The notes under the pieces are model-generated. The model was not told where the DNA came from, searched no databases, and was given only the letters and a program-made list of their open reading frames with translations. Below, one piece after another: positions 1 to 64,000 of a DNA stretch of 64,000 nt. Source of the DNA: a virus; IMG/VR virus record IMGVR_UViG_3300026382_000010, positions 42,052-106,051 of that record, one strand, 5' to 3'. A program made the position numbers and the translations under genes. Each line of letters opens with the position of its first letter. Position 1 is the stretch's first letter.

Positions 1-1
1 T

Positions 2-226
2 TTAAATGCATATAAAAAACTAATTGCAAACGAGTCGATAATTAGACGTAACTACAAATTGATTGCTTTTTCTGAAATTGAAAAAAATCTACCAGTTTCA
101 ATATTAGATGAAATTGATAGTATTTTTGCAACTCAAAAGTATCCACTGACAAAAATACAAACATTGCTTTCAAAATTTGGGATTTCTACTGATTTACCTA
201 TGTTGGAAAAACTAGTTGAATCATAG
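2..226 (+). CDS. 3' end of a truncated gene, possibly a T4 RNase H-like 5'-3' exonuclease
   Basis: Open frame from the window edge to TAG at 224-226 (LNAYKKLIANESIIRRNYKLIAFSEIEKNLP...). RNYKLI resembles the RNxxLI C-terminal motif of phage RNase H/FEN proteins; product call is weak. Confidence 0.4.
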   Translation, partial: LNAYKKLIANESIIRRNYKLIAFSEIEKNLPVSILDEIDSIFATQKYPLTKIQTLLSKFGISTDLPMLEKLVES

Positions 227-254
227 AAAAAAATAAGTAAAACAGGGAGCTTCA

Positions 255-1691
255 ATGATACAAACCGTTATAGTTAAAACAACTGAAGTTATAACTGCCT
301 ATATCCTGGATAAATATGATAAACAGGATTTTAAACCTCGTGTGGAAATTGTAATCTTCTACATGATTTTCTTTGCATCGCTTCTCGTTTTATTTTTAAG
401 CAATGATAGTACTTATGCAATTTTACTTGCTTTTCTAACTGGATTTTTAACTGGTTATATGCTACTTACACTATCCGATGAACATTATCTTTCTCCTAAT
501 TTAGATGTCATCAAAAGTTTAAAGGCCCGAAAAATAATAGAGGTTGCAGATCAGTATAAGGATTTACTACCAGTTATTGAGGAAATCTCCGCAAGGAAAC
601 TCACTAAAAAAATACTAGTGATTCTAATTTCAAAGCTTGTATCCCTACTTTTAACTACACCTAGTATAAAACAAATCATCAACCGGCTTACGAAGAATTT
701 TATTGAGATTTTTGCATCCGCTAAAATAAAAGCGTTAGAGAAAATATTTGCGCGTATAGTTTATACCTATTTCATAGGTATTATCATTGGGTTTATAGGT
801 TCATGTTTATACTATTTGTATATCAAAAAAGTACCGTTTGAAAATTTACTTAAGCAAATTGCAGCTTCGTTAAAAACTCTTGTTTCCTCGAAAGCCGTAA
901 CTGCTATTGTAATTGCATTATTTTTGAAAGGAAAACAAGTTTCACAATCACAAATCAATCGTTTGGTTAAAAAATTCTTTCCCAATATTCATTTACCAGA
1001 TGATAGACTGCAAACTTATTACAGTTTAATTTTACAAAACGTCTTTGGCAAAAACATCAAAGTTAAACGCGTAATTCGTATCAATATTAATTCAAAACGT
1101 TTTGAATTGCCTATTTCCAATAAATACATTCAAAACGTCATACATGCATTTGTCAATTATGTTGTGGAAAACTTTTCAGACGATATTCATTTAGTGTATA
1201 TATTTGAAGCAAACGTAAATGCGTCAGTATACGATAAATCTACAAAAATTCTTTACGTTTATTTAAATTCTTATGAGCAAATTAATTCAATGACTAGCGA
1301 TGATTTTATCGCATATGCACTCTTTGGATACTTCTGCGTTAAAATCTTAGATACAAAGAAATATATTGGTTATTTAAAGGCTTGGTACATTGGGGTAAAT
1401 ATACTTTCAAGCATTAGCTTTAGCAATTACAAAGTTACCGTCACCGAAAGTACAATTATCAATGCAATTTTAGAAATTTCTCTTAGAGCATTTATAAATG
1501 CATTGGTTGGTTATATAAAAGCACTTTATATGCAACTCGGTTTAAAAGACTCCGTTTTATCTATGATTTTATCTGTCACAACAATAAATTTAAACGACGT
1601 ATTTAAAGGAAATTCCCTAAAGGTTGAACAAGAACTCGTCAAAAAGCTAAGTACAGCAGATATGGTCTTCAACGCATTGACATCTGTTTAA
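255..1691 (+). CDS. Hypothetical membrane/amphipathic helical protein
   Basis: 478 aa ORF, GGGAG SD, several hydrophobic segments, Ile/Leu/Lys rich. Confidence 0.7.
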   Translation: MIQTVIVKTTEVITAYILDKYDKQDFKPRVEIVIFYMIFFASLLVLFLSNDSTYAILLAFLTGFLTGYMLLTLSDEHYLSPNLDVIKSLKARKIIEVADQYKDLLPVIEEISARKLTKKILVILISKLVSLLLTTPSIKQIINRLTKNFIEIFASAKIKALEKIFARIVYTYFIGIIIGFIGSCLYYLYIKKVPFENLLKQIAASLKTLVSSKAVTAIVIALFLKGKQVSQSQINRLVKKFFPNIHLPDDRLQTYYSLILQNVFGKNIKVKRVIRININSKRFELPISNKYIQNVIHAFVNYVVENFSDDIHLVYIFEANVNASVYDKSTKILYVYLNSYEQINSMTSDDFIAYALFGYFCVKILDTKKYIGYLKAWYIGVNILSSISFSNYKVTVTESTIINAILEISLRAFINALVGYIKALYMQLGLKDSVLSMILSVTTINLNDVFKGNSLKVEQELVKKLSTADMVFNALTSV

Positions 1692-1715
1692 ATTAAATAA
1701 AAATGGAGTTTAATC

Positions 1716-2621
1716 ATGTATTCCAAGGAGTATTTCTTATATCATTTCTTCTCAACATATACTGCTCCTTCAAATTTCGATAACCTATACAACATGTATC
1801 TAGAGCTTGAACGAAGACTTATTCAAGTTAAACTCATTCATTTTAAACCAGTTAAATTCAAGCATAATCCAAATATTCCACTACGAAAAAGCCAATTTGA
1901 ATTTATCTACGGATACGAGTACGATATTTCAAATGCAGGATTTACATACATTGAGTATTTGCAACAAAATGGACTACTTTCTTTATCTGATGAACTATTA
2001 CTTTCAACATTAAAGCAAATTAAAAACAGAAAGCTTCAAAAATACTTTATGACAAAACTATTTGGATTGCTCGTTAAACAAAATCAATCTATCTACACAA
2101 ACTTCATTGAAAGCCTACAAAATTTTTGGTACTTGTTAATACGTACAAATTTACAAAATGGTTTTTCTGGAAAATGCATGCGTATTTACCTTGATGAAAT
2201 TGTATTTGATAAACCGCTGTTTATAACTTCAATTTCTTTTCCAATTCCGTATAAATTAAAACATCGGAAAATCTACTACTTTATTCAAAATCTGGCGGAG
2301 TATAATAAACAGCTAAAAATTACCGACGAGTCAATTGATATTCGTTTACCATTTTTAAATGAAAAATATTTGAAAACATTACATTCATGTATTGCAAAAG
2401 GACGTAGCGGTATTATACAATTTGATGCATTATCAAGACTAATACTATCCGATACCTGGGACGACATGTTTTTACTATACGATGAAAATGGACTTTATTA
2501 CCTTGCAAACAATGAAAAAGTTTATATCAACAATCCCAGTGAAATTCCATCAATCAAAGACGGTATGTCTTATTATCGCTATCTGAATCCTTTAAATTTA
2601 AAATGCAGAATACTATTGTAG
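1716..2621 (+). CDS. Hypothetical protein
   Basis: 301 aa ORF with GGAG SD, in an operon-like run. Confidence 0.75.
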   Translation: MYSKEYFLYHFFSTYTAPSNFDNLYNMYLELERRLIQVKLIHFKPVKFKHNPNIPLRKSQFEFIYGYEYDISNAGFTYIEYLQQNGLLSLSDELLLSTLKQIKNRKLQKYFMTKLFGLLVKQNQSIYTNFIESLQNFWYLLIRTNLQNGFSGKCMRIYLDEIVFDKPLFITSISFPIPYKLKHRKIYYFIQNLAEYNKQLKITDESIDIRLPFLNEKYLKTLHSCIAKGRSGIIQFDALSRLILSDTWDDMFLLYDENGLYYLANNEKVYINNPSEIPSIKDGMSYYRYLNPLNLKCRILL

Positions 2622-2639
2622 GTAAAAGGAGTAACTTTC

Positions 2640-2945
2640 ATGCCGCGTAGAAACCATCGGGTAATGGATTTGAGGTTTGGTTTTGGATGTGGAGCTCCAT
2701 GTATTGGTATTTCAATACTTGGATCCCATAATGTACGAACCAATCGTAAAATGCAAATGCGTTTACTTGATTTAGAAATAGCATTTTGTGTATGCGGTCC
2801 TCACCCTGGAATAATGATTACTGGTTCTGATACTGTATATGCAAATAGGCGAAAAGTTCATAGGCTATTTGATTTAGCATTTAACTTTTGTCCAGGTATT
2901 GATTGGGCAATTACTGCATCTCCAAATGTTGACTCTGGCGGATAA
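2640..2945 (+). CDS. PAAR-like spike tip protein (T4 gp5.4-like)
   Basis: 101 aa; three RxxD repeats (HRVMD, MRLLD, HRLFD), GSHNVRTN/GSDTVYAN/ASPNV strands, Cys/His ligands, C-terminal GG; AAGGAG SD. Confidence 0.8.
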   Translation: MPRRNHRVMDLRFGFGCGAPCIGISILGSHNVRTNRKMQMRLLDLEIAFCVCGPHPGIMITGSDTVYANRRKVHRLFDLAFNFCPGIDWAITASPNVDSGG

Positions 2946-2968
2946 AATAAAAAAAAGGAGGTATTAAA

Positions 2969-3487
2969 ATGAAGCCAGTATTTACTAAAGAAGAAATTCA
3001 AAAAACCATTGCATGTCTTGCAAAAGTTTTAAGTAAACATTTTGAAACCAAAAAAGTTTTAGTAGTTGGAATAATGGAGGGAGCTTTATTTTTTCTCGCT
3101 GATTTAATGCGTCAGCTTCCTGAAAATTTCACCTATTGTACCATTCATTTAAAGAGCTACGTTAGCGACGGTAACCAAGGGGAACCTAAACTTTACGACG
3201 AAAAATATCTAAAAGACGTACTTAATAAAATTGAACCTGACATAATAATTATTGCTGATGAAATTTGCGACACTGGAACTACAATCAATTATCTTAAAAC
3301 TACATTGCAGGAAATATTTGGTTTACAACCAGTGGAAATTTACACATGTGCTCTTATTGTAACCAAAACTGGAAAAGACAAAGTTGATTTCTATGGATTT
3401 GAATATACAGATGATAAATGGCTTTACGGTTACGGAATGGATTTAGATGAATGGAGGAGAAACCTCGATGAAATCTACTCAAAATAA
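2969..3487 (+). CDS. hpt: Hypoxanthine/guanine phosphoribosyltransferase family protein
   Basis: VVGIMEGALFFLADL, PRPP loop IIIADEICDTGTT, WLYGYGMD...RNL; AGGAGG SD. Confidence 0.9.
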   Translation: MKPVFTKEEIQKTIACLAKVLSKHFETKKVLVVGIMEGALFFLADLMRQLPENFTYCTIHLKSYVSDGNQGEPKLYDEKYLKDVLNKIEPDIIIIADEICDTGTTINYLKTTLQEIFGLQPVEIYTCALIVTKTGKDKVDFYGFEYTDDKWLYGYGMDLDEWRRNLDEIYSK

Positions 3488-3488
3488 C

Positions 3489-4172
3489 ATGTATCCAAAA
3501 TTATCATGTAAAACCTTTTGTAAGCTTATTTATAAAGAACTTGTAGATTTCTTTAGGAAAAATCGGGTATTTATTCCTAATCGTAAATTGCATGAACTAT
3601 ACAATCAAAACGAAGAACCATGGATGTTTGTTATCAAAGTTATCTTATCTGCACAAAGTAAAGATAAGACAGTTAACCAAGTTGCAAAAGTATTATTCCA
3701 AAAATATCCAACGCTTGAAAAATTGGCAAATGCAAAAATCGAAGACGTAGAAAGAATTATCAAACCAATTCCATTTTACAGGAAAAAAGCGGTAATGATT
3801 ATAAATGCTGCAAAAATTTTGTACAATGAATTCAATGGAAATATTCCTCATACGTATGAAGATTTGTATAAGTTACCAGGTGTTTCTCGAAAATCTGCTG
3901 CAACAATTCGCGCAATTATTCATGAAATTCCATCAATTATCGTTGATCGACATGTTATACGCGTATTAAATCGACTACGTTTTGTAAATAATGTTGAGGA
4001 TCCAATTTATGTTGAATCTCGTATTGAAAAATGTTGTCCTAAAGAAATCTGGATTCCACTATGCTTGCTTCTTATACTCTTCGGAAGATATATCTGCACA
4101 GCAAGAAACCCTCAATGCCATAGATGTCCTTTGCAAAAATATTGCTTTTACAGTCTTTCCAACAGAAAATAA
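3489..4172 (+). CDS. nth: Endonuclease III (HhH-GPD glycosylase/AP lyase, 4Fe-4S)
   Basis: ILSAQ, HhH LPGVSRKSA with catalytic Lys, VDRHV catalytic Asp, C-x6-C-x2-C-x5-C cluster motif. Start placed at the ATG just after the hpt stop. Confidence 0.92.
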   Translation: MYPKLSCKTFCKLIYKELVDFFRKNRVFIPNRKLHELYNQNEEPWMFVIKVILSAQSKDKTVNQVAKVLFQKYPTLEKLANAKIEDVERIIKPIPFYRKKAVMIINAAKILYNEFNGNIPHTYEDLYKLPGVSRKSAATIRAIIHEIPSIIVDRHVIRVLNRLRFVNNVEDPIYVESRIEKCCPKEIWIPLCLLLILFGRYICTARNPQCHRCPLQKYCFYSLSNRK

Positions 4173-4195
4173 AAAAGCAGGAAGGTATTTGTATC

Positions 4196-7100
4196 ATGGC
4201 TACATTAGATTTGTATCTTAAAGTTGCTCGGGATTTAAACTTAATTGAAAATGATGATATTCTTAGTTTGAGTCAGAATGTCCAAAAAAGTTTAGATGAG
4301 TTATGTAATATACTCGAAACATTACAATCCAAGCTCGGATTGTATAGTGTTTTATTCCCAGATCCGATTTTGACAATGATTGCCAATAGATTAATTCCAA
4401 TTCAAGCTAAATTAAAAAGTATTGAAGCTTTTTTATCAGGTCAAGCAATCTCACAGGATCTTGAAAAACTAAATGAAATAATAACCTTGCTCGAAAAAGT
4501 ATATGCTATCAAGCCACTGCTTGAAGTTTTAATCAAATATTATGAATCTCAGGAATTCGACTCGTTAAAAACTCTTTTTCAGGAAGCCCACAGTAAAGCT
4601 TTAGAAATTTTAGAAAATGATGAATTGAAAATAACATCAGACGACTTCTATACATTTTTTCCAAGCGATGCCGAAACATTGTCTTACAACTCCTACCTAC
4701 AACTAATTAAATTCCGAGATTTTCTATATACTTCGAAATCCAATTATCTAGCATTTTTACGAAAATACTTTTACAATGCTAATAAACCTTTTGATTACAT
4801 TGCTGAATTCAAAAAAGTTCTAGAGACTTTATACAACAAAGCGCTAGTACTTGATGAGCATATAGCAAGTAACAAATCCTATACAGTTGTTGCAGCATTC
4901 TTTGGTTTATGCAATCGTCTTAAAAATGCATTCGCAAACATCTATATTCCAAAATTATCAACTTTAGAACTTAAAAGTGCATACAATAAATTAAAAACGC
5001 TTATTCCAAAATTGCAGCAATTTTACTCTGAGAATAAAGATTTACAAGCATATATCTACTCGCTCACTAAATTTGATATTCCAGTTATATGGTATCCATT
5101 TTTGACAATTTATAAAGCGCTTTTACCAATTTACCAATACATTTTAGTATTACGTGAGGCTTTTCCAAAAAATGTCGTAGATTATTTACAATTGTATTAT
5201 GAAGTTGCCAGTGCTATCAATGATTTACGTAAATATCTAGAGGATGCAACAGTTTTATACAATGAATTACGTCTCGGACTACAAAATGAATTATATGCCG
5301 AATTTCTTGCAGAAATCAATAAACTAAAACAAAGCAATTTAAATACTATTGACTTACAGCTTTTAAATGAAATTGCAACGATAGTAAATTTCAATCTCGA
5401 TATTGCTCATAATGATTTATATCAACTATTTCAGGCTCAAATTTTAGCATTTTTATTCCTTCCATTTGAGTATCAGATTTCCTACGAAACATTTGACATT
5501 GCAATTTCAAATATTGAGCAAGTGTTGGAAAAATTAGATTTGCTACAATCACTTAATGCTCCATACTTCCAAACTCCAACGGTTACTCAATTTGCTCCTG
5601 TCTTCAAAATGTATCTCGATAATTTTAACGAGAGTCATCTTTCTGAATTTCCACAAATATATAGCGTACTTGAAAAATCCCTCAATCAACTTATAGATAC
5701 GCTGCATACGTATATTCATGCATTATATCCTTATGCAAATTATAGTCGTTTAGTAAATAACTTTCTCAATTATACTTCAATGTATTTTAATCCCGAGTTT
5801 ATCAGTTTTCTTGAAACTGGAGCAAATGTAGCAAGCTTTCAAATTTCATTTAAAGACATTTTATTTTCTCTTGTTGATTTAAAGAGTTATTTGGATAAGT
5901 GGCTTACTCTTGAGGAGGCTTTAAAAAATTTATATCGTAATTCAAGCGGATTTTTTGATACCGTCAAGTTAATTCAAACACAAGAAGCATTTGATGTACA
6001 AAAAGCTGAATTCTTAAATAACTTCTGGAAGGAAAGTTACAATTATTTCCGAAACCATACGCTTACACTCCATCTTGACGAATACTGCAATACAATACAT
6101 CAACTTTCAAATTTCCACGAGTGTATTTTACCACTTTCTTACCTAAATTTTGAAGCATTAGAAAAGCTAGAGCAAATTTTACAATTCTTCGATATCAATA
6201 AGATTGATAAGACTATTTCAGAGCTTTATACTTATGCAAGAAACCTTTCAAGTATAGATGTCAATTTGATTACTGATAACTATGAAAAACTTAAGGAGTT
6301 AACCCTTGAACCATTTTCGTATAACGAGTGGAATCTAATTTTAAACCAAATGTATGCTCTATCCTTTTTAAAACATGTATTGCCATATAGTGAAATAAAT
6401 TCATCTCCCGAAAATTTATACCTAACTCTAAAGCAAATTGTACGTACGGTATCTAAATTAAGCTTCATTTCTCCTAAAGTATTGGAGACTCTTGTTCAAA
6501 GTTACAATCAAAATCACTATGACATCAAGCAATTTTACCCAATCCACATAATTATTACAAACCTAAAGAGAACTCTTGCAAAATACTTTGTACATGCGCT
6601 TGGTTTAAATGATACTTACGTAGATATTATTGTTGGATCAGTTAAATCATTATCTGAACTGTATGAGGTATGCCCTACACTTGGATACAATGAAAGTAAG
6701 TTTGCAAATGCTCTCGCTCTCTTTAAAAGACTGTGCGATATCGAGAAAAAATTTGAAGCGTTATTTAAATTCTGTAATACAAGTAATTTGCCAGATACTT
6801 TAGAACTTGATACCAATGAGATTCCTAATGTCAACTATAATGCTTTAAAGCAATATATTATCTCACTATTTGAAATGCTTGATAAGGAGTGGTGGCATCT
6901 ATTTTTCGATAAAGCAAAGTATCATTATGAAGCCTTTATCCAACTTTTTGCAAATAATGTATTGAATGTAGAGTTTGAGTATGACTTTGCGTTAAGCGAT
7001 ATTGTTTTATATGAAGTAAATCCAATGTATGATTATCACGACTCTGCATTTGGTATTATCTATCTAAATGAATCGGAAGTAAGCGATGAATTACTTGGTA

Positions 7101-8902
7101 CTAATACTTATATCCTAAGTCAAGTTGTAAATTACGGATTAAATGAAATTGGATCCGACTTAGAAACCATATTGCAAGATATTCAGGAGTATCTTACGTA
7201 TTTGCAAGACATCATAAAGTTTACAGAATCATATTCATGTAAATTATTTGTGGAATTTATACAAGGTAATCGAGATTTCTTATATAGACTTCGAAACTAT
7301 AGCTCGTATTACGACTTTTATAAAGCAACTCCAAGTTTTTTAGAGGAAATAAAACTCAAAATTAATCCAAATATGCTTCCGCAACTAGCCGCAAAACTAA
7401 AATGTTACCAAGAGTATTGCGAAATTTTAAAACAGCTTCGTGATAAATTAAAACAGTGGGTTGAAACATATCCAAATCAAGAATATCTACTTGCAAGTCA
7501 ACAAATGTCTCAAATAACTTCAATCACTGACGACTTATATAATCTATTAACCCAGCTTTATGCAAATTCAAGCATTCTTACCATTATAGTACTACTTAAG
7601 CATGTATACAATTTAATTCAAACGGTTATAGAACAACTCCGACAAATTTTACAAAACCTTCTCGATTTTATTCAAGCATTCTACGATAATCTAGCAAGTA
7701 TCCTCGTGACATATTTAAATTCACTTGCTTCAAATTATCTTTTGGCATCTCTTTTATTTAATCCGAATGCATCATCAAGTTTACTTACATTGCTCGGATT
7801 AAGCTTATTTACTACATTATGTAACCAAGACGTTATAGCGCAGATAAATGAAATGTTTTCAAATTTAGCATCCGATGGAAATGTAGGTACTTTAACAGCA
7901 TATTTATACGAAAATAACTTAATCACAAAACCTGAAGTTGAGTTATTTGATGAATCTATATTTGAAACTTATCCATATCTTGAAGTAATCCAAGTTAATG
8001 AAAATTTAGCAATCGATTATAATGATTCAAAAATCACCTGGTTTAATGACAAACCAATTTTAACCTTCCGAATTTATGCAGTACATTATCATAATGATCG
8101 CAAAGTTTTACAATCACTAGGTTACGGAGTTATCGACAAGGATAATTCAATATACTTACTTGAGAAGAATCCGACATATCCAAAATTGTATCCGTGGAAT
8201 TTATATGAAATGGTATCACTTGAAAACGCATATTTCCGAGTATTACCAATCAATGAAACCTACGGTTTACTATTTAATGGAACAATTCCACTTTGTATAT
8301 ACAATTTTGAAACAAAACAAGTTTATGTGGATCAAAGTTGGAATGATGTATCCTACTTAATTCCAAAAGTTGATTTTAGTAATGCAATTGTTTCTAAGTT
8401 TTATGGCCCATTTGGGATTGCAGTAAATAAACAAGCCTACTTAACTGACAAAACCTTTAAAGACAAATCTATTTATCTGGTTGACGTAGGTTTCGGTTTT
8501 TATTTAATTGACTCCAATGGCAAGGCATTTTACGATTCCTCTATCCTTATGAATACCTATAGTCAATTGTATGTGGATCTTGACAATACGTATCAAGTTA
8601 ATAGCTATACATATTACGGAGTAAAACTGCTAACTGGCTTAAATTTGACACATGAAACATATGGTCCATTTGCTATAAAACTTGGTAATCAATGCTTTTT
8701 GGTATTTAATACATCGCTTATTGCTTCTCAAAACGTTGATCCAAAAGTTTACCTTGGTAATAATTTACTTGTAGATAATGATAAACTATGGATTGGATTT
8801 ATTAGAGGAAGCCTAAATTATATTGCCGATGAAAATCTTCATACATTAAAACTCGGTACAAAAGAATATAGTCTTAAAATTAGAGCACCCGTGTTAGCCT
8901 AA
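4196..8902 (+). CDS. Very large hypothetical protein, probably virion-associated
   Basis: About 1570 aa; ATG 4196 follows GGAAGG; long helical body with a beta-rich C-terminal domain containing a DSN motif. Confidence 0.75.
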   Translation: MATLDLYLKVARDLNLIENDDILSLSQNVQKSLDELCNILETLQSKLGLYSVLFPDPILTMIANRLIPIQAKLKSIEAFLSGQAISQDLEKLNEIITLLEKVYAIKPLLEVLIKYYESQEFDSLKTLFQEAHSKALEILENDELKITSDDFYTFFPSDAETLSYNSYLQLIKFRDFLYTSKSNYLAFLRKYFYNANKPFDYIAEFKKVLETLYNKALVLDEHIASNKSYTVVAAFFGLCNRLKNAFANIYIPKLSTLELKSAYNKLKTLIPKLQQFYSENKDLQAYIYSLTKFDIPVIWYPFLTIYKALLPIYQYILVLREAFPKNVVDYLQLYYEVASAINDLRKYLEDATVLYNELRLGLQNELYAEFLAEINKLKQSNLNTIDLQLLNEIATIVNFNLDIAHNDLYQLFQAQILAFLFLPFEYQISYETFDIAISNIEQVLEKLDLLQSLNAPYFQTPTVTQFAPVFKMYLDNFNESHLSEFPQIYSVLEKSLNQLIDTLHTYIHALYPYANYSRLVNNFLNYTSMYFNPEFISFLETGANVASFQISFKDILFSLVDLKSYLDKWLTLEEALKNLYRNSSGFFDTVKLIQTQEAFDVQKAEFLNNFWKESYNYFRNHTLTLHLDEYCNTIHQLSNFHECILPLSYLNFEALEKLEQILQFFDINKIDKTISELYTYARNLSSIDVNLITDNYEKLKELTLEPFSYNEWNLILNQMYALSFLKHVLPYSEINSSPENLYLTLKQIVRTVSKLSFISPKVLETLVQSYNQNHYDIKQFYPIHIIITNLKRTLAKYFVHALGLNDTYVDIIVGSVKSLSELYEVCPTLGYNESKFANALALFKRLCDIEKKFEALFKFCNTSNLPDTLELDTNEIPNVNYNALKQYIISLFEMLDKEWWHLFFDKAKYHYEAFIQLFANNVLNVEFEYDFALSDIVLYEVNPMYDYHDSAFGIIYLNESEVSDELLGTNTYILSQVVNYGLNEIGSDLETILQDIQEYLTYLQDIIKFTESYSCKLFVEFIQGNRDFLYRLRNYSSYYDFYKATPSFLEEIKLKINPNMLPQLAAKLKCYQEYCEILKQLRDKLKQWVETYPNQEYLLASQQMSQITSITDDLYNLLTQLYANSSILTIIVLLKHVYNLIQTVIEQLRQILQNLLDFIQAFYDNLASILVTYLNSLASNYLLASLLFNPNASSSLLTLLGLSLFTTLCNQDVIAQINEMFSNLASDGNVGTLTAYLYENNLITKPEVELFDESIFETYPYLEVIQVNENLAIDYNDSKITWFNDKPILTFRIYAVHYHNDRKVLQSLGYGVIDKDNSIYLLEKNPTYPKLYPWNLYEMVSLENAYFRVLPINETYGLLFNGTIPLCIYNFETKQVYVDQSWNDVSYLIPKVDFSNAIVSKFYGPFGIAVNKQAYLTDKTFKDKSIYLVDVGFGFYLIDSNGKAFYDSSILMNTYSQLYVDLDNTYQVNSYTYYGVKLLTGLNLTHETYGPFAIKLGNQCFLVFNTSLIASQNVDPKVYLGNNLLVDNDKLWIGFIRGSLNYIADENLHTLKLGTKEYSLKIRAPVLA

Positions 8903-8919
8903 GGAAAAGGAGGGTTATT

Positions 8920-9351
8920 ATGCAACCTATGGAAATTCCAGAGGAATTACTAAAAAAATATTCTCGTTTTATGAGACATCCTAAAGCTTTGTACTTTAAA
9001 CTGGTTCAAATTCCCTTTGAACCTGAGTTAATTGATTTATATGCTGACAAATATAGTACAATTGCATTTTGGTTGGATCAACTAGAAAAATTTCCCAAAG
9101 ATTTCCCAGAACCTCTTGCAATTTATATACAACAAGAAAAACAAAAGAGTTTGAGTTTTTTTAAACCAGGGATACATGTAGTTTTAACATCGCCTTTTCT
9201 TCCTTTTTACCGCGGTTGGATTTTAGAGGTTTTTCATACGGAAGATGCTGAAAGCTTTGCACAAACTTTACTACAATATGATATAATGGTATATGGTTAT
9301 AACGTGCATCGTATTAAAAACCTACAGTTTGAATCGCTTTTTAATTTCTAA
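8920..9351 (+). CDS. Hypothetical protein
   Basis: 143 aa ORF, GGAGG SD. Confidence 0.75.
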   Translation: MQPMEIPEELLKKYSRFMRHPKALYFKLVQIPFEPELIDLYADKYSTIAFWLDQLEKFPKDFPEPLAIYIQQEKQKSLSFFKPGIHVVLTSPFLPFYRGWILEVFHTEDAESFAQTLLQYDIMVYGYNVHRIKNLQFESLFNF

Positions 9352-9378
9352 AATCAACATTATAAAGAGGTATACCCA

Positions 9379-9522
9379 ATGAAATTCAAATCTCTACGTG
9401 AGTATTTATTGTATATGATGCAAAACAAACAACTTCCAACTGGACCGAAAGATAATTTCTCAATGTCTGAATCAGTTTCTCGCAAAATCATCCGCGTAAA
9501 TAAAAATAAGAAACAAAAATAA
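9379..9522 (+). CDS. Small basic hypothetical protein (47 aa, below the ORF-track cutoff)
   Basis: AAGAGG SD 8 nt before ATG; MKFKSLREYLLYMMQNKQLPTGPKDNFSMSESVSRKIIRVNKNKKQK; fills the gap between genes. Confidence 0.6.
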   Translation: MKFKSLREYLLYMMQNKQLPTGPKDNFSMSESVSRKIIRVNKNKKQK

Positions 9523-9548
9523 AACTGTAAAAGGAGGTACTCTTAACA

Positions 9549-10292
9549 ATGAACGATATTGTTTATGTAATTGCATTTGTAGGAAGAAAAGGATCCGGAA
9601 AAACAACTGCAGCACAATATCTAGTGGAAAAATACGGTTTTCATAAAGTATCTTTTGCCAAACCTTTAAAAGATTTAGTTGCAAGTCTTGGAGTTAATAA
9701 AGAAGGTGAACTTTTAAATCCTGCTCTTAAAGATTTCTCAATGCAAAAACTAATTGATTATGTAATTACGGGTTTAAGAAATTTTGAACCAAATTTACCA
9801 ATTTCTCATAGTGTAGCTTCAATTATTGCTGCAAGTATTTATCATTATTACCACTCCGATAATATTGAAGATAGAAAACGCATTGCTAGAAAACTTTTGC
9901 AATTTATCGGTACAGATGTATTTAGAGCATGGCGTTCAGATTATTGGGTAGCTAAAGCAATTGGTATGATTCAAACTCTTATAAAACAGGGAATTACTAA
10001 GATAACTATTGACGATATGCGATTTCCAAATGAATTCCAAGCTATTTTAGAATTTTCAGATGTTTACGTAGTTAACGATAAAATCTACAATGTTTTTAGA
10101 TACATTGTAGGAATTATTGGAAAAACAGATAACGACGAGCATCCATCTGAAACTGAAGTTGATAAATTAATTCCGAAATGTCATAGTATTATTCATAATA
10201 CCTATGATGAGAAATTTTTTGAGCATCTAGATAGACTGCTTGAGGAGGTTAATATAAAAGTACGAAATGTAGAAACTGCAGATGGAGCTTAA
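9549..10292 (+). CDS. Deoxynucleoside monophosphate kinase (T4 gp1-like)
   Basis: P-loop GRKGSGKTT, SFAKPLKD, RKLLQFIGTD, DDMRFPNE, HPSE; AGGAGG SD. Confidence 0.9.
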   Translation: MNDIVYVIAFVGRKGSGKTTAAQYLVEKYGFHKVSFAKPLKDLVASLGVNKEGELLNPALKDFSMQKLIDYVITGLRNFEPNLPISHSVASIIAASIYHYYHSDNIEDRKRIARKLLQFIGTDVFRAWRSDYWVAKAIGMIQTLIKQGITKITIDDMRFPNEFQAILEFSDVYVVNDKIYNVFRYIVGIIGKTDNDEHPSETEVDKLIPKCHSIIHNTYDEKFFEHLDRLLEEVNIKVRNVETADGA

Positions 10293-10581
10293 AGAACGCG
10301 ATCTTCAACTTTTAGAAAAGTATTTAGGTAAAGATGGTTTAAAGGAATACTTATTCAAGCAAACCCAACTGGAAATTATCAGAGCATCTGTACGTCCAAT
10401 TCTTACGATTTTAATAATTGGACTCTTTATGATTGCATTGATCATAGGATTATATACTCATCAGCTTTCGTATAAAGAATTTCTACTTTCAATTTCAGGA
10501 ACCGTATCCACATTAATTGGCTTTTGGTTTGGAGAACGTGCAGCTTTGAAAAATCCAAATGCAAATAATACTCTAGATTAA
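10282..10581 (+). CDS. Putative holin-like membrane protein
   Basis: 99 aa; VRP before TM1, second TM ending in IGFWFGER, as in small phage holins. Confidence 0.6.
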   Translation: MELKERDLQLLEKYLGKDGLKEYLFKQTQLEIIRASVRPILTILIIGLFMIALIIGLYTHQLSYKEFLLSISGTVSTLIGFWFGERAALKNPNANNTLD

Positions 10582-10610
10582 TCAATCCTTAAATTTTCAA
10601 TGGTAAAACA

Positions 10611-11348
10611 ATGAGTGCAATTCGTACTTATGACAACATTAGTTTAGATGATGTGATTGAAAAATGGGCTCAAGATGTAGCAGAATATTGGTTTCCTTCG
10701 TATCGCGACAGGTTTATTAGTTTACTGCGCTACTCTGAATTCAGAACCTATCAATTTACCGATTACGTAAATGAAATTATGCAGTATTACTTTGAAAACT
10801 GGAGTGAGAAACGGCTAAAAATTTATTTCTTCGAGTTTTTTAGAAAGCAAGTGTTTATTCAAACAGAAGATTCCGAAGGAAATATTCATTATATTCCAGT
10901 TCAATCATGGTGTAATTTTACCCCAGATTATATTATTTTCCATTACAAGTATAACAAAATAACTATCCCACGAAAAACTGCAGAGGATTTAATACCAGAG
11001 GAATATGTAAAAGGTTTCCTTTATGCTCAAGCAAAAAATAATGTGAGAGTTCCAACGTTAGCATTCGGAATTCAAGAAGTATACGATGTGCTCTACAGAT
11101 ATTATCAAGGATTTGCTACATTACAAGATGTTGATAAAGTTTTAGCTAAACATTCAATCAACTATTTCCCTTTTCCAAATTTAATTCAACCAAAATCTAA
11201 ACTCGACTGGGAATGGATAAAGAAGTACGTCTATCATATTGCGTGGGTTAATTTATATGAAAGTGAAGCTTGTACATTTGAACGACTTGTTGAAATCGGG
11301 CCAAAATTTTACCGTCATGAAATTTACAACTTTGTATATTTACTTTAA
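10611..11348 (+). CDS. Hypothetical protein
   Basis: 245 aa aromatic-rich ORF. Confidence 0.7.
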   Translation: MSAIRTYDNISLDDVIEKWAQDVAEYWFPSYRDRFISLLRYSEFRTYQFTDYVNEIMQYYFENWSEKRLKIYFFEFFRKQVFIQTEDSEGNIHYIPVQSWCNFTPDYIIFHYKYNKITIPRKTAEDLIPEEYVKGFLYAQAKNNVRVPTLAFGIQEVYDVLYRYYQGFATLQDVDKVLAKHSINYFPFPNLIQPKSKLDWEWIKKYVYHIAWVNLYESEACTFERLVEIGPKFYRHEIYNFVYLL

Positions 11349-11368
11349 AGAGAAGGTGGTATGTAAAA

Positions 11369-12049
11369 ATGAGCTGTCCCTGTAGAAAATACAGTCGTGT
11401 AAATAAACCAACTGTACAAAAAAAGCTATATGTGTATACTGGATGCTGCGGATCTTACAACAAAGACTATCTTGATGCATGTCTTAAGATGCTTTCTCGG
11501 TTTTTCAAAATTATTATTGCAGATTTACCATGTTGCGGAATGAATACTTGGTATCTTAATCCAAATTTAACTATAGCCCGTCTAGCAAATCTAAACAAAA
11601 TCATTATTGATCACATTCCCATTGTTAGCTTATGTAGTTCATGTACATTGAGTTTGGGATTTGTATTTGCACTTCATTATAGCGAAAAATTCGGTTTACT
11701 AAAGGATTTGCTATCCATATGTACTCAATATTATATGCCAAATATAGTACGAGCATTAAACGCAAAAAGAACTCTATTGGTTGTAGGTATGCATAATTTA
11801 TATACTTTTGGTATTGAGTACTACAAATTTCAACAAAGTAAATTACGTGCATTCATACCAACTATTTCAATTTTTGAACTCAATACTACATTAACAACTG
11901 AAATGTATTACAAAGAACCATATAACTCTCAATACATAGAAACTCTAAAGCGAATCTCTAGACAGTATGATCTAGTTGTAACTACGGCAATTAATATCGC
12001 AAATGAATTGGATTTTACAGTTTACTTACCAACTTTATTATCTGCATAA
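11369..12049 (+). CDS. CCG-domain (HdrB/GlpC-like) Fe-S protein
   Basis: YVYTGC(26)...LPCCG(55-57)...IVSLCSSC(89,92) matches the CCG cysteine motif. The C-terminal half (VVGMH...DLVVTT) looks like a degenerate second CCG domain. Confidence 0.7.
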   Translation: MSCPCRKYSRVNKPTVQKKLYVYTGCCGSYNKDYLDACLKMLSRFFKIIIADLPCCGMNTWYLNPNLTIARLANLNKIIIDHIPIVSLCSSCTLSLGFVFALHYSEKFGLLKDLLSICTQYYMPNIVRALNAKRTLLVVGMHNLYTFGIEYYKFQQSKLRAFIPTISIFELNTTLTTEMYYKEPYNSQYIETLKRISRQYDLVVTTAINIANELDFTVYLPTLLSA

Positions 12050-12086
12050 ATAATTCATGACAAAAAACATAAAGGAGGTATTTTTT

Positions 12087-12728
12087 ATGTGTACTACTAT
12101 CATGTATCACGGAAAGCTTTCACTATTTAAGCAAATCATTCCTACGCCAGAAAAATTAAAACGTATTTGGTTTTATCGCGGATATGATGCTTTGGGACAT
12201 CTATTTATCAACTATAGCACAAATTTTGCAAAAAAATACGTTGGTCATTTTTGGGATAAAGAGCATAGTTCAGAAAATATAAAGGAGGTTTTTGAGAAAG
12301 CAGTTTACAATATTTACGAGCGAAAGCATAAAGGCGATCCTGAAGTACTAATTGCTTTATATGCGCGTGCAATTCCGGAAACTGAACCAATCGATACCCA
12401 TTTACCTTTAATTCTAGAAATTCAACCACTGGATTTGCGCGACTATATTTTTTTACATCATGGTATAGTATACGAGTTTGATAACGTAAAGGTAACTGAC
12501 GAAATAATCGATACTCAACTTGTTGCATTTTATATCGACTCGATGTCTGAAAAACTTGAAGTATCTGAAATAGCAAGACATCTAAAAGAGAAAACCAAAG
12601 GAATGTCTCTATACATTCTCTACCACAAAATGCTAAAGAAAATTATCGTCGTGGAAGCAGGGTTAAAAGCATTTACTTATCAGTTTAAGGATGGAATGCT
12701 CGTATCAAATTTTGCACTCTTTGTATAA
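12087..12728 (+). CDS. Class II (Ntn) glutamine amidotransferase, stand-alone partner of QueC
   Basis: AGGAGG SD places the start at ATG-TGT (N-terminal Cys nucleophile); RGYD, ARAIPETE, HHGIV, IDTQ motifs. Confidence 0.8.
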   Translation: MCTTIMYHGKLSLFKQIIPTPEKLKRIWFYRGYDALGHLFINYSTNFAKKYVGHFWDKEHSSENIKEVFEKAVYNIYERKHKGDPEVLIALYARAIPETEPIDTHLPLILEIQPLDLRDYIFLHHGIVYEFDNVKVTDEIIDTQLVAFYIDSMSEKLEVSEIARHLKEKTKGMSLYILYHKMLKKIIVVEAGLKAFTYQFKDGMLVSNFALFV

Positions 12729-12759
12729 AAAAGAAGAAGGAAAAAGGAGGTATATAAAA

Positions 12760-13467
12760 ATGCTATATCGAAATCTTACAGTACAAGTAGATCCTATTGA
12801 AAGAAAATTTTATCTTGAGGGAAATGTAAACTGTAAAACTGCACTTGTTTTATACTCCTCAGGATTGGAATCAATCACCAACGTCTATCTTTTATTACGC
12901 TTGAATATAAAACCATACTTGCTTCACTTTACATACAATCATTTGGCCGCAGAAATTGAACTCATAAAAACAAGAGAGCTTGCAAAAAAATTAAATCTAC
13001 CGCTTTACATCATTGAAATGCCTGAATTGGCACCTATCTCTAATTTTGATGAAGAAGAAGCAGAATCTAGTTCACATTACATTCCTGTTCGTAATACGCT
13101 TTTTATTACTTACGCTCTAAAAATTGCTGAAGAAAATCAATTGGACGCAGTAGTATTGGGAGCAAATTTATCAGAATCTATGACTTATCCTGATAACTCC
13201 TACCCATATATATTTGGATTCGGATATGTTGCAAATTACGCAACGCAATTTCCAAATACTGTGACTATCTTAACCCCTTTAATAAACCTAACGAAAACAT
13301 ATCTCGTAAAATTGGGCGAACTACTAAATGTAGATTATTCAATGTCAAATTCATGCTACTATCCAAATGAAAATGGAGAGCCATGTAATAAGTGTGGTTC
13401 ATGTATTTTACGAAACATAGCATTTGAGCGTGCAGAAGAACTCGGGAGGTTTACACTGACTTTCTAG
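12760..13467 (+). CDS. queC: QueC-family 7-cyano-7-deazaguanine synthase (Gat-QueC type)
   Basis: PP-loop variant SSGLES, YIPVRN, YPDN, PL..L.K, Zn motif SCYY-x-PCNKCGSC; AGGAGG SD before ATG 12760. Confidence 0.88.
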   Translation: MLYRNLTVQVDPIERKFYLEGNVNCKTALVLYSSGLESITNVYLLLRLNIKPYLLHFTYNHLAAEIELIKTRELAKKLNLPLYIIEMPELAPISNFDEEEAESSSHYIPVRNTLFITYALKIAEENQLDAVVLGANLSESMTYPDNSYPYIFGFGYVANYATQFPNTVTILTPLINLTKTYLVKLGELLNVDYSMSNSCYYPNENGEPCNKCGSCILRNIAFERAEELGRFTLTF

Positions 13468-13505
13468 TAGGTGTATAAGTTCAAAGGACGGCAAGCAATT
13501 GTAAA

Positions 13506-13922
13506 ATGCTTGATAGGGAAACAATAACTGCGTTCAAAGTATTTGTTGATAGCTATCCATTACATTCTCTATTGTTTTTAATAGCGATAATTATTTTTGG
13601 ATTGATAATTCTTATTTCAAAATTAGGACTGAAATTTGGGAAAAAGTCTAGCTCTAATGATAATGAACAAAGCAAAACTAAGGATGTAGATATTGATGAA
13701 CTCATCAAGGAATTGCGCGAGACATCAAGCAAACTCGAAGCAATATTAAATCAAATGAGACAAGAAATGCAAACTGATACCAAATTAAGGGATAAGGATT
13801 TTAATCGCATTTTCGACGAGTTTAAACACATTCATGAGCGTTTAGATAAAATATATCTACAGGTGGAGGTAATAGTTACAAAGCTTGATTCATTGCTTAG
13901 AACCGATAAGTTTTTACGTTAA
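13506..13922 (+). CDS. Single-TM coiled-coil membrane protein (possible lysis accessory)
   Basis: N-proximal hydrophobic helix LLFLIAIIIFGLIILI followed by a heptad-like charged region. Confidence 0.55.
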   Translation: MLDRETITAFKVFVDSYPLHSLLFLIAIIIFGLIILISKLGLKFGKKSSSNDNEQSKTKDVDIDELIKELRETSSKLEAILNQMRQEMQTDTKLRDKDFNRIFDEFKHIHERLDKIYLQVEVIVTKLDSLLRTDKFLR

Positions 13923-13966
13923 TCAAAGGATGGTATTATTAAGTACATATTAATAAACGGGTAACA

Positions 13967-14770
13967 ATGAAGTTACGTTGTAAGGTAGATTGTAATTTAT
14001 GTAGGGATCCTGGGGATTTTTACTACGTCCTTAAGGAATTAGAAATCAAATCAGTTAATCAATCCGAATTACTATTAAAGTTTGACTCATTTAGGTTATT
14101 CAGATTATTTGTGAAAATTGATACGCATAAAGCGGACTTGTATAAATTTCGCTCAAAAATTTTCGAGTCTTTAATTGCATTTGATCATAAGTTTAAAGAG
14201 AATACGTATGCAATAGTTTATACTTTACTACAGCAACTTATTAACATATACGATATTTTAAGCCGACTTATTGTATATTACAATGGTCATATTTGGAATG
14301 AATGTGAGTATGCTCAGTCTTCCATTTTTATACGACTGTGTGAATTTGTATGTAAACAGATTCGCACTATTCTTGAAAAATGTGGTTTTGAGTCAGATAT
14401 TTTTAAGGAGCATGTTGAGGAATTATATCTAAAACCATTTCAACTAGTATTCAAACATCTAGAGCAGGAACGCCATAAACTTACAGATATTGATTTTTTA
14501 GATACACTTGTTACATACATTTTCTACCTTGCAGAATTCTACTTCTATTGCACTGTGAATTTTGACTTTTACATTAGTAATCTATCCGTCATCTATATTG
14601 GACCATCATTTTTATACTTTAAGAAAACATTTGAGATTGATTACGTGCAATTCTTTATAGACATATTTACTGCGCGCTTTAAAAACATTGTGATTAAAAC
14701 TAGCGAATATGATATTCTTACAAAATTGCAAGAATATGAAACTGAAACCGTTAAAGTTTGTTTAATGTAA
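13967..14770 (+). CDS. Hypothetical helical protein
   Basis: 267 aa ORF. Confidence 0.7.
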   Translation: MKLRCKVDCNLCRDPGDFYYVLKELEIKSVNQSELLLKFDSFRLFRLFVKIDTHKADLYKFRSKIFESLIAFDHKFKENTYAIVYTLLQQLINIYDILSRLIVYYNGHIWNECEYAQSSIFIRLCEFVCKQIRTILEKCGFESDIFKEHVEELYLKPFQLVFKHLEQERHKLTDIDFLDTLVTYIFYLAEFYFYCTVNFDFYISNLSVIYIGPSFLYFKKTFEIDYVQFFIDIFTARFKNIVIKTSEYDILTKLQEYETETVKVCLM

Positions 14771-14798
14771 AATTAGTAGAAAAAGGAGGGTACTAGTA

Positions 14799-15653
14799 AT
14801 GCCTATTAAAGTAAAACATCCTACTTACGAAGTTATAACTCCGGTTTTTGGAAAAAAGGTACTCGTACGTGGTCTCACATTCAAAGAAGAAATAGCATTG
14901 CGTGAATCCGTTACTATGTACAACAAACAAGCATCCTATTTATATCTTCATGCAATTTACAATTGCATCGAAAACAAAGAAGTTTATAAAAATGACTTTG
15001 AGTACTTTTTAACCCATACAATTGATGATGATCTTGCCGCAATCGTACTTGGAATTGCAATATTAACCGTACCCGAAAAGAAATTGAGTTTTTCAGTAAC
15101 TTGTCCCAATTGTAAAAAAGAAAATACATATTCAATACCCTTTGAAAATTTGATAACCGATATAAAAGTAAATCAAAACAATGAGCCAATTTTCGATGCA
15201 AAATCCGTAATTTCACTCCCCGAAAGAGATATCGAAATCAGTGTATCCTTCCCAAATTATAAGAAAGCTATTATAATAAATGACATTATAGGTACGCTTT
15301 CGTCAGATAAAAGCCTTTGGCCTAAATACAATATAACCGAAATCAATTTACCTCTAATTACAACTGCATTACTTCAATGCTTAATTATTGATGGGGTAAA
15401 ACAGATATCTACTGGCGAATCTGTTACAATTAGCTGGAATCAAGAAGATCCAAATTTCTTAGATACCATAATGGAATTAGTTAAAGTTATCGCTGAATTT
15501 GATGCTGAAATCTTGGAAAAGGTAAACTCTTGGGCACCTTTAAACAAATACTACTTAAAGATGGAGTTTAAGGCAAATTGTAAAAATTGTAATCATGCGT
15601 TACAGGGGGATCTAAAATCCACTGTTATAAATCTTTTTCGTCCAGGATCTTAA
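14799..15653 (+). CDS. Baseplate hub/tail assembly chaperone (T4 gp26-like)
   Basis: PTYEVITP..GKKV.VR.LTFKEE N-terminus, two CxxC motifs (CPNC, CKNC), LFRP end; AGGAGG SD. Confidence 0.75.
   Translation: MPIKVKHPTYEVITPVFGKKVLVRGLTFKEEIALRESVTMYNKQASYLYLHAIYNCIENKEVYKNDFEYFLTHTIDDDLAAIVLGIAILTVPEKKLSFSVTCPNCKKENTYSIPFENLITDIKVNQNNEPIFDAKSVISLPERDIEISVSFPNYKKAIIINDIIGTLSSDKSLWPKYNITEINLPLITTALLQCLIIDGVKQISTGESVTISWNQEDPNFLDTIMELVKVIAEFDAEILEKVNSWAPLNKYYLKMEFKANCKNCNHALQGDLKSTVINLFRPGS
15633..15642 (+). other. Candidate programmed ribosomal frameshift site CTT-TTT-CGT-C (+1 or -2)
   Basis: The +1 frame is open from 15631 to TGA 15945 with no ATG/SD near its start; UUU-CGU is a known +1 shift motif. 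Confidence 0.55.
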
Positions 15654-15945
15654 GAATTTTGAAACTACTTTATTTGCAGAAGTTTTATACTTTTTGGGAG
15701 TGGATCCTACGTTTCTATATAAGCTTCCGCGAAAGAAAATTGTTAAAATTATGGAGAAAATTTACAAATTTGAAAAACAGTTTAAATTCATTGCTTCTAA
15801 AATGGCAGATCGGTACATTCTTTTACAAGATGGTACACTTGAAGCTGGTGAAGATGTAAGCGATATACAAAGAAAGCTATCGCAAGTTGAAACCGTATCA
15901 AATCACTTCAAGAAATTTGAAAGGAGAATTCCTAAGAAAGAATGA
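15640..15945 (+). CDS. C-terminal extension of the tail chaperone (frameshift product; gp51/gpT-like)
   Basis: VQDLKNFETTLFAEVLYFLGVDPTFLYKLPRKK...; its stop overlaps the gp25 start (ATGA). Confidence 0.6.
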   Translation, partial: VQDLKNFETTLFAEVLYFLGVDPTFLYKLPRKKIVKIMEKIYKFEKQFKFIASKMADRYILLQDGTLEAGEDVSDIQRKLSQVETVSNHFKKFERRIPKKE

Positions 15946-16343
15946 TAGATCTTCAGCCTTTCATTCAACCAAATGCAGTAGATTTGCAATGTCTTACTGA
16001 TTATACTCAATTTATCGTAAGGGATATTTTAACTCTACTTACATATCCAAAGGGTGCTAAAATTTACGATCGTCTTTTCGGTTCCGAAGTTTTAAATAGA
16101 GTATTTGACAATCTAGATGACTTACTACGAAAACAACTTGAATCCGATTTGACTTATGCATTATCACAAAGTCAAATTTTTGACTTAGTAAATGTAATTG
16201 TAAAGCGCATTGAAAATAAAGAATTATATGCTGAAATTACGCTGAAGTTAAAAACAAAGGATTTAACTTATCGAATCCTTTTGAAAATTGCTGACAAATA
16301 CGTATCTATACTAAATATCGAAAAAGTACTCGGGGTACTCTAA
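15942..16343 (+). CDS. Baseplate wedge protein (T4 gp25/GPW-like)
   Basis: ILTLLTYPKGAKIYDRLFGS..L..VFD signature. Confidence 0.85.
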   Translation: MIDLQPFIQPNAVDLQCLTDYTQFIVRDILTLLTYPKGAKIYDRLFGSEVLNRVFDNLDDLLRKQLESDLTYALSQSQIFDLVNVIVKRIENKELYAEITLKLKTKDLTYRILLKIADKYVSILNIEKVLGVL

Positions 16344-16346
16344 AAT

Positions 16347-17261
16347 ATGATTTTCAATCCACTTGATTATCAACTAGACTATTTAAAAGCATTGCATTTG
16401 ATTTATAGTGCATTTCCAGCTCCTATTAAATGTCAGTATTTCCAAGCGCAAATGCAACCTAACCTAACAACTCAAACTTCACTATATTCTCATGAACTCG
16501 ACTCCTACTCAAGCTTGCGCTATTTACAATTTGTAGACTTACCAGTATATATGATTGATTCTGGATACACAAAAACTCAAGAAGCAAATGAAACTGGAGT
16601 AATTTTCCGTCAAGATGAAATTAACATAGTTTTTCCATCTCATTTTGGTATTGAGCCTACAAATGCTGATAAGATTGCTTTCACAAGCGTTAATCATAAT
16701 CGCTTGTTTAAAGTAGTAAATATTCAAATTTCAAATTTCTTTGAAAAAGCTCCATTACGTTTCTACCGTCTAACTCTACAGGTTGATAAATACGAAATAT
16801 CTAAAATTTTTGAACGTGTAGATAAAAAGTACATTTTAAACTATGACGTTTGGTACTTTTTTGAAGAGTCCAAGTTCAAACGATATACGGCATTTTTAAA
16901 TTTTCTCGACACATGTCTAAAGGCTTTAGATATGCAGGTTGATGAATGCGTTAACAATGTACTTGCATATTTATATGAGCAATACAAAGTAATCTGGAAT
17001 ATATTACTTGCAAAATACATGTACAATAATTTCCAACTTTTAAGCTATGACTCATTAAATCCATGTATCTTGATTCTTAGGGGATTACCAAGTGATGATC
17101 CAAATGCTTTAACCTTTAAGCAGTACTTGGAAGATCGTAAAATACAGGCAACTAAAGATGGACAAATACCATCATTGACAAGCAATGATAAATTCTACTT
17201 ACTTGCATGTACATATTATGCATTTCAATATTTAGATACGCTATTAAAAAATCCAAGGTAG
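16347..17261 (+). CDS. Putative virion neck/head-closure-type structural protein
   Basis: IEP...DKI.F...LFKVVNI beta-barrel-like motif and structural context; weak call. Confidence 0.4.
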   Translation: MIFNPLDYQLDYLKALHLIYSAFPAPIKCQYFQAQMQPNLTTQTSLYSHELDSYSSLRYLQFVDLPVYMIDSGYTKTQEANETGVIFRQDEINIVFPSHFGIEPTNADKIAFTSVNHNRLFKVVNIQISNFFEKAPLRFYRLTLQVDKYEISKIFERVDKKYILNYDVWYFFEESKFKRYTAFLNFLDTCLKALDMQVDECVNNVLAYLYEQYKVIWNILLAKYMYNNFQLLSYDSLNPCILILRGLPSDDPNALTFKQYLEDRKIQATKDGQIPSLTSNDKFYLLACTYYAFQYLDTLLKNPR

Positions 17262-17264
17262 TAG

Positions 17265-19148
17265 ATGGCATTAACTACTGATACTTTTATCAAACAGTAT
17301 ATCGATTACGTTAATAATGCTGATTCCTCGTTAACTCTTGATTTTATCCTATCACAATATCCTGAATACTACAAATCCTTTAAGTTTGCAAATGTTTTAG
17401 CAGAATTTCTTGCAAAACGAAGTGTTGGTATTATAAATTATGCGACATCCTATTTTGAGCCTTCCTATTTAACAGGTAAAAACTTTCTCAAAACTATGTC
17501 ATTTTTATACATTGATTACCTTTTTGATGTTGAAGCAGTTGATATCTTACAACAACGAATGGTTTATCAAATTAGACATCTATTTTCAAGGCTTGCAATT
17601 AATGAGCTTATAGAAAATATCCTGTCAATTTTAAAAGTCTATCAATTGATATGTGATCAAGTTGTTTTAGTTAACAAAGATCCAATAACGTTTGTAACAA
17701 AAGATACTGGTTTGCTACTTGATACAAACACCGTTTTAAAAAGACTTCGCTTGGATCCTAAGGTTATCGAGCAACTAACAGTACCTACATTTACATCCTT
17801 ATACTTTATCGGGAAAATTGAGTATGTAAAAGAAATCCGTACGGAGTTATTTTTTCTCAATACATTGGCATATGTTGCATACTACAACTATAAACGCCAC
17901 GGTATACTAGAGAAAACTTTACAGCCTTTTACAGAAACAAACGAACTCTACTCGTTTTTAGAAATTTATTTGGCTCGTCAGTTTATTTTACATTTGATAG
18001 GCGTAAATGTCGATTTTCAGCAATTTTTACTACTAACTGAAGACAATGAGTATTTAATTTCGGAGTACATTAAATATACATATGCTGGCTACTTTACAAC
18101 TCCAGAGATTAGAGATAAAGTAGTTCAATTATGCGTTGAATATGTAAAACAACGTATTTTCGAATATTTAGATTTTCGTACTTATTTGCAAGAACATGTA
18201 GAGCTTGATCCATTACTTGAAAAATTTGCAAGCAAGTTTTATGAAGAATGTAAAGGTTTTAAGATTTTAGAGCATGCGGCGTATTTCGCCGCAACTACAT
18301 TTTACGATAGGTATACTACACAATTAGGATTTGAAGAAAATCTAACGGAAAAGTTTAATGAGTTTGTTAGTTATTATACTGTTGATTTAACCAAAACTCA
18401 TAAAGAAGAATTTGAAGTTTTTACCAACTTTGAGTTGTTAAAAGAAATCAATTACGACTTGTATCTCATTACCGTAAACATAGCATATTACACATATGTA
18501 GTAAAACAGTTTCCAGAAAGTGAGTGTTTTAAATTCATTGCCACATTAATTGACGCGATAAACTACTATTTAATTCAACTTAAATACGAAAAATGTCTTC
18601 TTACGAACTACTATAATTTTAAAGAGTCAATTGCTAGTTTCTTGCAAATTTATCGTAAGATTTTTCCATATTATGTAACTTTTTATTCCGACGAGTCTAT
18701 ATATTTGCAATTTGAGTCGGTATTTGAAACTTTGAACATTACGGATTTACAAAGAGCTTTAACTATTTTAATTTACCCATTTGAAAGACTTCCCCTTCAA
18801 GAACATTGCGAAAAACTAATTGAGAAATACAACAATACTTTTTACGCATATTTAGATCGCATCATTTGTTATCTTCCTTACACCGGGGTAATTTATTACG
18901 ATCAATCTAAATTTGTATACAACTGGACTCTAGATGGTGTAAAGCCAGATTCTAGTGCAATTGATAATACAAAGTGTCAATCGTTTAATACAATTTACGA
19001 AGATATTATTTTGGGAGAGTATAGCGACTGGATTTTATTTGAAGAGTTTGGATTGTTTAAAGATATGAGCGTTGACTATAGTATTAAAACTTTTGATTCA
19101 AATGGAACTCTTTTAAAGGAAGTAACTTATACACGAACCAGAATCTAA
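17265..19148 (+). CDS. Hypothetical structural (baseplate-region) protein
   Basis: 627 aa, lies between gp25 and the sheath; DSN near the C-terminus. Confidence 0.55.
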   Translation: MALTTDTFIKQYIDYVNNADSSLTLDFILSQYPEYYKSFKFANVLAEFLAKRSVGIINYATSYFEPSYLTGKNFLKTMSFLYIDYLFDVEAVDILQQRMVYQIRHLFSRLAINELIENILSILKVYQLICDQVVLVNKDPITFVTKDTGLLLDTNTVLKRLRLDPKVIEQLTVPTFTSLYFIGKIEYVKEIRTELFFLNTLAYVAYYNYKRHGILEKTLQPFTETNELYSFLEIYLARQFILHLIGVNVDFQQFLLLTEDNEYLISEYIKYTYAGYFTTPEIRDKVVQLCVEYVKQRIFEYLDFRTYLQEHVELDPLLEKFASKFYEECKGFKILEHAAYFAATTFYDRYTTQLGFEENLTEKFNEFVSYYTVDLTKTHKEEFEVFTNFELLKEINYDLYLITVNIAYYTYVVKQFPESECFKFIATLIDAINYYLIQLKYEKCLLTNYYNFKESIASFLQIYRKIFPYYVTFYSDESIYLQFESVFETLNITDLQRALTILIYPFERLPLQEHCEKLIEKYNNTFYAYLDRIICYLPYTGVIYYDQSKFVYNWTLDGVKPDSSAIDNTKCQSFNTIYEDIILGEYSDWILFEEFGLFKDMSVDYSIKTFDSNGTLLKEVTYTRTRI

Positions 19149-19168
19149 CAGTTATTAGGAGGAATGCT

Positions 19169-19915
19169 ATGTATTTTAAAGGCGAAGTTATTAGAAAAAT
19201 ATATGAAAACGGAAAACTCTTAGATGTAAGACATGAAAAGAACTTAATTGTACAAGTAGCAAATGAATTAGCATTAGTGAAGTTTACCCTTGGGCCATTA
19301 ACTCAACCTGCAAATTCTCTAGTACCTCCAACTGTTTGGGAAAAAGCAGACAACTACAGAATCATTTTATTTGGAGCAGGTACTGATAATTCTTCGCAAG
19401 TATTATTATCTTCATCAGATTCATCAAGTTCATCTACTTCAAGCGATACTACAACTGATTCAAATGCGAGTTCCACTACAACAAATACTACAAGTACAGA
19501 AACATCAAGTAGCGAAAGTACAGTTACTACCGCATCTGCATATACTTTAACAAAATTAATTTCTCCATTACCATTTAAAGCATCTGACGATACTTCAATT
19601 GATACTTCAATTTACTACAAAGATCCCGAAATGCCCGATTTAGGATATATCTACAAACGCATTGGAACTTATCAAATTGTAACAGATGATACTTTAGGAC
19701 CAGTTATAACTGAATTCCAAATAAAAGTAGAAACTGACGATATTTCTTACGATCCAACAATTGCAACGTCAATTGGTGAATGGGGATTATTTATGGCTTA
19801 TCCCGATGACATTACTGGATATCCAATTGTATTATTCTCTAGACTTATTGAGCCTGAGCCAATTCCAAAGAATGATTCAATTGCAATTGAATTAACATGG
19901 CGTGTAAGATTCTAA
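19169..19915 (+). CDS. Baseplate/fibre-attachment structural protein
   Basis: KNLIV...IGEWGLF...LFSR...IPK...LTWRVRF pattern typical of myovirus baseplate proteins; AGGAGG SD; Ser/Thr insert. Confidence 0.65.
   Translation: MYFKGEVIRKIYENGKLLDVRHEKNLIVQVANELALVKFTLGPLTQPANSLVPPTVWEKADNYRIILFGAGTDNSSQVLLSSSDSSSSSTSSDTTTDSNASSTTTNTTSTETSSSESTVTTASAYTLTKLISPLPFKASDDTSIDTSIYYKDPEMPDLGYIYKRIGTYQIVTDDTLGPVITEFQIKVETDDISYDPTIATSIGEWGLFMAYPDDITGYPIVLFSRLIEPEPIPKNDSIAIELTWRVRF
19409..19540 (+). repeat. Ser/Thr low-complexity (mucin-like) coding insert
   Basis: SSSDSSSSSTSSDTTTDSNASSTTTNTTSTETSSSESTVTTASA. Confidence 0.85.
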
Positions 19916-19971
19916 TTTGACATACAATTAGAATTTTAGTTTGAATACGTAGAAGTGGAGGCGCATATAAT

Positions 19972-21963
19972 ATGGATATGATATCCCCAGGTGTTTACGT
20001 ACGAATTACAGATTTATCAACATATTTACAAGAGATTCCAGGTACAATAGGGTTTATTCCATTTTTAAGTGAACGTGGTGAAGATAACGTAATGTTATTT
20101 GCATCAAGCATTGATTTACCTGTATACTTTGGAGAACCAAACCTCCATAAATACGGACAAGGACTATATAACGCTATCAACTATAAGAAGGCATCTACCT
20201 GGCTTTACGTAATGAGAGTATTACCAGTTCAAGAAAATATTCCTGAAGACTATGCTCACCCTGTAGTGAGCGGTGAAGTTCTTCCAGCACCTACTTTTGC
20301 TCATATGACTTTAGGTGTAGTATATCAAACTGACTCAAATGGAAATCTTGACAGAGTTGCTCCATTTGTAAGATACTTTGATCCACTTTATGGAGTACCA
20401 GAAGATCCAGATGCAACACTCGACTTAGATGAACAATTTGGATATGTTACAAAATCCATTTCTGCAACTACAATTAGAACTGACGATATCGACTTAGAAT
20501 ACAACCCACTTATTGTAAAAACTGATACAACAATTCCTGCACTTTTAACTGAAACCAACTGGGAAGAACTCAAAATCGACGCAATCTTAGATCCAAGCAA
20601 CGGATTTACTGATAAATATTTCCCTGGTTATACAGATCCATCTTCTTACTGGTATAACTTTAATCCAGCTGCAGACTCTTTCAAACCACTATTTGTAATT
20701 TACGGGGTTGGAAGAGGACCTTGGTATAACTCACTTAGAATTGGAATTATACCAGATGTAACAAATCCAGGTTATTACAAAGTTACTGTATTTAGATATG
20801 ATGATACAACAAATACACTTTCTCCAATTGAAGGTCCATTTGTAGTATCCTTCGATCCAAAAGATACAGACTACTCTGGAGAATCCATCTACATCGGTTA
20901 TGTACTTAATAAATACTCTAAATACGTAAGAATTCAAGTAAACGCTGATAATTTAAAATGGGCTGTTGAAACTCCAGATCCTAAGGATCCAAACAAGAGA
21001 ATTATTGATAGAGTATTAGAGCCATTTTATGAATACAATCCAGGATCTCCATTCCCTAACGAGAGAGTACTTATTGAACTTAGAAACGGTTCATTTGGAG
21101 CATTATACGACGAAAAAGGTAGACTTGATCAAGTTGTATTTGCAAATGCAATGAACTACGCACTTTCTGGATATTTTGATGATAGAGTTGTAGATATTTA
21201 CGATAACGACATTTCCTTAATCTTTGACGCAGGGTATCCTCTTAACATCAAACTTAAAATACTCGACTACGTTTTAACAAGAGGAGACTGTTTTGCAGTA
21301 ATTGACTTACCTAGATCTAAAGATCCTGATGAAGCAGTAACTATCAGAAATAATGAAATGGCATCCTTCAACCACTGGCAAGCAGCAATTTATGCACCAT
21401 ATTCCAAAATCTATAGTGAACATGAAGGAAAAGAATTATGGGTAGCTCCATCTTATCATATGGCTTACGTAATTCCAAGAAGTGATAAGATGGGTGAATT
21501 ATGGTTTGCTCCTGCAGGATTTAACAGAGGTACATTCCAATGTCTCGAATTACAATACGTAGTTAAAAATGCAGACTTAGATAGATGGTACCTCAATCAA
21601 ATCAACCCACTTACAAAAAGAATGGGAACTTATGTAGTTTGGGGTAACTTAACCTCTCAAAGAAAACCATCTGCATTACAAAACGTAAACATTGCAAGAC
21701 TTGTATTATATATTGCAAAATCCTTAAGAAAATTCTGTGAATACTTCATTTTTGAACAAAACGATCCAACTACATGGCAACAAATTGAAGCCGGAATTAG
21801 ATCATTCCTTGCAGAAATTCAAGCAAGACGTGGTTTAGAGCTATTCAACGTAACTGTTGGAGCTACAGAATACGAAAAGAAACAAAAAATGGCTCATGCT
21901 ACAATTTTACTTGTACCTGTAAGACCATTGGAAAAAATTCTTCTCGACTTCATTATTAAGTAA
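19972..21963 (+). CDS. Tail sheath protein (T4 gp18-like)
   Basis: SPGVYV..TDLS, APS, WFAPAGFNRG, QINPL, WGNLT, NVNIARL, FEQND..TW, P.RPLEKI motifs. Confidence 0.97.
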   Translation: MDMISPGVYVRITDLSTYLQEIPGTIGFIPFLSERGEDNVMLFASSIDLPVYFGEPNLHKYGQGLYNAINYKKASTWLYVMRVLPVQENIPEDYAHPVVSGEVLPAPTFAHMTLGVVYQTDSNGNLDRVAPFVRYFDPLYGVPEDPDATLDLDEQFGYVTKSISATTIRTDDIDLEYNPLIVKTDTTIPALLTETNWEELKIDAILDPSNGFTDKYFPGYTDPSSYWYNFNPAADSFKPLFVIYGVGRGPWYNSLRIGIIPDVTNPGYYKVTVFRYDDTTNTLSPIEGPFVVSFDPKDTDYSGESIYIGYVLNKYSKYVRIQVNADNLKWAVETPDPKDPNKRIIDRVLEPFYEYNPGSPFPNERVLIELRNGSFGALYDEKGRLDQVVFANAMNYALSGYFDDRVVDIYDNDISLIFDAGYPLNIKLKILDYVLTRGDCFAVIDLPRSKDPDEAVTIRNNEMASFNHWQAAIYAPYSKIYSEHEGKELWVAPSYHMAYVIPRSDKMGELWFAPAGFNRGTFQCLELQYVVKNADLDRWYLNQINPLTKRMGTYVVWGNLTSQRKPSALQNVNIARLVLYIAKSLRKFCEYFIFEQNDPTTWQQIEAGIRSFLAEIQARRGLELFNVTVGATEYEKKQKMAHATILLVPVRPLEKILLDFIIK

Positions 21964-21989
21964 TCCAAAAAATTGAATATTGTGAATTT

Positions 21990-22020
21990 AGCTCCCAGGG
22001 GTTAACCCCTGGGAGCTTTT
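21990..22020 (+). terminator. Intrinsic terminator (28-bp perfect palindrome plus T tract)
   Basis: AGCTCCCAGGGGTT-AACCCCTGGGAGCT followed by TTT, after the sheath stop. Confidence 0.85.
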
Positions 22021-22045
22021 ATTACTACATGTAATAGGTGCCTCG

Positions 22046-22762
22046 ATGCCAAATGTATTTAAAAATGTCCTAACTAGACAAGGTGGTGTTGATTGGTATA
22101 ATGTCAATGGAAACTATGAACCACAATATCAATTTGAACCTGCAGTAGCCGGATACTTTTTTGCATGGATTGAACATCTACCTCCTATTTCTCAAACTTT
22201 TCTATCTAACTATGATTTGGTAAATGTACAAGATCAACAAAATGCTGTTGCAACGTTAATACGCTCGGTAACGTTAGGTGATTGGACTTTAGATATTACA
22301 ACATGGGATGGATTTCTGCAAATCAAAACGCCTGGTAAAATTCAGCAAACTACTAACATTACAATTCGCTTCATTGATTCACAATACATGTCACTTACAA
22401 AATTTTTTAGAGCATGGCATCAAGCAATAAGGCCTATTAGCTATGATATATACTCAAATGCAACTCCAGGATTAGTTGAAAGTTATGGTTCCGGATACAA
22501 AGCAAAATATAAAGCGAATATGGTTTTATTCACAACTGATCCACAGGTACATACAGTTACTTTTGCAATTGCTTTAATAGGAGTATGGCCTGTAAACGTA
22601 CCTTTAGATATTTTTACAATAGATACTGGAAACGTTGAGCTATATACATTTACACAACAATTATCAGTTGATTTTATCTTTTCAGATGAAGAATTAGAAA
22701 ACAGATGTCAAAATCTACTTTCTACTTTATATGTCATGGATATCTATAAAAAAGAACAGTAA
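22046..22762 (+). CDS. Tail tube-like protein, paralog 1 (T4 gp19-like)
   Basis: EPAVAGYFF, PGK, ITIRF.D, WHQ, GVWPVNVP, LSVD; directly after the sheath. Confidence 0.8.
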   Translation: MPNVFKNVLTRQGGVDWYNVNGNYEPQYQFEPAVAGYFFAWIEHLPPISQTFLSNYDLVNVQDQQNAVATLIRSVTLGDWTLDITTWDGFLQIKTPGKIQQTTNITIRFIDSQYMSLTKFFRAWHQAIRPISYDIYSNATPGLVESYGSGYKAKYKANMVLFTTDPQVHTVTFAIALIGVWPVNVPLDIFTIDTGNVELYTFTQQLSVDFIFSDEELENRCQNLLSTLYVMDIYKKEQ

Positions 22763-22795
22763 CTCTGGATCCTGAAAAGGGAGGAATTTTGAGTC

Positions 22796-23575
22796 ATGAA
22801 ACTTTACGGTGATACAACTGCTTTAGGAGTTAGTAATTTTAATTCCTTAAACAACATTTTTAACAGGATTTTAGTAAGAGACGGATTGCAATATGAAGAT
22901 GAACCTCTTGTTTCCGGTTATTTCTTCATAACCTGGAACCTACCAAAAACTATCTTTACTGACAACCAAGACGATTCTCACGGTAAAATTACAAAAGATA
23001 TTGCAGATAACATCTTCAACGTATTTAACACAAAAATCGATATTCCACAACCAACAATTACTCAAGTTACTATTGATGGATTAGGTGGAACTTGGAACTC
23101 TGTTCCTGGAAGACTTGAAGTAGATAAAACATTTACCGTTGAGTTCTGGGAAACTTTCAACGGTAGAGTAATGTCTGTTATTAGACAGTGGTTCTTCCAA
23201 TTAAGATCCATGAGATCTGGAGCTGCAAGAGTTAAAGGTTTAAATCAACCAGCTTCTACTTCCTCTCCTTATGCTCAAGACTTATATAAAGGACAATGTT
23301 GGTGGTTTTTAACAGATCCAAATATTGACAGAATCATCTTTGCAATTGAATTTTTAGGAATCTGGCCAACAAACTTACCAATCAATATTTCTAACGATAT
23401 TGCAACAAATGACAAAGTAATGCTTTCTTTAACCTTATCTTATGATAGATTCTTCTTCTACCCAAAAACAGTAACCCATTGTACAAACAACTATCTTAAA
23501 GCAAGATACGACCAAATGCTTGCAATTGAATCTGATCAAGGGGACAAGGTTGGTGGAGGAACAACTGCATCTTAA
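22796..23575 (+). CDS. Tail tube protein, paralog 2 (probable major tube)
   Basis: EPLVSGYFF, VPGR, FTVEFWE, GIWPTNLP, LSYD; strong GGGAGG SD; all Arg codons are AGR. Confidence 0.85.
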   Translation: MKLYGDTTALGVSNFNSLNNIFNRILVRDGLQYEDEPLVSGYFFITWNLPKTIFTDNQDDSHGKITKDIADNIFNVFNTKIDIPQPTITQVTIDGLGGTWNSVPGRLEVDKTFTVEFWETFNGRVMSVIRQWFFQLRSMRSGAARVKGLNQPASTSSPYAQDLYKGQCWWFLTDPNIDRIIFAIEFLGIWPTNLPINISNDIATNDKVMLSLTLSYDRFFFYPKTVTHCTNNYLKARYDQMLAIESDQGDKVGGGTTAS

Positions 23576-23589
23576 TTTTGATACATTGT

Positions 23590-23623
23590 GTAGGCCTGGA
23601 AGCTTCCAGGCCTACCTATTTTT
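23590..23623 (+). terminator. Intrinsic terminator (26-bp perfect palindrome)
   Basis: GTAGGCCTGGAAG-CTTCCAGGCCTAC then CTATTTTT, after the tube gene. Confidence 0.8.
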
Positions 23624-23675
23624 ACTCGCTGAACTACTTTTTTAGTATAAAAACTTTTTCAATGGGGTATACTAG

Positions 23676-26549
23676 ATGAATTTTACACCATATATCGAGC
23701 AGATAAAAGAAAACATTCTGGATAACTTTGAGAAAGCTATTGGCCAAAAGATTGATAGAAGTCCTTCTTCATTTATCTCAATTCTCGCGCATATCATTGC
23801 ACTTGCTGATCAAAACGTTTTATTTTACTTGGCATACCTTTTTAATGAAACAAATCTTCTAACTGCAACAATTCCTGATAATATTCTTAGAAATGCACGA
23901 CTACTTGGATATAAACGTAAAAGAGCTGTTCCTGCATCGGGAACTGTATCGTTTTACATAAACATTGATCCTAGTCAAGATTTCGAAACCGTTATTTCTC
24001 CAAGTGAGCATTATTTTACATATGGAAATACTGTTTACTATCCAAAATACACCTACGTTATAAAGTATTATGCAGGTGATAAAAGTCTCGTTGTTTACTA
24101 TATTGATGAAAATGAAAACTGGTTTTTAGGTACTGGACAATTTCAGCATATTGATGGAAATACATATATTGTAGCAAATATTGAAGTAGTTCAAGAAGAA
24201 TTTGATAAACATGAATTTACTGTAACCGATTATGCGGAAGGAGACTTTTACCGTCTCGTATTAAGGAAACCTGATTATTATGTAACTCAGTATAAAGTAT
24301 ATGTAAACGGCCAACTTATAAATGAGGTTGAGGATATTACATATGCAAATCCAAATGAGTACTGTTATGTAGTAGAAGAACTTGATACAACATGTCTCTT
24401 TGTATTCTCAAACGGAGTATTTGGCAAAAGAGTTAAACCTGGGGACACTGTTGAAATCCATGTTTATTATACTCGAGGATCTAAAGGTAACTGTCCCGAA
24501 AATTCTCTACAACTTGCAACTACATGTACAAACTTACTTACCGGCGAAATTCACGATACTTTTTGTAAAAACTATGCATTTACAAATGGAAAAGACGAGG
24601 AAGATGTCTTTTCAGTTAAACGAAATGCATTATTATATTTTTACTCCAAAGACAGAATTATCTCAGTAAATGACTTTGAAAATATTGCAAAAATTCTTAA
24701 TTACGATGATGTAACTGCAACTTGGAATTACGCGTTAACTTTGCAAACCACTTTATATCCAGTTTTATACTACAATTTCAAACCGCTTAAAACTAATACA
24801 ATTACACTAAAAAATGTACTACAAACAGAAATTCCTCAGGGATCAATTGTATATACATTTGACAAAAAATATAATAGAGCTTCATTTATAGACTCCTCGC
24901 TCTTTACAGATACTCCTAACTACATTCAATTTAACGAATCTGGAGTAATACCGTTTGCATTACGTTACGATAGTAAGCTTAAAATCTTCAAGTATTATCG
25001 ATATTTACATGGTATTTCATTACCATGGCATTTTCTAATTTCCAAACCTTCTGAAACGGATGGAGTTTCATTAATCCAACCTTCAACTCTGGCAATCCAA
25101 TATAATCAGGGATATTATCAACATCAATTAACTTTACAATTTTTCTCATTAGATTTAAGCGAGGAAAATTATCAAGATGATCTTGAAATTCATTTAGCAC
25201 TCTATAATCAAGACACGGGTGAGTTAATTACGCAATTGGATAATTCTGACTACAATATATCTTTTGATCCAAATGGTTTTATCTACATAAACTTTACAAT
25301 TCCATCAAATCTTTTAAAGGAAAAAGTAAGATATAAATGGCAATGCTTGATTTTCTATAAGGGAGAACAACTTGTATCCGCATACATTGATAATATCCAA
25401 TATATCTACGAATTCCCATATATTTGGAGCTATGCCGATGAATATACAGTATCCTATCTACAGTTGCAATATAATATTTACAGTACCGATCCAACAATTA
25501 AACCAGATAAATGCTTTTTATTTTTCACAAACAATGAACCTGAGGAAATTTCAGTATACTCTGACATGAAATTTGATCCAGATAACTATACGCATTATCT
25601 AATTACAACCAATTATGAGTATGCACAAAAGCAATATATTGTACTTGACTCAAATTATTCCCTTGAGGAATCTAAAGAGTATTATCTATATCAGGCTGAG
25701 AATACTTATTTGTTTGATAGAAAAACCAACAAAATGATCCCTGTTGTTGAAGGGCAAGGAACTACCGTTACAATTATTGGTAATGTATATAAAGGAAACG
25801 TTGAAAGTTTTTATGCCGGTAGATTAAGAGTGCAATATCCAAAAATTGAGCTAAAAGAATACAAAGAAGTAGCTTTAGTTAAAGTTTTAAATATTGATCC
25901 TAGCATTTATATTGAAGCATTTAAAATCCCAGCTGACTTAAAAAATATTCCTAGTCAGAAGGCATATACAATTTATGGAGTACCAATTCTAGAAATTGGA
26001 GACTACTATACTCTAACTGCAACAAATAGCTTTGAAACAATTTACGCAACGTTTGATAAACTCTACTCTAACGCATATAGCAAACTACCATTTTCAACAC
26101 AATGTATCCTTAGATTTGCAAAAACCTGGGGTTACATTTCAAATATACGCTTTAACTCTTATCGCTCACCAATTATATATGATCCTCAGGTAATCGATAG
26201 TACAAATATTGAATTACCCTTAAAACTTACCGTTACGCTTTTAATTGATCGTAATTTCAAAGTTTCACTCTTGGATACTATTAAAAACGACTTGTTTGAA
26301 TTTATGAAAACTAAATCAGGTTTTGATGCATCAATATATCGCGATGAAATTAGAAGCATTCTATTGAAATATCCTGGAGTTGTAGAGGTAGTAAATATTA
26401 GTTTACCATTTGATATAGTCTATAGATATAAGCTTGATGATGTTGCAAATCAAAAAGAATATGTGCCAGAGTATATATCTATTCAAGATGTAAATGACAT
26501 TGAAATTAAACTCCAACATGTATATCGAGTAACGGAGGATTCTTGCTAA
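23676..26549 (+). CDS. Baseplate wedge subunit (T4 gp6/baseplate J-like)
   Basis: NETNLLTA...NI...A..LGY...AVPA, FSNGVFGK, TRGSKGN, GKDEE, RIISVNDF, YPGV..V. Confidence 0.9.
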   Translation: MNFTPYIEQIKENILDNFEKAIGQKIDRSPSSFISILAHIIALADQNVLFYLAYLFNETNLLTATIPDNILRNARLLGYKRKRAVPASGTVSFYINIDPSQDFETVISPSEHYFTYGNTVYYPKYTYVIKYYAGDKSLVVYYIDENENWFLGTGQFQHIDGNTYIVANIEVVQEEFDKHEFTVTDYAEGDFYRLVLRKPDYYVTQYKVYVNGQLINEVEDITYANPNEYCYVVEELDTTCLFVFSNGVFGKRVKPGDTVEIHVYYTRGSKGNCPENSLQLATTCTNLLTGEIHDTFCKNYAFTNGKDEEDVFSVKRNALLYFYSKDRIISVNDFENIAKILNYDDVTATWNYALTLQTTLYPVLYYNFKPLKTNTITLKNVLQTEIPQGSIVYTFDKKYNRASFIDSSLFTDTPNYIQFNESGVIPFALRYDSKLKIFKYYRYLHGISLPWHFLISKPSETDGVSLIQPSTLAIQYNQGYYQHQLTLQFFSLDLSEENYQDDLEIHLALYNQDTGELITQLDNSDYNISFDPNGFIYINFTIPSNLLKEKVRYKWQCLIFYKGEQLVSAYIDNIQYIYEFPYIWSYADEYTVSYLQLQYNIYSTDPTIKPDKCFLFFTNNEPEEISVYSDMKFDPDNYTHYLITTNYEYAQKQYIVLDSNYSLEESKEYYLYQAENTYLFDRKTNKMIPVVEGQGTTVTIIGNVYKGNVESFYAGRLRVQYPKIELKEYKEVALVKVLNIDPSIYIEAFKIPADLKNIPSQKAYTIYGVPILEIGDYYTLTATNSFETIYATFDKLYSNAYSKLPFSTQCILRFAKTWGYISNIRFNSYRSPIIYDPQVIDSTNIELPLKLTVTLLIDRNFKVSLLDTIKNDLFEFMKTKSGFDASIYRDEIRSILLKYPGVVEVVNISLPFDIVYRYKLDDVANQKEYVPEYISIQDVNDIEIKLQHVYRVTEDSC

Positions 26550-26550
26550 T

Positions 26551-29355
26551 ATGGTATTTGAGAAAGCTTTAAAACGCCTATTATTTCCATTTGATGAGAA
26601 ATCTTTCTTTGAAGGCGATCCTAATGAAAGCTTATTTGAGGATTATTTAAATGCTCGAATCTTAGATATGCAAAAACAATTTATCCAACAATATCTCGAT
26701 AATTACGATAGAAAATTCTCACTCACTCTCCCATTTCTCATATACCTATGGATCTTTCTACTCAATTTAAAATACATTGAGAATCTGGATGATTTCTGCT
26801 ACTTTTTATTCAGATACGTAATTCATAAAAATGATTTAGAAAATCGTATACCAACCTACTTAATCAAACAATATGCCCAGTATTTTCGTAAATTCATAAC
26901 GTCCTTCAAATTTTTACTTGCCAATGGAAACTTGTATAACGTGTATTCAAAACATAATCAGTTTTTTAAGAGAATTACATTACAAGAATTTTTCGTAGTG
27001 CTATTTAATGAGCTTTTAACCGAAGTATTAGGTAATAAATTGGATACTGACTTAATTGCATCTCATTACTGGGAATGTGTATCAAAATTTGCAGACTTTA
27101 CATCAATTTCATTTTTGGACTACATTCAAATTTTTATGATTCATTTTTTAAAGCATCAGGCAAAATTTTTGAGTTCCGTTGATTATAATGAGTTTGTCTC
27201 CTACTTTGTAGGTACAAAACAAACTTCATACTATGCATCAATAGTTAAAAAGCTACTAGATGGACAGTATGATACTGACGTTGAAAAATTCATAGATTTT
27301 GCTAATGTATATCTACAGCTACCGTTTGAAAGGAAATTTAATTTTGATATAGATGCATCTTCACTTCCTGCAATTAGCAATATCTTTTACAATGCACTGG
27401 AGTATTATAAATACTATCTTCAATTGCAGTATGATGAAAGCTTTACAATTTATCTTACCGATAAGTTGAATTTATCGATTGACTCCAACATTTATGCAAG
27501 TAAAATAAACAACGATTTTCATTTCAAATATCTCCAAAGCCATTTTACATTTAATCGCGAGTTATTCCAAAGAATAATATCTCGATACAAAGAATTACTA
27601 ACTACAAAATTCATTGAGAATCTAGCGGATTATGGTGCAAAAGCAATCGCTAGCGCATATTATAATACTTTGATGGAAATGTTTCAGAATCCACATGTTT
27701 CACAACTACTTGAAAAATACAAAATCAATGTAAAAATTTTTACGCGGAAAATAAAAGAATATCTCTACTCGATATATCGTAATAAATTTTTAGCATTACT
27801 TGCAAATTCTATTTCTCTTGATACATTTATTTCATTTTTAGAAACAGGTAATCGTCAGTTTTTACAACAGTATAAAAAGGCAATAGAACGCATTGATAAG
27901 CTTATTAACGAAATTGATATTTCGTTTTATGAATTCGATGTAATTAAGGAGCTATCAGATTTACTTTCAGGTTTCCAAAAGGTAAAATTTGAAAACGAAG
28001 CTAAATCCTATGCATACTACTTTGACTTATCACAATATAACAATACATTCATCTATAACAAAAATAATTTCTGGAAACACTATCGTTCCCAACTTGTTGC
28101 CTTCCTTAGAAAACATCTATACCAATTTATCACATACTTGGATTTTATATTTACAATGTATTACTTTTTCACTCATAACTTCAAGAATTTTGCCGAAAAT
28201 ATCACTCGTCAATTAATTAATCACATTAATTATTTTCTCGATGTATTCATCAAGCAATTTCCAAATGAATATCATGATTTTATACACATGCTATTTGAAG
28301 CAGTTCTCGACAAAACTTTCCCAATTTACGGATATCAATTTAAACTATACTTTACATGGCTTGCTTTAAGTTCATTTTTCTTTGATTTACCAACGTACAA
28401 AAACAAAAGTTTTCTCCAATTTCTTATATACGATGATTACACAAAACCTGTAAATATTCGCGATGTAATTTATGCATCTATTGCAAGGAAGATTCCAGTT
28501 GTTTGTCAATCCTTAGATGTATCGCAAATTCAGTATGTTTTCAATAAAGCTTTCCTAGTACAACTTTATATTGATGAGCTTTTGAAAAATGATAATGTCT
28601 TCTACTATACAAACAATGAGAAGTATAAGATATACCCTATGCTACGAAAAATCTTTGTAAATAAAGATGCGTATTTAAGTCAAATTGACAATCAAGTAAT
28701 TTATAGATGGCGACAAGCGGGATATTCTCTTGAGTATTTCTCATCAAGAGAATTTGCAAATCTTGAAACCGTCTATGATTTTTCAAAGTGGAAGAAAATT
28801 TTTGGAATTTTCATGCATAACATTTCGATTTTAGATTTATTCCCAGATTACACTTATCTTGATGTAATTGATAATAAATACTACTTGAAGCCAAAAATAC
28901 TTACACTTTTAGATATCATTCAAATTATAGAGTATCAAACATATCTTTCAACCCTTATCCCAGAAGCATTAATTATCTACAATCTTTCACTTACCGAGCA
29001 GATTCGAATTTTACCAAATTCATTCAAGTATTTTATAAAAGATCCAACAATTTTGTATAACGATAAGTTTTTCGCAAGTCTTCATCAAAAATGTGATAAA
29101 ACTTATCTTGCAAGTTTTATAGATGTTGAAAGTCTTAATGCATTATGCGATTCTGATTTTGAATTTTGGTATTTGTTGAGCTACATTCCCTATCACAGCT
29201 ACATCTTTGCGCGTTACCTGAATATAGACGAAATTGTTGATAAATTCTTTATTTCCACCTTAAAATACAAAATAAAGGATATGTATAAAACAAAACTAAT
29301 TCCGAATACTTTTTATGACTTTCTAATAAATGCATTTGTTAATTTAAATCCATAG
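26551..29355 (+). CDS. Hypothetical large helical protein (baseplate region)
   Basis: 934 aa, starts 1 nt after the gp6-like stop. Confidence 0.7.
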   Translation: MVFEKALKRLLFPFDEKSFFEGDPNESLFEDYLNARILDMQKQFIQQYLDNYDRKFSLTLPFLIYLWIFLLNLKYIENLDDFCYFLFRYVIHKNDLENRIPTYLIKQYAQYFRKFITSFKFLLANGNLYNVYSKHNQFFKRITLQEFFVVLFNELLTEVLGNKLDTDLIASHYWECVSKFADFTSISFLDYIQIFMIHFLKHQAKFLSSVDYNEFVSYFVGTKQTSYYASIVKKLLDGQYDTDVEKFIDFANVYLQLPFERKFNFDIDASSLPAISNIFYNALEYYKYYLQLQYDESFTIYLTDKLNLSIDSNIYASKINNDFHFKYLQSHFTFNRELFQRIISRYKELLTTKFIENLADYGAKAIASAYYNTLMEMFQNPHVSQLLEKYKINVKIFTRKIKEYLYSIYRNKFLALLANSISLDTFISFLETGNRQFLQQYKKAIERIDKLINEIDISFYEFDVIKELSDLLSGFQKVKFENEAKSYAYYFDLSQYNNTFIYNKNNFWKHYRSQLVAFLRKHLYQFITYLDFIFTMYYFFTHNFKNFAENITRQLINHINYFLDVFIKQFPNEYHDFIHMLFEAVLDKTFPIYGYQFKLYFTWLALSSFFFDLPTYKNKSFLQFLIYDDYTKPVNIRDVIYASIARKIPVVCQSLDVSQIQYVFNKAFLVQLYIDELLKNDNVFYYTNNEKYKIYPMLRKIFVNKDAYLSQIDNQVIYRWRQAGYSLEYFSSREFANLETVYDFSKWKKIFGIFMHNISILDLFPDYTYLDVIDNKYYLKPKILTLLDIIQIIEYQTYLSTLIPEALIIYNLSLTEQIRILPNSFKYFIKDPTILYNDKFFASLHQKCDKTYLASFIDVESLNALCDSDFEFWYLLSYIPYHSYIFARYLNIDEIVDKFFISTLKYKIKDMYKTKLIPNTFYDFLINAFVNLNP

Positions 29356-29359
29356 GCAG

Positions 29360-31408
29360 GTGGTTATGCTTCAGCTTACACTAGATGCACTTAAAGCAAA
29401 ACTCAGTGCATTCAAACAAGAGACAGCAAGCTTACAATCAATGATTGATGATTACGATACCAGGATTAATGCAATTAATGATCAGCTCCAAGTGCTGAAA
29501 GCGCGTAATCTTACAAACACTGATTATTACAATGAATTACAGTCACAACTTAAATCTCTCGAGCAAGAAAAATCTCAGCTTAAATCAAAATTAGATGATG
29601 TTTTAAATAAATACGATTCTACATTTAAAACTTATGAAAAGCTCGCCCAATTTAATCAATATATCGACTCGGTTGATAAAGCACTTGAAGAACTCGACTC
29701 GATATCCTTTCCAAAATATAATCCTTATCCTCCAGGAACTGATCTCCATAATGAATACGACAATCTATTACAATTGGCTGTTGATGCAAAAATTACTCAA
29801 ACAAAACTGGATTTGCTAAAAAATGCAAAAGAGACTTTAGAAAAATATGTCGATGATCCAAATCTAAGTCCCTATATAGCTCCAATTCTATCTCAATTGG
29901 ATAGCCAAATAAACAGTTTGTCTTCAATGCTTGATAATACACTTGCACAATACAAATCAAATTTGCAACGTTATAATACAGATTTCAACGAGCAAATCCT
30001 ACAGAATCCTAATATTCCCGATTCTCTAATTCAAATGCTCCAAAATGTTTTACCTTCGCCTGAAAACATATCGCTTTTAAATAAACAGGTGTATCTAAAC
30101 GATAAACCGCTTTCTGAATATGCTACAACAGGTCCAATGTTAAGTGCTATTCCAAGTCCCGATTTAAAAATTATTCCTACTAAGACTGAACCAACGCATG
30201 GTTCACCAAGTGCTTCAAGTTCTGCTACAGATACTAGTGCTTACAACACTCCTGATACGAATACTACCTACGGATCTCCTGATTTACCCGGTAGTAATAC
30301 GCTTTTACCATCAATTCCAAGAGCACATGCAGCAACGCAAAGTCCAACTGAAAACATCTTAGCACAACCTGATGTTCTTACAAAGGCATCTACCAATTAC
30401 TCTCAAATTCCATTACAAGAGGTAATATATGGACTTCCAGAAATTGTAGAGCTACAGGTGTTGGGAGAGCAAATTCCATTTAAGTGGGATAATAATTTTG
30501 TTGTAGCTGAAATCTTTGTAGGAGAAATGAAATACAATGGATCCTCATCAATGCTTAACGCTTGGGACTTTGTTGACTATTCATCAAAATTCCTATCAAT
30601 TGTAATGCAGATACTTAGTTATGCAGGAGTATCTCCTAGTAAAATAGGACATGCTCCATTTAAATTTGCACTACAACATTTCTCAGCTCAGGACGTAATT
30701 ACGAATAGTTATGGAGAATCTACATTCCAAGAAGTGAATAATACAATTGGTTCACTTGCTCGAGATTTTGCATATTTAAGTGGTGGTAATTGGGATGCAT
30801 TTAAAAAGATGCTTTCCTCAAGTTTAAAGGAAATGTTTGGTCCTTTTGGAGAAGTTGCAACCTTTATGGGTTCAACTTTAGATAAGATATTAGGTGCAAT
30901 TCCTATGACTTCCGAATTGCGTCAAAAATTTGCAAATTCTTTTGCAGGACAATTGCTTTCTGGTAAAAGAGTTGACGTACCAAAAGTATGGCATGACTCT
31001 ACATGTTCTATGACATACAATATGAAAATCAGATTAAGTGCATCAATTGAAAATAGACAAGAGTTAATAGATATGGTAATTACGCCATTGACAATGCTTC
31101 TTGTTATGAGTGCTCCAAGGGCAGATAGAACTTATATGTATCGTTGGCCTTGGGTGTTGAATGTTAATATCAAAGGACATGGATATATTCCTATGGGAGT
31201 TGTAACAGAAATACAAGTATTACGTCCTGGTGATTTACAAATCTTTACACATCAAGGACGTTTTCTAAATATTGATGTCATCTTGAGTATCCAACCAATT
31301 TACAATACACTATTTACTTATACAGCATCCGGTTCTCCAGGATCTGCACGTTGGATGCTCACTGTCAACGAAATGATCAAGAAAATCGTTGAAGGTCTCA
31401 AATTATAG
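29360..31408 (+). CDS. Coiled-coil plus tube-fold baseplate hub/tail-initiator-like protein
   Basis: N-terminal heptad coil, S/T/P linker, C-terminal NSYGES...VPKVW.DS..SMTY...WP..L.V...MGVVTEIQV...IDV.LSIQP pattern seen in gp48-like proteins. Confidence 0.55.
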   Translation: MVMLQLTLDALKAKLSAFKQETASLQSMIDDYDTRINAINDQLQVLKARNLTNTDYYNELQSQLKSLEQEKSQLKSKLDDVLNKYDSTFKTYEKLAQFNQYIDSVDKALEELDSISFPKYNPYPPGTDLHNEYDNLLQLAVDAKITQTKLDLLKNAKETLEKYVDDPNLSPYIAPILSQLDSQINSLSSMLDNTLAQYKSNLQRYNTDFNEQILQNPNIPDSLIQMLQNVLPSPENISLLNKQVYLNDKPLSEYATTGPMLSAIPSPDLKIIPTKTEPTHGSPSASSSATDTSAYNTPDTNTTYGSPDLPGSNTLLPSIPRAHAATQSPTENILAQPDVLTKASTNYSQIPLQEVIYGLPEIVELQVLGEQIPFKWDNNFVVAEIFVGEMKYNGSSSMLNAWDFVDYSSKFLSIVMQILSYAGVSPSKIGHAPFKFALQHFSAQDVITNSYGESTFQEVNNTIGSLARDFAYLSGGNWDAFKKMLSSSLKEMFGPFGEVATFMGSTLDKILGAIPMTSELRQKFANSFAGQLLSGKRVDVPKVWHDSTCSMTYNMKIRLSASIENRQELIDMVITPLTMLLVMSAPRADRTYMYRWPWVLNVNIKGHGYIPMGVVTEIQVLRPGDLQIFTHQGRFLNIDVILSIQPIYNTLFTYTASGSPGSARWMLTVNEMIKKIVEGLKL

Positions 31409-31512
31409 ATCCGTCTAAATAAATATTGAGCAAATTCCCATAAAAAATTCCCATGTTATCCAAAGTAAAAAGAAAATAGTTTTAAAGATGAGGAAAAAAG
31501 GAGGTGTGATAA

Positions 31513-33111
31513 ATGGTTACAGTAAACGGAAAGTACATTTACATTGAGGGTCCCATTTTATTCCAACAATTTATTTCAAAGTACAAGTTGTATTTTGCAG
31601 TTAGACTTTGGTTTATAAAACCAAAAATTAAGCTTCCAAATTATGCTGCAAAATTATCCTTTGGCTTGTACTCAAATTTGGATACAAGTGTTCATGGTGA
31701 TAAATTCATGCTCACTGCTTCCCTTGAGCAAGTATATGCATTTTATATTCAGCTTCAGAAACTCATAAATCAAAGTGACTCATATGCCACTTTAACTATT
31801 GTGAATAATCGCAAAAATCAAGAGGTAAGTATATCTTGCATTCATAAAAACTCTCATATTCTTTTCAAATTAAAGCAACGTAATTTAAGTAACAATAAAA
31901 CCAATACCTACGAATTTGAAATAGATTTAATACAATTCCACTTGTTTGTAAGCATGATATCTAGTTATATTGCAAATTACCCAGTACTTGTAAATCAATT
32001 TACATTAATTTCTCCTCTTCTACAAATGCTTGAAGTGTATTTTGATAAGAAATTTGAAAATCTTCAATTATATGCTAAAGCAAAACAAACAACTGTTGAT
32101 ACAAACCCGATAATTCCGGCTATTTCAAATCCAGTAAATATAGAACCTATCATTCCTCAAAATATCGTAAATAAACCCGAGGAACCAGAAATTCCGCAAA
32201 TTAACGAAATTGTAAGTCCGAAGAATTCCAATGATGTAGAACCCGAAATTGAACCCGAAATTCCTACAAATTTAATATCAGTAAATAGTAGTAGCCAGGA
32301 ATCTAATGTAGATTCAGATTTTGATGCATTACCATTAAGCTTTCAAAAATTAATTGATGAATGCGAGTCAAATAAGGAGGAGCCGCAACAGGCTCCTCCT
32401 ACATTTGAAGATCAAGATGTATCTGATAACTTGAATACATTGAATGCTGAGGAAAAGCAAGAGACTAAAGACACTGAGGATTGGCAAGAGGTTTATTCAT
32501 TTTTAGAAAGTCAAAATGTACCAAAATTAAAACAGGATATGCTTGCTGCATTGAATATTTACAATACAAAATGTTTGGATAAATTTCATTACGAATTTCA
32601 ATTTGAAGAGTATTTTAAACCAAGTGATATTCTAGCTATCATCAGAGAAAACAATATAACTCGTTTACCTACAATTATAACTCTACCAAAATTGGATTTT
32701 GAAAAAGCAAGTAAAATCCTTGACATCATTTGGAAAAATGTATCTACACAAGGATACTATAACATCTCGTTGCTATCATACAACTTACTACTTCCAAATC
32801 TAGATATTCTCTTTCAAAACCTTGAGAAACTAACTGACAAACAGAAATTTGCATTGTTTGCAGTTTTAGATACCTTAGGATACACTTCAAATTATCAAGC
32901 TGCAAATATTATTCGTCAAGCATTCAACGAAGGGCAAATATATGATGAATTAATTGAGGAATTACTTTTAGATTTAAGTAAAACACTTACACTAAACTTC
33001 AACGAAAATATTCTTGAAATCATATATAAATACCTTGTTGAGAAAAAACCTCTTCCAAGTCATCTTATTCCGATATTTAAATTGCATTTTGCTACCAAGG
33101 ACGGCGTTTAA
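31513..33111 (+). CDS. Hypothetical protein with an acidic Pro/Glu linker
   Basis: 532 aa, AGGAGGTG SD, two domains separated by an EPEI-rich disordered region. Confidence 0.75.
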   Translation: MVTVNGKYIYIEGPILFQQFISKYKLYFAVRLWFIKPKIKLPNYAAKLSFGLYSNLDTSVHGDKFMLTASLEQVYAFYIQLQKLINQSDSYATLTIVNNRKNQEVSISCIHKNSHILFKLKQRNLSNNKTNTYEFEIDLIQFHLFVSMISSYIANYPVLVNQFTLISPLLQMLEVYFDKKFENLQLYAKAKQTTVDTNPIIPAISNPVNIEPIIPQNIVNKPEEPEIPQINEIVSPKNSNDVEPEIEPEIPTNLISVNSSSQESNVDSDFDALPLSFQKLIDECESNKEEPQQAPPTFEDQDVSDNLNTLNAEEKQETKDTEDWQEVYSFLESQNVPKLKQDMLAALNIYNTKCLDKFHYEFQFEEYFKPSDILAIIRENNITRLPTIITLPKLDFEKASKILDIIWKNVSTQGYYNISLLSYNLLLPNLDILFQNLEKLTDKQKFALFAVLDTLGYTSNYQAANIIRQAFNEGQIYDELIEELLLDLSKTLTLNFNENILEIIYKYLVEKKPLPSHLIPIFKLHFATKDGV

Positions 33112-35419
33112 TTGCTTCAGCTAAATTTTCTGCAGCATATCTTAGTCTATCAATTGAATCTAAATATCGTTGTCCCTCGTTAAATAGAAACTCAAGATAT
33201 GCGCTATAAAATGCTTTGTAAAAGACTTTTAGTACTCCAAAGTAGTATGCAAATACCTTTGGAGTTGGATTATTTGCAACTTCTAACGCGCATTTGAAAT
33301 AGTAATTCCATACAAGCGATAGATGCCCCTCCCAGGGGCATTGGGCCCATACTTCCATTAATCCATTGTAAAGTGTAAATCTGAAAAAGTTGTTTGGATA
33401 TCTGGGATCCTGAATCTTTAGATATTGATACTTTCTCTCGCGCCCAATAGTTTTAATATGCTCGTAAAATGTATCAAGTATTCGATAGTCCACATAATTA
33501 TCGTAAATTCCATAGTATTTACGTAGCCATTTAGGAAACTTATCAGTTATCCTATCTAAAAATGCATCAAATGTGTAATTGAAAAGATACTTAATGTCAT
33601 TTGATTGCAAACGAATTACATCGTAGTAAAATTTGTAAGCTAAACCTGGATTTGGAGTTGGACATACTTTAGGACAAGAACCATTATAACGTGGAGGATC
33701 ATCCCAGCCTCTACAGGGTATACACCATGGATCAATACATGGAGAAAATGGAGCTGAATACCATTGCCACAATTGCCAACCATATCTAGTAATTGCAGTT
33801 ATATATCTGGAGATATTCTGAGTACACATTATATACAAAATATGAAATGTTGATTTAAATAAATGTAAAGCAAATGAGCAAGGATACGGATAGCAGTTAT
33901 AGGTAATGAAGTGCAGTTTCGTAATTGTATCCCAAACGTGTAGAATATACCAGTATCCTTCATCATTTGGAACTATTCTATATTTTGTATGAGCCTCACG
34001 CCAGTAATATATCATAGTATCAGTATCATATAAAAACCACTTGAGTGGAAAAGAGTAAAGTCTTGGATTTTCACTTGCTCCGTAATACCACTTGTATAAA
34101 GCCTTATAATATGCATCGTCATTGAATATAAGCCAGAGAATCATATGAATGAGGTTTACAGTATTTTTTCCAAGTTCAACTAAACCTGGAACCCAATTAA
34201 ACCTTTGAATTTGATCTTTTAAAAAGGTAACTAACTCTTCATAATACTTGTAATCATATTGCGTTTGCCAGTATCCAAGTTCATAGAAAATACGAAAGAG
34301 AATTAATGCAAACAATAGGTTTCGACTATCATAATTATCTGGATCCAAATCTGAAACCTGTAGATTCAATTGGAATCTATTTTTAAACTCATTGTATGCA
34401 TTCTTTAATCGCTTTTTACCAATTTCCTGGAGTACTTTTAAAAACGAGTATAAATAATAGTCACTTTCTTCATCTAAATCTATTTCAGTTGCTCTATAAA
34501 CCTCATACTCATTATTAAAGGTATACTGATAGTTGCCATACAAATCAATTGCCTTTAGATTATCAAATTGCAAGTCATAATAAAACTTGAAGTATCCATA
34601 GTTTGTAGTTGGGTTTAAACGTTTCCAGTAAAACTCTTGTTTTGAAAGATTGACATTTAAAACATTTGTTGCTTTTTTAACAACTGGGAAAATATCGAGA
34701 CAAGTGCGTTTATTATCATCGACGATTCCTAAATCAAATACGTGATTTTCAAGGTATAATTTCAAGTAGGTTTGAAGCTCTGATTTAAAGTCGATAAAAA
34801 GTGGTTTTTGCATAAAATTGATTTGAATAGGCTGTGAGAAATCCTGAAGAATATCAAACTTATAAAAGCAAACATTTGGTAAGATATTTGCTTTTGTTTC
34901 ATCATCAAGATTATCCCAGTTGTTTTCAATGTATGCATATAATTCTTCACAAAGTCTATTTAAATTTTCAGGCAGTTTTATTTGTAGCAATTCTGCAAAT
35001 TTTTTGAGAATTAGTAAATAACTTTGTATACTTAAATATGCCTTATCAAACTCAAAGTCACAATCTTGCAGTGTATTTCCTTTGAGCAAATTATTGTACT
35101 GTGTTATAAAGTAATTTAGGAAAACATCAGGATCTTCTTGAGACTCCAGGATTCTAACGCGAATATCCTCATTAATCACTTTAATACAATTTGCATTATC
35201 TGGAAATAATCTTGCCTCAATGACGTAGTCTAAATATGAGGAATAACGTTTTGGATCTGCATTTATATCTTGCGCAAATGATTTGAGATTAAATTGCTTA
35301 AAAATATATTTTGCGCATAAACTTGCTTCATAATCGTATAATCCAAATAGTGTAATACCTTTAGCATCGTAATCGTAATGCAGATATAAGTAGATTAGGA
35401 TTTTAGTTTTCAAATCCAT
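33092..35419 (-). CDS. Hypothetical protein with a Cys/Pro/Trp-rich C-terminal segment
   Basis: 775 aa ORF, overlaps the upstream minus-strand gene. Confidence 0.75.
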   Translation of the reverse strand: MDLKTKILIYLYLHYDYDAKGITLFGLYDYEASLCAKYIFKQFNLKSFAQDINADPKRYSSYLDYVIEARLFPDNANCIKVINEDIRVRILESQEDPDVFLNYFITQYNNLLKGNTLQDCDFEFDKAYLSIQSYLLILKKFAELLQIKLPENLNRLCEELYAYIENNWDNLDDETKANILPNVCFYKFDILQDFSQPIQINFMQKPLFIDFKSELQTYLKLYLENHVFDLGIVDDNKRTCLDIFPVVKKATNVLNVNLSKQEFYWKRLNPTTNYGYFKFYYDLQFDNLKAIDLYGNYQYTFNNEYEVYRATEIDLDEESDYYLYSFLKVLQEIGKKRLKNAYNEFKNRFQLNLQVSDLDPDNYDSRNLLFALILFRIFYELGYWQTQYDYKYYEELVTFLKDQIQRFNWVPGLVELGKNTVNLIHMILWLIFNDDAYYKALYKWYYGASENPRLYSFPLKWFLYDTDTMIYYWREAHTKYRIVPNDEGYWYILHVWDTITKLHFITYNCYPYPCSFALHLFKSTFHILYIMCTQNISRYITAITRYGWQLWQWYSAPFSPCIDPWCIPCRGWDDPPRYNGSCPKVCPTPNPGLAYKFYYDVIRLQSNDIKYLFNYTFDAFLDRITDKFPKWLRKYYGIYDNYVDYRILDTFYEHIKTIGRERKYQYLKIQDPRYPNNFFRFTLYNGLMEVWAQCPWEGHLSLVWNYYFKCALEVANNPTPKVFAYYFGVLKVFYKAFYSAYLEFLFNEGQRYLDSIDRLRYAAENLAEAIKRRPW

Positions 35420-36527
35420 CGAGTAATTCCTGAGCTTTACCTTCTTTTATTTTTGGAACGAAATCTGGATGAACTAAAACAAGCTCTAGAAAACCTTTTC
35501 TAGAATCCACATTTTTAATTTTAAAATGAATTAGGCGATCGTCGATATATTTTTCAACGTTATCTAAAATAATTTCCTTTCCAGTTTGATATTCAACGTA
35601 ATATATTTGTAGTTGATTAAGTGAGTAGTTTTTGAGAATGTTTTTAGATATAGATAGTATGCATGGATCGTCAAAGTCAGTTGCTTGAAGTAAAGTAACT
35701 CCAAATTTACTTGGACGGTAGTTGTACCAGTATATATCGGAGTATGCAATTTGATTTTCTACACCAAGTTCAAGTCTGATAATATCAAGCTTTGGACGGT
35801 AGCTAAAGTAAATTTCATTTGGTACATTAAACATGCACTCACATGCGCATTGAATACGATACGTTGGTAATTCTTGTTCACCCATATAATTACTACCATC
35901 GGTAATATCAGTAATTCTAAAGAAAATCGAGTATGGCATTAAATACATATACAAATGCTGATTGTATTTATTTTCGTAACGAAATAGAAACTGAGGATGT
36001 TCAAGTAATGCATCCATTGGAATATCATATTTTGCAATGATGTCTTTTATTGCGTCTGTAAGATATATGTATCCAGGAATATTGTTGAAGTATTTGTAAT
36101 ATCGCGTAAATTTTCGGTAAAAGGCATTTAATGCGTCAATAATTTCAAAATGAGACTCTCCAAGGTAGAAGACATCAAACGTCATTCGATACATTAATGT
36201 AGTGTATAGAATTTCAAAGTCACCAAATTTTAAAATTCCCTTTTGAGGACGTAAGGCATAAGCAGTCATACGATTTCCAAAGCGCCATAAATTATTCACC
36301 TGCTCATCCAATGTATAAGAATTTGGCTGTAAGATAAGTAAAGGATATTGTAGAGCATACATATCTTGATTTAAACTTTTTTGATGTAACATTTGGATTG
36401 CTTTTTGATACGTTGTTACAACGAGTCGGTAAGGTTTTCTAGGACATACTTCTGCAAACTGTCTGAGAATAAACTGATACATGTTTATAAAAAAGTTATG
36501 TACAAACTTTGGGCTAAATGCTATCAT
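35403..36527 (-). CDS. Putative tail terminator/neck protein (T4 gp15-like)
   Basis: YPLLILQP, YRMTFDVFY...ES..E..D and ITD..D..Y...CECMF.VP pattern; weak recognition. Confidence 0.4.
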   Translation of the reverse strand: MIAFSPKFVHNFFINMYQFILRQFAEVCPRKPYRLVVTTYQKAIQMLHQKSLNQDMYALQYPLLILQPNSYTLDEQVNNLWRFGNRMTAYALRPQKGILKFGDFEILYTTLMYRMTFDVFYLGESHFEIIDALNAFYRKFTRYYKYFNNIPGYIYLTDAIKDIIAKYDIPMDALLEHPQFLFRYENKYNQHLYMYLMPYSIFFRITDITDGSNYMGEQELPTYRIQCACECMFNVPNEIYFSYRPKLDIIRLELGVENQIAYSDIYWYNYRPSKFGVTLLQATDFDDPCILSISKNILKNYSLNQLQIYYVEYQTGKEIILDNVEKYIDDRLIHFKIKNVDSRKGFLELVLVHPDFVPKIKEGKAQELLDGFEN

Positions 36528-36554
36528 TGCTTTCTACACCACACTCACTTTTTT

Positions 36555-37082
36555 TTATTTTTCGTATACTTTCTCAAGTAAATTTTTTGGAAATCTAATT
36601 TTATAATCTGCAATTGTTTCTAAATACTCGATAGTATCATCAAGAATGTAGCAATCTAGAGCTACAGAATATGACACTTTTACATTGCTTTTATATGGAA
36701 CCATTACTCTTTCGGCAATTATAAGAAACTGATTATTTTTAGAGAATACATAAACGCTTAGCATATTCCTGAATTTCATATTGTTGATTTGAATCGTTGA
36801 CATAATGATTTCTTCATTTGCAACGAGATTTTCCTTATTGTATCCAGTATACTGTCCATAAATTCTTAAATGTGTAGAATTTATAGTTTGAGTCTCAATG
36901 TTCCAAGCATTGCAGAGTTCTTTATATTCCTCTTCATTAAAGCATGGTACAAAGTTGCTTACCATATTGCTAAATTTACTTTTAACAAGTATTTCATAAT
37001 CCAAACTTACTTTATTTAAAATGAACTCTATAATCAATCCATTGTATTTTCCAAGATACAGCGTATAGATACGTTTTTGCAT
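36555..37082 (-). CDS. Hypothetical beta-rich protein, possibly structural
   Basis: 175 aa, AGAGG SD on the minus strand. Confidence 0.65.
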   Translation of the reverse strand: MQKRIYTLYLGKYNGLIIEFILNKVSLDYEILVKSKFSNMVSNFVPCFNEEEYKELCNAWNIETQTINSTHLRIYGQYTGYNKENLVANEEIIMSTIQINNMKFRNMLSVYVFSKNNQFLIIAERVMVPYKSNVKVSYSVALDCYILDDTIEYLETIADYKIRFPKNLLEKVYEK

Positions 37083-37154
37083 CTGTTGCGTACCTCTTTT
37101 CTTGCTTTAATTTTTTGGTTAAAAATAAAAAGAAAAAGGAGTGTTTGCGGCATA

Positions 37155-38624
37155 ATGGGAGTTCCTGATTATATTACTGAAATTCAAAGTTGGCAACAAT
37201 ATAGTAGAGCGCAATTTTTAAAAGTTTATCTTGATGATTATTATGTACGAAATATTGCTACTCTGATTATGCCATACAAGTATTTAACAATTTTCGATTG
37301 TACTCCGAAACTTATTGCAAATAATAAAATCGAATTTAGCCCTGGTTATTTATACTTTGATGGGGCATTTATCAAAGTAAATGATTCATTTACTGTTCAA
37401 TATTATACACGTGATGAACTTCGTCAAAAAACTGTTAATTTCTTCTATATCTATACGAATGCTAGATTTTGGTTACGTATTTTAATTAATAGTCGCCAAA
37501 TTCCAGAAAAACAATATGTCAAGCTTGATTCAATTGTAATTCGAAATGATTTAGTTCCTTTTGTTTACAAGTGGGATCAATTAAAGTCTATGATTAAAGT
37601 TCTAAAAGGCGATGAATTTGTAGAGTTTAAAGATGATGGACTATATGTATACTCTGGAAATGAAAATGTAATTTTGGAAATTAAATTTGATATCCTAAAG
37701 GCTCCACAATGGTTTTTTGGAATTACAGAACTTGGACTCAAATATTCTTCAATCTTTCCTGCGCCATTTATTGGACTTTCCTATTCATACAACTACTTTC
37801 AATGGATTCGATATTTGAATCCAGGATTTGAAATAAAGCTTTCGACAAATTTTGATGACGGTTCATTATATTCATACTACAAGCCTTATCTTAATCTAAA
37901 TCTGCTTGAATGCTTTTACAATGGTCCTCTGGATACTATGCAATCTATCGTTGCATATCGTAAACCAATGTTTGACTACATGACAAATATTTACAAAATA
38001 TATGCTCGTCCATATACAATCCTAGATATCTATAGAGACTTACAAGAAGACACTTTTGATAAAATGATTTTGGCTACATTAATATGGTATCCAAATATCA
38101 AATGGCGAATTTATTATTATCAACCACATCTGCCCAGATTTCTTATGCACATTCTATATCCACCTGGTAACATGCTTGATGAAGAAGTATATAAAGTCTT
38201 CAAGAAATCTATTACGAAACGTATTGTTACAAACGTTGGTACGCTATCACTTTTAAATTACGATATGGATTATCTGAAGGCTTACTTTGAAGATGAACCA
38301 AAAATTTTAAAACCTGGAATGATTATTACAAAAACTCTAACTATTGATAAATGTAGGGAAGTAGCAATAGTTCCAGTATGTTCATTTAAATACATTTTGA
38401 TTGTTGGTAATCAGTATAATCATGACATCATTTTCTTCCGTAATGTTGAAGTACCTACTCAGGTAAACATTACGTTAATTCCTCTTGAAAGTGGGCATTT
38501 TTATGGATTCTCAGTAATTTATAATCGCGATAGAATTATTCCAATTGAAGCAGTCCATATGAATTACACTGCACCTTTTGGTTCCACAAATAATCCGAAA
38601 ATCCATGGAGTCGATATTAAATGA
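37155..38624 (+). CDS. Hypothetical structural protein
   Basis: ATG 37155 after AAGGAG; N-terminal IEFSPGYLYFDGAFI motif shared with the next gene. Confidence 0.65.
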   Translation: MGVPDYITEIQSWQQYSRAQFLKVYLDDYYVRNIATLIMPYKYLTIFDCTPKLIANNKIEFSPGYLYFDGAFIKVNDSFTVQYYTRDELRQKTVNFFYIYTNARFWLRILINSRQIPEKQYVKLDSIVIRNDLVPFVYKWDQLKSMIKVLKGDEFVEFKDDGLYVYSGNENVILEIKFDILKAPQWFFGITELGLKYSSIFPAPFIGLSYSYNYFQWIRYLNPGFEIKLSTNFDDGSLYSYYKPYLNLNLLECFYNGPLDTMQSIVAYRKPMFDYMTNIYKIYARPYTILDIYRDLQEDTFDKMILATLIWYPNIKWRIYYYQPHLPRFLMHILYPPGNMLDEEVYKVFKKSITKRIVTNVGTLSLLNYDMDYLKAYFEDEPKILKPGMIITKTLTIDKCREVAIVPVCSFKYILIVGNQYNHDIIFFRNVEVPTQVNITLIPLESGHFYGFSVIYNRDRIIPIEAVHMNYTAPFGSTNNPKIHGVDIK

Positions 38625-41032
38625 TATATGCTAGCAAGAGTTTAAAACTTGGTTTTAGAGTTTTATACAGAATAAAAGATTACCCAGTTGATTTCGGATT
38701 CTTCTTATCCGCATTAATGGATCCTTATCATAAATCTTGTCTTGCGGGACTAGGTTTAGATATTACTTCAAAAGGCTATCTTAGAGTTGATAATGGTACG
38801 TTTGCATACAATGGTTATGTTGTTGAATTCTTTGATCCTATTTACTTTGATTTAACAAGTCTATATGACTCAAATACTCCTCTTGAGTTTGCATTAAATG
38901 ATTATAAACCAGCATTATCAGTTAGATTTAATTTACCAGAAAACGAATTTGCATCAATAAAATACTTAAGAACCAAAGTAATTTTAAGTCCAAGCAATGA
39001 AGAAAAAGAAATTACATTAGACTTCAGAGATATTGATAATCTTGTATCGCTATATAATACTCGTAACTGGGTTAAACTTGATCGAGAAAAAGACGTTGTA
39101 AAACTTATAACTACACAGCATCTTAATGTAATTGAGGATCCAACTTTTACTTACGATAGTAACACAAATACATTTTACTTTACTGATGAAAACCAGGTGG
39201 ATCGATTTGTAATTTCACTTGATACTAATTCAAATCAATTGTATGCAGGTGTAGTTTCAGTTTCGGATACAAAATTTACTTTATCTGGTAAACCTGAAAC
39301 ATATAAGGCATATATATCATTGGCTGATAATCTAGTAACTGATAATCTTTATGGACTAAGGTTAATTGATAATCGACATCGAAATTATCATACAGCAGTC
39401 TTTACAATTGCCGATGACTTCTATCAAATCAAGGACATAAAAGAAATTTATATAGAGGCAGATACGAGAACTTTACCTGCAGATAATCTAGGATTTTCGC
39501 TTTCACTTGATGGTGGTAAACATTGGATTGTTATTAACAATGTAGGTGCTCCAAATTACATTGGATATTGTGAAGATAATCCAGTTTTCGAAAAACCATA
39601 TTCATTACAATTTATTAACGAGGAGTTACTTCCAAATCTTAAAGACTTTTTAATTTCCTGGTATATGTCGATTACTCCTAGAAAGTATGCAGTTACAATT
39701 CAATATGATTACGAAGCAAAAGAAATTCGGTTTTACTTGAAAGACAAGGAATCCTTAACGCATGAAGATTTAATCTTAGGTTGTATATTACAGGAGCAAG
39801 GGCGTTATAAGATAACTTACCATGATTGGGAAATGCCCCGAATGATCCCTTACGCCGAGTGGAAAGATGACAATGTATATACACTTCTTGAAACGTATGG
39901 TATTGATCCATTTAGTCAGCTAATTTACTACAATAATATTGTATCAGTAAATAATGCACTCGCAAATACTTTGAATTTTGATTACGATGTATGCAAAGTT
40001 ATTCTTCCAAAGAATACGCAAGATTACATTTTGGAAAATGGTTTTCTATATGGACCATTTATCTGGCTCAGATACAATGGAAAGATGAAATTTACAATTG
40101 ATCCACCACCAAATGCAAAATCTGTTATAGTTGATGTAGGCGCAGTGAATGGAGAATTCGATGTATATTTAAATGGACAAAGTATTCCCTTAAAATACGA
40201 AGTTCCTTTAAGAACGCGAAACATTCCTATTGAATTTGAAATCAAACCAAGAGTACCACAGGAGAACGTAGATACTGAGTTTCCATATCTTTTGACAAGT
40301 GTAAATGTGTATTTTAATACAGATCAAATCAATCTTAGAATTAATAACATTAATCACTACAAACGTCCGGTAATTGAATTCTTTGATATTGAACCTAAAC
40401 ATGTAGTTGTTTTCGATGACGATTTAGCTGAATTTCAACTTCCCGAATTTCCATTTAAGATTTCATATAGAGTATCAAATCCAAATGGACTTCCTGTAAG
40501 AGTATCATTATTTGCAGAAGATAATCTACTTTTATACACATCTGACGACCTTGAAGAATATAACGTTGGAGTTGTACTTCCAACAGCAAATCTGCAGTAT
40601 TTTGATTCAAATACTAAAACAATTCCACTTACTTTTGAAGCATGTGACAATAGCGCATGTACACGCTATAGCATAGGCTTAGAAGTTATACATCCAAAGG
40701 ATTCACCAATAGGCTATGGAAAAATTCTAGGATTTGATTACTGTTGGATTTACGATACGTTGGTTAAGTTTAATATCTCAGGTTATACTCCAATTCCAGT
40801 TGATTGGTTTGATATGCGTGTTAAAATAGTATTTGATACAAGTAAAGATGAAAATGATCCTGATAACTACACTGAATTTTCTTTAAAGGAAAATGCTTTC
40901 GAGTTCAAAGATATAGGGTACGCATATCCAAAAGCAGGAACGACTTATACTGCTAAAGCCGAATTACGAATTTATAGCGGTAAAAGATATAAGGTAATCG
41001 ATACACGATACTTACCAGTCGAAATTCCATAA
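38621..41032 (+). CDS. Putative baseplate/fibre structural protein
   Basis: 803 aa beta-rich; LRVDNGTFAYNGYVV, SLDGGKHW Asp-box-like motif, Ig-like C-terminus, 3 DSN; ATGA overlap. Confidence 0.6.
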   Translation: MIYASKSLKLGFRVLYRIKDYPVDFGFFLSALMDPYHKSCLAGLGLDITSKGYLRVDNGTFAYNGYVVEFFDPIYFDLTSLYDSNTPLEFALNDYKPALSVRFNLPENEFASIKYLRTKVILSPSNEEKEITLDFRDIDNLVSLYNTRNWVKLDREKDVVKLITTQHLNVIEDPTFTYDSNTNTFYFTDENQVDRFVISLDTNSNQLYAGVVSVSDTKFTLSGKPETYKAYISLADNLVTDNLYGLRLIDNRHRNYHTAVFTIADDFYQIKDIKEIYIEADTRTLPADNLGFSLSLDGGKHWIVINNVGAPNYIGYCEDNPVFEKPYSLQFINEELLPNLKDFLISWYMSITPRKYAVTIQYDYEAKEIRFYLKDKESLTHEDLILGCILQEQGRYKITYHDWEMPRMIPYAEWKDDNVYTLLETYGIDPFSQLIYYNNIVSVNNALANTLNFDYDVCKVILPKNTQDYILENGFLYGPFIWLRYNGKMKFTIDPPPNAKSVIVDVGAVNGEFDVYLNGQSIPLKYEVPLRTRNIPIEFEIKPRVPQENVDTEFPYLLTSVNVYFNTDQINLRINNINHYKRPVIEFFDIEPKHVVVFDDDLAEFQLPEFPFKISYRVSNPNGLPVRVSLFAEDNLLLYTSDDLEEYNVGVVLPTANLQYFDSNTKTIPLTFEACDNSACTRYSIGLEVIHPKDSPIGYGKILGFDYCWIYDTLVKFNISGYTPIPVDWFDMRVKIVFDTSKDENDPDNYTEFSLKENAFEFKDIGYAYPKAGTTYTAKAELRIYSGKRYKVIDTRYLPVEIP

Positions 41033-41054
41033 TTCTTTTTGAGGTTGTATAAAA

Positions 41055-41348
41055 ATGGTTACTATTGCAAATTTAATGGAGAACTTATTTCCAAAGCGTA
41101 TGCAAAACCTTGTAATTTATGCCAAAACTGAACCTCAAATTCTTACAGAAAATCCGCGAAAGTCATACGTAATAAGAAATATGAATGAAAATAAGATTGC
41201 ATTTCTTGGTGGCCCAAATGTAACACCTGAAACTGGATTTCCTCTTCTACCCGGTGAAGTACTTTATTTAAATACTGCAGCTGATATTTATGCAGTTGCC
41301 GAAGATGAAACAGAAGCAGTTGAACTTCGTGTAATTGTACTATACTAG
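41055..41348 (+). CDS. Small beta-sandwich virion protein (decoration-like)
   Basis: RKSYVIRN....AFLG...VT..TGFPL.PGE.......IYAV pattern common in phage structural regions. Confidence 0.55.
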   Translation: MVTIANLMENLFPKRMQNLVIYAKTEPQILTENPRKSYVIRNMNENKIAFLGGPNVTPETGFPLLPGEVLYLNTAADIYAVAEDETEAVELRVIVLY

Positions 41349-41369
41349 AAACGTAAGGAGGTAGCATGC

Positions 41370-41696
41370 ATGGAAGTTGAAGCGCCAAATATAGTATTAG
41401 AAATCAAAATTAATGGAAACGATGTTGAAATACTAACAAATGTTGATCGCTATACATTAATTGGTATACTCGAAGCATTAAAGCATCAGCTTATAAACGA
41501 AACAGATGCAGCTTACGAAAAAGCAACTTCTGATAAATCCGAAACTAAAAACGCATCCAAAGAAAATAAACCTAATGTAAAACAGGCAATTGAAGGTAAG
41601 CCAATTTATGGCGATCCAAATTTATTTAAAGTAGAGAAAGAGATTTCAGGTCAAATCTGCGATGTTATGAAAAAAATTGAATCCATAATAAAATAA
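41370..41696 (+). CDS. Hypothetical protein
   Basis: 108 aa, AAGGAGGT SD. Confidence 0.75.
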   Translation: MEVEAPNIVLEIKINGNDVEILTNVDRYTLIGILEALKHQLINETDAAYEKATSDKSETKNASKENKPNVKQAIEGKPIYGDPNLFKVEKEISGQICDVMKKIESIIK

Positions 41697-41735
41697 AAAT
41701 GCCTTTGGTAAAATTTAAAGGAGGATTCGCAGGAA

Positions 41736-42842
41736 ATGAATTTAATTGCATATGGTGGAACATTTGTTTCTGCTAGAGATTTGTATGATAAAATTGTAGC
41801 CGCAATTGCAAATGTATTTTCAAAAGAGTGGGATATTACTATAATTGATGATTCACATGCAGTTTTACATTCTCGAGGCGAAGGTGGCCTCGATGATATG
41901 TACTACATGATTGAGTATAACGGTGGTGAAGATTCTGTTTATATGAAAGGAATGCAATTTTATGATTTCACAAACAATACTCCTTCAACATATGGGTTAA
42001 CAAACTTACCTTTCTATGGAATCAAGAAGTTTGACTTATCCGTTTTTCCAGGATACTTCTGGATATACGGGAATGCAGACTATCTTCATATTTTCTACAG
42101 AGGTACAGGATCTTCAGCGGTTCCAGAGTATTTAATTCCAAAACTTATTACCATTGGTAAATTCATTCCATCTTATTCACCAGCGGTAACTTGGGTAAAT
42201 CAAGATGAAATTTTACCTGGAGTTAACGTAACTGTTAAAGTTAATAACGTAGCAATCTTTGAAGTAAACAGATATGTAACAATATCTGGTTTCAATACCT
42301 GGGAAAAGAGTTTAGTTGTAGCTATAGATGAAACAGCTTCTACTATTACTCTTGCATCTGTTGTAGAGCATCACCAAACCCTTTACGATGAAAATGGAAA
42401 CATTGCAAATCCAATTATAATTGGAGAAATGGCTAAACCTTATTTCATTTTCCAAGACTCCTACTACAAACAAGGAGCAATTATTTGGGCATCTGCAATG
42501 GTTTTCCCTAGAATCTCAGGTAGAGCTTTAGGACTTAATGCTAAAGACTATGGTACAAATCAGGGTTCAGGCGTTAGAGTAGATGTATTCAAAGCAGTGA
42601 GAACTCTTGCTGATGCATCCGCTTTAGATATGCTTAACTACGATAGATATCTCTTTGAATATTACCTCTATAAACTAGATGGAGATAACAGAGGATTCTA
42701 CGGAAAATTACCATATCTATATGCAGTAGGAGCAAATGATATCAACTCTGAAACTACAATGATTTGTGATAATACATATCTTTATAGATGCTTCTATGTT
42801 TATGGACTTGGAATGAGTGCAGTTAGAGAATCTAACGCGTAA
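41736..42842 (+). CDS. Probable abundant virion structural protein
   Basis: AAGGAGG SD, 11 of 12 Arg codons AGA as in sheath/tube, own terminator, beta-rich. Confidence 0.6.
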   Translation: MNLIAYGGTFVSARDLYDKIVAAIANVFSKEWDITIIDDSHAVLHSRGEGGLDDMYYMIEYNGGEDSVYMKGMQFYDFTNNTPSTYGLTNLPFYGIKKFDLSVFPGYFWIYGNADYLHIFYRGTGSSAVPEYLIPKLITIGKFIPSYSPAVTWVNQDEILPGVNVTVKVNNVAIFEVNRYVTISGFNTWEKSLVVAIDETASTITLASVVEHHQTLYDENGNIANPIIIGEMAKPYFIFQDSYYKQGAIIWASAMVFPRISGRALGLNAKDYGTNQGSGVRVDVFKAVRTLADASALDMLNYDRYLFEYYLYKLDGDNRGFYGKLPYLYAVGANDINSETTMICDNTYLYRCFYVYGLGMSAVRESNA

Positions 42843-42845
42843 TTC

Positions 42846-42880
42846 AAGCCACCCTGGGGATATCCCCAGGGTGGCTTTTT
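42846..42880 (+). terminator. Intrinsic terminator (32-bp perfect palindrome plus T tract)
   Basis: AAGCCACCCTGGGGAT-ATCCCCAGGGTGGCTT then TTT. Confidence 0.9.
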
Positions 42881-42946
42881 GACTCGCAATTTTCCCAAAC
42901 ATTAACATAGAAAAACTCTATGTTAAAAGGAGTTATAGTGTAGGCA

Positions 42947-45850
42947 ATGCATGGTGATACAACTTACTTCCAACATGGTTATCCGTATACTCCAGATTTA
43001 CCACGTATTAAAAAATATCATCCTTTACCAAAAGTTGAAAAATATATACGGGGAAAAATTTACCCGTTAACTAGATTTCATGGTATTCCTAATAAGCAGA
43101 TTACTCATTTTTTTAAGCTTAAAGCGCAGCGTTTAGTTCCTATAAATTCCAAAACATATCCTCCGCTCAAGATAGGAAAACTTATTTCACTTTGTAACAG
43201 ACGATACGATCGGCGTTTTACTTTTCCGCATTTATACATGAGTCCTTCGCTTCCTAACTTTCACAGACTCTTTTCAAGGGTGTATAATGGAGTTATCCAA
43301 CCTCGTCTAATTTGTGCATTTGTCGATATGAATCTCTTTAAAAAAGTATTGCAAGAATTATTTGAACTTTCCGTTGAGTATCAATTTGTATGTATTCCCT
43401 ATATTTACATTGATTTAGATCGCCCTTGTTTTAAAAGATGTCTCGAACCTGGACAAAACTCCTACATGATTTTAGATATCTCAGATTTATTTGACTGGAT
43501 TGTTAGAAACTATAAGGCATTAGTAATCTCTAAAATTGAACGTGATCGTTTTGAAGCAGAATCAGAGTTGGAAGCATTTGTTGATATTCGTTGTCGTTCT
43601 GGTTTAACATATGGAGTAAGAGATCACGTTCCAAAGGGAACTGAATTAGTATCTGGCCAATTAACTTTTCAATGCGATAACTGTCAAAGTAATATAATCC
43701 TTGATGGATATTTTCTTGCTCGTTTATGGGACTTTTTAACTCCACTTGATGAAATTGATATTCAACCAACAACACTTGTAAATTATACTAAAGTTTGGTT
43801 TTCCAATGAAATTCCCGAGCATGCAGTTTACGCTCCGCGTCTTAAAGAAAGACTATTTTACAATTCTGATGATAACTTTACACGTTGGTATATTACTAGC
43901 ATTACTGATTCCTGGTATTATTTTAGAGACAGTACATATATTGCATACAATACTAAAAAGAAAACAACTACTCTCCTAGAAATTGGTGAGATTATCGATG
44001 AATTCCACAAAGCAAAATTTAGACATGCCTCTCCATTGGCACCTCGAAGAAAAGAAGATCTCTATGTTGCAAATGCAATATTTACCTTCGATTTTCTCTA
44101 TTTAAAACATTTGGACTACTATCATAGACGCTATCTATTTACACATGATCTTTTTTACCAGCATAGTATTCTCTACATTCATCCAATAATTCTACAAATT
44201 CCAATTGTTTTTAAGACAGGTAAAGAAGTTGAATTTGATATGGAATCTGAGATTTCATTTTATTTTGTAGCTCCGCTAAGTAATGAATTTACTTGTGAAT
44301 ATGGAGTATTTGATGCTGGAACTACAGTTTACACTTCAGAATATGAAGATTTAAAACTTGATAGAAAGGTTTTTGAATATAGTGAAATACCTGATAAACA
44401 TGCTCTATTTCAACAAGTATTTATAACACCAAAAACTCAATACCTACATAAACGCTTTCTATTTTCTTGGGATTTCTGGTACAGTAGAACCGATTATAAA
44501 AATACACGTTATGTATTTTTATGGGATTTTCCTGATATCAAAAATCGTCATGTTACATATTTTATAGACTTACCAGGACCGTCTTATCCTGCATTAGGTT
44601 CAATTATTCCATTTCCTAGTACATCTACAAGATATTACAATACACGCTATGATAGAATTTTCCAATTCAAGAGAATTTATATAGAGCTTTTTGCTGGAAA
44701 ACTTTTGACTTTTGAATTTCCATATATTGAAATTCACAAACGTTTATGTGATTTAAAGTCATACTTTTGGAATATTAATAGAGCATTTACATTTGGAAAA
44801 GCTGATTATAAAAACCTAGATCCGATTAAAAGAGCATGGGAAGGTACATACTGTACTGAATCATTTTGGCAACTTTATCTAGAAATATATGCTCCATTTT
44901 TAGGATTCTGGGGAACTTACAGAATCAATCAAATTGTTGATTACGTAAAACAAAACTATCCACATTGGGGTTGGACTAAGAATCTTCCAAGCGATCCTGA
45001 TAAAGCATATCAAGAAATTGTAAAGCATATCCCATGGGTTAACGATTGTTTACCTAGATATTCTCAAGTTAAAAATCTCTTAATTCCTGGTAAAAAAATG
45101 TATAAGAATGCTCCTTTATTCTTACCTGGAATGCATGATGAATATTATGATGCAACATTTTTCAAAGACGGACGTCCTTTTACATTACATAACTGGAAGC
45201 ATTTAGATTGGGAAGAAATTTATCACATATGGCCTGATATGGGATTATATATTCCAGTGCAACCATTAAGGGGTGGGCTTGGTGGAGGACTTCCGGAATA
45301 TAAAAAAGGAAATTTAAAAGCATTGTGGTATATCAATTGTCCGTATACTCCAAGACATTACATTTATAGAAACTTTTTAATTGCTCCCATCTCACCTAGA
45401 CACTATCTATATCCTATGGGTAAACGTGTTAAAATGTATTGCATCCATCTTAGAAATATCGTAGTCTACTGGGAGCAAAAGGCATGGTTAATCGATAAAT
45501 TTCATATGCCTAATTTAGATGAAATTCATGTAAGACAGCATCCTTATCGTTACACACGTCACACTAGATTCTTTACTGGTACTCGTGATTTTGGAATGTC
45601 TACCGTATTGCAATTTAGAAAATTATCTGCAGATACCCAAGAATTGCGAGTTTCATTACAAAGTAATCGCATATTAAATCCTTGGAAAGATATTGATGAT
45701 ACTAACCTTGAAATGTATAAACTTAAATTAAGCACTGACTATACTTACGATTCAAATGCAAAAGATACATTGAATATAGAATTTGATGAACCTCAAGTTC
45801 AAGACTTATTTTTAGAATATTATAAACCGGAGTTAGATTCCAATGATTAG
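42947..45850 (+). CDS. Hypothetical large structural protein
   Basis: 967 aa aromatic/Pro-rich, AAGGAG SD, 2 C-terminal DSN; heads the fibre operon. Confidence 0.65.
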   Translation: MHGDTTYFQHGYPYTPDLPRIKKYHPLPKVEKYIRGKIYPLTRFHGIPNKQITHFFKLKAQRLVPINSKTYPPLKIGKLISLCNRRYDRRFTFPHLYMSPSLPNFHRLFSRVYNGVIQPRLICAFVDMNLFKKVLQELFELSVEYQFVCIPYIYIDLDRPCFKRCLEPGQNSYMILDISDLFDWIVRNYKALVISKIERDRFEAESELEAFVDIRCRSGLTYGVRDHVPKGTELVSGQLTFQCDNCQSNIILDGYFLARLWDFLTPLDEIDIQPTTLVNYTKVWFSNEIPEHAVYAPRLKERLFYNSDDNFTRWYITSITDSWYYFRDSTYIAYNTKKKTTTLLEIGEIIDEFHKAKFRHASPLAPRRKEDLYVANAIFTFDFLYLKHLDYYHRRYLFTHDLFYQHSILYIHPIILQIPIVFKTGKEVEFDMESEISFYFVAPLSNEFTCEYGVFDAGTTVYTSEYEDLKLDRKVFEYSEIPDKHALFQQVFITPKTQYLHKRFLFSWDFWYSRTDYKNTRYVFLWDFPDIKNRHVTYFIDLPGPSYPALGSIIPFPSTSTRYYNTRYDRIFQFKRIYIELFAGKLLTFEFPYIEIHKRLCDLKSYFWNINRAFTFGKADYKNLDPIKRAWEGTYCTESFWQLYLEIYAPFLGFWGTYRINQIVDYVKQNYPHWGWTKNLPSDPDKAYQEIVKHIPWVNDCLPRYSQVKNLLIPGKKMYKNAPLFLPGMHDEYYDATFFKDGRPFTLHNWKHLDWEEIYHIWPDMGLYIPVQPLRGGLGGGLPEYKKGNLKALWYINCPYTPRHYIYRNFLIAPISPRHYLYPMGKRVKMYCIHLRNIVVYWEQKAWLIDKFHMPNLDEIHVRQHPYRYTRHTRFFTGTRDFGMSTVLQFRKLSADTQELRVSLQSNRILNPWKDIDDTNLEMYKLKLSTDYTYDSNAKDTLNIEFDEPQVQDLFLEYYKPELDSND

Positions 45851-47057
45851 AGCATACTTTACTCAGTATGGGTTAGAAGCAGTTAATCGCTCACTAACTG
45901 ATGATGACTATCGAATCAAATTTGCAAAAATAAAGTTAAATGCTACTGCGCATATCACTGATCCGATTATGGAAATTGATTTTAAAGCAACTGATATTCC
46001 TGCTCCATCTGTTGAAGGATATGTAAATAAGATTTACTATGACAAGGATAATCATGGACTTGTCATTCAAGCAGTAGTACCTAGAGGACAACCTGAGGTT
46101 TACGTAAATGGATTTGGAATTTATGATGATGAAGATAATTTGCTAATTATAGGAGCATTTCCTTATGTATGGCGTTACCATACATTCTCAAATTTAAACG
46201 TATTTGTATTTGTCCCACTCTTTTCCAATATGGAAATTCCTGTTGATAAAATCTTTATCAATCCCCCAGAAAATTACGTTGTATTGCAGACGCATATCTT
46301 TTCAGACTATGCATATAAATGGATTGTGAGACATGCGCTCCTACGTTCCGACATTGTCTATAAAGTATTTAATGAAAACGATGAAGAAATTATTCCATGG
46401 CGTGCAAAATTAAATCCTGGTTATTTAGAGCTTGAATTTGAGCAGCCTACTAAAGGAAAAGTTGTTGTTATAGGATATGGAACTGCATGTACTGAAATTC
46501 CAAGTAATGATGAAACTGAAAATCCGCCAGATCTATTGTATACTCAACGTATTCCTGAGTATCCTTACGAATTCCTAATAAAAGATCAACTTCTTACAGA
46601 AACTCGCCTGACTTATACTTTAACTTCAGGAAACAAAACTTATTTCCTCGAGCTACTTAAAAATCTAAACAACGTCGTTACATTTGATAAAATCGAATAT
46701 TTAAATCTAGCGCGTACTTTAATTTTTGCACCTACGGATAATACAGAGGCATATTGTATTTTCAGATTTGAAAAACCAATTACTGGTATTAAAAACGTAA
46801 AGTTTATTTCAAAGGTTTCAACTGAAGAAAACTTGGTTTATAAAAGTGGAATTGATTTCAAAGCATATCTTACAGATTCCAATTATGAACCTATAACTGA
46901 TCCAATTTCATTGAATGCAATTCAGACGGTAGACTCGAATGTAGCATATTATGGTTGCAAAATTGCAACAAGTACCAATTGGGTACGTTGCTATGGATTT
47001 TCACTTATAATGTCTGACGATACAATTTACGATGAGATTCCAAATGAGGTTTACTAA
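45843..47057 (+). CDS. Tail fibre/collar-domain protein
   Basis: N-terminal FTQYGLEA...VNGFGIYD...LLIIG (tail-collar/DUF3751-like), then a W.V.H.L....V.....I.P fibre module. Confidence 0.65.
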   Translation: MIRAYFTQYGLEAVNRSLTDDDYRIKFAKIKLNATAHITDPIMEIDFKATDIPAPSVEGYVNKIYYDKDNHGLVIQAVVPRGQPEVYVNGFGIYDDEDNLLIIGAFPYVWRYHTFSNLNVFVFVPLFSNMEIPVDKIFINPPENYVVLQTHIFSDYAYKWIVRHALLRSDIVYKVFNENDEEIIPWRAKLNPGYLELEFEQPTKGKVVVIGYGTACTEIPSNDETENPPDLLYTQRIPEYPYEFLIKDQLLTETRLTYTLTSGNKTYFLELLKNLNNVVTFDKIEYLNLARTLIFAPTDNTEAYCIFRFEKPITGIKNVKFISKVSTEENLVYKSGIDFKAYLTDSNYEPITDPISLNAIQTVDSNVAYYGCKIATSTNWVRCYGFSLIMSDDTIYDEIPNEVY

Positions 47058-48913
47058 TGAAGTTTGGTCCTTGTGATCCTCAAGCTTTAAATAAAAAACA
47101 AAAGGTTTATAGAGCTTTCTTCTTAAAACCACAAGATTATAGAAATCTTGCATTTGATAGACCAGATTATTCTGAACCAGTATTTTCCTATTGCTACAAC
47201 ATTATTGATATCTGTCCTAATATAACCTATGAAATATCAGTCCTCGATTCAAACTACGTGCATTTTGACTCAAATTGGACGGTTGATACAAACACCAAAT
47301 GTCTCTACTACAATTTAACTGATTTAGGCTATTTCGAATCTTATACAATAACTGGATACATGATGCAGCGATATTTTGAATCTGAATTTCATACAACTAC
47401 TACATTTATTGACTCGAATGGTTATCTGAATATTTACAACAATAAAACTCCAGTTATCGATCAATGGTCGTTGCACTACGTTTTTCGCGACTATCAAAAA
47501 ATACATTTTATAGTGGAAAATTGGGGTTACGAATCGTTTTATACTATAATGGAAGCCGGTTCTTGGAGAGTATACTGGAATATTGGAATTAATGGGTTCT
47601 CAATCTATTTTGAAAAAGATAGAACTGAGTATTTACAGTTTATCATTGACTCCAATATTTCTATTGATGTTGGCCGTTTTGAATTTCTAATTGACAGCAC
47701 TAGTATAAATCTTGGCATTTACAAGTGGGATGAAGATGAAAAGGAATTTGATTCAGTAGCCTCCTATCGTTTCAAACGTTGTATTTTAGGAAATGAATCC
47801 GTTACGCAACTTTCATTTTCTCTTGCAACATTTGAACCAACTGACAAATATGTGAAAATAAGTCCTATAACGGTTGAAAATAGTCGTATTTACTGTCCAA
47901 CAAATTTTGATTCAAATGCAGAGTCTATTTCTTTGGACGTAACTATAAATATTCCGTTGCAATTAATCTACAATACAAAATCGTCTTCATTGATTTTTTC
48001 ATCTACTGACTCAGTCAGATTAAGACATGCCGAGCAAATTCTTATTGATAATGAAGTATTTACATTAGGGGATATGCTTATTGATTATTACTTTATACCT
48101 AAGGATTATAGTATTACAGTTCACTTTAAAGACGTAAAATATGCATTTATTGATAAGTTTTACCTAATAAATCATGATTTACCAGGCGTTGAATTTTATT
48201 TTGGAAAGTCGACCCCTGATTCAAATATTACTATGGATGAATTTATTATTAAAAACGTCTCAGATGAAACCAAATTATTGCTTGCAATAATAACTCCTCT
48301 CAAAGATAAATTTTACATGGATGAATTGACAAAAAGTAAATGTGGACGCTATAAGCTATCTCGTATTACAAATTTTGGACAGTATTTCTTACGTCATGAA
48401 ATTCTAGGATTAAGTAAACATGAACTTACCAATTTCGCATTTAAATTAATTACAGGAACTGACTACTTTAAAAATGCATTCATAAATCAGAATATGGATC
48501 TACAATATTTACTTCTTGAGGAAAATACACATGTTGGTTTACTACTTACGCCAGATAATGTAGAGTTTTGGAATACTACATTATTTGGTAAAGGAATTCT
48601 TTGGGAAATCGTAACGAAACAGTTATTTGAATATTACATTACTTTTCCTATTACGATATATGGTGTTGAAGTTTTATATAGATACAATAGAGAGTATAAG
48701 GTTGTTGCACGTTCATTTTACAGTAAACCTCAATTAATTCCTCCGGAAACCTACTTTACACTTAATTACTTTTTAAAATTTGGACATTATTATTATGACA
48801 GTTTAACTACAACTGAATTTAAACCTGAGTTAGACTGCAATGGATATCTAGATTTACACTATGAAGATGCAGGAGAGCTTTTAATAATTCGCGATGATAT
48901 TGAATTGAAATAA
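47057..48913 (+). CDS. Structural protein, beta-rich with C-terminal collar-like domain
   Basis: 618 aa, 6 DSN motifs, ITNFGQYFL...IYGVEVL...VVARS...IPP. Confidence 0.6.
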   Translation: MKFGPCDPQALNKKQKVYRAFFLKPQDYRNLAFDRPDYSEPVFSYCYNIIDICPNITYEISVLDSNYVHFDSNWTVDTNTKCLYYNLTDLGYFESYTITGYMMQRYFESEFHTTTTFIDSNGYLNIYNNKTPVIDQWSLHYVFRDYQKIHFIVENWGYESFYTIMEAGSWRVYWNIGINGFSIYFEKDRTEYLQFIIDSNISIDVGRFEFLIDSTSINLGIYKWDEDEKEFDSVASYRFKRCILGNESVTQLSFSLATFEPTDKYVKISPITVENSRIYCPTNFDSNAESISLDVTINIPLQLIYNTKSSSLIFSSTDSVRLRHAEQILIDNEVFTLGDMLIDYYFIPKDYSITVHFKDVKYAFIDKFYLINHDLPGVEFYFGKSTPDSNITMDEFIIKNVSDETKLLLAIITPLKDKFYMDELTKSKCGRYKLSRITNFGQYFLRHEILGLSKHELTNFAFKLITGTDYFKNAFINQNMDLQYLLLEENTHVGLLLTPDNVEFWNTTLFGKGILWEIVTKQLFEYYITFPITIYGVEVLYRYNREYKVVARSFYSKPQLIPPETYFTLNYFLKFGHYYYDSLTTTEFKPELDCNGYLDLHYEDAGELLIIRDDIELK

Positions 48914-51412
48914 GTGGAAAGGGTAGTTGTTTTAGAAATGTATTTTAAAGAAAGCGAAATTCCCGCATATCAAAAATTTATCACCGGATATAATTACGGC
49001 GAATACTTTACAGATTATCTACCAGATTTGATTGATGTTGCAATTTATTGTGCAGGTAGTCTTTGGAAACATTGGGAAACTCCAGAATATGATGCAAAAG
49101 TAGAACCTAGTTATTATACAACAGTCCCATATCGTATTGAGTATCCTTGGAATCCATGCCATGAAGATTGGTATAATCCAAAAATGTCCTGGGAAGAAGC
49201 AATTATCACAGTCTTTCCAAAAACTGACGACTATATATTCAATCAATGCTACTATCATCCCATAAAATACGAATCAGTATACCGTGAAAGGTTATTTTGG
49301 GACGTACCTTACAACTACAATACTGAAGAAAGTAAAAAATGGGATAAATATGTAAATATTGAATACGAAACCTTATCTAGTTTTACCTATAACTTTCTAG
49401 TGCCAGATACGCTCAATGTAGATGCAACTTTTGCAAATAATATTGGAAAATGCTGTTTTAAGTATATTTCGGATCCAAGTAACTGGACTCCTATCTACGA
49501 CTCAAATACTAAAACTGACTCAAATGGAAATTATATCGTTACATCAAATTCCAAGATTGTCGACTATAATTACAATACCCAGGTTCAGGTTCCAGTTTTT
49601 AAAATTGATGTTAGTAAACGACAAAAGCTAGATGAATTTTCAATTACCTTTACTTTCCATGATATTCAAAGCAAAAACAATGAATTTAAAATTGACAGAA
49701 GAGGTATTTCTTATCGTATCTGGGCAGATACTAGTCCATTTAGTGCAGTAATTCCATTTGAAACTGAAAAGAAATATACAGTTCAATTTGAATACCATTA
49801 TGACAGTAATTATACTAAGCAGCTATATCTTTATTTACGCGATTCAAATAACAATGCTCTTGCATATTCTCTAATTGAAAATCCCAAAAGCGTAACTACA
49901 TTATCAATTTCTTTTGAAACCGATGATAAACTCAATTATCCACATTTTTTAAAAGATGACGCCTTATTATTTGAAATAATTGATTGCAGTTTAGAGCCTG
50001 AAGTTCATGTGCATCCTAGGATTGAACGCTACGTTCGTCCTATGCGAATGGCTGAATTTATGAAATTTGAATTTGAGTTTCTTAACGATGGAAAATACAA
50101 CCCAAGTCATCTTAGAATTCTTTTTGTGAAATTCTGGAACCAAGGGTTTATAACCTATAGAATTTTCTTAGATGGTTTGGATAACTTTCTCGATTTAGAA
50201 TTTGAGGAAGAAAATGACGAATTTGTTGAAAAGTTTGTCTTAAATATGCTTCCTAACATTAAAGGAGTGGTTTTCGATAGCAATTTCATTAACAAAATGA
50301 AATTTGAATGGCGTATCTTTACAGATATCTACGTTTGGGCATATAATTTACCAGTTACAGGTTCAAAGGATAAATATGGTTATCATATTCCAGTAACCAC
50401 AAATATTAAAAACTGGGTATTAATTGGTTACGATATAGGAGCTGATCGTTATAATATAACTGACTATTTTGAAGTAAATGTAGGAGATCGTTGCGTTCCT
50501 TGGAAGGAAATTAATTTTAGATTGCCATGTCCTGGTTATAAGACACGTGATGGACGTTGGCATGATATACCTTGTAATTGCGGTGGAGATATATTTTATA
50601 GTTGCTACTCAGTATATACTCGTAAACTATTTACATTCATTCGTCCCATTGGTTATAGCCCTCATCTTAACAAAAACGTCATGCGCTTTTTAAAAGTGCT
50701 TGCGCAAAGTTTTAACATCAATGTTAAAATACGCCCTAGATACATTAGGTTACTTAAACAAGCTAGCCCTCCAATTCTTGAGGTAACTAAAAAAGTATAT
50801 CTGCAACCTAAATACCATACTAAATTTCGAGAAACCTTTGACATTGTATTTGCAAATAGATTTGATAAAGCATGGCAATCTGTAAGACGTATTGATTTTA
50901 TCTACGAGTTTTTATTTGGACATAACACAGTAGGCTTTTACAACAAGTATACAGATACATATTATCATTTCAGAGATAGAATTTTGTATACAAAGGACTT
51001 TGAAAATCCGATTAATCATACAAAGGTTTATAGACGTTACATACAATACTTACCATTGTATATTATCGATGATTTCTCAGTAAGCGAATTCAAAATGTAC
51101 TCCACGTTAATTCACTTTACTTTCGAAAACATTGAGTATCACTCTAATGCAAATCTTATACTTGAAGACGTTGTAAAATTACTTGAAGAATATAACTCTA
51201 AGTGGAAATCCAAAGAATATCCTCCAAAGTATCCCTATAAATGTCCCGGTATTTCCTATCATGTCCCACCATCAATAAATCGAGAACTTGCATTTAAATG
51301 GCCAAATGTACCATTTTCTCCTCAAATGTATGATAACTACTACTTTATTCCAGAAAATGAAAATTACTTTGCAAACATAATAACTCCATACCCTTCGGAG
51401 TATTCTGAATGA
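48914..51412 (+). CDS. Hypothetical structural protein
   Basis: 832 aa, 5 DSN, Cys-rich patch. Start uncertain (GTG 48914 or ATG 48938). Confidence 0.65.
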   Translation: MERVVVLEMYFKESEIPAYQKFITGYNYGEYFTDYLPDLIDVAIYCAGSLWKHWETPEYDAKVEPSYYTTVPYRIEYPWNPCHEDWYNPKMSWEEAIITVFPKTDDYIFNQCYYHPIKYESVYRERLFWDVPYNYNTEESKKWDKYVNIEYETLSSFTYNFLVPDTLNVDATFANNIGKCCFKYISDPSNWTPIYDSNTKTDSNGNYIVTSNSKIVDYNYNTQVQVPVFKIDVSKRQKLDEFSITFTFHDIQSKNNEFKIDRRGISYRIWADTSPFSAVIPFETEKKYTVQFEYHYDSNYTKQLYLYLRDSNNNALAYSLIENPKSVTTLSISFETDDKLNYPHFLKDDALLFEIIDCSLEPEVHVHPRIERYVRPMRMAEFMKFEFEFLNDGKYNPSHLRILFVKFWNQGFITYRIFLDGLDNFLDLEFEEENDEFVEKFVLNMLPNIKGVVFDSNFINKMKFEWRIFTDIYVWAYNLPVTGSKDKYGYHIPVTTNIKNWVLIGYDIGADRYNITDYFEVNVGDRCVPWKEINFRLPCPGYKTRDGRWHDIPCNCGGDIFYSCYSVYTRKLFTFIRPIGYSPHLNKNVMRFLKVLAQSFNINVKIRPRYIRLLKQASPPILEVTKKVYLQPKYHTKFRETFDIVFANRFDKAWQSVRRIDFIYEFLFGHNTVGFYNKYTDTYYHFRDRILYTKDFENPINHTKVYRRYIQYLPLYIIDDFSVSEFKMYSTLIHFTFENIEYHSNANLILEDVVKLLEEYNSKWKSKEYPPKYPYKCPGISYHVPPSINRELAFKWPNVPFSPQMYDNYYFIPENENYFANIITPYPSEYSE

Positions 51413-51792
51413 TAACAATTATTAACTATGCCAAACAAAAGAGACATCTAGAGGAAACGATTTTGGCAGCTGTTCAACTTGCACCGCTTGATTATGGCGT
51501 GAATATAAAACTTGATCCATGTGGATCTCCTCAATCATTTAACGTAACTGTTAAAGGTGAACCTGTATTATCCGTTGATTGTATGAAAGATTTTTACGGT
51601 CAAATCTATGGATACAAATTTGATGGAATGTACAATGGGGTTCAATATTTAAAAAGAGATATTGATTCTTATGCAATACAAGATGAAGCAACTCATGTAA
51701 TGGAAACACTATATACTCAAGACTATATAGAAAAAATAAAAGCGGAGGTTTTAGGCGATGAAGAAGATACACAAGATAGTACCAGTTACTAA
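51409..51792 (+). CDS. Hypothetical protein
   Basis: 127 aa, ATGA overlap with the upstream gene. Confidence 0.7.
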   Translation: MITIINYAKQKRHLEETILAAVQLAPLDYGVNIKLDPCGSPQSFNVTVKGEPVLSVDCMKDFYGQIYGYKFDGMYNGVQYLKRDIDSYAIQDEATHVMETLYTQDYIEKIKAEVLGDEEDTQDSTSY

Positions 51793-52072
51793 TGCTAGAG
51801 TATCCTGGACTGATCCTGAAACACATGAAACCTACATTATTCCAAGTCAAGGAGTATACCTTGACGAACTTCCCGAACATGTGGTAAAATTCCTTCAAAA
51901 ATTAAAACTTGTAAAAATTGTTGAAGTTGAGGAAGAAGAAGCTAAAAATAAATTGAAAGAAGAACTTCAAAAATTAAATCCGTTTGCTTCTGAGAAAAAA
52001 GAAAAAGCAGTTAAACAAGATGCGCCAAATCATTTGACAATCGTAGCTGAAAAGAAAAATCCTGAAGCATAA
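51758..52072 (+). CDS. Hypothetical protein
   Basis: 104 aa, GGAGG SD. Confidence 0.7.
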   Translation: MKKIHKIVPVTNARVSWTDPETHETYIIPSQGVYLDELPEHVVKFLQKLKLVKIVEVEEEEAKNKLKEELQKLNPFASEKKEKAVKQDAPNHLTIVAEKKNPEA

Positions 52073-52092
52073 AAAAGTAGAGGCAAAAAGTT

Positions 52093-52716
52093 ATGAGTAC
52101 TGCAACTCTCGAAAAAATCAAATTACCAATTGCCTCGGATACAGAAAAACTCGAAATCAAAAATGTTCATACTGACATTTATCTACCTTTATTTATTACG
52201 GAATTTGCCGATGAAAAACATTATACCAAATTTATAAAGAATGTAGAACGCGTTGTTCGTGCATCACTTGAATACAAAATGTGGCTTAAATTTTTACGTG
52301 AAAATTTGGGTATGACAAAGTGTGTATTTACTGGAGAAACTCTTGAAGAAACTGATGATATCGAAATCCATCATCATCCCTTTACATTATATGACATTTG
52401 CAAAATTGTTGTAGATACTTATTTAAAACAAGGTAAACCATTTTGTACATTTACAATCGCTATGGAAGTTATTCAATTGCATTTTCAGTTAAATGTAGGT
52501 TTTGTACCGATTGCGGGCACTTTGCATAAAAAATTCCATAATGGTTATTTGGAAATTCCTCGCGAGTACATTTACGGAAATCCAAAATATCTAATTGACA
52601 ATTATTACGTAACAGAATCGCTTATTGAAAAATATGAAAAGTATATGTCTGTTACTTTAGATGCAGATATCTATCAAAAATCCTGGAATCTAAAGGATAG
52701 CGAAGATGGTTTATAA
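52093..52716 (+). CDS. HNH-like protein of large phages
   Basis: CVFTG...IEIHHHP...VGFVP....LHKKFH resembles a beta-beta-alpha-metal motif. Confidence 0.55.
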   Translation: MSTATLEKIKLPIASDTEKLEIKNVHTDIYLPLFITEFADEKHYTKFIKNVERVVRASLEYKMWLKFLRENLGMTKCVFTGETLEETDDIEIHHHPFTLYDICKIVVDTYLKQGKPFCTFTIAMEVIQLHFQLNVGFVPIAGTLHKKFHNGYLEIPREYIYGNPKYLIDNYYVTESLIEKYEKYMSVTLDADIYQKSWNLKDSEDGL

Positions 52717-53902
52717 TAGATTTTACGTCAAAAGTAGACTCTATGAAACTCCAAACTATAAATTCTACGATCTACGAAATCTATTTTTGACAAGTCATGT
52801 ATATTATGCACTTAAAGAAACTAGTACCGCCAGTTTACTCGAGAAAAACTACTCTCTGGATATAATAGCATCACTTTTTTATTCAAGTACTGATGTAGAC
52901 TATATTATCGCAACAATCTCAGGTTTCTCACGTTTTTATCTTGATGCACTCAATGAAAAAGAAATCTATTTACCTGATGAAACTCTAATTTCAGAAATTA
53001 CCATTTTATACGATCAATTTTTCGACGACGTATATTATACTCAATTAACATTTGATCCACAGGATACCTGGTTTACTAAACAAACTAGCTCAAGGAGTTC
53101 ACTTTTTACTAAACTCCTAAATAAAGAGCTTATACTATATGATTTGAATTACGAAGAAGTTGCAGGATTAATTTCGAACGATCCTGTGCAAATTTTCAAC
53201 GTATACTTTAAGCAAAATAATATTCCAGCATATGCTCAATGGAATGCTGATCGTTCAAAAATTGAAATTATTTCAACGGTTCCTTTAACATCATCAATTT
53301 TACTGCAACTGCTATTGAATGCAATTAAAAAATACAATGTGACAAAGTATCCGCTAGAGAATATAGTAATCCGTACTCAAACTCAACTTATGAGTCAGCT
53401 ATATACTATCATCACGGATTACTCCTATAAAAGCGAAACCAATTATCTGCTTGAGGATATTCCAGAAAATAAATACGATATCTTAATAAACTACCTTTTA
53501 CAAAAGTATCCAGATTTAAAATTGGCGCAATATGAATTTGTTGGTGATTGTTTGCATTTACGCTTTCTAAAAACAAGCGAAAGTTTACCTGCATTTCTAC
53601 TTGAATTATACATGATAATTCGTCAGAAATATAAGCGGATTCGAGTTTACGTAATCCCAGCGTTAAATAAAGAGTTTTACATTGGAGCTCACTCCGATGT
53701 ACTACAATTTTCACTGTTATGGAATGAAGATGATGTACTAAATGAAATTCTAAATTACCTAAGGGCTAAATATGGTAACTTTACACTTGAGGAAACTGAT
53801 ACTACAATTTACCTTACCAATGTTGAAAATCCAGAAAATATGCCACTGTTATTATTAATTCTAAGCAAAATCTTTCAAAAACCAGTAATTAAAAAGGACT
53901 AA
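52706..53902 (+). CDS. Baseplate wedge gp53/LysM-like protein with C-terminal repeats
   Basis: YSLDIIASLFYSS....YII...G.........IYLP resembles gp53/LysM; followed by about three related alpha/beta modules. Confidence 0.5.
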   Translation: MVYNRFYVKSRLYETPNYKFYDLRNLFLTSHVYYALKETSTASLLEKNYSLDIIASLFYSSTDVDYIIATISGFSRFYLDALNEKEIYLPDETLISEITILYDQFFDDVYYTQLTFDPQDTWFTKQTSSRSSLFTKLLNKELILYDLNYEEVAGLISNDPVQIFNVYFKQNNIPAYAQWNADRSKIEIISTVPLTSSILLQLLLNAIKKYNVTKYPLENIVIRTQTQLMSQLYTIITDYSYKSETNYLLEDIPENKYDILINYLLQKYPDLKLAQYEFVGDCLHLRFLKTSESLPAFLLELYMIIRQKYKRIRVYVIPALNKEFYIGAHSDVLQFSLLWNEDDVLNEILNYLRAKYGNFTLEETDTTIYLTNVENPENMPLLLLILSKIFQKPVIKKD

Positions 53903-53906
53903 ATAA

Positions 53907-55826
53907 ATGGCAAATTTTGGAACTCTAATCCTAACCAATAAAGGGCGCGAGCTGATTGCAAAATCTATAGTTGAAGGATTTGATTTGCAATACTTGTATG
54001 GTAAAGTTGGTGATGGTATTTGGCCTGATAACATTGTACCTGAATTGCTTGAGGATTTAATTTCTCCAAAGGGTATTGCTAAATTTTTAACCTATCCTTA
54101 CATTGAAGACAATGTTATACACTGCGAATTAGTATTTGATAATACAAATGTAACTGAGGGGTTTTATTTACGTGAATTTGGTATTTTTGTAAGAGATGAA
54201 AATGGCGAAGAAGTTTTGTTTGCAGTTGCTTATGACGATGAGCCTACATACATTCCGCCTTCCTCTAGTATGTATTTTGAGGAACGCTTTGAGCTTAAAA
54301 TCCTCATAAGTAATACTTCAGATGTTAAAATCAAAGTTGCTCCTAGCAATAACTTTGTAGTTGCCGACGATTTTAATCGTTTGGTTAATATTTGTAATAA
54401 ATACGGAATTCAATGGAATGAAGGTTCATATATTCCGAAAATACAAAATTGTATTCTCTATTTGCCTATTGCTGACGAGTATGAATTAGGTACGCCCCTG
54501 GAGTACGATCCTTTAACAGGATATTACCAAAAGGCTCTAAATTACGAGAATGTAAACTGGTATTACGTCGATAAAGATATTGTACAATTAACTGGTCCAT
54601 TTCAAACTTTCGATACAAACTTATTAAACCTTCCCGCCAATACATTTTTATATCTCGATTCAAATGGATCGTATACTCCAAATGAAGTTGGAAAATATCC
54701 AATTGCATATTACTTACGCGACGGGATTATTTATACCTTCGGTCCTATTGCAAAACTTTCTTATTTCCTAGCAGATAAATATGCTAAAACTTATAGCGAC
54801 AAAGTTGAGCAAGATTTATTAACTAATTTAGCAAATGTAAAAAGCGAATTACAAACATCAATCGACAACCTAAATACAAAACTGGATACTGTTGATTTAA
54901 ATCATACAAATACGGAAAATGTAATCTTTTCAAAAATTGAGGATTTGCAATATCAAATTATCGATATTAAGAATATTTTTGGAAGCTATGAGATTACAGT
55001 TGATAGTAATAATGCTGAGACATTTGATATAAACGAAGTTCTCTCAAAACCTTATAGCACAATTACAATCTATTTTGCAACAGATATAGCTTTTGAAAAC
55101 CAAACAATTGTAGTTTCAAAGAAAAATATATCACTTATCGGGCAATTAAAGAGCGATGGAACTATTCCTAACATTTCATTTTTAAACACTACAATTTCAT
55201 GTACTGAAGGTAGCCTCACGCTTAAAAATATGAATCTGGATATCAAAAATTTAGCATCGCTTGATGTATTTGCATTTATTAATGCAGCGTATGCAAAAAT
55301 TTATCTTGAAAACTTAAATATTCAATGTGGATATGAATATCTGGTAAATCTAAATGAAGACTCTCAAGTATACTTTAAGTATGTAAACTTACCAGTTGAA
55401 ATTCCAGTTAAACTATGTAACATAGATACCTTTGCAAAAGTATATTTGGAAAACTATGAACCGTATACCTTTGTAGAAATTGATAGTAACGCAAACGAAC
55501 CTAAACTAGATTCAAATGGCGATGTTATTGTCAATACATATTTCCTTTTAGATTTATGTAGCGGCGTTACATATAGTGATTTAGGTGTTCCAACAAATAT
55601 TCTGTATAAGGAAGTATATGTAGGAACACCTGAGGAAACAGTTTACGATTCTAATGCAACTACAGATTCAAACTCTACAACTACTGATTCCAATTCAAGT
55701 ACTACGGACTCAAATTCTACAACCACTGACTCGAACTCTAGTACAACCAATTCCAATATCGTAACTACGGATTCAAATTCTAGTACTATAGATTCAAATA
55801 GTACTACTACAGATTCTAACGCATAG
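53907..55826 (+). CDS. Tail fibre protein (tail-collar/DUF3751 N-terminus)
   Basis: ILTNKGRELIAK, KVGDG, FDNTNVTEGFYLREFGIF, LFAVAY; coiled coil; beta-helix-like region; DSN-repeat tail. Confidence 0.85.
   Translation: MANFGTLILTNKGRELIAKSIVEGFDLQYLYGKVGDGIWPDNIVPELLEDLISPKGIAKFLTYPYIEDNVIHCELVFDNTNVTEGFYLREFGIFVRDENGEEVLFAVAYDDEPTYIPPSSSMYFEERFELKILISNTSDVKIKVAPSNNFVVADDFNRLVNICNKYGIQWNEGSYIPKIQNCILYLPIADEYELGTPLEYDPLTGYYQKALNYENVNWYYVDKDIVQLTGPFQTFDTNLLNLPANTFLYLDSNGSYTPNEVGKYPIAYYLRDGIIYTFGPIAKLSYFLADKYAKTYSDKVEQDLLTNLANVKSELQTSIDNLNTKLDTVDLNHTNTENVIFSKIEDLQYQIIDIKNIFGSYEITVDSNNAETFDINEVLSKPYSTITIYFATDIAFENQTIVVSKKNISLIGQLKSDGTIPNISFLNTTISCTEGSLTLKNMNLDIKNLASLDVFAFINAAYAKIYLENLNIQCGYEYLVNLNEDSQVYFKYVNLPVEIPVKLCNIDTFAKVYLENYEPYTFVEIDSNANEPKLDSNGDVIVNTYFLLDLCSGVTYSDLGVPTNILYKEVYVGTPEETVYDSNATTDSNSTTTDSNSSTTDSNSTTTDSNSSTTNSNIVTTDSNSSTIDSNSTTTDSNA
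55647..55823 (+). repeat. Degenerate 21-bp tandem repeat encoding DSN(S/A)(S/T)TT units
   Basis: DSNATT DSNSTTT DSNSSTT DSNSTTT DSNSSTT NSNIVTT DSNSSTI DSNSTTT DSNA; synonymous codons vary between units. Confidence 0.95.
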
Positions 55827-55842
55827 TGCGAGGTAACTTAAT

Positions 55843-56403
55843 ATGCTTGAAGAAAATTATGTTTATGTAGGGGCATCGATTGGAATTTCTTTTGTTTCAA
55901 AACTGATTCGTTTATATCAATGGGGTTATCCATATACTCATATCTTTGTGATTGATGATAGAGAACTTGAAAGTTTCGATGATTTATTTGATGGTTCAAA
56001 AATTGTGGTTTATGAAGCATTTCCAAAGAAAAATCCAAAACCTGGCTTTAACAACGTATATCGCGATAAATTTAGCGCAATGCATTCAAAAAATACAAAG
56101 TATTCTGTCTTCAAACTAAATGTAAAAAACTACCATTATAAAAAAGCAATTTTTAAGGAACTTGATAGACATTTAGGTAAAAAATACGACTGGTTAGGAA
56201 TTTTAGGATTTATTACACGTAATAAAAATCTTGAAGATCCCGATAAATTATTTTGCTCGGAATATGCATTTATGTGTATAAATCCATATTTTAAACAAGC
56301 GCATAATAAACCATTATTGCGAGATACTAAACCGGCTGAAGTATCGCCAAGACTCTTTCTAAAAATACCTTTTTTAGAATATGTGGGTGATGGAAAATGT
56401 TAG
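55843..56403 (+). CDS. Permuted papain-like NlpC/P60 amidase (YaeF/YiiX-like)
   Basis: SKLIR..Q...YTH, YEA, GKKYDWLGILGF, LFCSE, SP..F; His precedes Cys as in the permuted family. Confidence 0.8.
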   Translation: MLEENYVYVGASIGISFVSKLIRLYQWGYPYTHIFVIDDRELESFDDLFDGSKIVVYEAFPKKNPKPGFNNVYRDKFSAMHSKNTKYSVFKLNVKNYHYKKAIFKELDRHLGKKYDWLGILGFITRNKNLEDPDKLFCSEYAFMCINPYFKQAHNKPLLRDTKPAEVSPRLFLKIPFLEYVGDGKC

Positions 56404-57419
56404 TATTAACATTTGAAGGCGAGAAATTTTACAACGGATTTGTAAATTATTTAGAAACAGTTTCCAAATATCAAGATGAATACGAAACTGTATTAAAATT
56501 ACTCGAAAGAAAGTATATTAAAAATGTAAACCTAATTTATTTGCTTGTTGATGATCCTGAGGTTGGAAAACTACTAACTCTAATACCTAATGCATATCTT
56601 GCACATAATTTAGCTATAGTATTTGATGAAGTTTTTCCAACAGATGCCTCAGACTTAAACAAACTCAAGTTAATTATTGAAGGAAAATCCACATTTACCT
56701 CATCAATATTTAGTAATCTTGCAATATCCATTTGGAGTACTGCTCCTTTTTACTGGTGTATCGGAAAGGAAAACTACTGGACAGATACAGTGTATGACTC
56801 ATTATATTTTGCAGCAGGTTTAATTGCAAATGCAATATATAAATTGGTAGTACGTTTACAAGGTGATGAATATCGCGATAGAGAGCATTACGAGCAAATT
56901 TTAGCATTAACTATATTTTACTACTTCTACAGAATCTTTAAGCTTGGTTATAATCAAGCTCTCGTATATACTGCAGATACGATCATTAGAAATAGCGAGT
57001 TGAAGCTAGATGTAGATATTACTGAATTCAAACTTGATAAATTTAAAGGACGCGTTGACGTTTCAATTTTCTTAAGACGCTACACTTCTAAAAATATTAC
57101 ATCTTTATATGAACTGCTTGCGAATGCAGGATATCTAGTTGATCTACAGACTAATAAAAACTTTTGGAGAGCACTTGCAAATATTTTGGGAGTTACAATT
57201 TTAAGAGTTCTACTGGTCTTTAAACATGGAAACTATAAACTTAATGCTTCAAGATTGGCATATCGTTGTATTAAGCTAGTTTTGGGAGATTATTTCCATT
57301 TGTATTCCGATTTTAGAACTATAAAACGTCTTTTAAATAAAGCATACATTGAGTATATTAAACGGGTATATCTATGGATAGGAAGATTCGAAAAAACTCT
57401 AAAGCAATTGTATCGTTAA
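56397..57419 (+). CDS. Hypothetical helical protein
   Basis: 340 aa ORF, GGTGA SD. Confidence 0.7.
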   Translation: MLVLTFEGEKFYNGFVNYLETVSKYQDEYETVLKLLERKYIKNVNLIYLLVDDPEVGKLLTLIPNAYLAHNLAIVFDEVFPTDASDLNKLKLIIEGKSTFTSSIFSNLAISIWSTAPFYWCIGKENYWTDTVYDSLYFAAGLIANAIYKLVVRLQGDEYRDREHYEQILALTIFYYFYRIFKLGYNQALVYTADTIIRNSELKLDVDITEFKLDKFKGRVDVSIFLRRYTSKNITSLYELLANAGYLVDLQTNKNFWRALANILGVTILRVLLVFKHGNYKLNASRLAYRCIKLVLGDYFHLYSDFRTIKRLLNKAYIEYIKRVYLWIGRFEKTLKQLYR

Positions 57420-58531
57420 ATAGATTATCAGAGTTTAAAATACCAGACTTTAACTCACTTGTAAAAGATCTATTGATTAACCCTTTGAAGACTACGCTGG
57501 GACGAGTTTCAGCAGTACGTGTAATTCTCTATATTACGAGACTAGGAATTGTAATTGATACAGCATTTACAAATAAAGATTACATTGCGGGAATTGGGTT
57601 AATTATCCTAGTATTATCATTATCCTTCACCATTATTCCTATTTTAATTGCAAACAGAATTCATCATTTGGAAGATGCATTAACAACTGGCAATTATAAA
57701 GTATTACAAACACCAATTCTAAGATCAGGAACAGTTAGATCTATTATTGATAGAATTTTAAAGAAGGCAATTAGTAATAAGTTAATTGCTCTCATTGTAC
57801 GTCTAATTGTAAAAGGGCTTATTACATTCTACAACTATTGTACTCAGCGAATTGTAGACAATCCATTTGTGCTTTTCATTTTTATGATGCTCTATGCTCC
57901 TATAAATGGTATAATGCTTTTGATTGCAAGACAGTTTGTAAATCTTGCAAAACGTCAAGAACAAATTGCAATGCAACAATCTACACTTTTACGTATTACT
58001 CGAAGTTTCAATGAAAATATAATTGATGAAATCGTTGAGGCATACGATCAACTTATTATTGCATTTGGAAATGTAATAAAGGAGAGAATTCCAATTATTG
58101 GTAGGTTTATTGCTGCAGTTCAACGTGTTTACTTGACATTAAAACGTAAAGTAGTTTCTCTTTTTCCAAAACGCTCTCTCACTGAAGCATTATATCCACT
58201 TCGCGAATTTATCGATATTAACCCAATTTCAATTCTACTTTCAATTCTCAAAAAATTGATAGGCTGGGCTCTACATAAGTTAAAACTTGGACTACTACTG
58301 GGTACTCTTATTGCATTAATGCTAAAAATTCCAGCAGTAAGAAATATTTTATATCGTATACCAGGATTTGCAAGATTCTGGGGACAAATTCGTACTCAAG
58401 CGCAACGTTTCGTTACATATACGCGTCTAGATAAAATCATTGAACTTGGTAAGAAAATCGGTCAAGAATTGAAACAGCTCGCTATGCTAAATAAACTAAC
58501 AAACCTTTTTAAAGGAGCTGAAGCTAAATGA
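57374..58531 (+). CDS. Hypothetical basic amphipathic/membrane protein
   Basis: 385 aa, Ile/Leu/Arg/Lys rich, hydrophobic helices. Confidence 0.7.
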   Translation: MDRKIRKNSKAIVSLNRLSEFKIPDFNSLVKDLLINPLKTTLGRVSAVRVILYITRLGIVIDTAFTNKDYIAGIGLIILVLSLSFTIIPILIANRIHHLEDALTTGNYKVLQTPILRSGTVRSIIDRILKKAISNKLIALIVRLIVKGLITFYNYCTQRIVDNPFVLFIFMMLYAPINGIMLLIARQFVNLAKRQEQIAMQQSTLLRITRSFNENIIDEIVEAYDQLIIAFGNVIKERIPIIGRFIAAVQRVYLTLKRKVVSLFPKRSLTEALYPLREFIDINPISILLSILKKLIGWALHKLKLGLLLGTLIALMLKIPAVRNILYRIPGFARFWGQIRTQAQRFVTYTRLDKIIELGKKIGQELKQLAMLNKLTNLFKGAEAK

Positions 58532-58896
58532 ATTTCGAAGAATACTTGTATGTTTACAAAGGAAAGGTTGTAAAGGTAGTTGATGGCGATACTATGGATA
58601 TTGAATTTGATTTGGGATTTAACGTAAAGATTAAAGAGCGAGTTCGTATTATCGGAATAAACACACCTGAAGTTTACGGAAAACATGCCTCTGAAATCGG
58701 CAAGGAGTTTAAAAAATTTGCACAATCTCTTTTAGAAAATCAAGAGGTTTACGTTAAAACTTACAAAGATCGAAAAGGAAAATATGGTAGGTATCTTGCA
58801 GAAATTTATCTTGACAATATCAACTATATTGAATACTTAAAAGAATTCTGCATGCAAATTGGATATCCATTTGAAGAAATTATTTACTCGGAGTAA
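58528..58896 (+). CDS. Thermonuclease (SNase-like) family nuclease
   Basis: VVKVVDGDT, RVRIIGINTPE, GKYGRYLAEI; no signal peptide. Confidence 0.9.
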   Translation: MNFEEYLYVYKGKVVKVVDGDTMDIEFDLGFNVKIKERVRIIGINTPEVYGKHASEIGKEFKKFAQSLLENQEVYVKTYKDRKGKYGRYLAEIYLDNINYIEYLKEFCMQIGYPFEEIIYSE

Positions 58897-58902
58897 TAAA
58901 TC

Positions 58903-59961
58903 ATGATTCATATGGATAAGGATTTTTATGCAAAGGGTGCAAATCTTGCAAATCAACATGTACCGCATTTTAACAAGTTTTATCGAGGATATGTACTCGA
59001 TGTACTCGATCATTATAACAACGGACGTGTTAAAGTATACATTCCAGAGCTAATGGCAATTAATCCTAAAATCAAGCCAAATAAAGATGGCATCTGGGTA
59101 AATCCTGTAACTCATATGGAAGGTCAACATCTTCCAACCTATAAAAACTTTTGGGTATTAGTTTACTTTGAAGACAATGATCCAAATAGAGGTTTTTATT
59201 TAGGAGCAATCCATTTAAATGACTGGCCATTACTTGAATTAAGAAAGGAGTCTAAGCGTAAGTATAGTGAATCATATATTAATGCATTTCCAGATAAATC
59301 AAAAACCTTACCTCCCGAGAAAAACAAAAAGAAAATTGAACTTGCTGCATGTGATTATGTAATGCTTAGAACTCCGCGAAGAGCACATTTTATCACTGCT
59401 GAAGATCATAAGGAAAATAAATTTATTGAAGCTAGAACTGGCGATAAAATTTACTTTACAATGCATGATACAAAAATATATGCTGAACTTCGTACAAAAG
59501 GACAAAACTGTCTTGTAATGGTTGATAAAGGTAAATGGGCAATTGGAAAATTTAATCCAGAAACATTTATTACACTTGCAACTCCTAAAAACATTCATTT
59601 AACTTTTAAAGAGGAACGAGATTTAAGTGTATATGCGCACAAATCTTCAAGTACAATTTTTATGGACGGCAAAGCAAAAACCCATGCGTTTGTTTATCAA
59701 ATGGGATCAGTACCTCGAGATAAATACAATAACCTAAAGTTACCATATCCTAATAATGAGTATGATGTCTGGTATCAATTCCGTTATGAAATGAACGATC
59801 AAAAATATCAGCAACTTTTACAGAAAGTTGAATCTATGGCAAAAACTGGACAAGGCTTTTCAATTTTAGGAAAAACTAAAAAAACAAGAATGCATGCATA
59901 TAGTGCTGAAGTAATATGCGATGGAAACTCAGGATTTGTACATTTAAATCCGAGGAGTTAG
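58903..59961 (+). CDS. Central spike/hub protein (gp5/VgrG/gpV OB-fold)
   Basis: YRGYV....D....GRVKVYIPEL, WV.P, P.....V.V.FE..DP....YLG; beta-helix-like strands; VHLN terminus. Confidence 0.85.
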   Translation: MIHMDKDFYAKGANLANQHVPHFNKFYRGYVLDVLDHYNNGRVKVYIPELMAINPKIKPNKDGIWVNPVTHMEGQHLPTYKNFWVLVYFEDNDPNRGFYLGAIHLNDWPLLELRKESKRKYSESYINAFPDKSKTLPPEKNKKKIELAACDYVMLRTPRRAHFITAEDHKENKFIEARTGDKIYFTMHDTKIYAELRTKGQNCLVMVDKGKWAIGKFNPETFITLATPKNIHLTFKEERDLSVYAHKSSSTIFMDGKAKTHAFVYQMGSVPRDKYNNLKLPYPNNEYDVWYQFRYEMNDQKYQQLLQKVESMAKTGQGFSILGKTKKTRMHAYSAEVICDGNSGFVHLNPRS

Positions 59962-59964
59962 TAT

Positions 59965-60903
59965 ATGAATATCAAAGTCGATAAATTACTAAAAAACACA
60001 TTACAATTTCTTGATACGCTTGAAAAAACGGATTTTAAACTTGATATTGGATATTTACAGTTTAAGAATGCAGATGAAAAGCAGTTTTTCGAAGATCTCA
60101 TAGCATCATTTTTATTAACAGTATTTACTATTCGCTTTTTAGATGAATCCAATTTTGTTGAGGATAAAAAATTAAAAACCTATATAAAAAAGGTAAACCA
60201 AAAGCTAACAAACGCAATCAAAAAACATGGGTTAAAGAAACTCGCATTCTTATACGCTTTCATTCAATATATGTCTGCACAACTGGATAAAGAATACAAA
60301 CGAATTCTTATAAAAGAAATAGAGCACCTAAAGAAATCCTTTTTAATTATCCAAGAAGAATTACAAAAGCTTGAACCTAAAATACGACTAAAGGATTCTC
60401 TGGATCTACTGGACGAAGGAATTACCGATGCCATTTTATCTATACTAGGAAAATTCGTAAAACATTTTCTACGTGTTGCAAACTTTTTACTTGAAGGTTG
60501 GTTAGAAATTATACGTCCGCTTAAAAAAGTTATAAATCGCATCCTTAAGAAATATCAACAAATATCGCGTATGGTTGAAAAAGCAGCGCTTGATGTATTA
60601 ACACCACTTCTCGAACCAATTTTTGGACAATATGCTAAAACCGCAGCATATTTTGCATTCAATTTTATTAAAGCAAAATTTCTATTTCTACCAGGTTTTC
60701 TAAAAAATTCCCATGCGTTGTATATCAGTACCGTTTTAACCACAGTTAGAAATACAGTTCAAAAACTAGAGGATATTAAATCTAAAGCTGAGAAAATTGA
60801 GGAATATGCATCGCTTGTTAAAACTGCAAACGCCTTAGTAAATATGGTTGAAGAAGCAGAAAAATTATCAGATGAAATATTAAAAGATTTTGAGGCAGCA
60901 TAA
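59965..60903 (+). CDS. Hypothetical helical protein (possible internal head protein)
   Basis: 312 aa, LLDE-G followed by an amphipathic basic region. Confidence 0.65.
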   Translation: MNIKVDKLLKNTLQFLDTLEKTDFKLDIGYLQFKNADEKQFFEDLIASFLLTVFTIRFLDESNFVEDKKLKTYIKKVNQKLTNAIKKHGLKKLAFLYAFIQYMSAQLDKEYKRILIKEIEHLKKSFLIIQEELQKLEPKIRLKDSLDLLDEGITDAILSILGKFVKHFLRVANFLLEGWLEIIRPLKKVINRILKKYQQISRMVEKAALDVLTPLLEPIFGQYAKTAAYFAFNFIKAKFLFLPGFLKNSHALYISTVLTTVRNTVQKLEDIKSKAEKIEEYASLVKTANALVNMVEEAEKLSDEILKDFEAA

Positions 60904-60923
60904 AAAATATTTAGGAGGTATGT

Positions 60924-61229
60924 ATGATGGAAAGACTTGTAGTAATTGCACTTGACAACTCTCAACCTGAAATTTACATTGGTAGATTGCATCAGGAAAC
61001 TGAAACTACACTAGAGTTAACTCACGCTTTACAATTATTCCCAACAATGAGTGCATCTGGATCCTTCAAAGTAATTGCAGCTGCACTATATGGATCTTTT
61101 ATTTGTAAAACGCTTCAAATAAATAAACAATATGTTAAGTGGATTGCATATGATGTTGATGATAATATAAAACAGCTGTATGAAAATGCATATAAAGAAT
61201 TTACTGAAAAGGTAAAATCCTTGGTGTAA
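60924..61229 (+). CDS. Small beta-barrel (Sm-like) hypothetical protein
   Basis: AGGAGG SD; EIYIGRL......LEL..AL pattern. Confidence 0.55.
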   Translation: MMERLVVIALDNSQPEIYIGRLHQETETTLELTHALQLFPTMSASGSFKVIAAALYGSFICKTLQINKQYVKWIAYDVDDNIKQLYENAYKEFTEKVKSLV

Positions 61230-61258
61230 AAGCAAAAAAAAAAGAACGAGGAAAAAAT

Positions 61259-61283
61259 GGGGCTTCCCAAACTAGGAAGCCCC
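61259..61283. terminator. Terminator hairpin between convergent gene blocks
   Basis: GGGGCTTCC-CAAACTA-GGAAGCCCC; upstream A-run gives a U-tract on the minus strand, TAATTT on the plus strand. Confidence 0.85.
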
Positions 61284-61295
61284 TAATTTGACTCG

Positions 61296-61721
61296 CTAAT
61301 TTGCTTGCATTTGAGTTTGTTGTTGCTGTTGTTGCAACATAAAAGCTTTTAGATCAAGTTCTACACTTTGAAATAGACTTGATAATAGAACCATAGCACG
61401 TTTTTCATCATCTTTAAAATACTCAAAAAGTTTTTTCGATAAGTTAGGTAAATATCCATCATCTTCAATTTTCTCAATAATTGATAGCATGCATAAAGCA
61501 TATTGCGATGCTAAACCTTTACCCAATGCAATCGTAGTTACAAATGCTGCAAATTGATCTAGGATTTCTTGACTTGACTTAATATCTTGAATACATTGCT
61601 TAAGTAGTTTTTCGCGTTCCTGAGGATCAAATGTTGAGAGAAATTGTTGTACATACTTTTCAAAGAATTTCTCTGCTTGTGCTCTAAGTGCTTCAAGTTG
61701 TGCATTATTTCCACCTGTCAT
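61296..61721 (-). CDS. Hypothetical protein with poly-Gln tail
   Basis: 141 aa, AGGAGG SD. Confidence 0.8.
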   Translation of the reverse strand: MTGGNNAQLEALRAQAEKFFEKYVQQFLSTFDPQEREKLLKQCIQDIKSSQEILDQFAAFVTTIALGKGLASQYALCMLSIIEKIEDDGYLPNLSKKLFEYFKDDEKRAMVLLSSLFQSVELDLKAFMLQQQQQQTQMQAN

Positions 61722-61750
61722 AATACAATATACCTCCTAGTTATTTTTTT

Positions 61751-61966
61751 TTATTTGCTGCAAATTATTTTTCTGATTTTCTCAACTTCCTCTTTTTCAA
61801 GTGTAGCATTAATTTCGATAATTTTACCAATTGGTGATTCTACTAGACGAACGGTTCCTCTGTTTCCAATTATTCTTTTTAAATCGTCTAAAATTGGTTG
61901 GGCTTCTTTTGCATCTTTAAATACGCGACATGGATAGCGTATTATAAATACATCTTTCTTTTGCAT
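61751..61966 (-). CDS. Small hypothetical protein
   Basis: AGGAGG SD 8 nt before ATG 61966. Confidence 0.7.
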   Translation of the reverse strand: MQKKDVFIIRYPCRVFKDAKEAQPILDDLKRIIGNRGTVRLVESPIGKIIEINATLEKEEVEKIRKIICSK

Positions 61967-61981
61967 AAGCATTTCCTCCTT

Positions 61982-62365
61982 TTAGCTGAAATTTGAAATT
62001 TCATGAAGTCGTTTCATGCGTTCGGGAATTGGATCAATTTGCGCAAGTGTAAGTAAATACATCAAAACATGAAATCTTTCTGCTTCACCTAGATTTTGCA
62101 TTGCTTTATCTATTACATGTGATGCAAGAGTAAGAACAACTTGATCCTGCATGGATTCATGCATATCCATACATTTTCCTATAAAGTAGAGTAGTCTTAA
62201 AACTTCTTGATACATTGTACATGCAAAAAGCATTATTTTTCTGAATTTTTCTTCATCTTTGGCAACTTCAAAAAGTAAGTCAATATTTCCACTTTGAGTT
62301 AAATCTGTAAATATCATAAACCCTTCATATGCCTGATCCATTAATTTTTCGATATTTTCCTGCAT
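61982..62365 (-). CDS. Hypothetical protein
   Basis: 127 aa, AGGAGG SD. Confidence 0.8.
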   Translation of the reverse strand: MQENIEKLMDQAYEGFMIFTDLTQSGNIDLLFEVAKDEEKFRKIMLFACTMYQEVLRLLYFIGKCMDMHESMQDQVVLTLASHVIDKAMQNLGEAERFHVLMYLLTLAQIDPIPERMKRLHEISNFS

Positions 62366-62387
62366 AACACTTTACCTCCTTTTTATT

Positions 62388-62828
62388 TTAGTGAAAATGT
62401 TTACCTTGAGAGTCATCGTCATCGAAAAATTCATCAAAAGCAACATTCGGATTTATATATTGTTGAAATCTATTTACAATCTTTTTAAGCAGTGTAGTCT
62501 TTATAAGAATTGCTTCGAGACACATTTCTACAAAAAGCTCTTTATCCAGAGTACTTAACTCTTTGTACTTTTGTAGGATATCCTCAAGCGTAATTTTCTC
62601 GGGATCCTTACCAACCATTTTTATAATTGGAATGTGAATGTAAGGACTTAACGTAAGCGCAGCAACAATTAAGTCTGATACAAATTGTATATCTTCAATT
62701 TTTTGAAAAACATCTAAATTCACTTGCTTTGAAATTTCAAGTACAACTTTTTTTGCAAGTTCGGGATCTTCAATAGGAATCAATTTAATTTGAGGAATTT
62801 TTTCGATGAGTTCTAGAAAGTTGTCCAT
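62388..62828 (-). CDS. Hypothetical acidic protein
   Basis: AGGAGG SD places the start at MDNFLE (62828). Confidence 0.8.
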   Translation of the reverse strand: MDNFLELIEKIPQIKLIPIEDPELAKKVVLEISKQVNLDVFQKIEDIQFVSDLIVAALTLSPYIHIPIIKMVGKDPEKITLEDILQKYKELSTLDKELFVEMCLEAILIKTTLLKKIVNRFQQYINPNVAFDEFFDDDDSQGKHFH

Positions 62829-62850
62829 AGCATTATACCTCCTTCTTTTT

Positions 62851-63381
62851 TTATTTTGGTAGATTTTGAAAGTTTGGTACATATGTCATAAAATCTGGCG
62901 TTACAAAGATTTTAAATGGAATGTGTGGAAGTAAGTATCTATTGTAACGCCATGTTGTAGCAATTACCTTTGGATAAGTTTTCAAAGCATATTGCAATGT
63001 AATTGGATTGTCATCAATTAAATAAGCATCTAGCTTTTTTGCAAAATCGACGCGTTTAATTGGATCAATCAAATCAAATTGAAAATCCAAAAATGTAATG
63101 TAGTCTTTTAAATATTGTAGCGTATCCTTGTAAATCGATTTGTCACGCGCCGATACAAAGTACACTTTATATTTTTCTAGTGTTTTGAGAAATTCTAAAA
63201 CTGATTTTGGGATTGGATTTTGCAACTGTACTTTGTGTACCTGTAGTATTTCATCTTTTGAAATATTCCATTTATAGCTTACAGGATCCCAGTGGAATTT
63301 ATCTGGATACAATTTATACGCATAATAAGAAAATGGTAAAATTGTGTTATCCAAGTCAATGACTATATTTTTCGTACTCAT
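62851..63381 (-). CDS. HAD-family 5'(3')-deoxyribonucleotidase
   Basis: IVIDLDNTI (motif I), FVSAR (motif II), YLIDDNP (motif IV). Confidence 0.85.
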   Translation of the reverse strand: MSTKNIVIDLDNTILPFSYYAYKLYPDKFHWDPVSYKWNISKDEILQVHKVQLQNPIPKSVLEFLKTLEKYKVYFVSARDKSIYKDTLQYLKDYITFLDFQFDLIDPIKRVDFAKKLDAYLIDDNPITLQYALKTYPKVIATTWRYNRYLLPHIPFKIFVTPDFMTYVPNFQNLPK

Positions 63382-63990
63382 TTACAACCCCTCTCCATCT
63401 ACAATTTTTTCAAAGTACTTTAGATTACATGCATTTACATTTTTCAATTTTTCTGAAAAGAGTCTCAATATTAAACTTTCCAAAATCTTGTAATCTCCTT
63501 TTAAACCTTTTTCAAATAAATGCAAATCATTTTCATCATTTACAACATGTTTATACGTTTTCAAAGCATAATTACGCACATGCTTTGTATGTAAAAGTAA
63601 CGAAAACAGAGATTTCCTCGTTTCGTAAACCAGTTTATCTAAAAATAGAATGACTGGAAATAGTTTCTTTTCAGGTAGATAAAGCGAAACTGGAATCCGT
63701 TCTTTATCTGGATACAGCGAAATAAAGATAAGGTTTACGTTACGTCTAAATTTGTACAGTGGTAGGCTTTTAATGTCATTTACAATGTTGCAGTAGGTGA
63801 GAAATGCAAGCATGTAGATGCACGATGCATTTGCTTGCATCGTTGAAATACTCAGTGTATCTCTTTTCTTTTGTAGATAAGTGTAAAGATGCTCAATTAC
63901 ATTTTTTGCTTTAAGTTTTCCGTTTAATGCTCCGTATACTAGACATGTGAGAGTTTTGAGATTTTCAATTTTGTCAAGTTTGAAAGCCAT
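63382..63990 (-). CDS. Hypothetical protein
   Basis: 202 aa ORF abutting the HAD gene. Confidence 0.7.
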   Translation of the reverse strand: MAFKLDKIENLKTLTCLVYGALNGKLKAKNVIEHLYTYLQKKRDTLSISTMQANASCIYMLAFLTYCNIVNDIKSLPLYKFRRNVNLIFISLYPDKERIPVSLYLPEKKLFPVILFLDKLVYETRKSLFSLLLHTKHVRNYALKTYKHVVNDENDLHLFEKGLKGDYKILESLILRLFSEKLKNVNACNLKYFEKIVDGEGL

Positions 63991-64000
63991 TTTCTGAAAT

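Follow-up and report, generated by a model that had tools for sequence, protein, structure and literature searches.

In beta-helix tailspikes and adhesins, an Asn that recurs at the same turn from rung to rung forms an asparagine ladder, and cytoplasmic enzymes, the HMW1C-type and autotransporter heptosyltransferases, glycosylate beta-helix adhesins. The Bacteroidota O-glycosylation and PglB systems are both periplasmic, and virion proteins do not enter that compartment. In mycobacteriophages, the capsid and the tail tube are both reportedly glycosylated. Phage-encoded glycosylation of mycobacteriophage virions has been described (Freeman et al. 2023, cited in PMC11256854 and in PMC12582341), and PMC11256854 gives the major capsid protein as the glycosylated target. 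In Flavobacterium johnsoniae and Prevotella intermedia, the tripeptide Asp-Ser-Asn (DSN) is O-glycosylated as a minor motif (PMC10897501).

The DNA analysed here (the window) is a stretch of 64,000 nucleotides, positions 42,052 to 106,051, of the virus record IMGVR_UViG_3300026382_000010. The record (106,051 bp, 106 ORFs) is approximately 49% complete, the phage being large (roughly 200 kb) and uncultured. An initial annotation had counted DSN in each ORF and proposed it as a virion-wide modification tag. All its counts were reproduced exactly (36 DSN in total, 28 outside a C-terminal heptad array, and 8 DTN), and under a per-protein composition null 4.5 DSN are expected in the window (z = 14.9). 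No other tripeptide in the window comes near DSN in enrichment, the second being EIP (z = 6.3). In the whole record, 51 DSN were found versus 7.1 expected, and the highest of 2000 within-protein shuffles contained 18. With the heptad tail excluded, 43 DSN remained versus 7.5 +/- 2.9 (maximum 15) in shuffles of 20-residue blocks, a local-composition null. The per-protein and block shuffles, a permutation control and relatives of equal G+C rule out a composition or AT bias.

The excess depends on the exact residue at each of the three positions of the tripeptide, other DxN, xSN and DSx being at background. In the whole record, the remaining 19 DxN tripeptides summed to 105 versus 109 expected (DAN 2 versus 5.4, DKN 2 versus 8.3, DNN also at or below background). 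This rules out a generic enrichment of D-x-N turns, which the initial annotation had named as an argument against its modification idea. ESN (6 versus 7.0) and NSN (4 versus 8.5) were not raised, and neither were DSD (4 versus 6.8) and DSG (3 versus 4.1). DSA (2 versus 5.3), DSI (12 versus 9.6), DSL (10 versus 11.7), DSV (9 versus 6.4), DST (10 versus 7.3) and DSM (1 versus 1.6) were at background in the record, which rules out the Bacteroidota D-S/T-hydrophobic motif. Only DTN (14 versus 7.4, a hydrophobic residue preceding 10 of the 14) and DPN (11 versus 4.5) were mildly raised. In the nine DSN-rich proteins described below, each of the five other arrangements of D, S and N is found 0 to 4 times, against 43 DSN.

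The excess acts on the peptide and not on the DNA. Coding-strand DNA contained 57 matches versus 51 in-frame DSN (50 on that strand), the sites are encoded by 15 different 9-mers, and neither wobble nor flanking positions are conserved between sites of different proteins, which rules out a DNA-level motif. An Asp-Ser pair with a TCN Ser codon creates GANTC; this sequence is not unusual in the record (341 versus about 310 expected) and DS followed by residues other than Asn is not enriched, so that a GANTC-driven excess is also ruled out. The initial annotation had argued for peptide-level selection from the varied codons and this agrees with our data, with the caveat that the Ser codons of DSN are skewed, TCA making up 61% versus 41% in other xSN, and AGY 10% versus 37% in other xSN and 21% in DS followed by non-Asn.

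The tag is not virion-wide, as had been proposed. Nine proteins (6,213 amino acids), three of them encoded upstream of the window (genome positions 25681, 30025 and 32401), hold 43 DSN versus 2.1 expected, an approximately 20-fold excess, whereas the other 97 proteins, including the sheath, the tubes and the baseplate wedge, hold 8 versus 5.0. The six single-DSN proteins of the window, sheath included, have together no more than chance would give. Judged by sequence, the nine appear to be unrelated ORFan fibre- or spike-like proteins. No relationship among them was found even at E = 50, so paralogy is undetectable, and the flanks of different DSN sites are not alike except in the repeats within the 25681 protein. 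Products of the window are named below by the starts given in Table 1.

Table 1. DSN-bearing features of the window (window coordinates; residue numbers of DSN in brackets)
Feature	Position	Strand	DSN content
803-aa ORFan protein	38621..41032	+	3 (83, 179, 662), 1 DTN
967-aa ORFan protein	42947..45850	+	2 near C-terminus (935, 964)
404-aa protein, weak tail-collar fibre N-terminal domain	45843..47057	+	2 (345, 364)
618-aa ORFan protein	47057..48913	+	6 (64, 71, 119, 198, 285, 388)
832-aa ORFan protein	48914..51412	+	5 (196, 202, 297, 310, 455)
639-aa tail fibre	53907..55826	+	4 scattered (251, 366, 526, 535) plus C-terminal heptad array
Tandem D-S-N-S-S/T-T-T heptads, end of 53907 fibre	55647..55823	+	8, plus one NSN unit
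Tail sheath	19972..21963	+	1 (121)
Further single-DSN proteins	starts 4124, 17265, 19169, 23676, 26551		1 each

The 38621 gene lies in a fibre-gene insertion downstream of the baseplate block, and small ORFs of 97–127 amino acids sit between the fibre genes. Neither the 38621 protein, in which all 3 DSN are kept in strain variants, nor the 42947 protein matched a Pfam or PHROG family. The 45843 protein matched PF12571 (E = 2.6e-4) and the tail fibre family phrog_1162 (E = 0.002), and the 53907 fibre matched the tail fibre family phrog_7037 (E = 1.2e-22) and also PF12571; the N-terminal tail-collar fibre domain of the latter (residues 1–160) is free of DSN. DSN is present at two extreme C-termini, the 42947 protein ending in PELDSND and the 53907 fibre in DSNA. 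The NSN unit of the heptad array is DSN in one strain variant, and an IMG/VR search for the array gave one match, by chance, in a contig of 53% G+C. No homologue of the 47057 protein was found among 5.8 billion proteins, an exhaustive HMMER search of 1.8 billion proteins with the 48914 protein matched itself alone, and neither had a homologue in cultured phages. The 47057 protein gave only weak beta-sandwich/CBM leads, and its AlphaFold2 single-sequence model (pLDDT 31.8) was unusable. It has a seventh, polymorphic site at residues 593–595, which is DCN here (GAC TGC AAT, the Cys codon at window positions 48836–48838) and DSN in two strain variants. The 48914 protein, with a weak CBM_4_9 match (E = 0.0095) and otherwise LamG/CBM leads, is possibly a carbohydrate-binding receptor-binding protein. 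PDB sequence searches with seven neighbouring or DSN-rich proteins gave no match.

Of the 44 non-tandem sites, 36 have a hydrophobic residue immediately before DSN, versus a background of 40%, and 24 have one at position -3. The next residue after the motif is Gly at 11, Ala at 9 and Thr at 6 of the 44 sites, and hydrophobic residues partly return at +3 and +5. The pattern reads as a strand-turn-strand signature, and such a context fits a tight turn at a strand end better than a modification. Neighbouring DSN tend to lie close together (11 of the 27 gaps span 35 residues or fewer versus 6.2 expected, P = 0.018), and several pairs are 6–16 residues apart, resembling strand-turn arrays or micro-duplications. 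DSN occurs also in Ser/Thr-rich segments that are probably unstructured, namely the heptad tail of the 53907 fibre and a part of window ORF 19169. In an AlphaFold2 model of the genome-25681 protein (pLDDT 56–82 for residues 320–530), DSN402, DSN433, DSN464 and DLN371 each open a four-residue inter-strand loop (pLDDT 67–82); the burial of sites, which the initial annotation had seen as an argument against modification, is therefore not what is modelled in this one protein. The model of this region matches right-handed beta-helix tailspikes and adhesins, the best match being the tailspike of cyanophage Pam1 (7eea; Z = 11.5, 305 residues, rmsd 4.8), followed by many phage tailspikes. Because sites 371, 402, 433 and 464 recur every ~31 residues and the region matches a beta-helix, the motif would stack on successive rungs.

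The genome-30025 protein has two DSN in its C-terminal domain, which align to D-S-S-G-N and N-T-D in a DSN-free paralogue (genome 34900), and the DSN of the sheath corresponds to D-A-D in the homologous sheath of a relative, G001. In these alignments the homologous positions hold ordinary D-x-N/D-G turns. Relatives were found via a conserved 207-amino acid protein (window 52093–52716); at 38–58% identity, they lack both the fibre insertion and the DSN enrichment. Relatives with the same 30–32% G+C show no preference for Ser in hydrophobic-D-x-N, and thus composition and generic structure fail to explain the choice of DSN. In G001, 15 of 21 DSN are in three proteins with ~50-residue repeats, which we take from the family consensus to be SBBP-type, and most of these DSN belong to the hairpin T-T-D-S-N-G-N-I-F-V-C-G. 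This indicates that DSN-G-N can serve purely structurally in this phage group. Among 42 strain-level substitutions, 3 toggle a motif site between DSN and DCN, DLN or NSN; if these toggles are losses, chance would give about 1.0 in the 31 substitutions that fall in the rich proteins, and the number is not significant.

DSN sits between strands in the model, follows a hydrophobic residue and is equivalent to D-x-N/D-G turns in homologues. We tentatively favour the explanation, to which we give somewhat less than an even chance, that it is a lineage-specific tight-turn motif of nine beta-rich, fast-evolving proteins of the distal tail, that is, of the phage's fibres and its tailspike-like and receptor-binding proteins. 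With Gly, Ala, Ser or Thr as the usual next residue, DSN would close a loop right after the end of a hydrophobic beta-strand. By analogy with Asx turns, ST turns and the asparagine ladders of beta-helices, Asp may cap the turn, Ser may provide a second capping hydroxyl, and Asn may occupy the left-handed position otherwise filled by Gly. Repeated local duplication of short strand-turn units, combined with selection for one well-working turn, could then have led to one exact tripeptide; this reason is what we infer, and it is the weakest step of the explanation. What is usual for turns was partly found: a short inter-strand loop in the 25681 protein (from one model of moderate confidence), a hydrophobic strand end before the motif with small residues or Gly after it, and other turn-formers (DSS, NTD, DAD) at homologous positions. 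The degenerate usage of turns, in which D and N, S and T, or N, G and D interchange, was not found, since NSN, DSD and DSG are at or below background. DSN is thus stricter than turns usually are, which counts against a turn, as does the fact that the nine proteins are unrelated and the flanks unlike, so that common descent of the sites is not visible. The missing Ser preference in relatives and the DSN in Ser/Thr-rich segments and at two extreme C-termini also count against a turn.

This strictness, together with the presence of DSN in Ser/Thr-rich heptads, keeps a modification alive. A cytoplasmic enzyme, coming from the unassembled half of the genome or from the host, might read hydrophobic-D-S-N on fibre and spike proteins and modify either the Ser (by O-glycosylation or another O-linked group) or the Asn, which we consider rather unlikely; likewise doubtful in our view is its corollary that a glycan or other group is carried on the fibre and tailspike proteins only, at sites gained and lost between strains. 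Recognition by an enzyme would suit strictness at three positions more than a turn does, it would account for the partial tolerance of Thr at the centre (DTN, again mostly after a hydrophobic residue), and it would explain why the motif is found in unrelated proteins and unlike contexts and is missing from relatives. The strain toggles are what gain and loss would produce, although as losses they are not significant, and the predicted sites are in loops. Virion glycosylation in mycobacteriophages and cytoplasmic glycosylation of beta-helix adhesins are precedents, and DSN is accepted in the two Bacteroidota species, though the periplasmic location of the Bacteroidota and PglB systems counts against them as models. 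Against an enzyme also stand the hydrophobic -1 and the Gly/Ala after the motif, which a turn predicts, the lack of significant avoidance of DSN in other proteins (8 versus 5.0), and the absence of enrichment in the most exposed and abundant virion proteins (sheath, tubes) and in capsid-proximal ones, unlike in mycobacteriophages. No protein-modifying family was found in the 106 ORFs or in six frames: a Pfam scan of all ORFs revealed no glycosyltransferase and no protein kinase, and six-frame searches (E <= 1) no GT2, GT1, Maf/MptE or GT41 (PF00535, PF00534, PF01973, PF13844), which is weak evidence because the record is about half complete. A search for phage tRNAs found none. As to the host, an NrdD-half search of genome contigs gave no match. 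A sugar-attachment tag is possible, but the analysis found no direct support for it.

Identity by descent is distinctly unlikely in our judgement. Each DSN site would go back to one of a few ancestral strand-turn units that micro-duplication and recombination spread as new fibre genes arose, with the tripeptide as the sole part not yet diverged. Live examples, accounting for 14 of 51 sites, are the heptad array and the repeats of ~31 residues in the 25681 protein. The close pairs 6–16 residues apart point the same way, and descent of many sites from one GAY-TCA-AAT would lead to a Ser codon usage far from equilibrium, as is observed. However, flanking residues and wobble positions retain no likeness between sites of different proteins, fifteen 9-mers are in use, and keeping an exact DSN amid randomised surroundings would still demand selection on DSN. 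We regard as very improbable that DSN is recognised by a partner that does not modify it, such as a fibre-assembly chaperone, a metal ion or, through numerous weak polar contacts of Asp/Ser/Asn loops, a polysaccharide of the host surface. Its strictness and its restriction to distal host-contacting proteins would suit such a partner, the small ORFs between the fibre genes could encode chaperones, and two proteins have weak carbohydrate-binding-module leads. Yet the positions after DSN do not match calcium loops of the DxDxDG type, this idea makes no testable prediction from sequence alone, and we know of no chaperone or metal site that employs DSN.

Should DSN prove to be no more than a preferred turn, the case would still show that one exact tripeptide is able to dominate the loops of receptor-binding proteins that are unrelated and evolve fast, all within one phage lineage, and it would be a warning against hunting for sequons by motif enrichment. 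If it is a modification site, DSN would be a readable tag for fibre decoration in a little-known group of large phages and would define by sequence a new protein-modification system in a phage that is not an actinobacteriophage; DSN peptides, analysed by mass spectrometry, would then give a direct handle on whether virion glycosylation is common beyond mycobacteriophages.

Among known systems, mycobacteriophage glycosylation sets a precedent for the cytoplasmic decoration of phage structural proteins, but those phages carry recognisable glycosyltransferase genes, of which none was seen here in the half of the genome that is assembled, and their reported targets are the capsid and the tail tube, whereas the tagged proteins here are fibres only. 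Bacteroidota O-glycosylation at D-(S/T)-x shares the first two residues with DSN, but prefers a hydrophobic or small third residue, with which DS is at background here, and acts on exported proteins; three N-termini here look cytoplasmic, with no obvious signal peptide on reading. The PglB sequon D/E-x-N-x-S/T is formally present in 7 of 8 heptad units and 12 of the 44 other sites (Ser/Thr at +2 follows 16% of all Asn in the same proteins). PglB, however, accepts any first x but Pro, accepts Glu and requires Ser/Thr at +2, whereas here x is Ser, Glu is not used and +2 is optional, which together with the background levels of other DxN and ESN rules this sequon out. The G001 repeats (about 15) share D-S-N-G-N in the hairpins of presumed SBBP-type beta-propellers, and F-I-D-S-N-G-N-E-V in the 30025 C-terminal domain resembles by eye the Big-type hairpin D-x-N-G-N-x-V. 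The nine proteins differ from both in having no Pfam repeat family or ~50-residue periodicity and in having Gly after DSN in only 11 of the 44 sites; SBBP propeller repeats, which follow the pattern D-S-x-G-N-x-Y/F-V-x-G, are ruled out in them by the lack of a Pfam match and of self-similarity and by irregular spacing. The asparagine ladder of beta-helix tailspikes and adhesins (pectate-lyase fold, PbH1-type rungs) is alike in that DSN recurs every ~31 residues in the 25681 protein. The eight other DSN-rich proteins have no visible rung periodicity, and known ladders fix the Asn alone and let its neighbours vary, whereas here the tripeptide is exact.

The initial annotation's counts of the tripeptide Asp-Ser-Asn (DSN) proved exact for every ORF, giving 36 DSN and 8 DTN in the window. 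Against the 4.5 DSN expected from the composition of each protein, this corresponds to z = 14.9, and the runner-up tripeptide, EIP, reached z = 6.3. In the whole record, 51 DSN were observed with 7.1 expected, and 2000 within-protein shuffles never produced more than 18. When the tandem D-S-N-S-S/T-T-T heptads closing the 53907 tail fibre were removed and proteins were shuffled in 20-residue blocks, a null that preserves local low complexity, 7.5 +/- 2.9 DSN were obtained versus 43 observed. The excess is specific at each of the three positions. In the DSN-rich proteins, the other five orders of D, S and N occurred 0 to 4 times each, versus 43 for DSN. The generic D-x-N enrichment that the initial annotation had put forward as a competing account was not found, as DxN tripeptides other than DSN summed to 105 against 109 expected. 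ESN, NSN, DSD and DSG did not exceed expectation in the whole record, and only DTN (14 versus 7.4 expected) and DPN (11 versus 4.5) were mildly raised.

DSN had been proposed as a virion-wide tag, a view that the distribution over the 106 ORFs does not bear out. Nine proteins (6,213 residues) carry 43 DSN versus 2.1 expected, and the other 97, including the sheath, the tubes and the baseplate wedge, carry 8 versus 5.0, which is chance level. Six of the nine, named here by their starts, lie in the window (38621, 42947, 45843, 47057, 48914 and 53907) and three upstream of it (genome positions 25681, 30025 and 32401). A tail-collar fibre N-terminal domain was clear in the 53907 protein and weak in the 45843 protein, and no family could be assigned to the remaining ones; the 47057 and 48914 proteins had no homologue among 5.8 and 1.8 billion proteins, respectively. 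Kinship among the nine was not detectable even at E = 50. DSN enrichment is real, strong and specific, and it is limited to nine ORFans of fibre or spike-like character.

The window makes up the right-hand 64 kb of a single linear virus record of 106,051 bp with a G+C content of approximately 31% and an estimated completeness of approximately 49% (CheckV, whole record). The record encodes a contractile tail, with a sheath that shares 27% to 31% identity with its counterparts in phiR1-37, PBS1/AR9 and a metagenomic relative, two paralogous tail tube-like proteins and a T4 gp6-like baseplate wedge, together with genes for nucleotide and 7-deazaguanine metabolism. Families of terminase, portal, capsid or DNA polymerase were not detected in Pfam scans of its ORFs; taken with the completeness estimate, this indicates that the record lacks half of the genome. 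Proteins of the record recur on other assemblies of 77 to 171 kb, and because two of these measure 130,814 bp and 170,721 bp, the full phage genome is probably approximately 200 kb. Within genome positions 1–20000, Pfam also identified a type IB topoisomerase (Topoisom_I, E = 5.5e-22), an ATP-dependent DNA ligase, ThyX, RecA, a two-gene NrdD, and a Cas12f1-like TNB domain accompanied by a serine resolvase and an HTH, which may be an IS607/TnpB-type element. The gene for a Spherulin4 domain protein, a possible exopolysaccharide hydrolase, lies upstream of that for the 25681 protein, which is beta-helix tailspike-like, at a distance of a few genes.

Coordinates of features in the window, the whole record (genome; L002, a segment of it) and the 147-kb relative G001 (locus L014)
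Feature	Coordinates	Strand	Details
Conserved 207-aa protein	window 52093-52716		phrog_12252, E = 8e-45
Spherulin4 (GH135-like) domain protein	genome 21889-23061 (L002:1889-3061)		E = 5.8e-23
25681 protein	genome 25681-27837 (L002:5681-7837)		central 350 residues Thr/Ser/Asn/Leu-rich, ~31-residue repeats
30025 protein	L002:10025-11716	+	DSN-rich
DSN-free paralogue of 30025 C-terminal domain	L002:14900-16471 (genome 34900)	-	
G001 1063-aa repeat protein	L014:8289-11480	-	
G001 two smaller ~50-residue-repeat proteins	L014:2032-3207 and 3227-4453		

Selection had been suggested to act on the peptide, and the nucleotide data uphold this: a degenerate DNA pattern for DSN matched 57 times on the coding strand versus 51 in-frame DSN (50 on that strand) and 14 times on the opposite strand, the tripeptide is encoded by 15 different 9-mers, and the wobble positions of the flanking codons hold no information.

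With the heptad array set aside, 44 sites remained; the residue directly before DSN was hydrophobic in 36 of them (background 40%), as was the third residue before it in 24; hydrophobic residues reappeared at +3 and +5, and the residue directly after DSN was Gly in 11, Ala in 9 and Thr in 6. This pattern reads as two strands joined by a short polar loop. Sites were clustered (11 of 27 gaps of at most 35 residues versus 6.2 expected, P = 0.018), with several pairs spaced 6 to 16 residues. Two proteins end with DSN plus one residue, and the 53907 fibre ends in eight heptads. The sequence K-P-E-L-D-S/C-N is found at the extreme C-terminus of a 967-aa protein (window 42947-45850) and again where the 47057 protein is polymorphic (window 48815-48845), whether by coincidence or as a short module common to both.

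Single-sequence AlphaFold2 gave an unusable model of the 47057 protein (pLDDT 31.8) and a poor one of the 25681 protein (overall pLDDT 42.6), of which residues 320–530 reach 56 to 82. In the latter, DSN402, DSN433, DSN464 and the polymorphic DLN371, spaced by 31 residues, each open a four-residue inter-strand loop. The model aligned with the cyanophage Pam1 tailspike (Z = 11.5, 305 residues, rmsd 4.8) and an Acinetobacter phage tailspike (Z = 11.3), followed by many more tailspikes and depolymerases. Since in repeat folds a Z below approximately 13 may reflect a common arrangement alone, as the structure-comparison tool cautions, this is moderate evidence that residues 320–530 resemble right-handed beta-helix tailspikes or adhesins. 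If the match holds, DSN would occupy the equivalent turn in rung after rung, like the asparagine ladder that pectate-lyase-fold proteins display. Residues 186–215 of the same protein contain many N-x-S/T triplets. The 30025 and 34900 proteins have in common a C-terminal domain of approximately 100 residues (37% identity), Ig-like by eye, and, again by eye, the F-I-D-S-N-G-N-E-V of 30025 is similar to a hairpin seen in bacterial Ig-like domains, D-x-N-G-N-x-V. The two DSN sites of 30025 in this domain align to D-S-S and N-T-D in the paralogue, and the one DSN that the sheath contains is matched by D-A-D in a relative; DSN thus sits at ordinary turn positions where other proteins carry different residues.

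A query with the 207-aa protein returned ten loci in IMG/VR and JGI metagenomes (38% to 58% identity); it is 30% to 37% identical to proteins of AR9/PBS1, phiR1-37, Staphylococcus jumbo phages and Listeria phage LPJP1, at two places per genome. The relatives' loci have the baseplate block in common and lack the fibre insertion of approximately 15 kb: the gp6-like gene and the 207-aa protein are approximately 28 kb apart here versus 7 kb in four of them (L004, L005, L007 and L008). The DSN-rich fibre genes (window 37077-52072) constitute a lineage-specific insertion. No DSN excess was found in the relatives' 20-kb neighbourhoods. Among hydrophobic-D-x-N sites, 37 of 86 are DSN in our phage, and relatives show no Ser preference. 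Exclusive use of DSN is therefore a feature of this phage itself and does not follow from its group, its G+C content or its fold classes. The relative G001 has 21 DSN versus 9.8 expected, 6 outside and 15 within three proteins, mostly in ~50-residue repeats (...T-T-D-S-N-G-N-I-F-V-C-G) that by eye are like SBBP-type beta-propeller repeats; this example shows DSN-G-N in use as a plain structural hairpin in phages of the group. VCG and FVC are the top enriched tripeptides of G001.

Near-identical versions (at least 97% identity) of twelve proteins yielded 42 distinct substitutions, 3 of which switch a motif site: DCN in our record is DSN in the variant of the 47057 protein (...P-E-L-D-S-N-G-Y-L), as are DLN in a 25681 repeat and NSN in a heptad. 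All DSN sites of the record are kept in the variants. If the three switches are losses in our record, the 31 substitutions in the rich proteins would yield approximately one by chance, and the switches are therefore only suggestive. Variants of 30025 differ at seven positions, all of them in residues 50–80, a stretch that has the look of a hypervariable patch.

A tight-turn motif at strand ends is the best-supported mechanism, and we favour it tentatively; against it, turns are normally degenerate and DSN is not. Descent of the sites from duplicated strand-turn units seems doubtful. The Ser codon in DSN is TCA in 61% and AGY in 10%, versus 41% and 37% in other xSN and 21% AGY in DS-non-N, a skew hinting that many sites are young or of shared ancestry. 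A recognition motif of another kind is very improbable. That DSN is a modification sequon we consider unlikely. The initial annotation had advised looking for glycosyltransferases or kinases elsewhere in the genome; Pfam scans of the 106 ORFs of this ~49%-complete record revealed no protein-modifying family, glycosyltransferases and protein kinases included; the sole kinase is a deoxynucleotide monophosphate kinase, and Spherulin4 is a hydrolase-type family. Six-frame searches of the record for GT2, GT1, Maf/MptE and GT41 (E <= 1) were equally empty. This absence lowers the probability of modification and is not decisive, since the record covers only half of the genome and the host could conceivably supply an enzyme.

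Mycobacteriophages are known to encode glycosylation of their own virions; there it depends on recognisable transferase genes (PMC11256854, PMC12582341), and the glycosylated protein is named as the capsid (PMC11256854). Neither this target nor such genes were seen in the present ~49%-complete record. DSN also differs from the PglB sequon, as it allows a single residue at the first x, does not accept Glu and has Ser/Thr at +2 in 27% of sites versus a 16% baseline, and from the Bacteroidota D-S/T-hydrophobic motif, as DS followed by A/I/L/V/M/T is at background. Both of these systems are periplasmic. Glycosylation of DSN itself, as a minor motif, has been reported for two Bacteroidota (PMC10897501).
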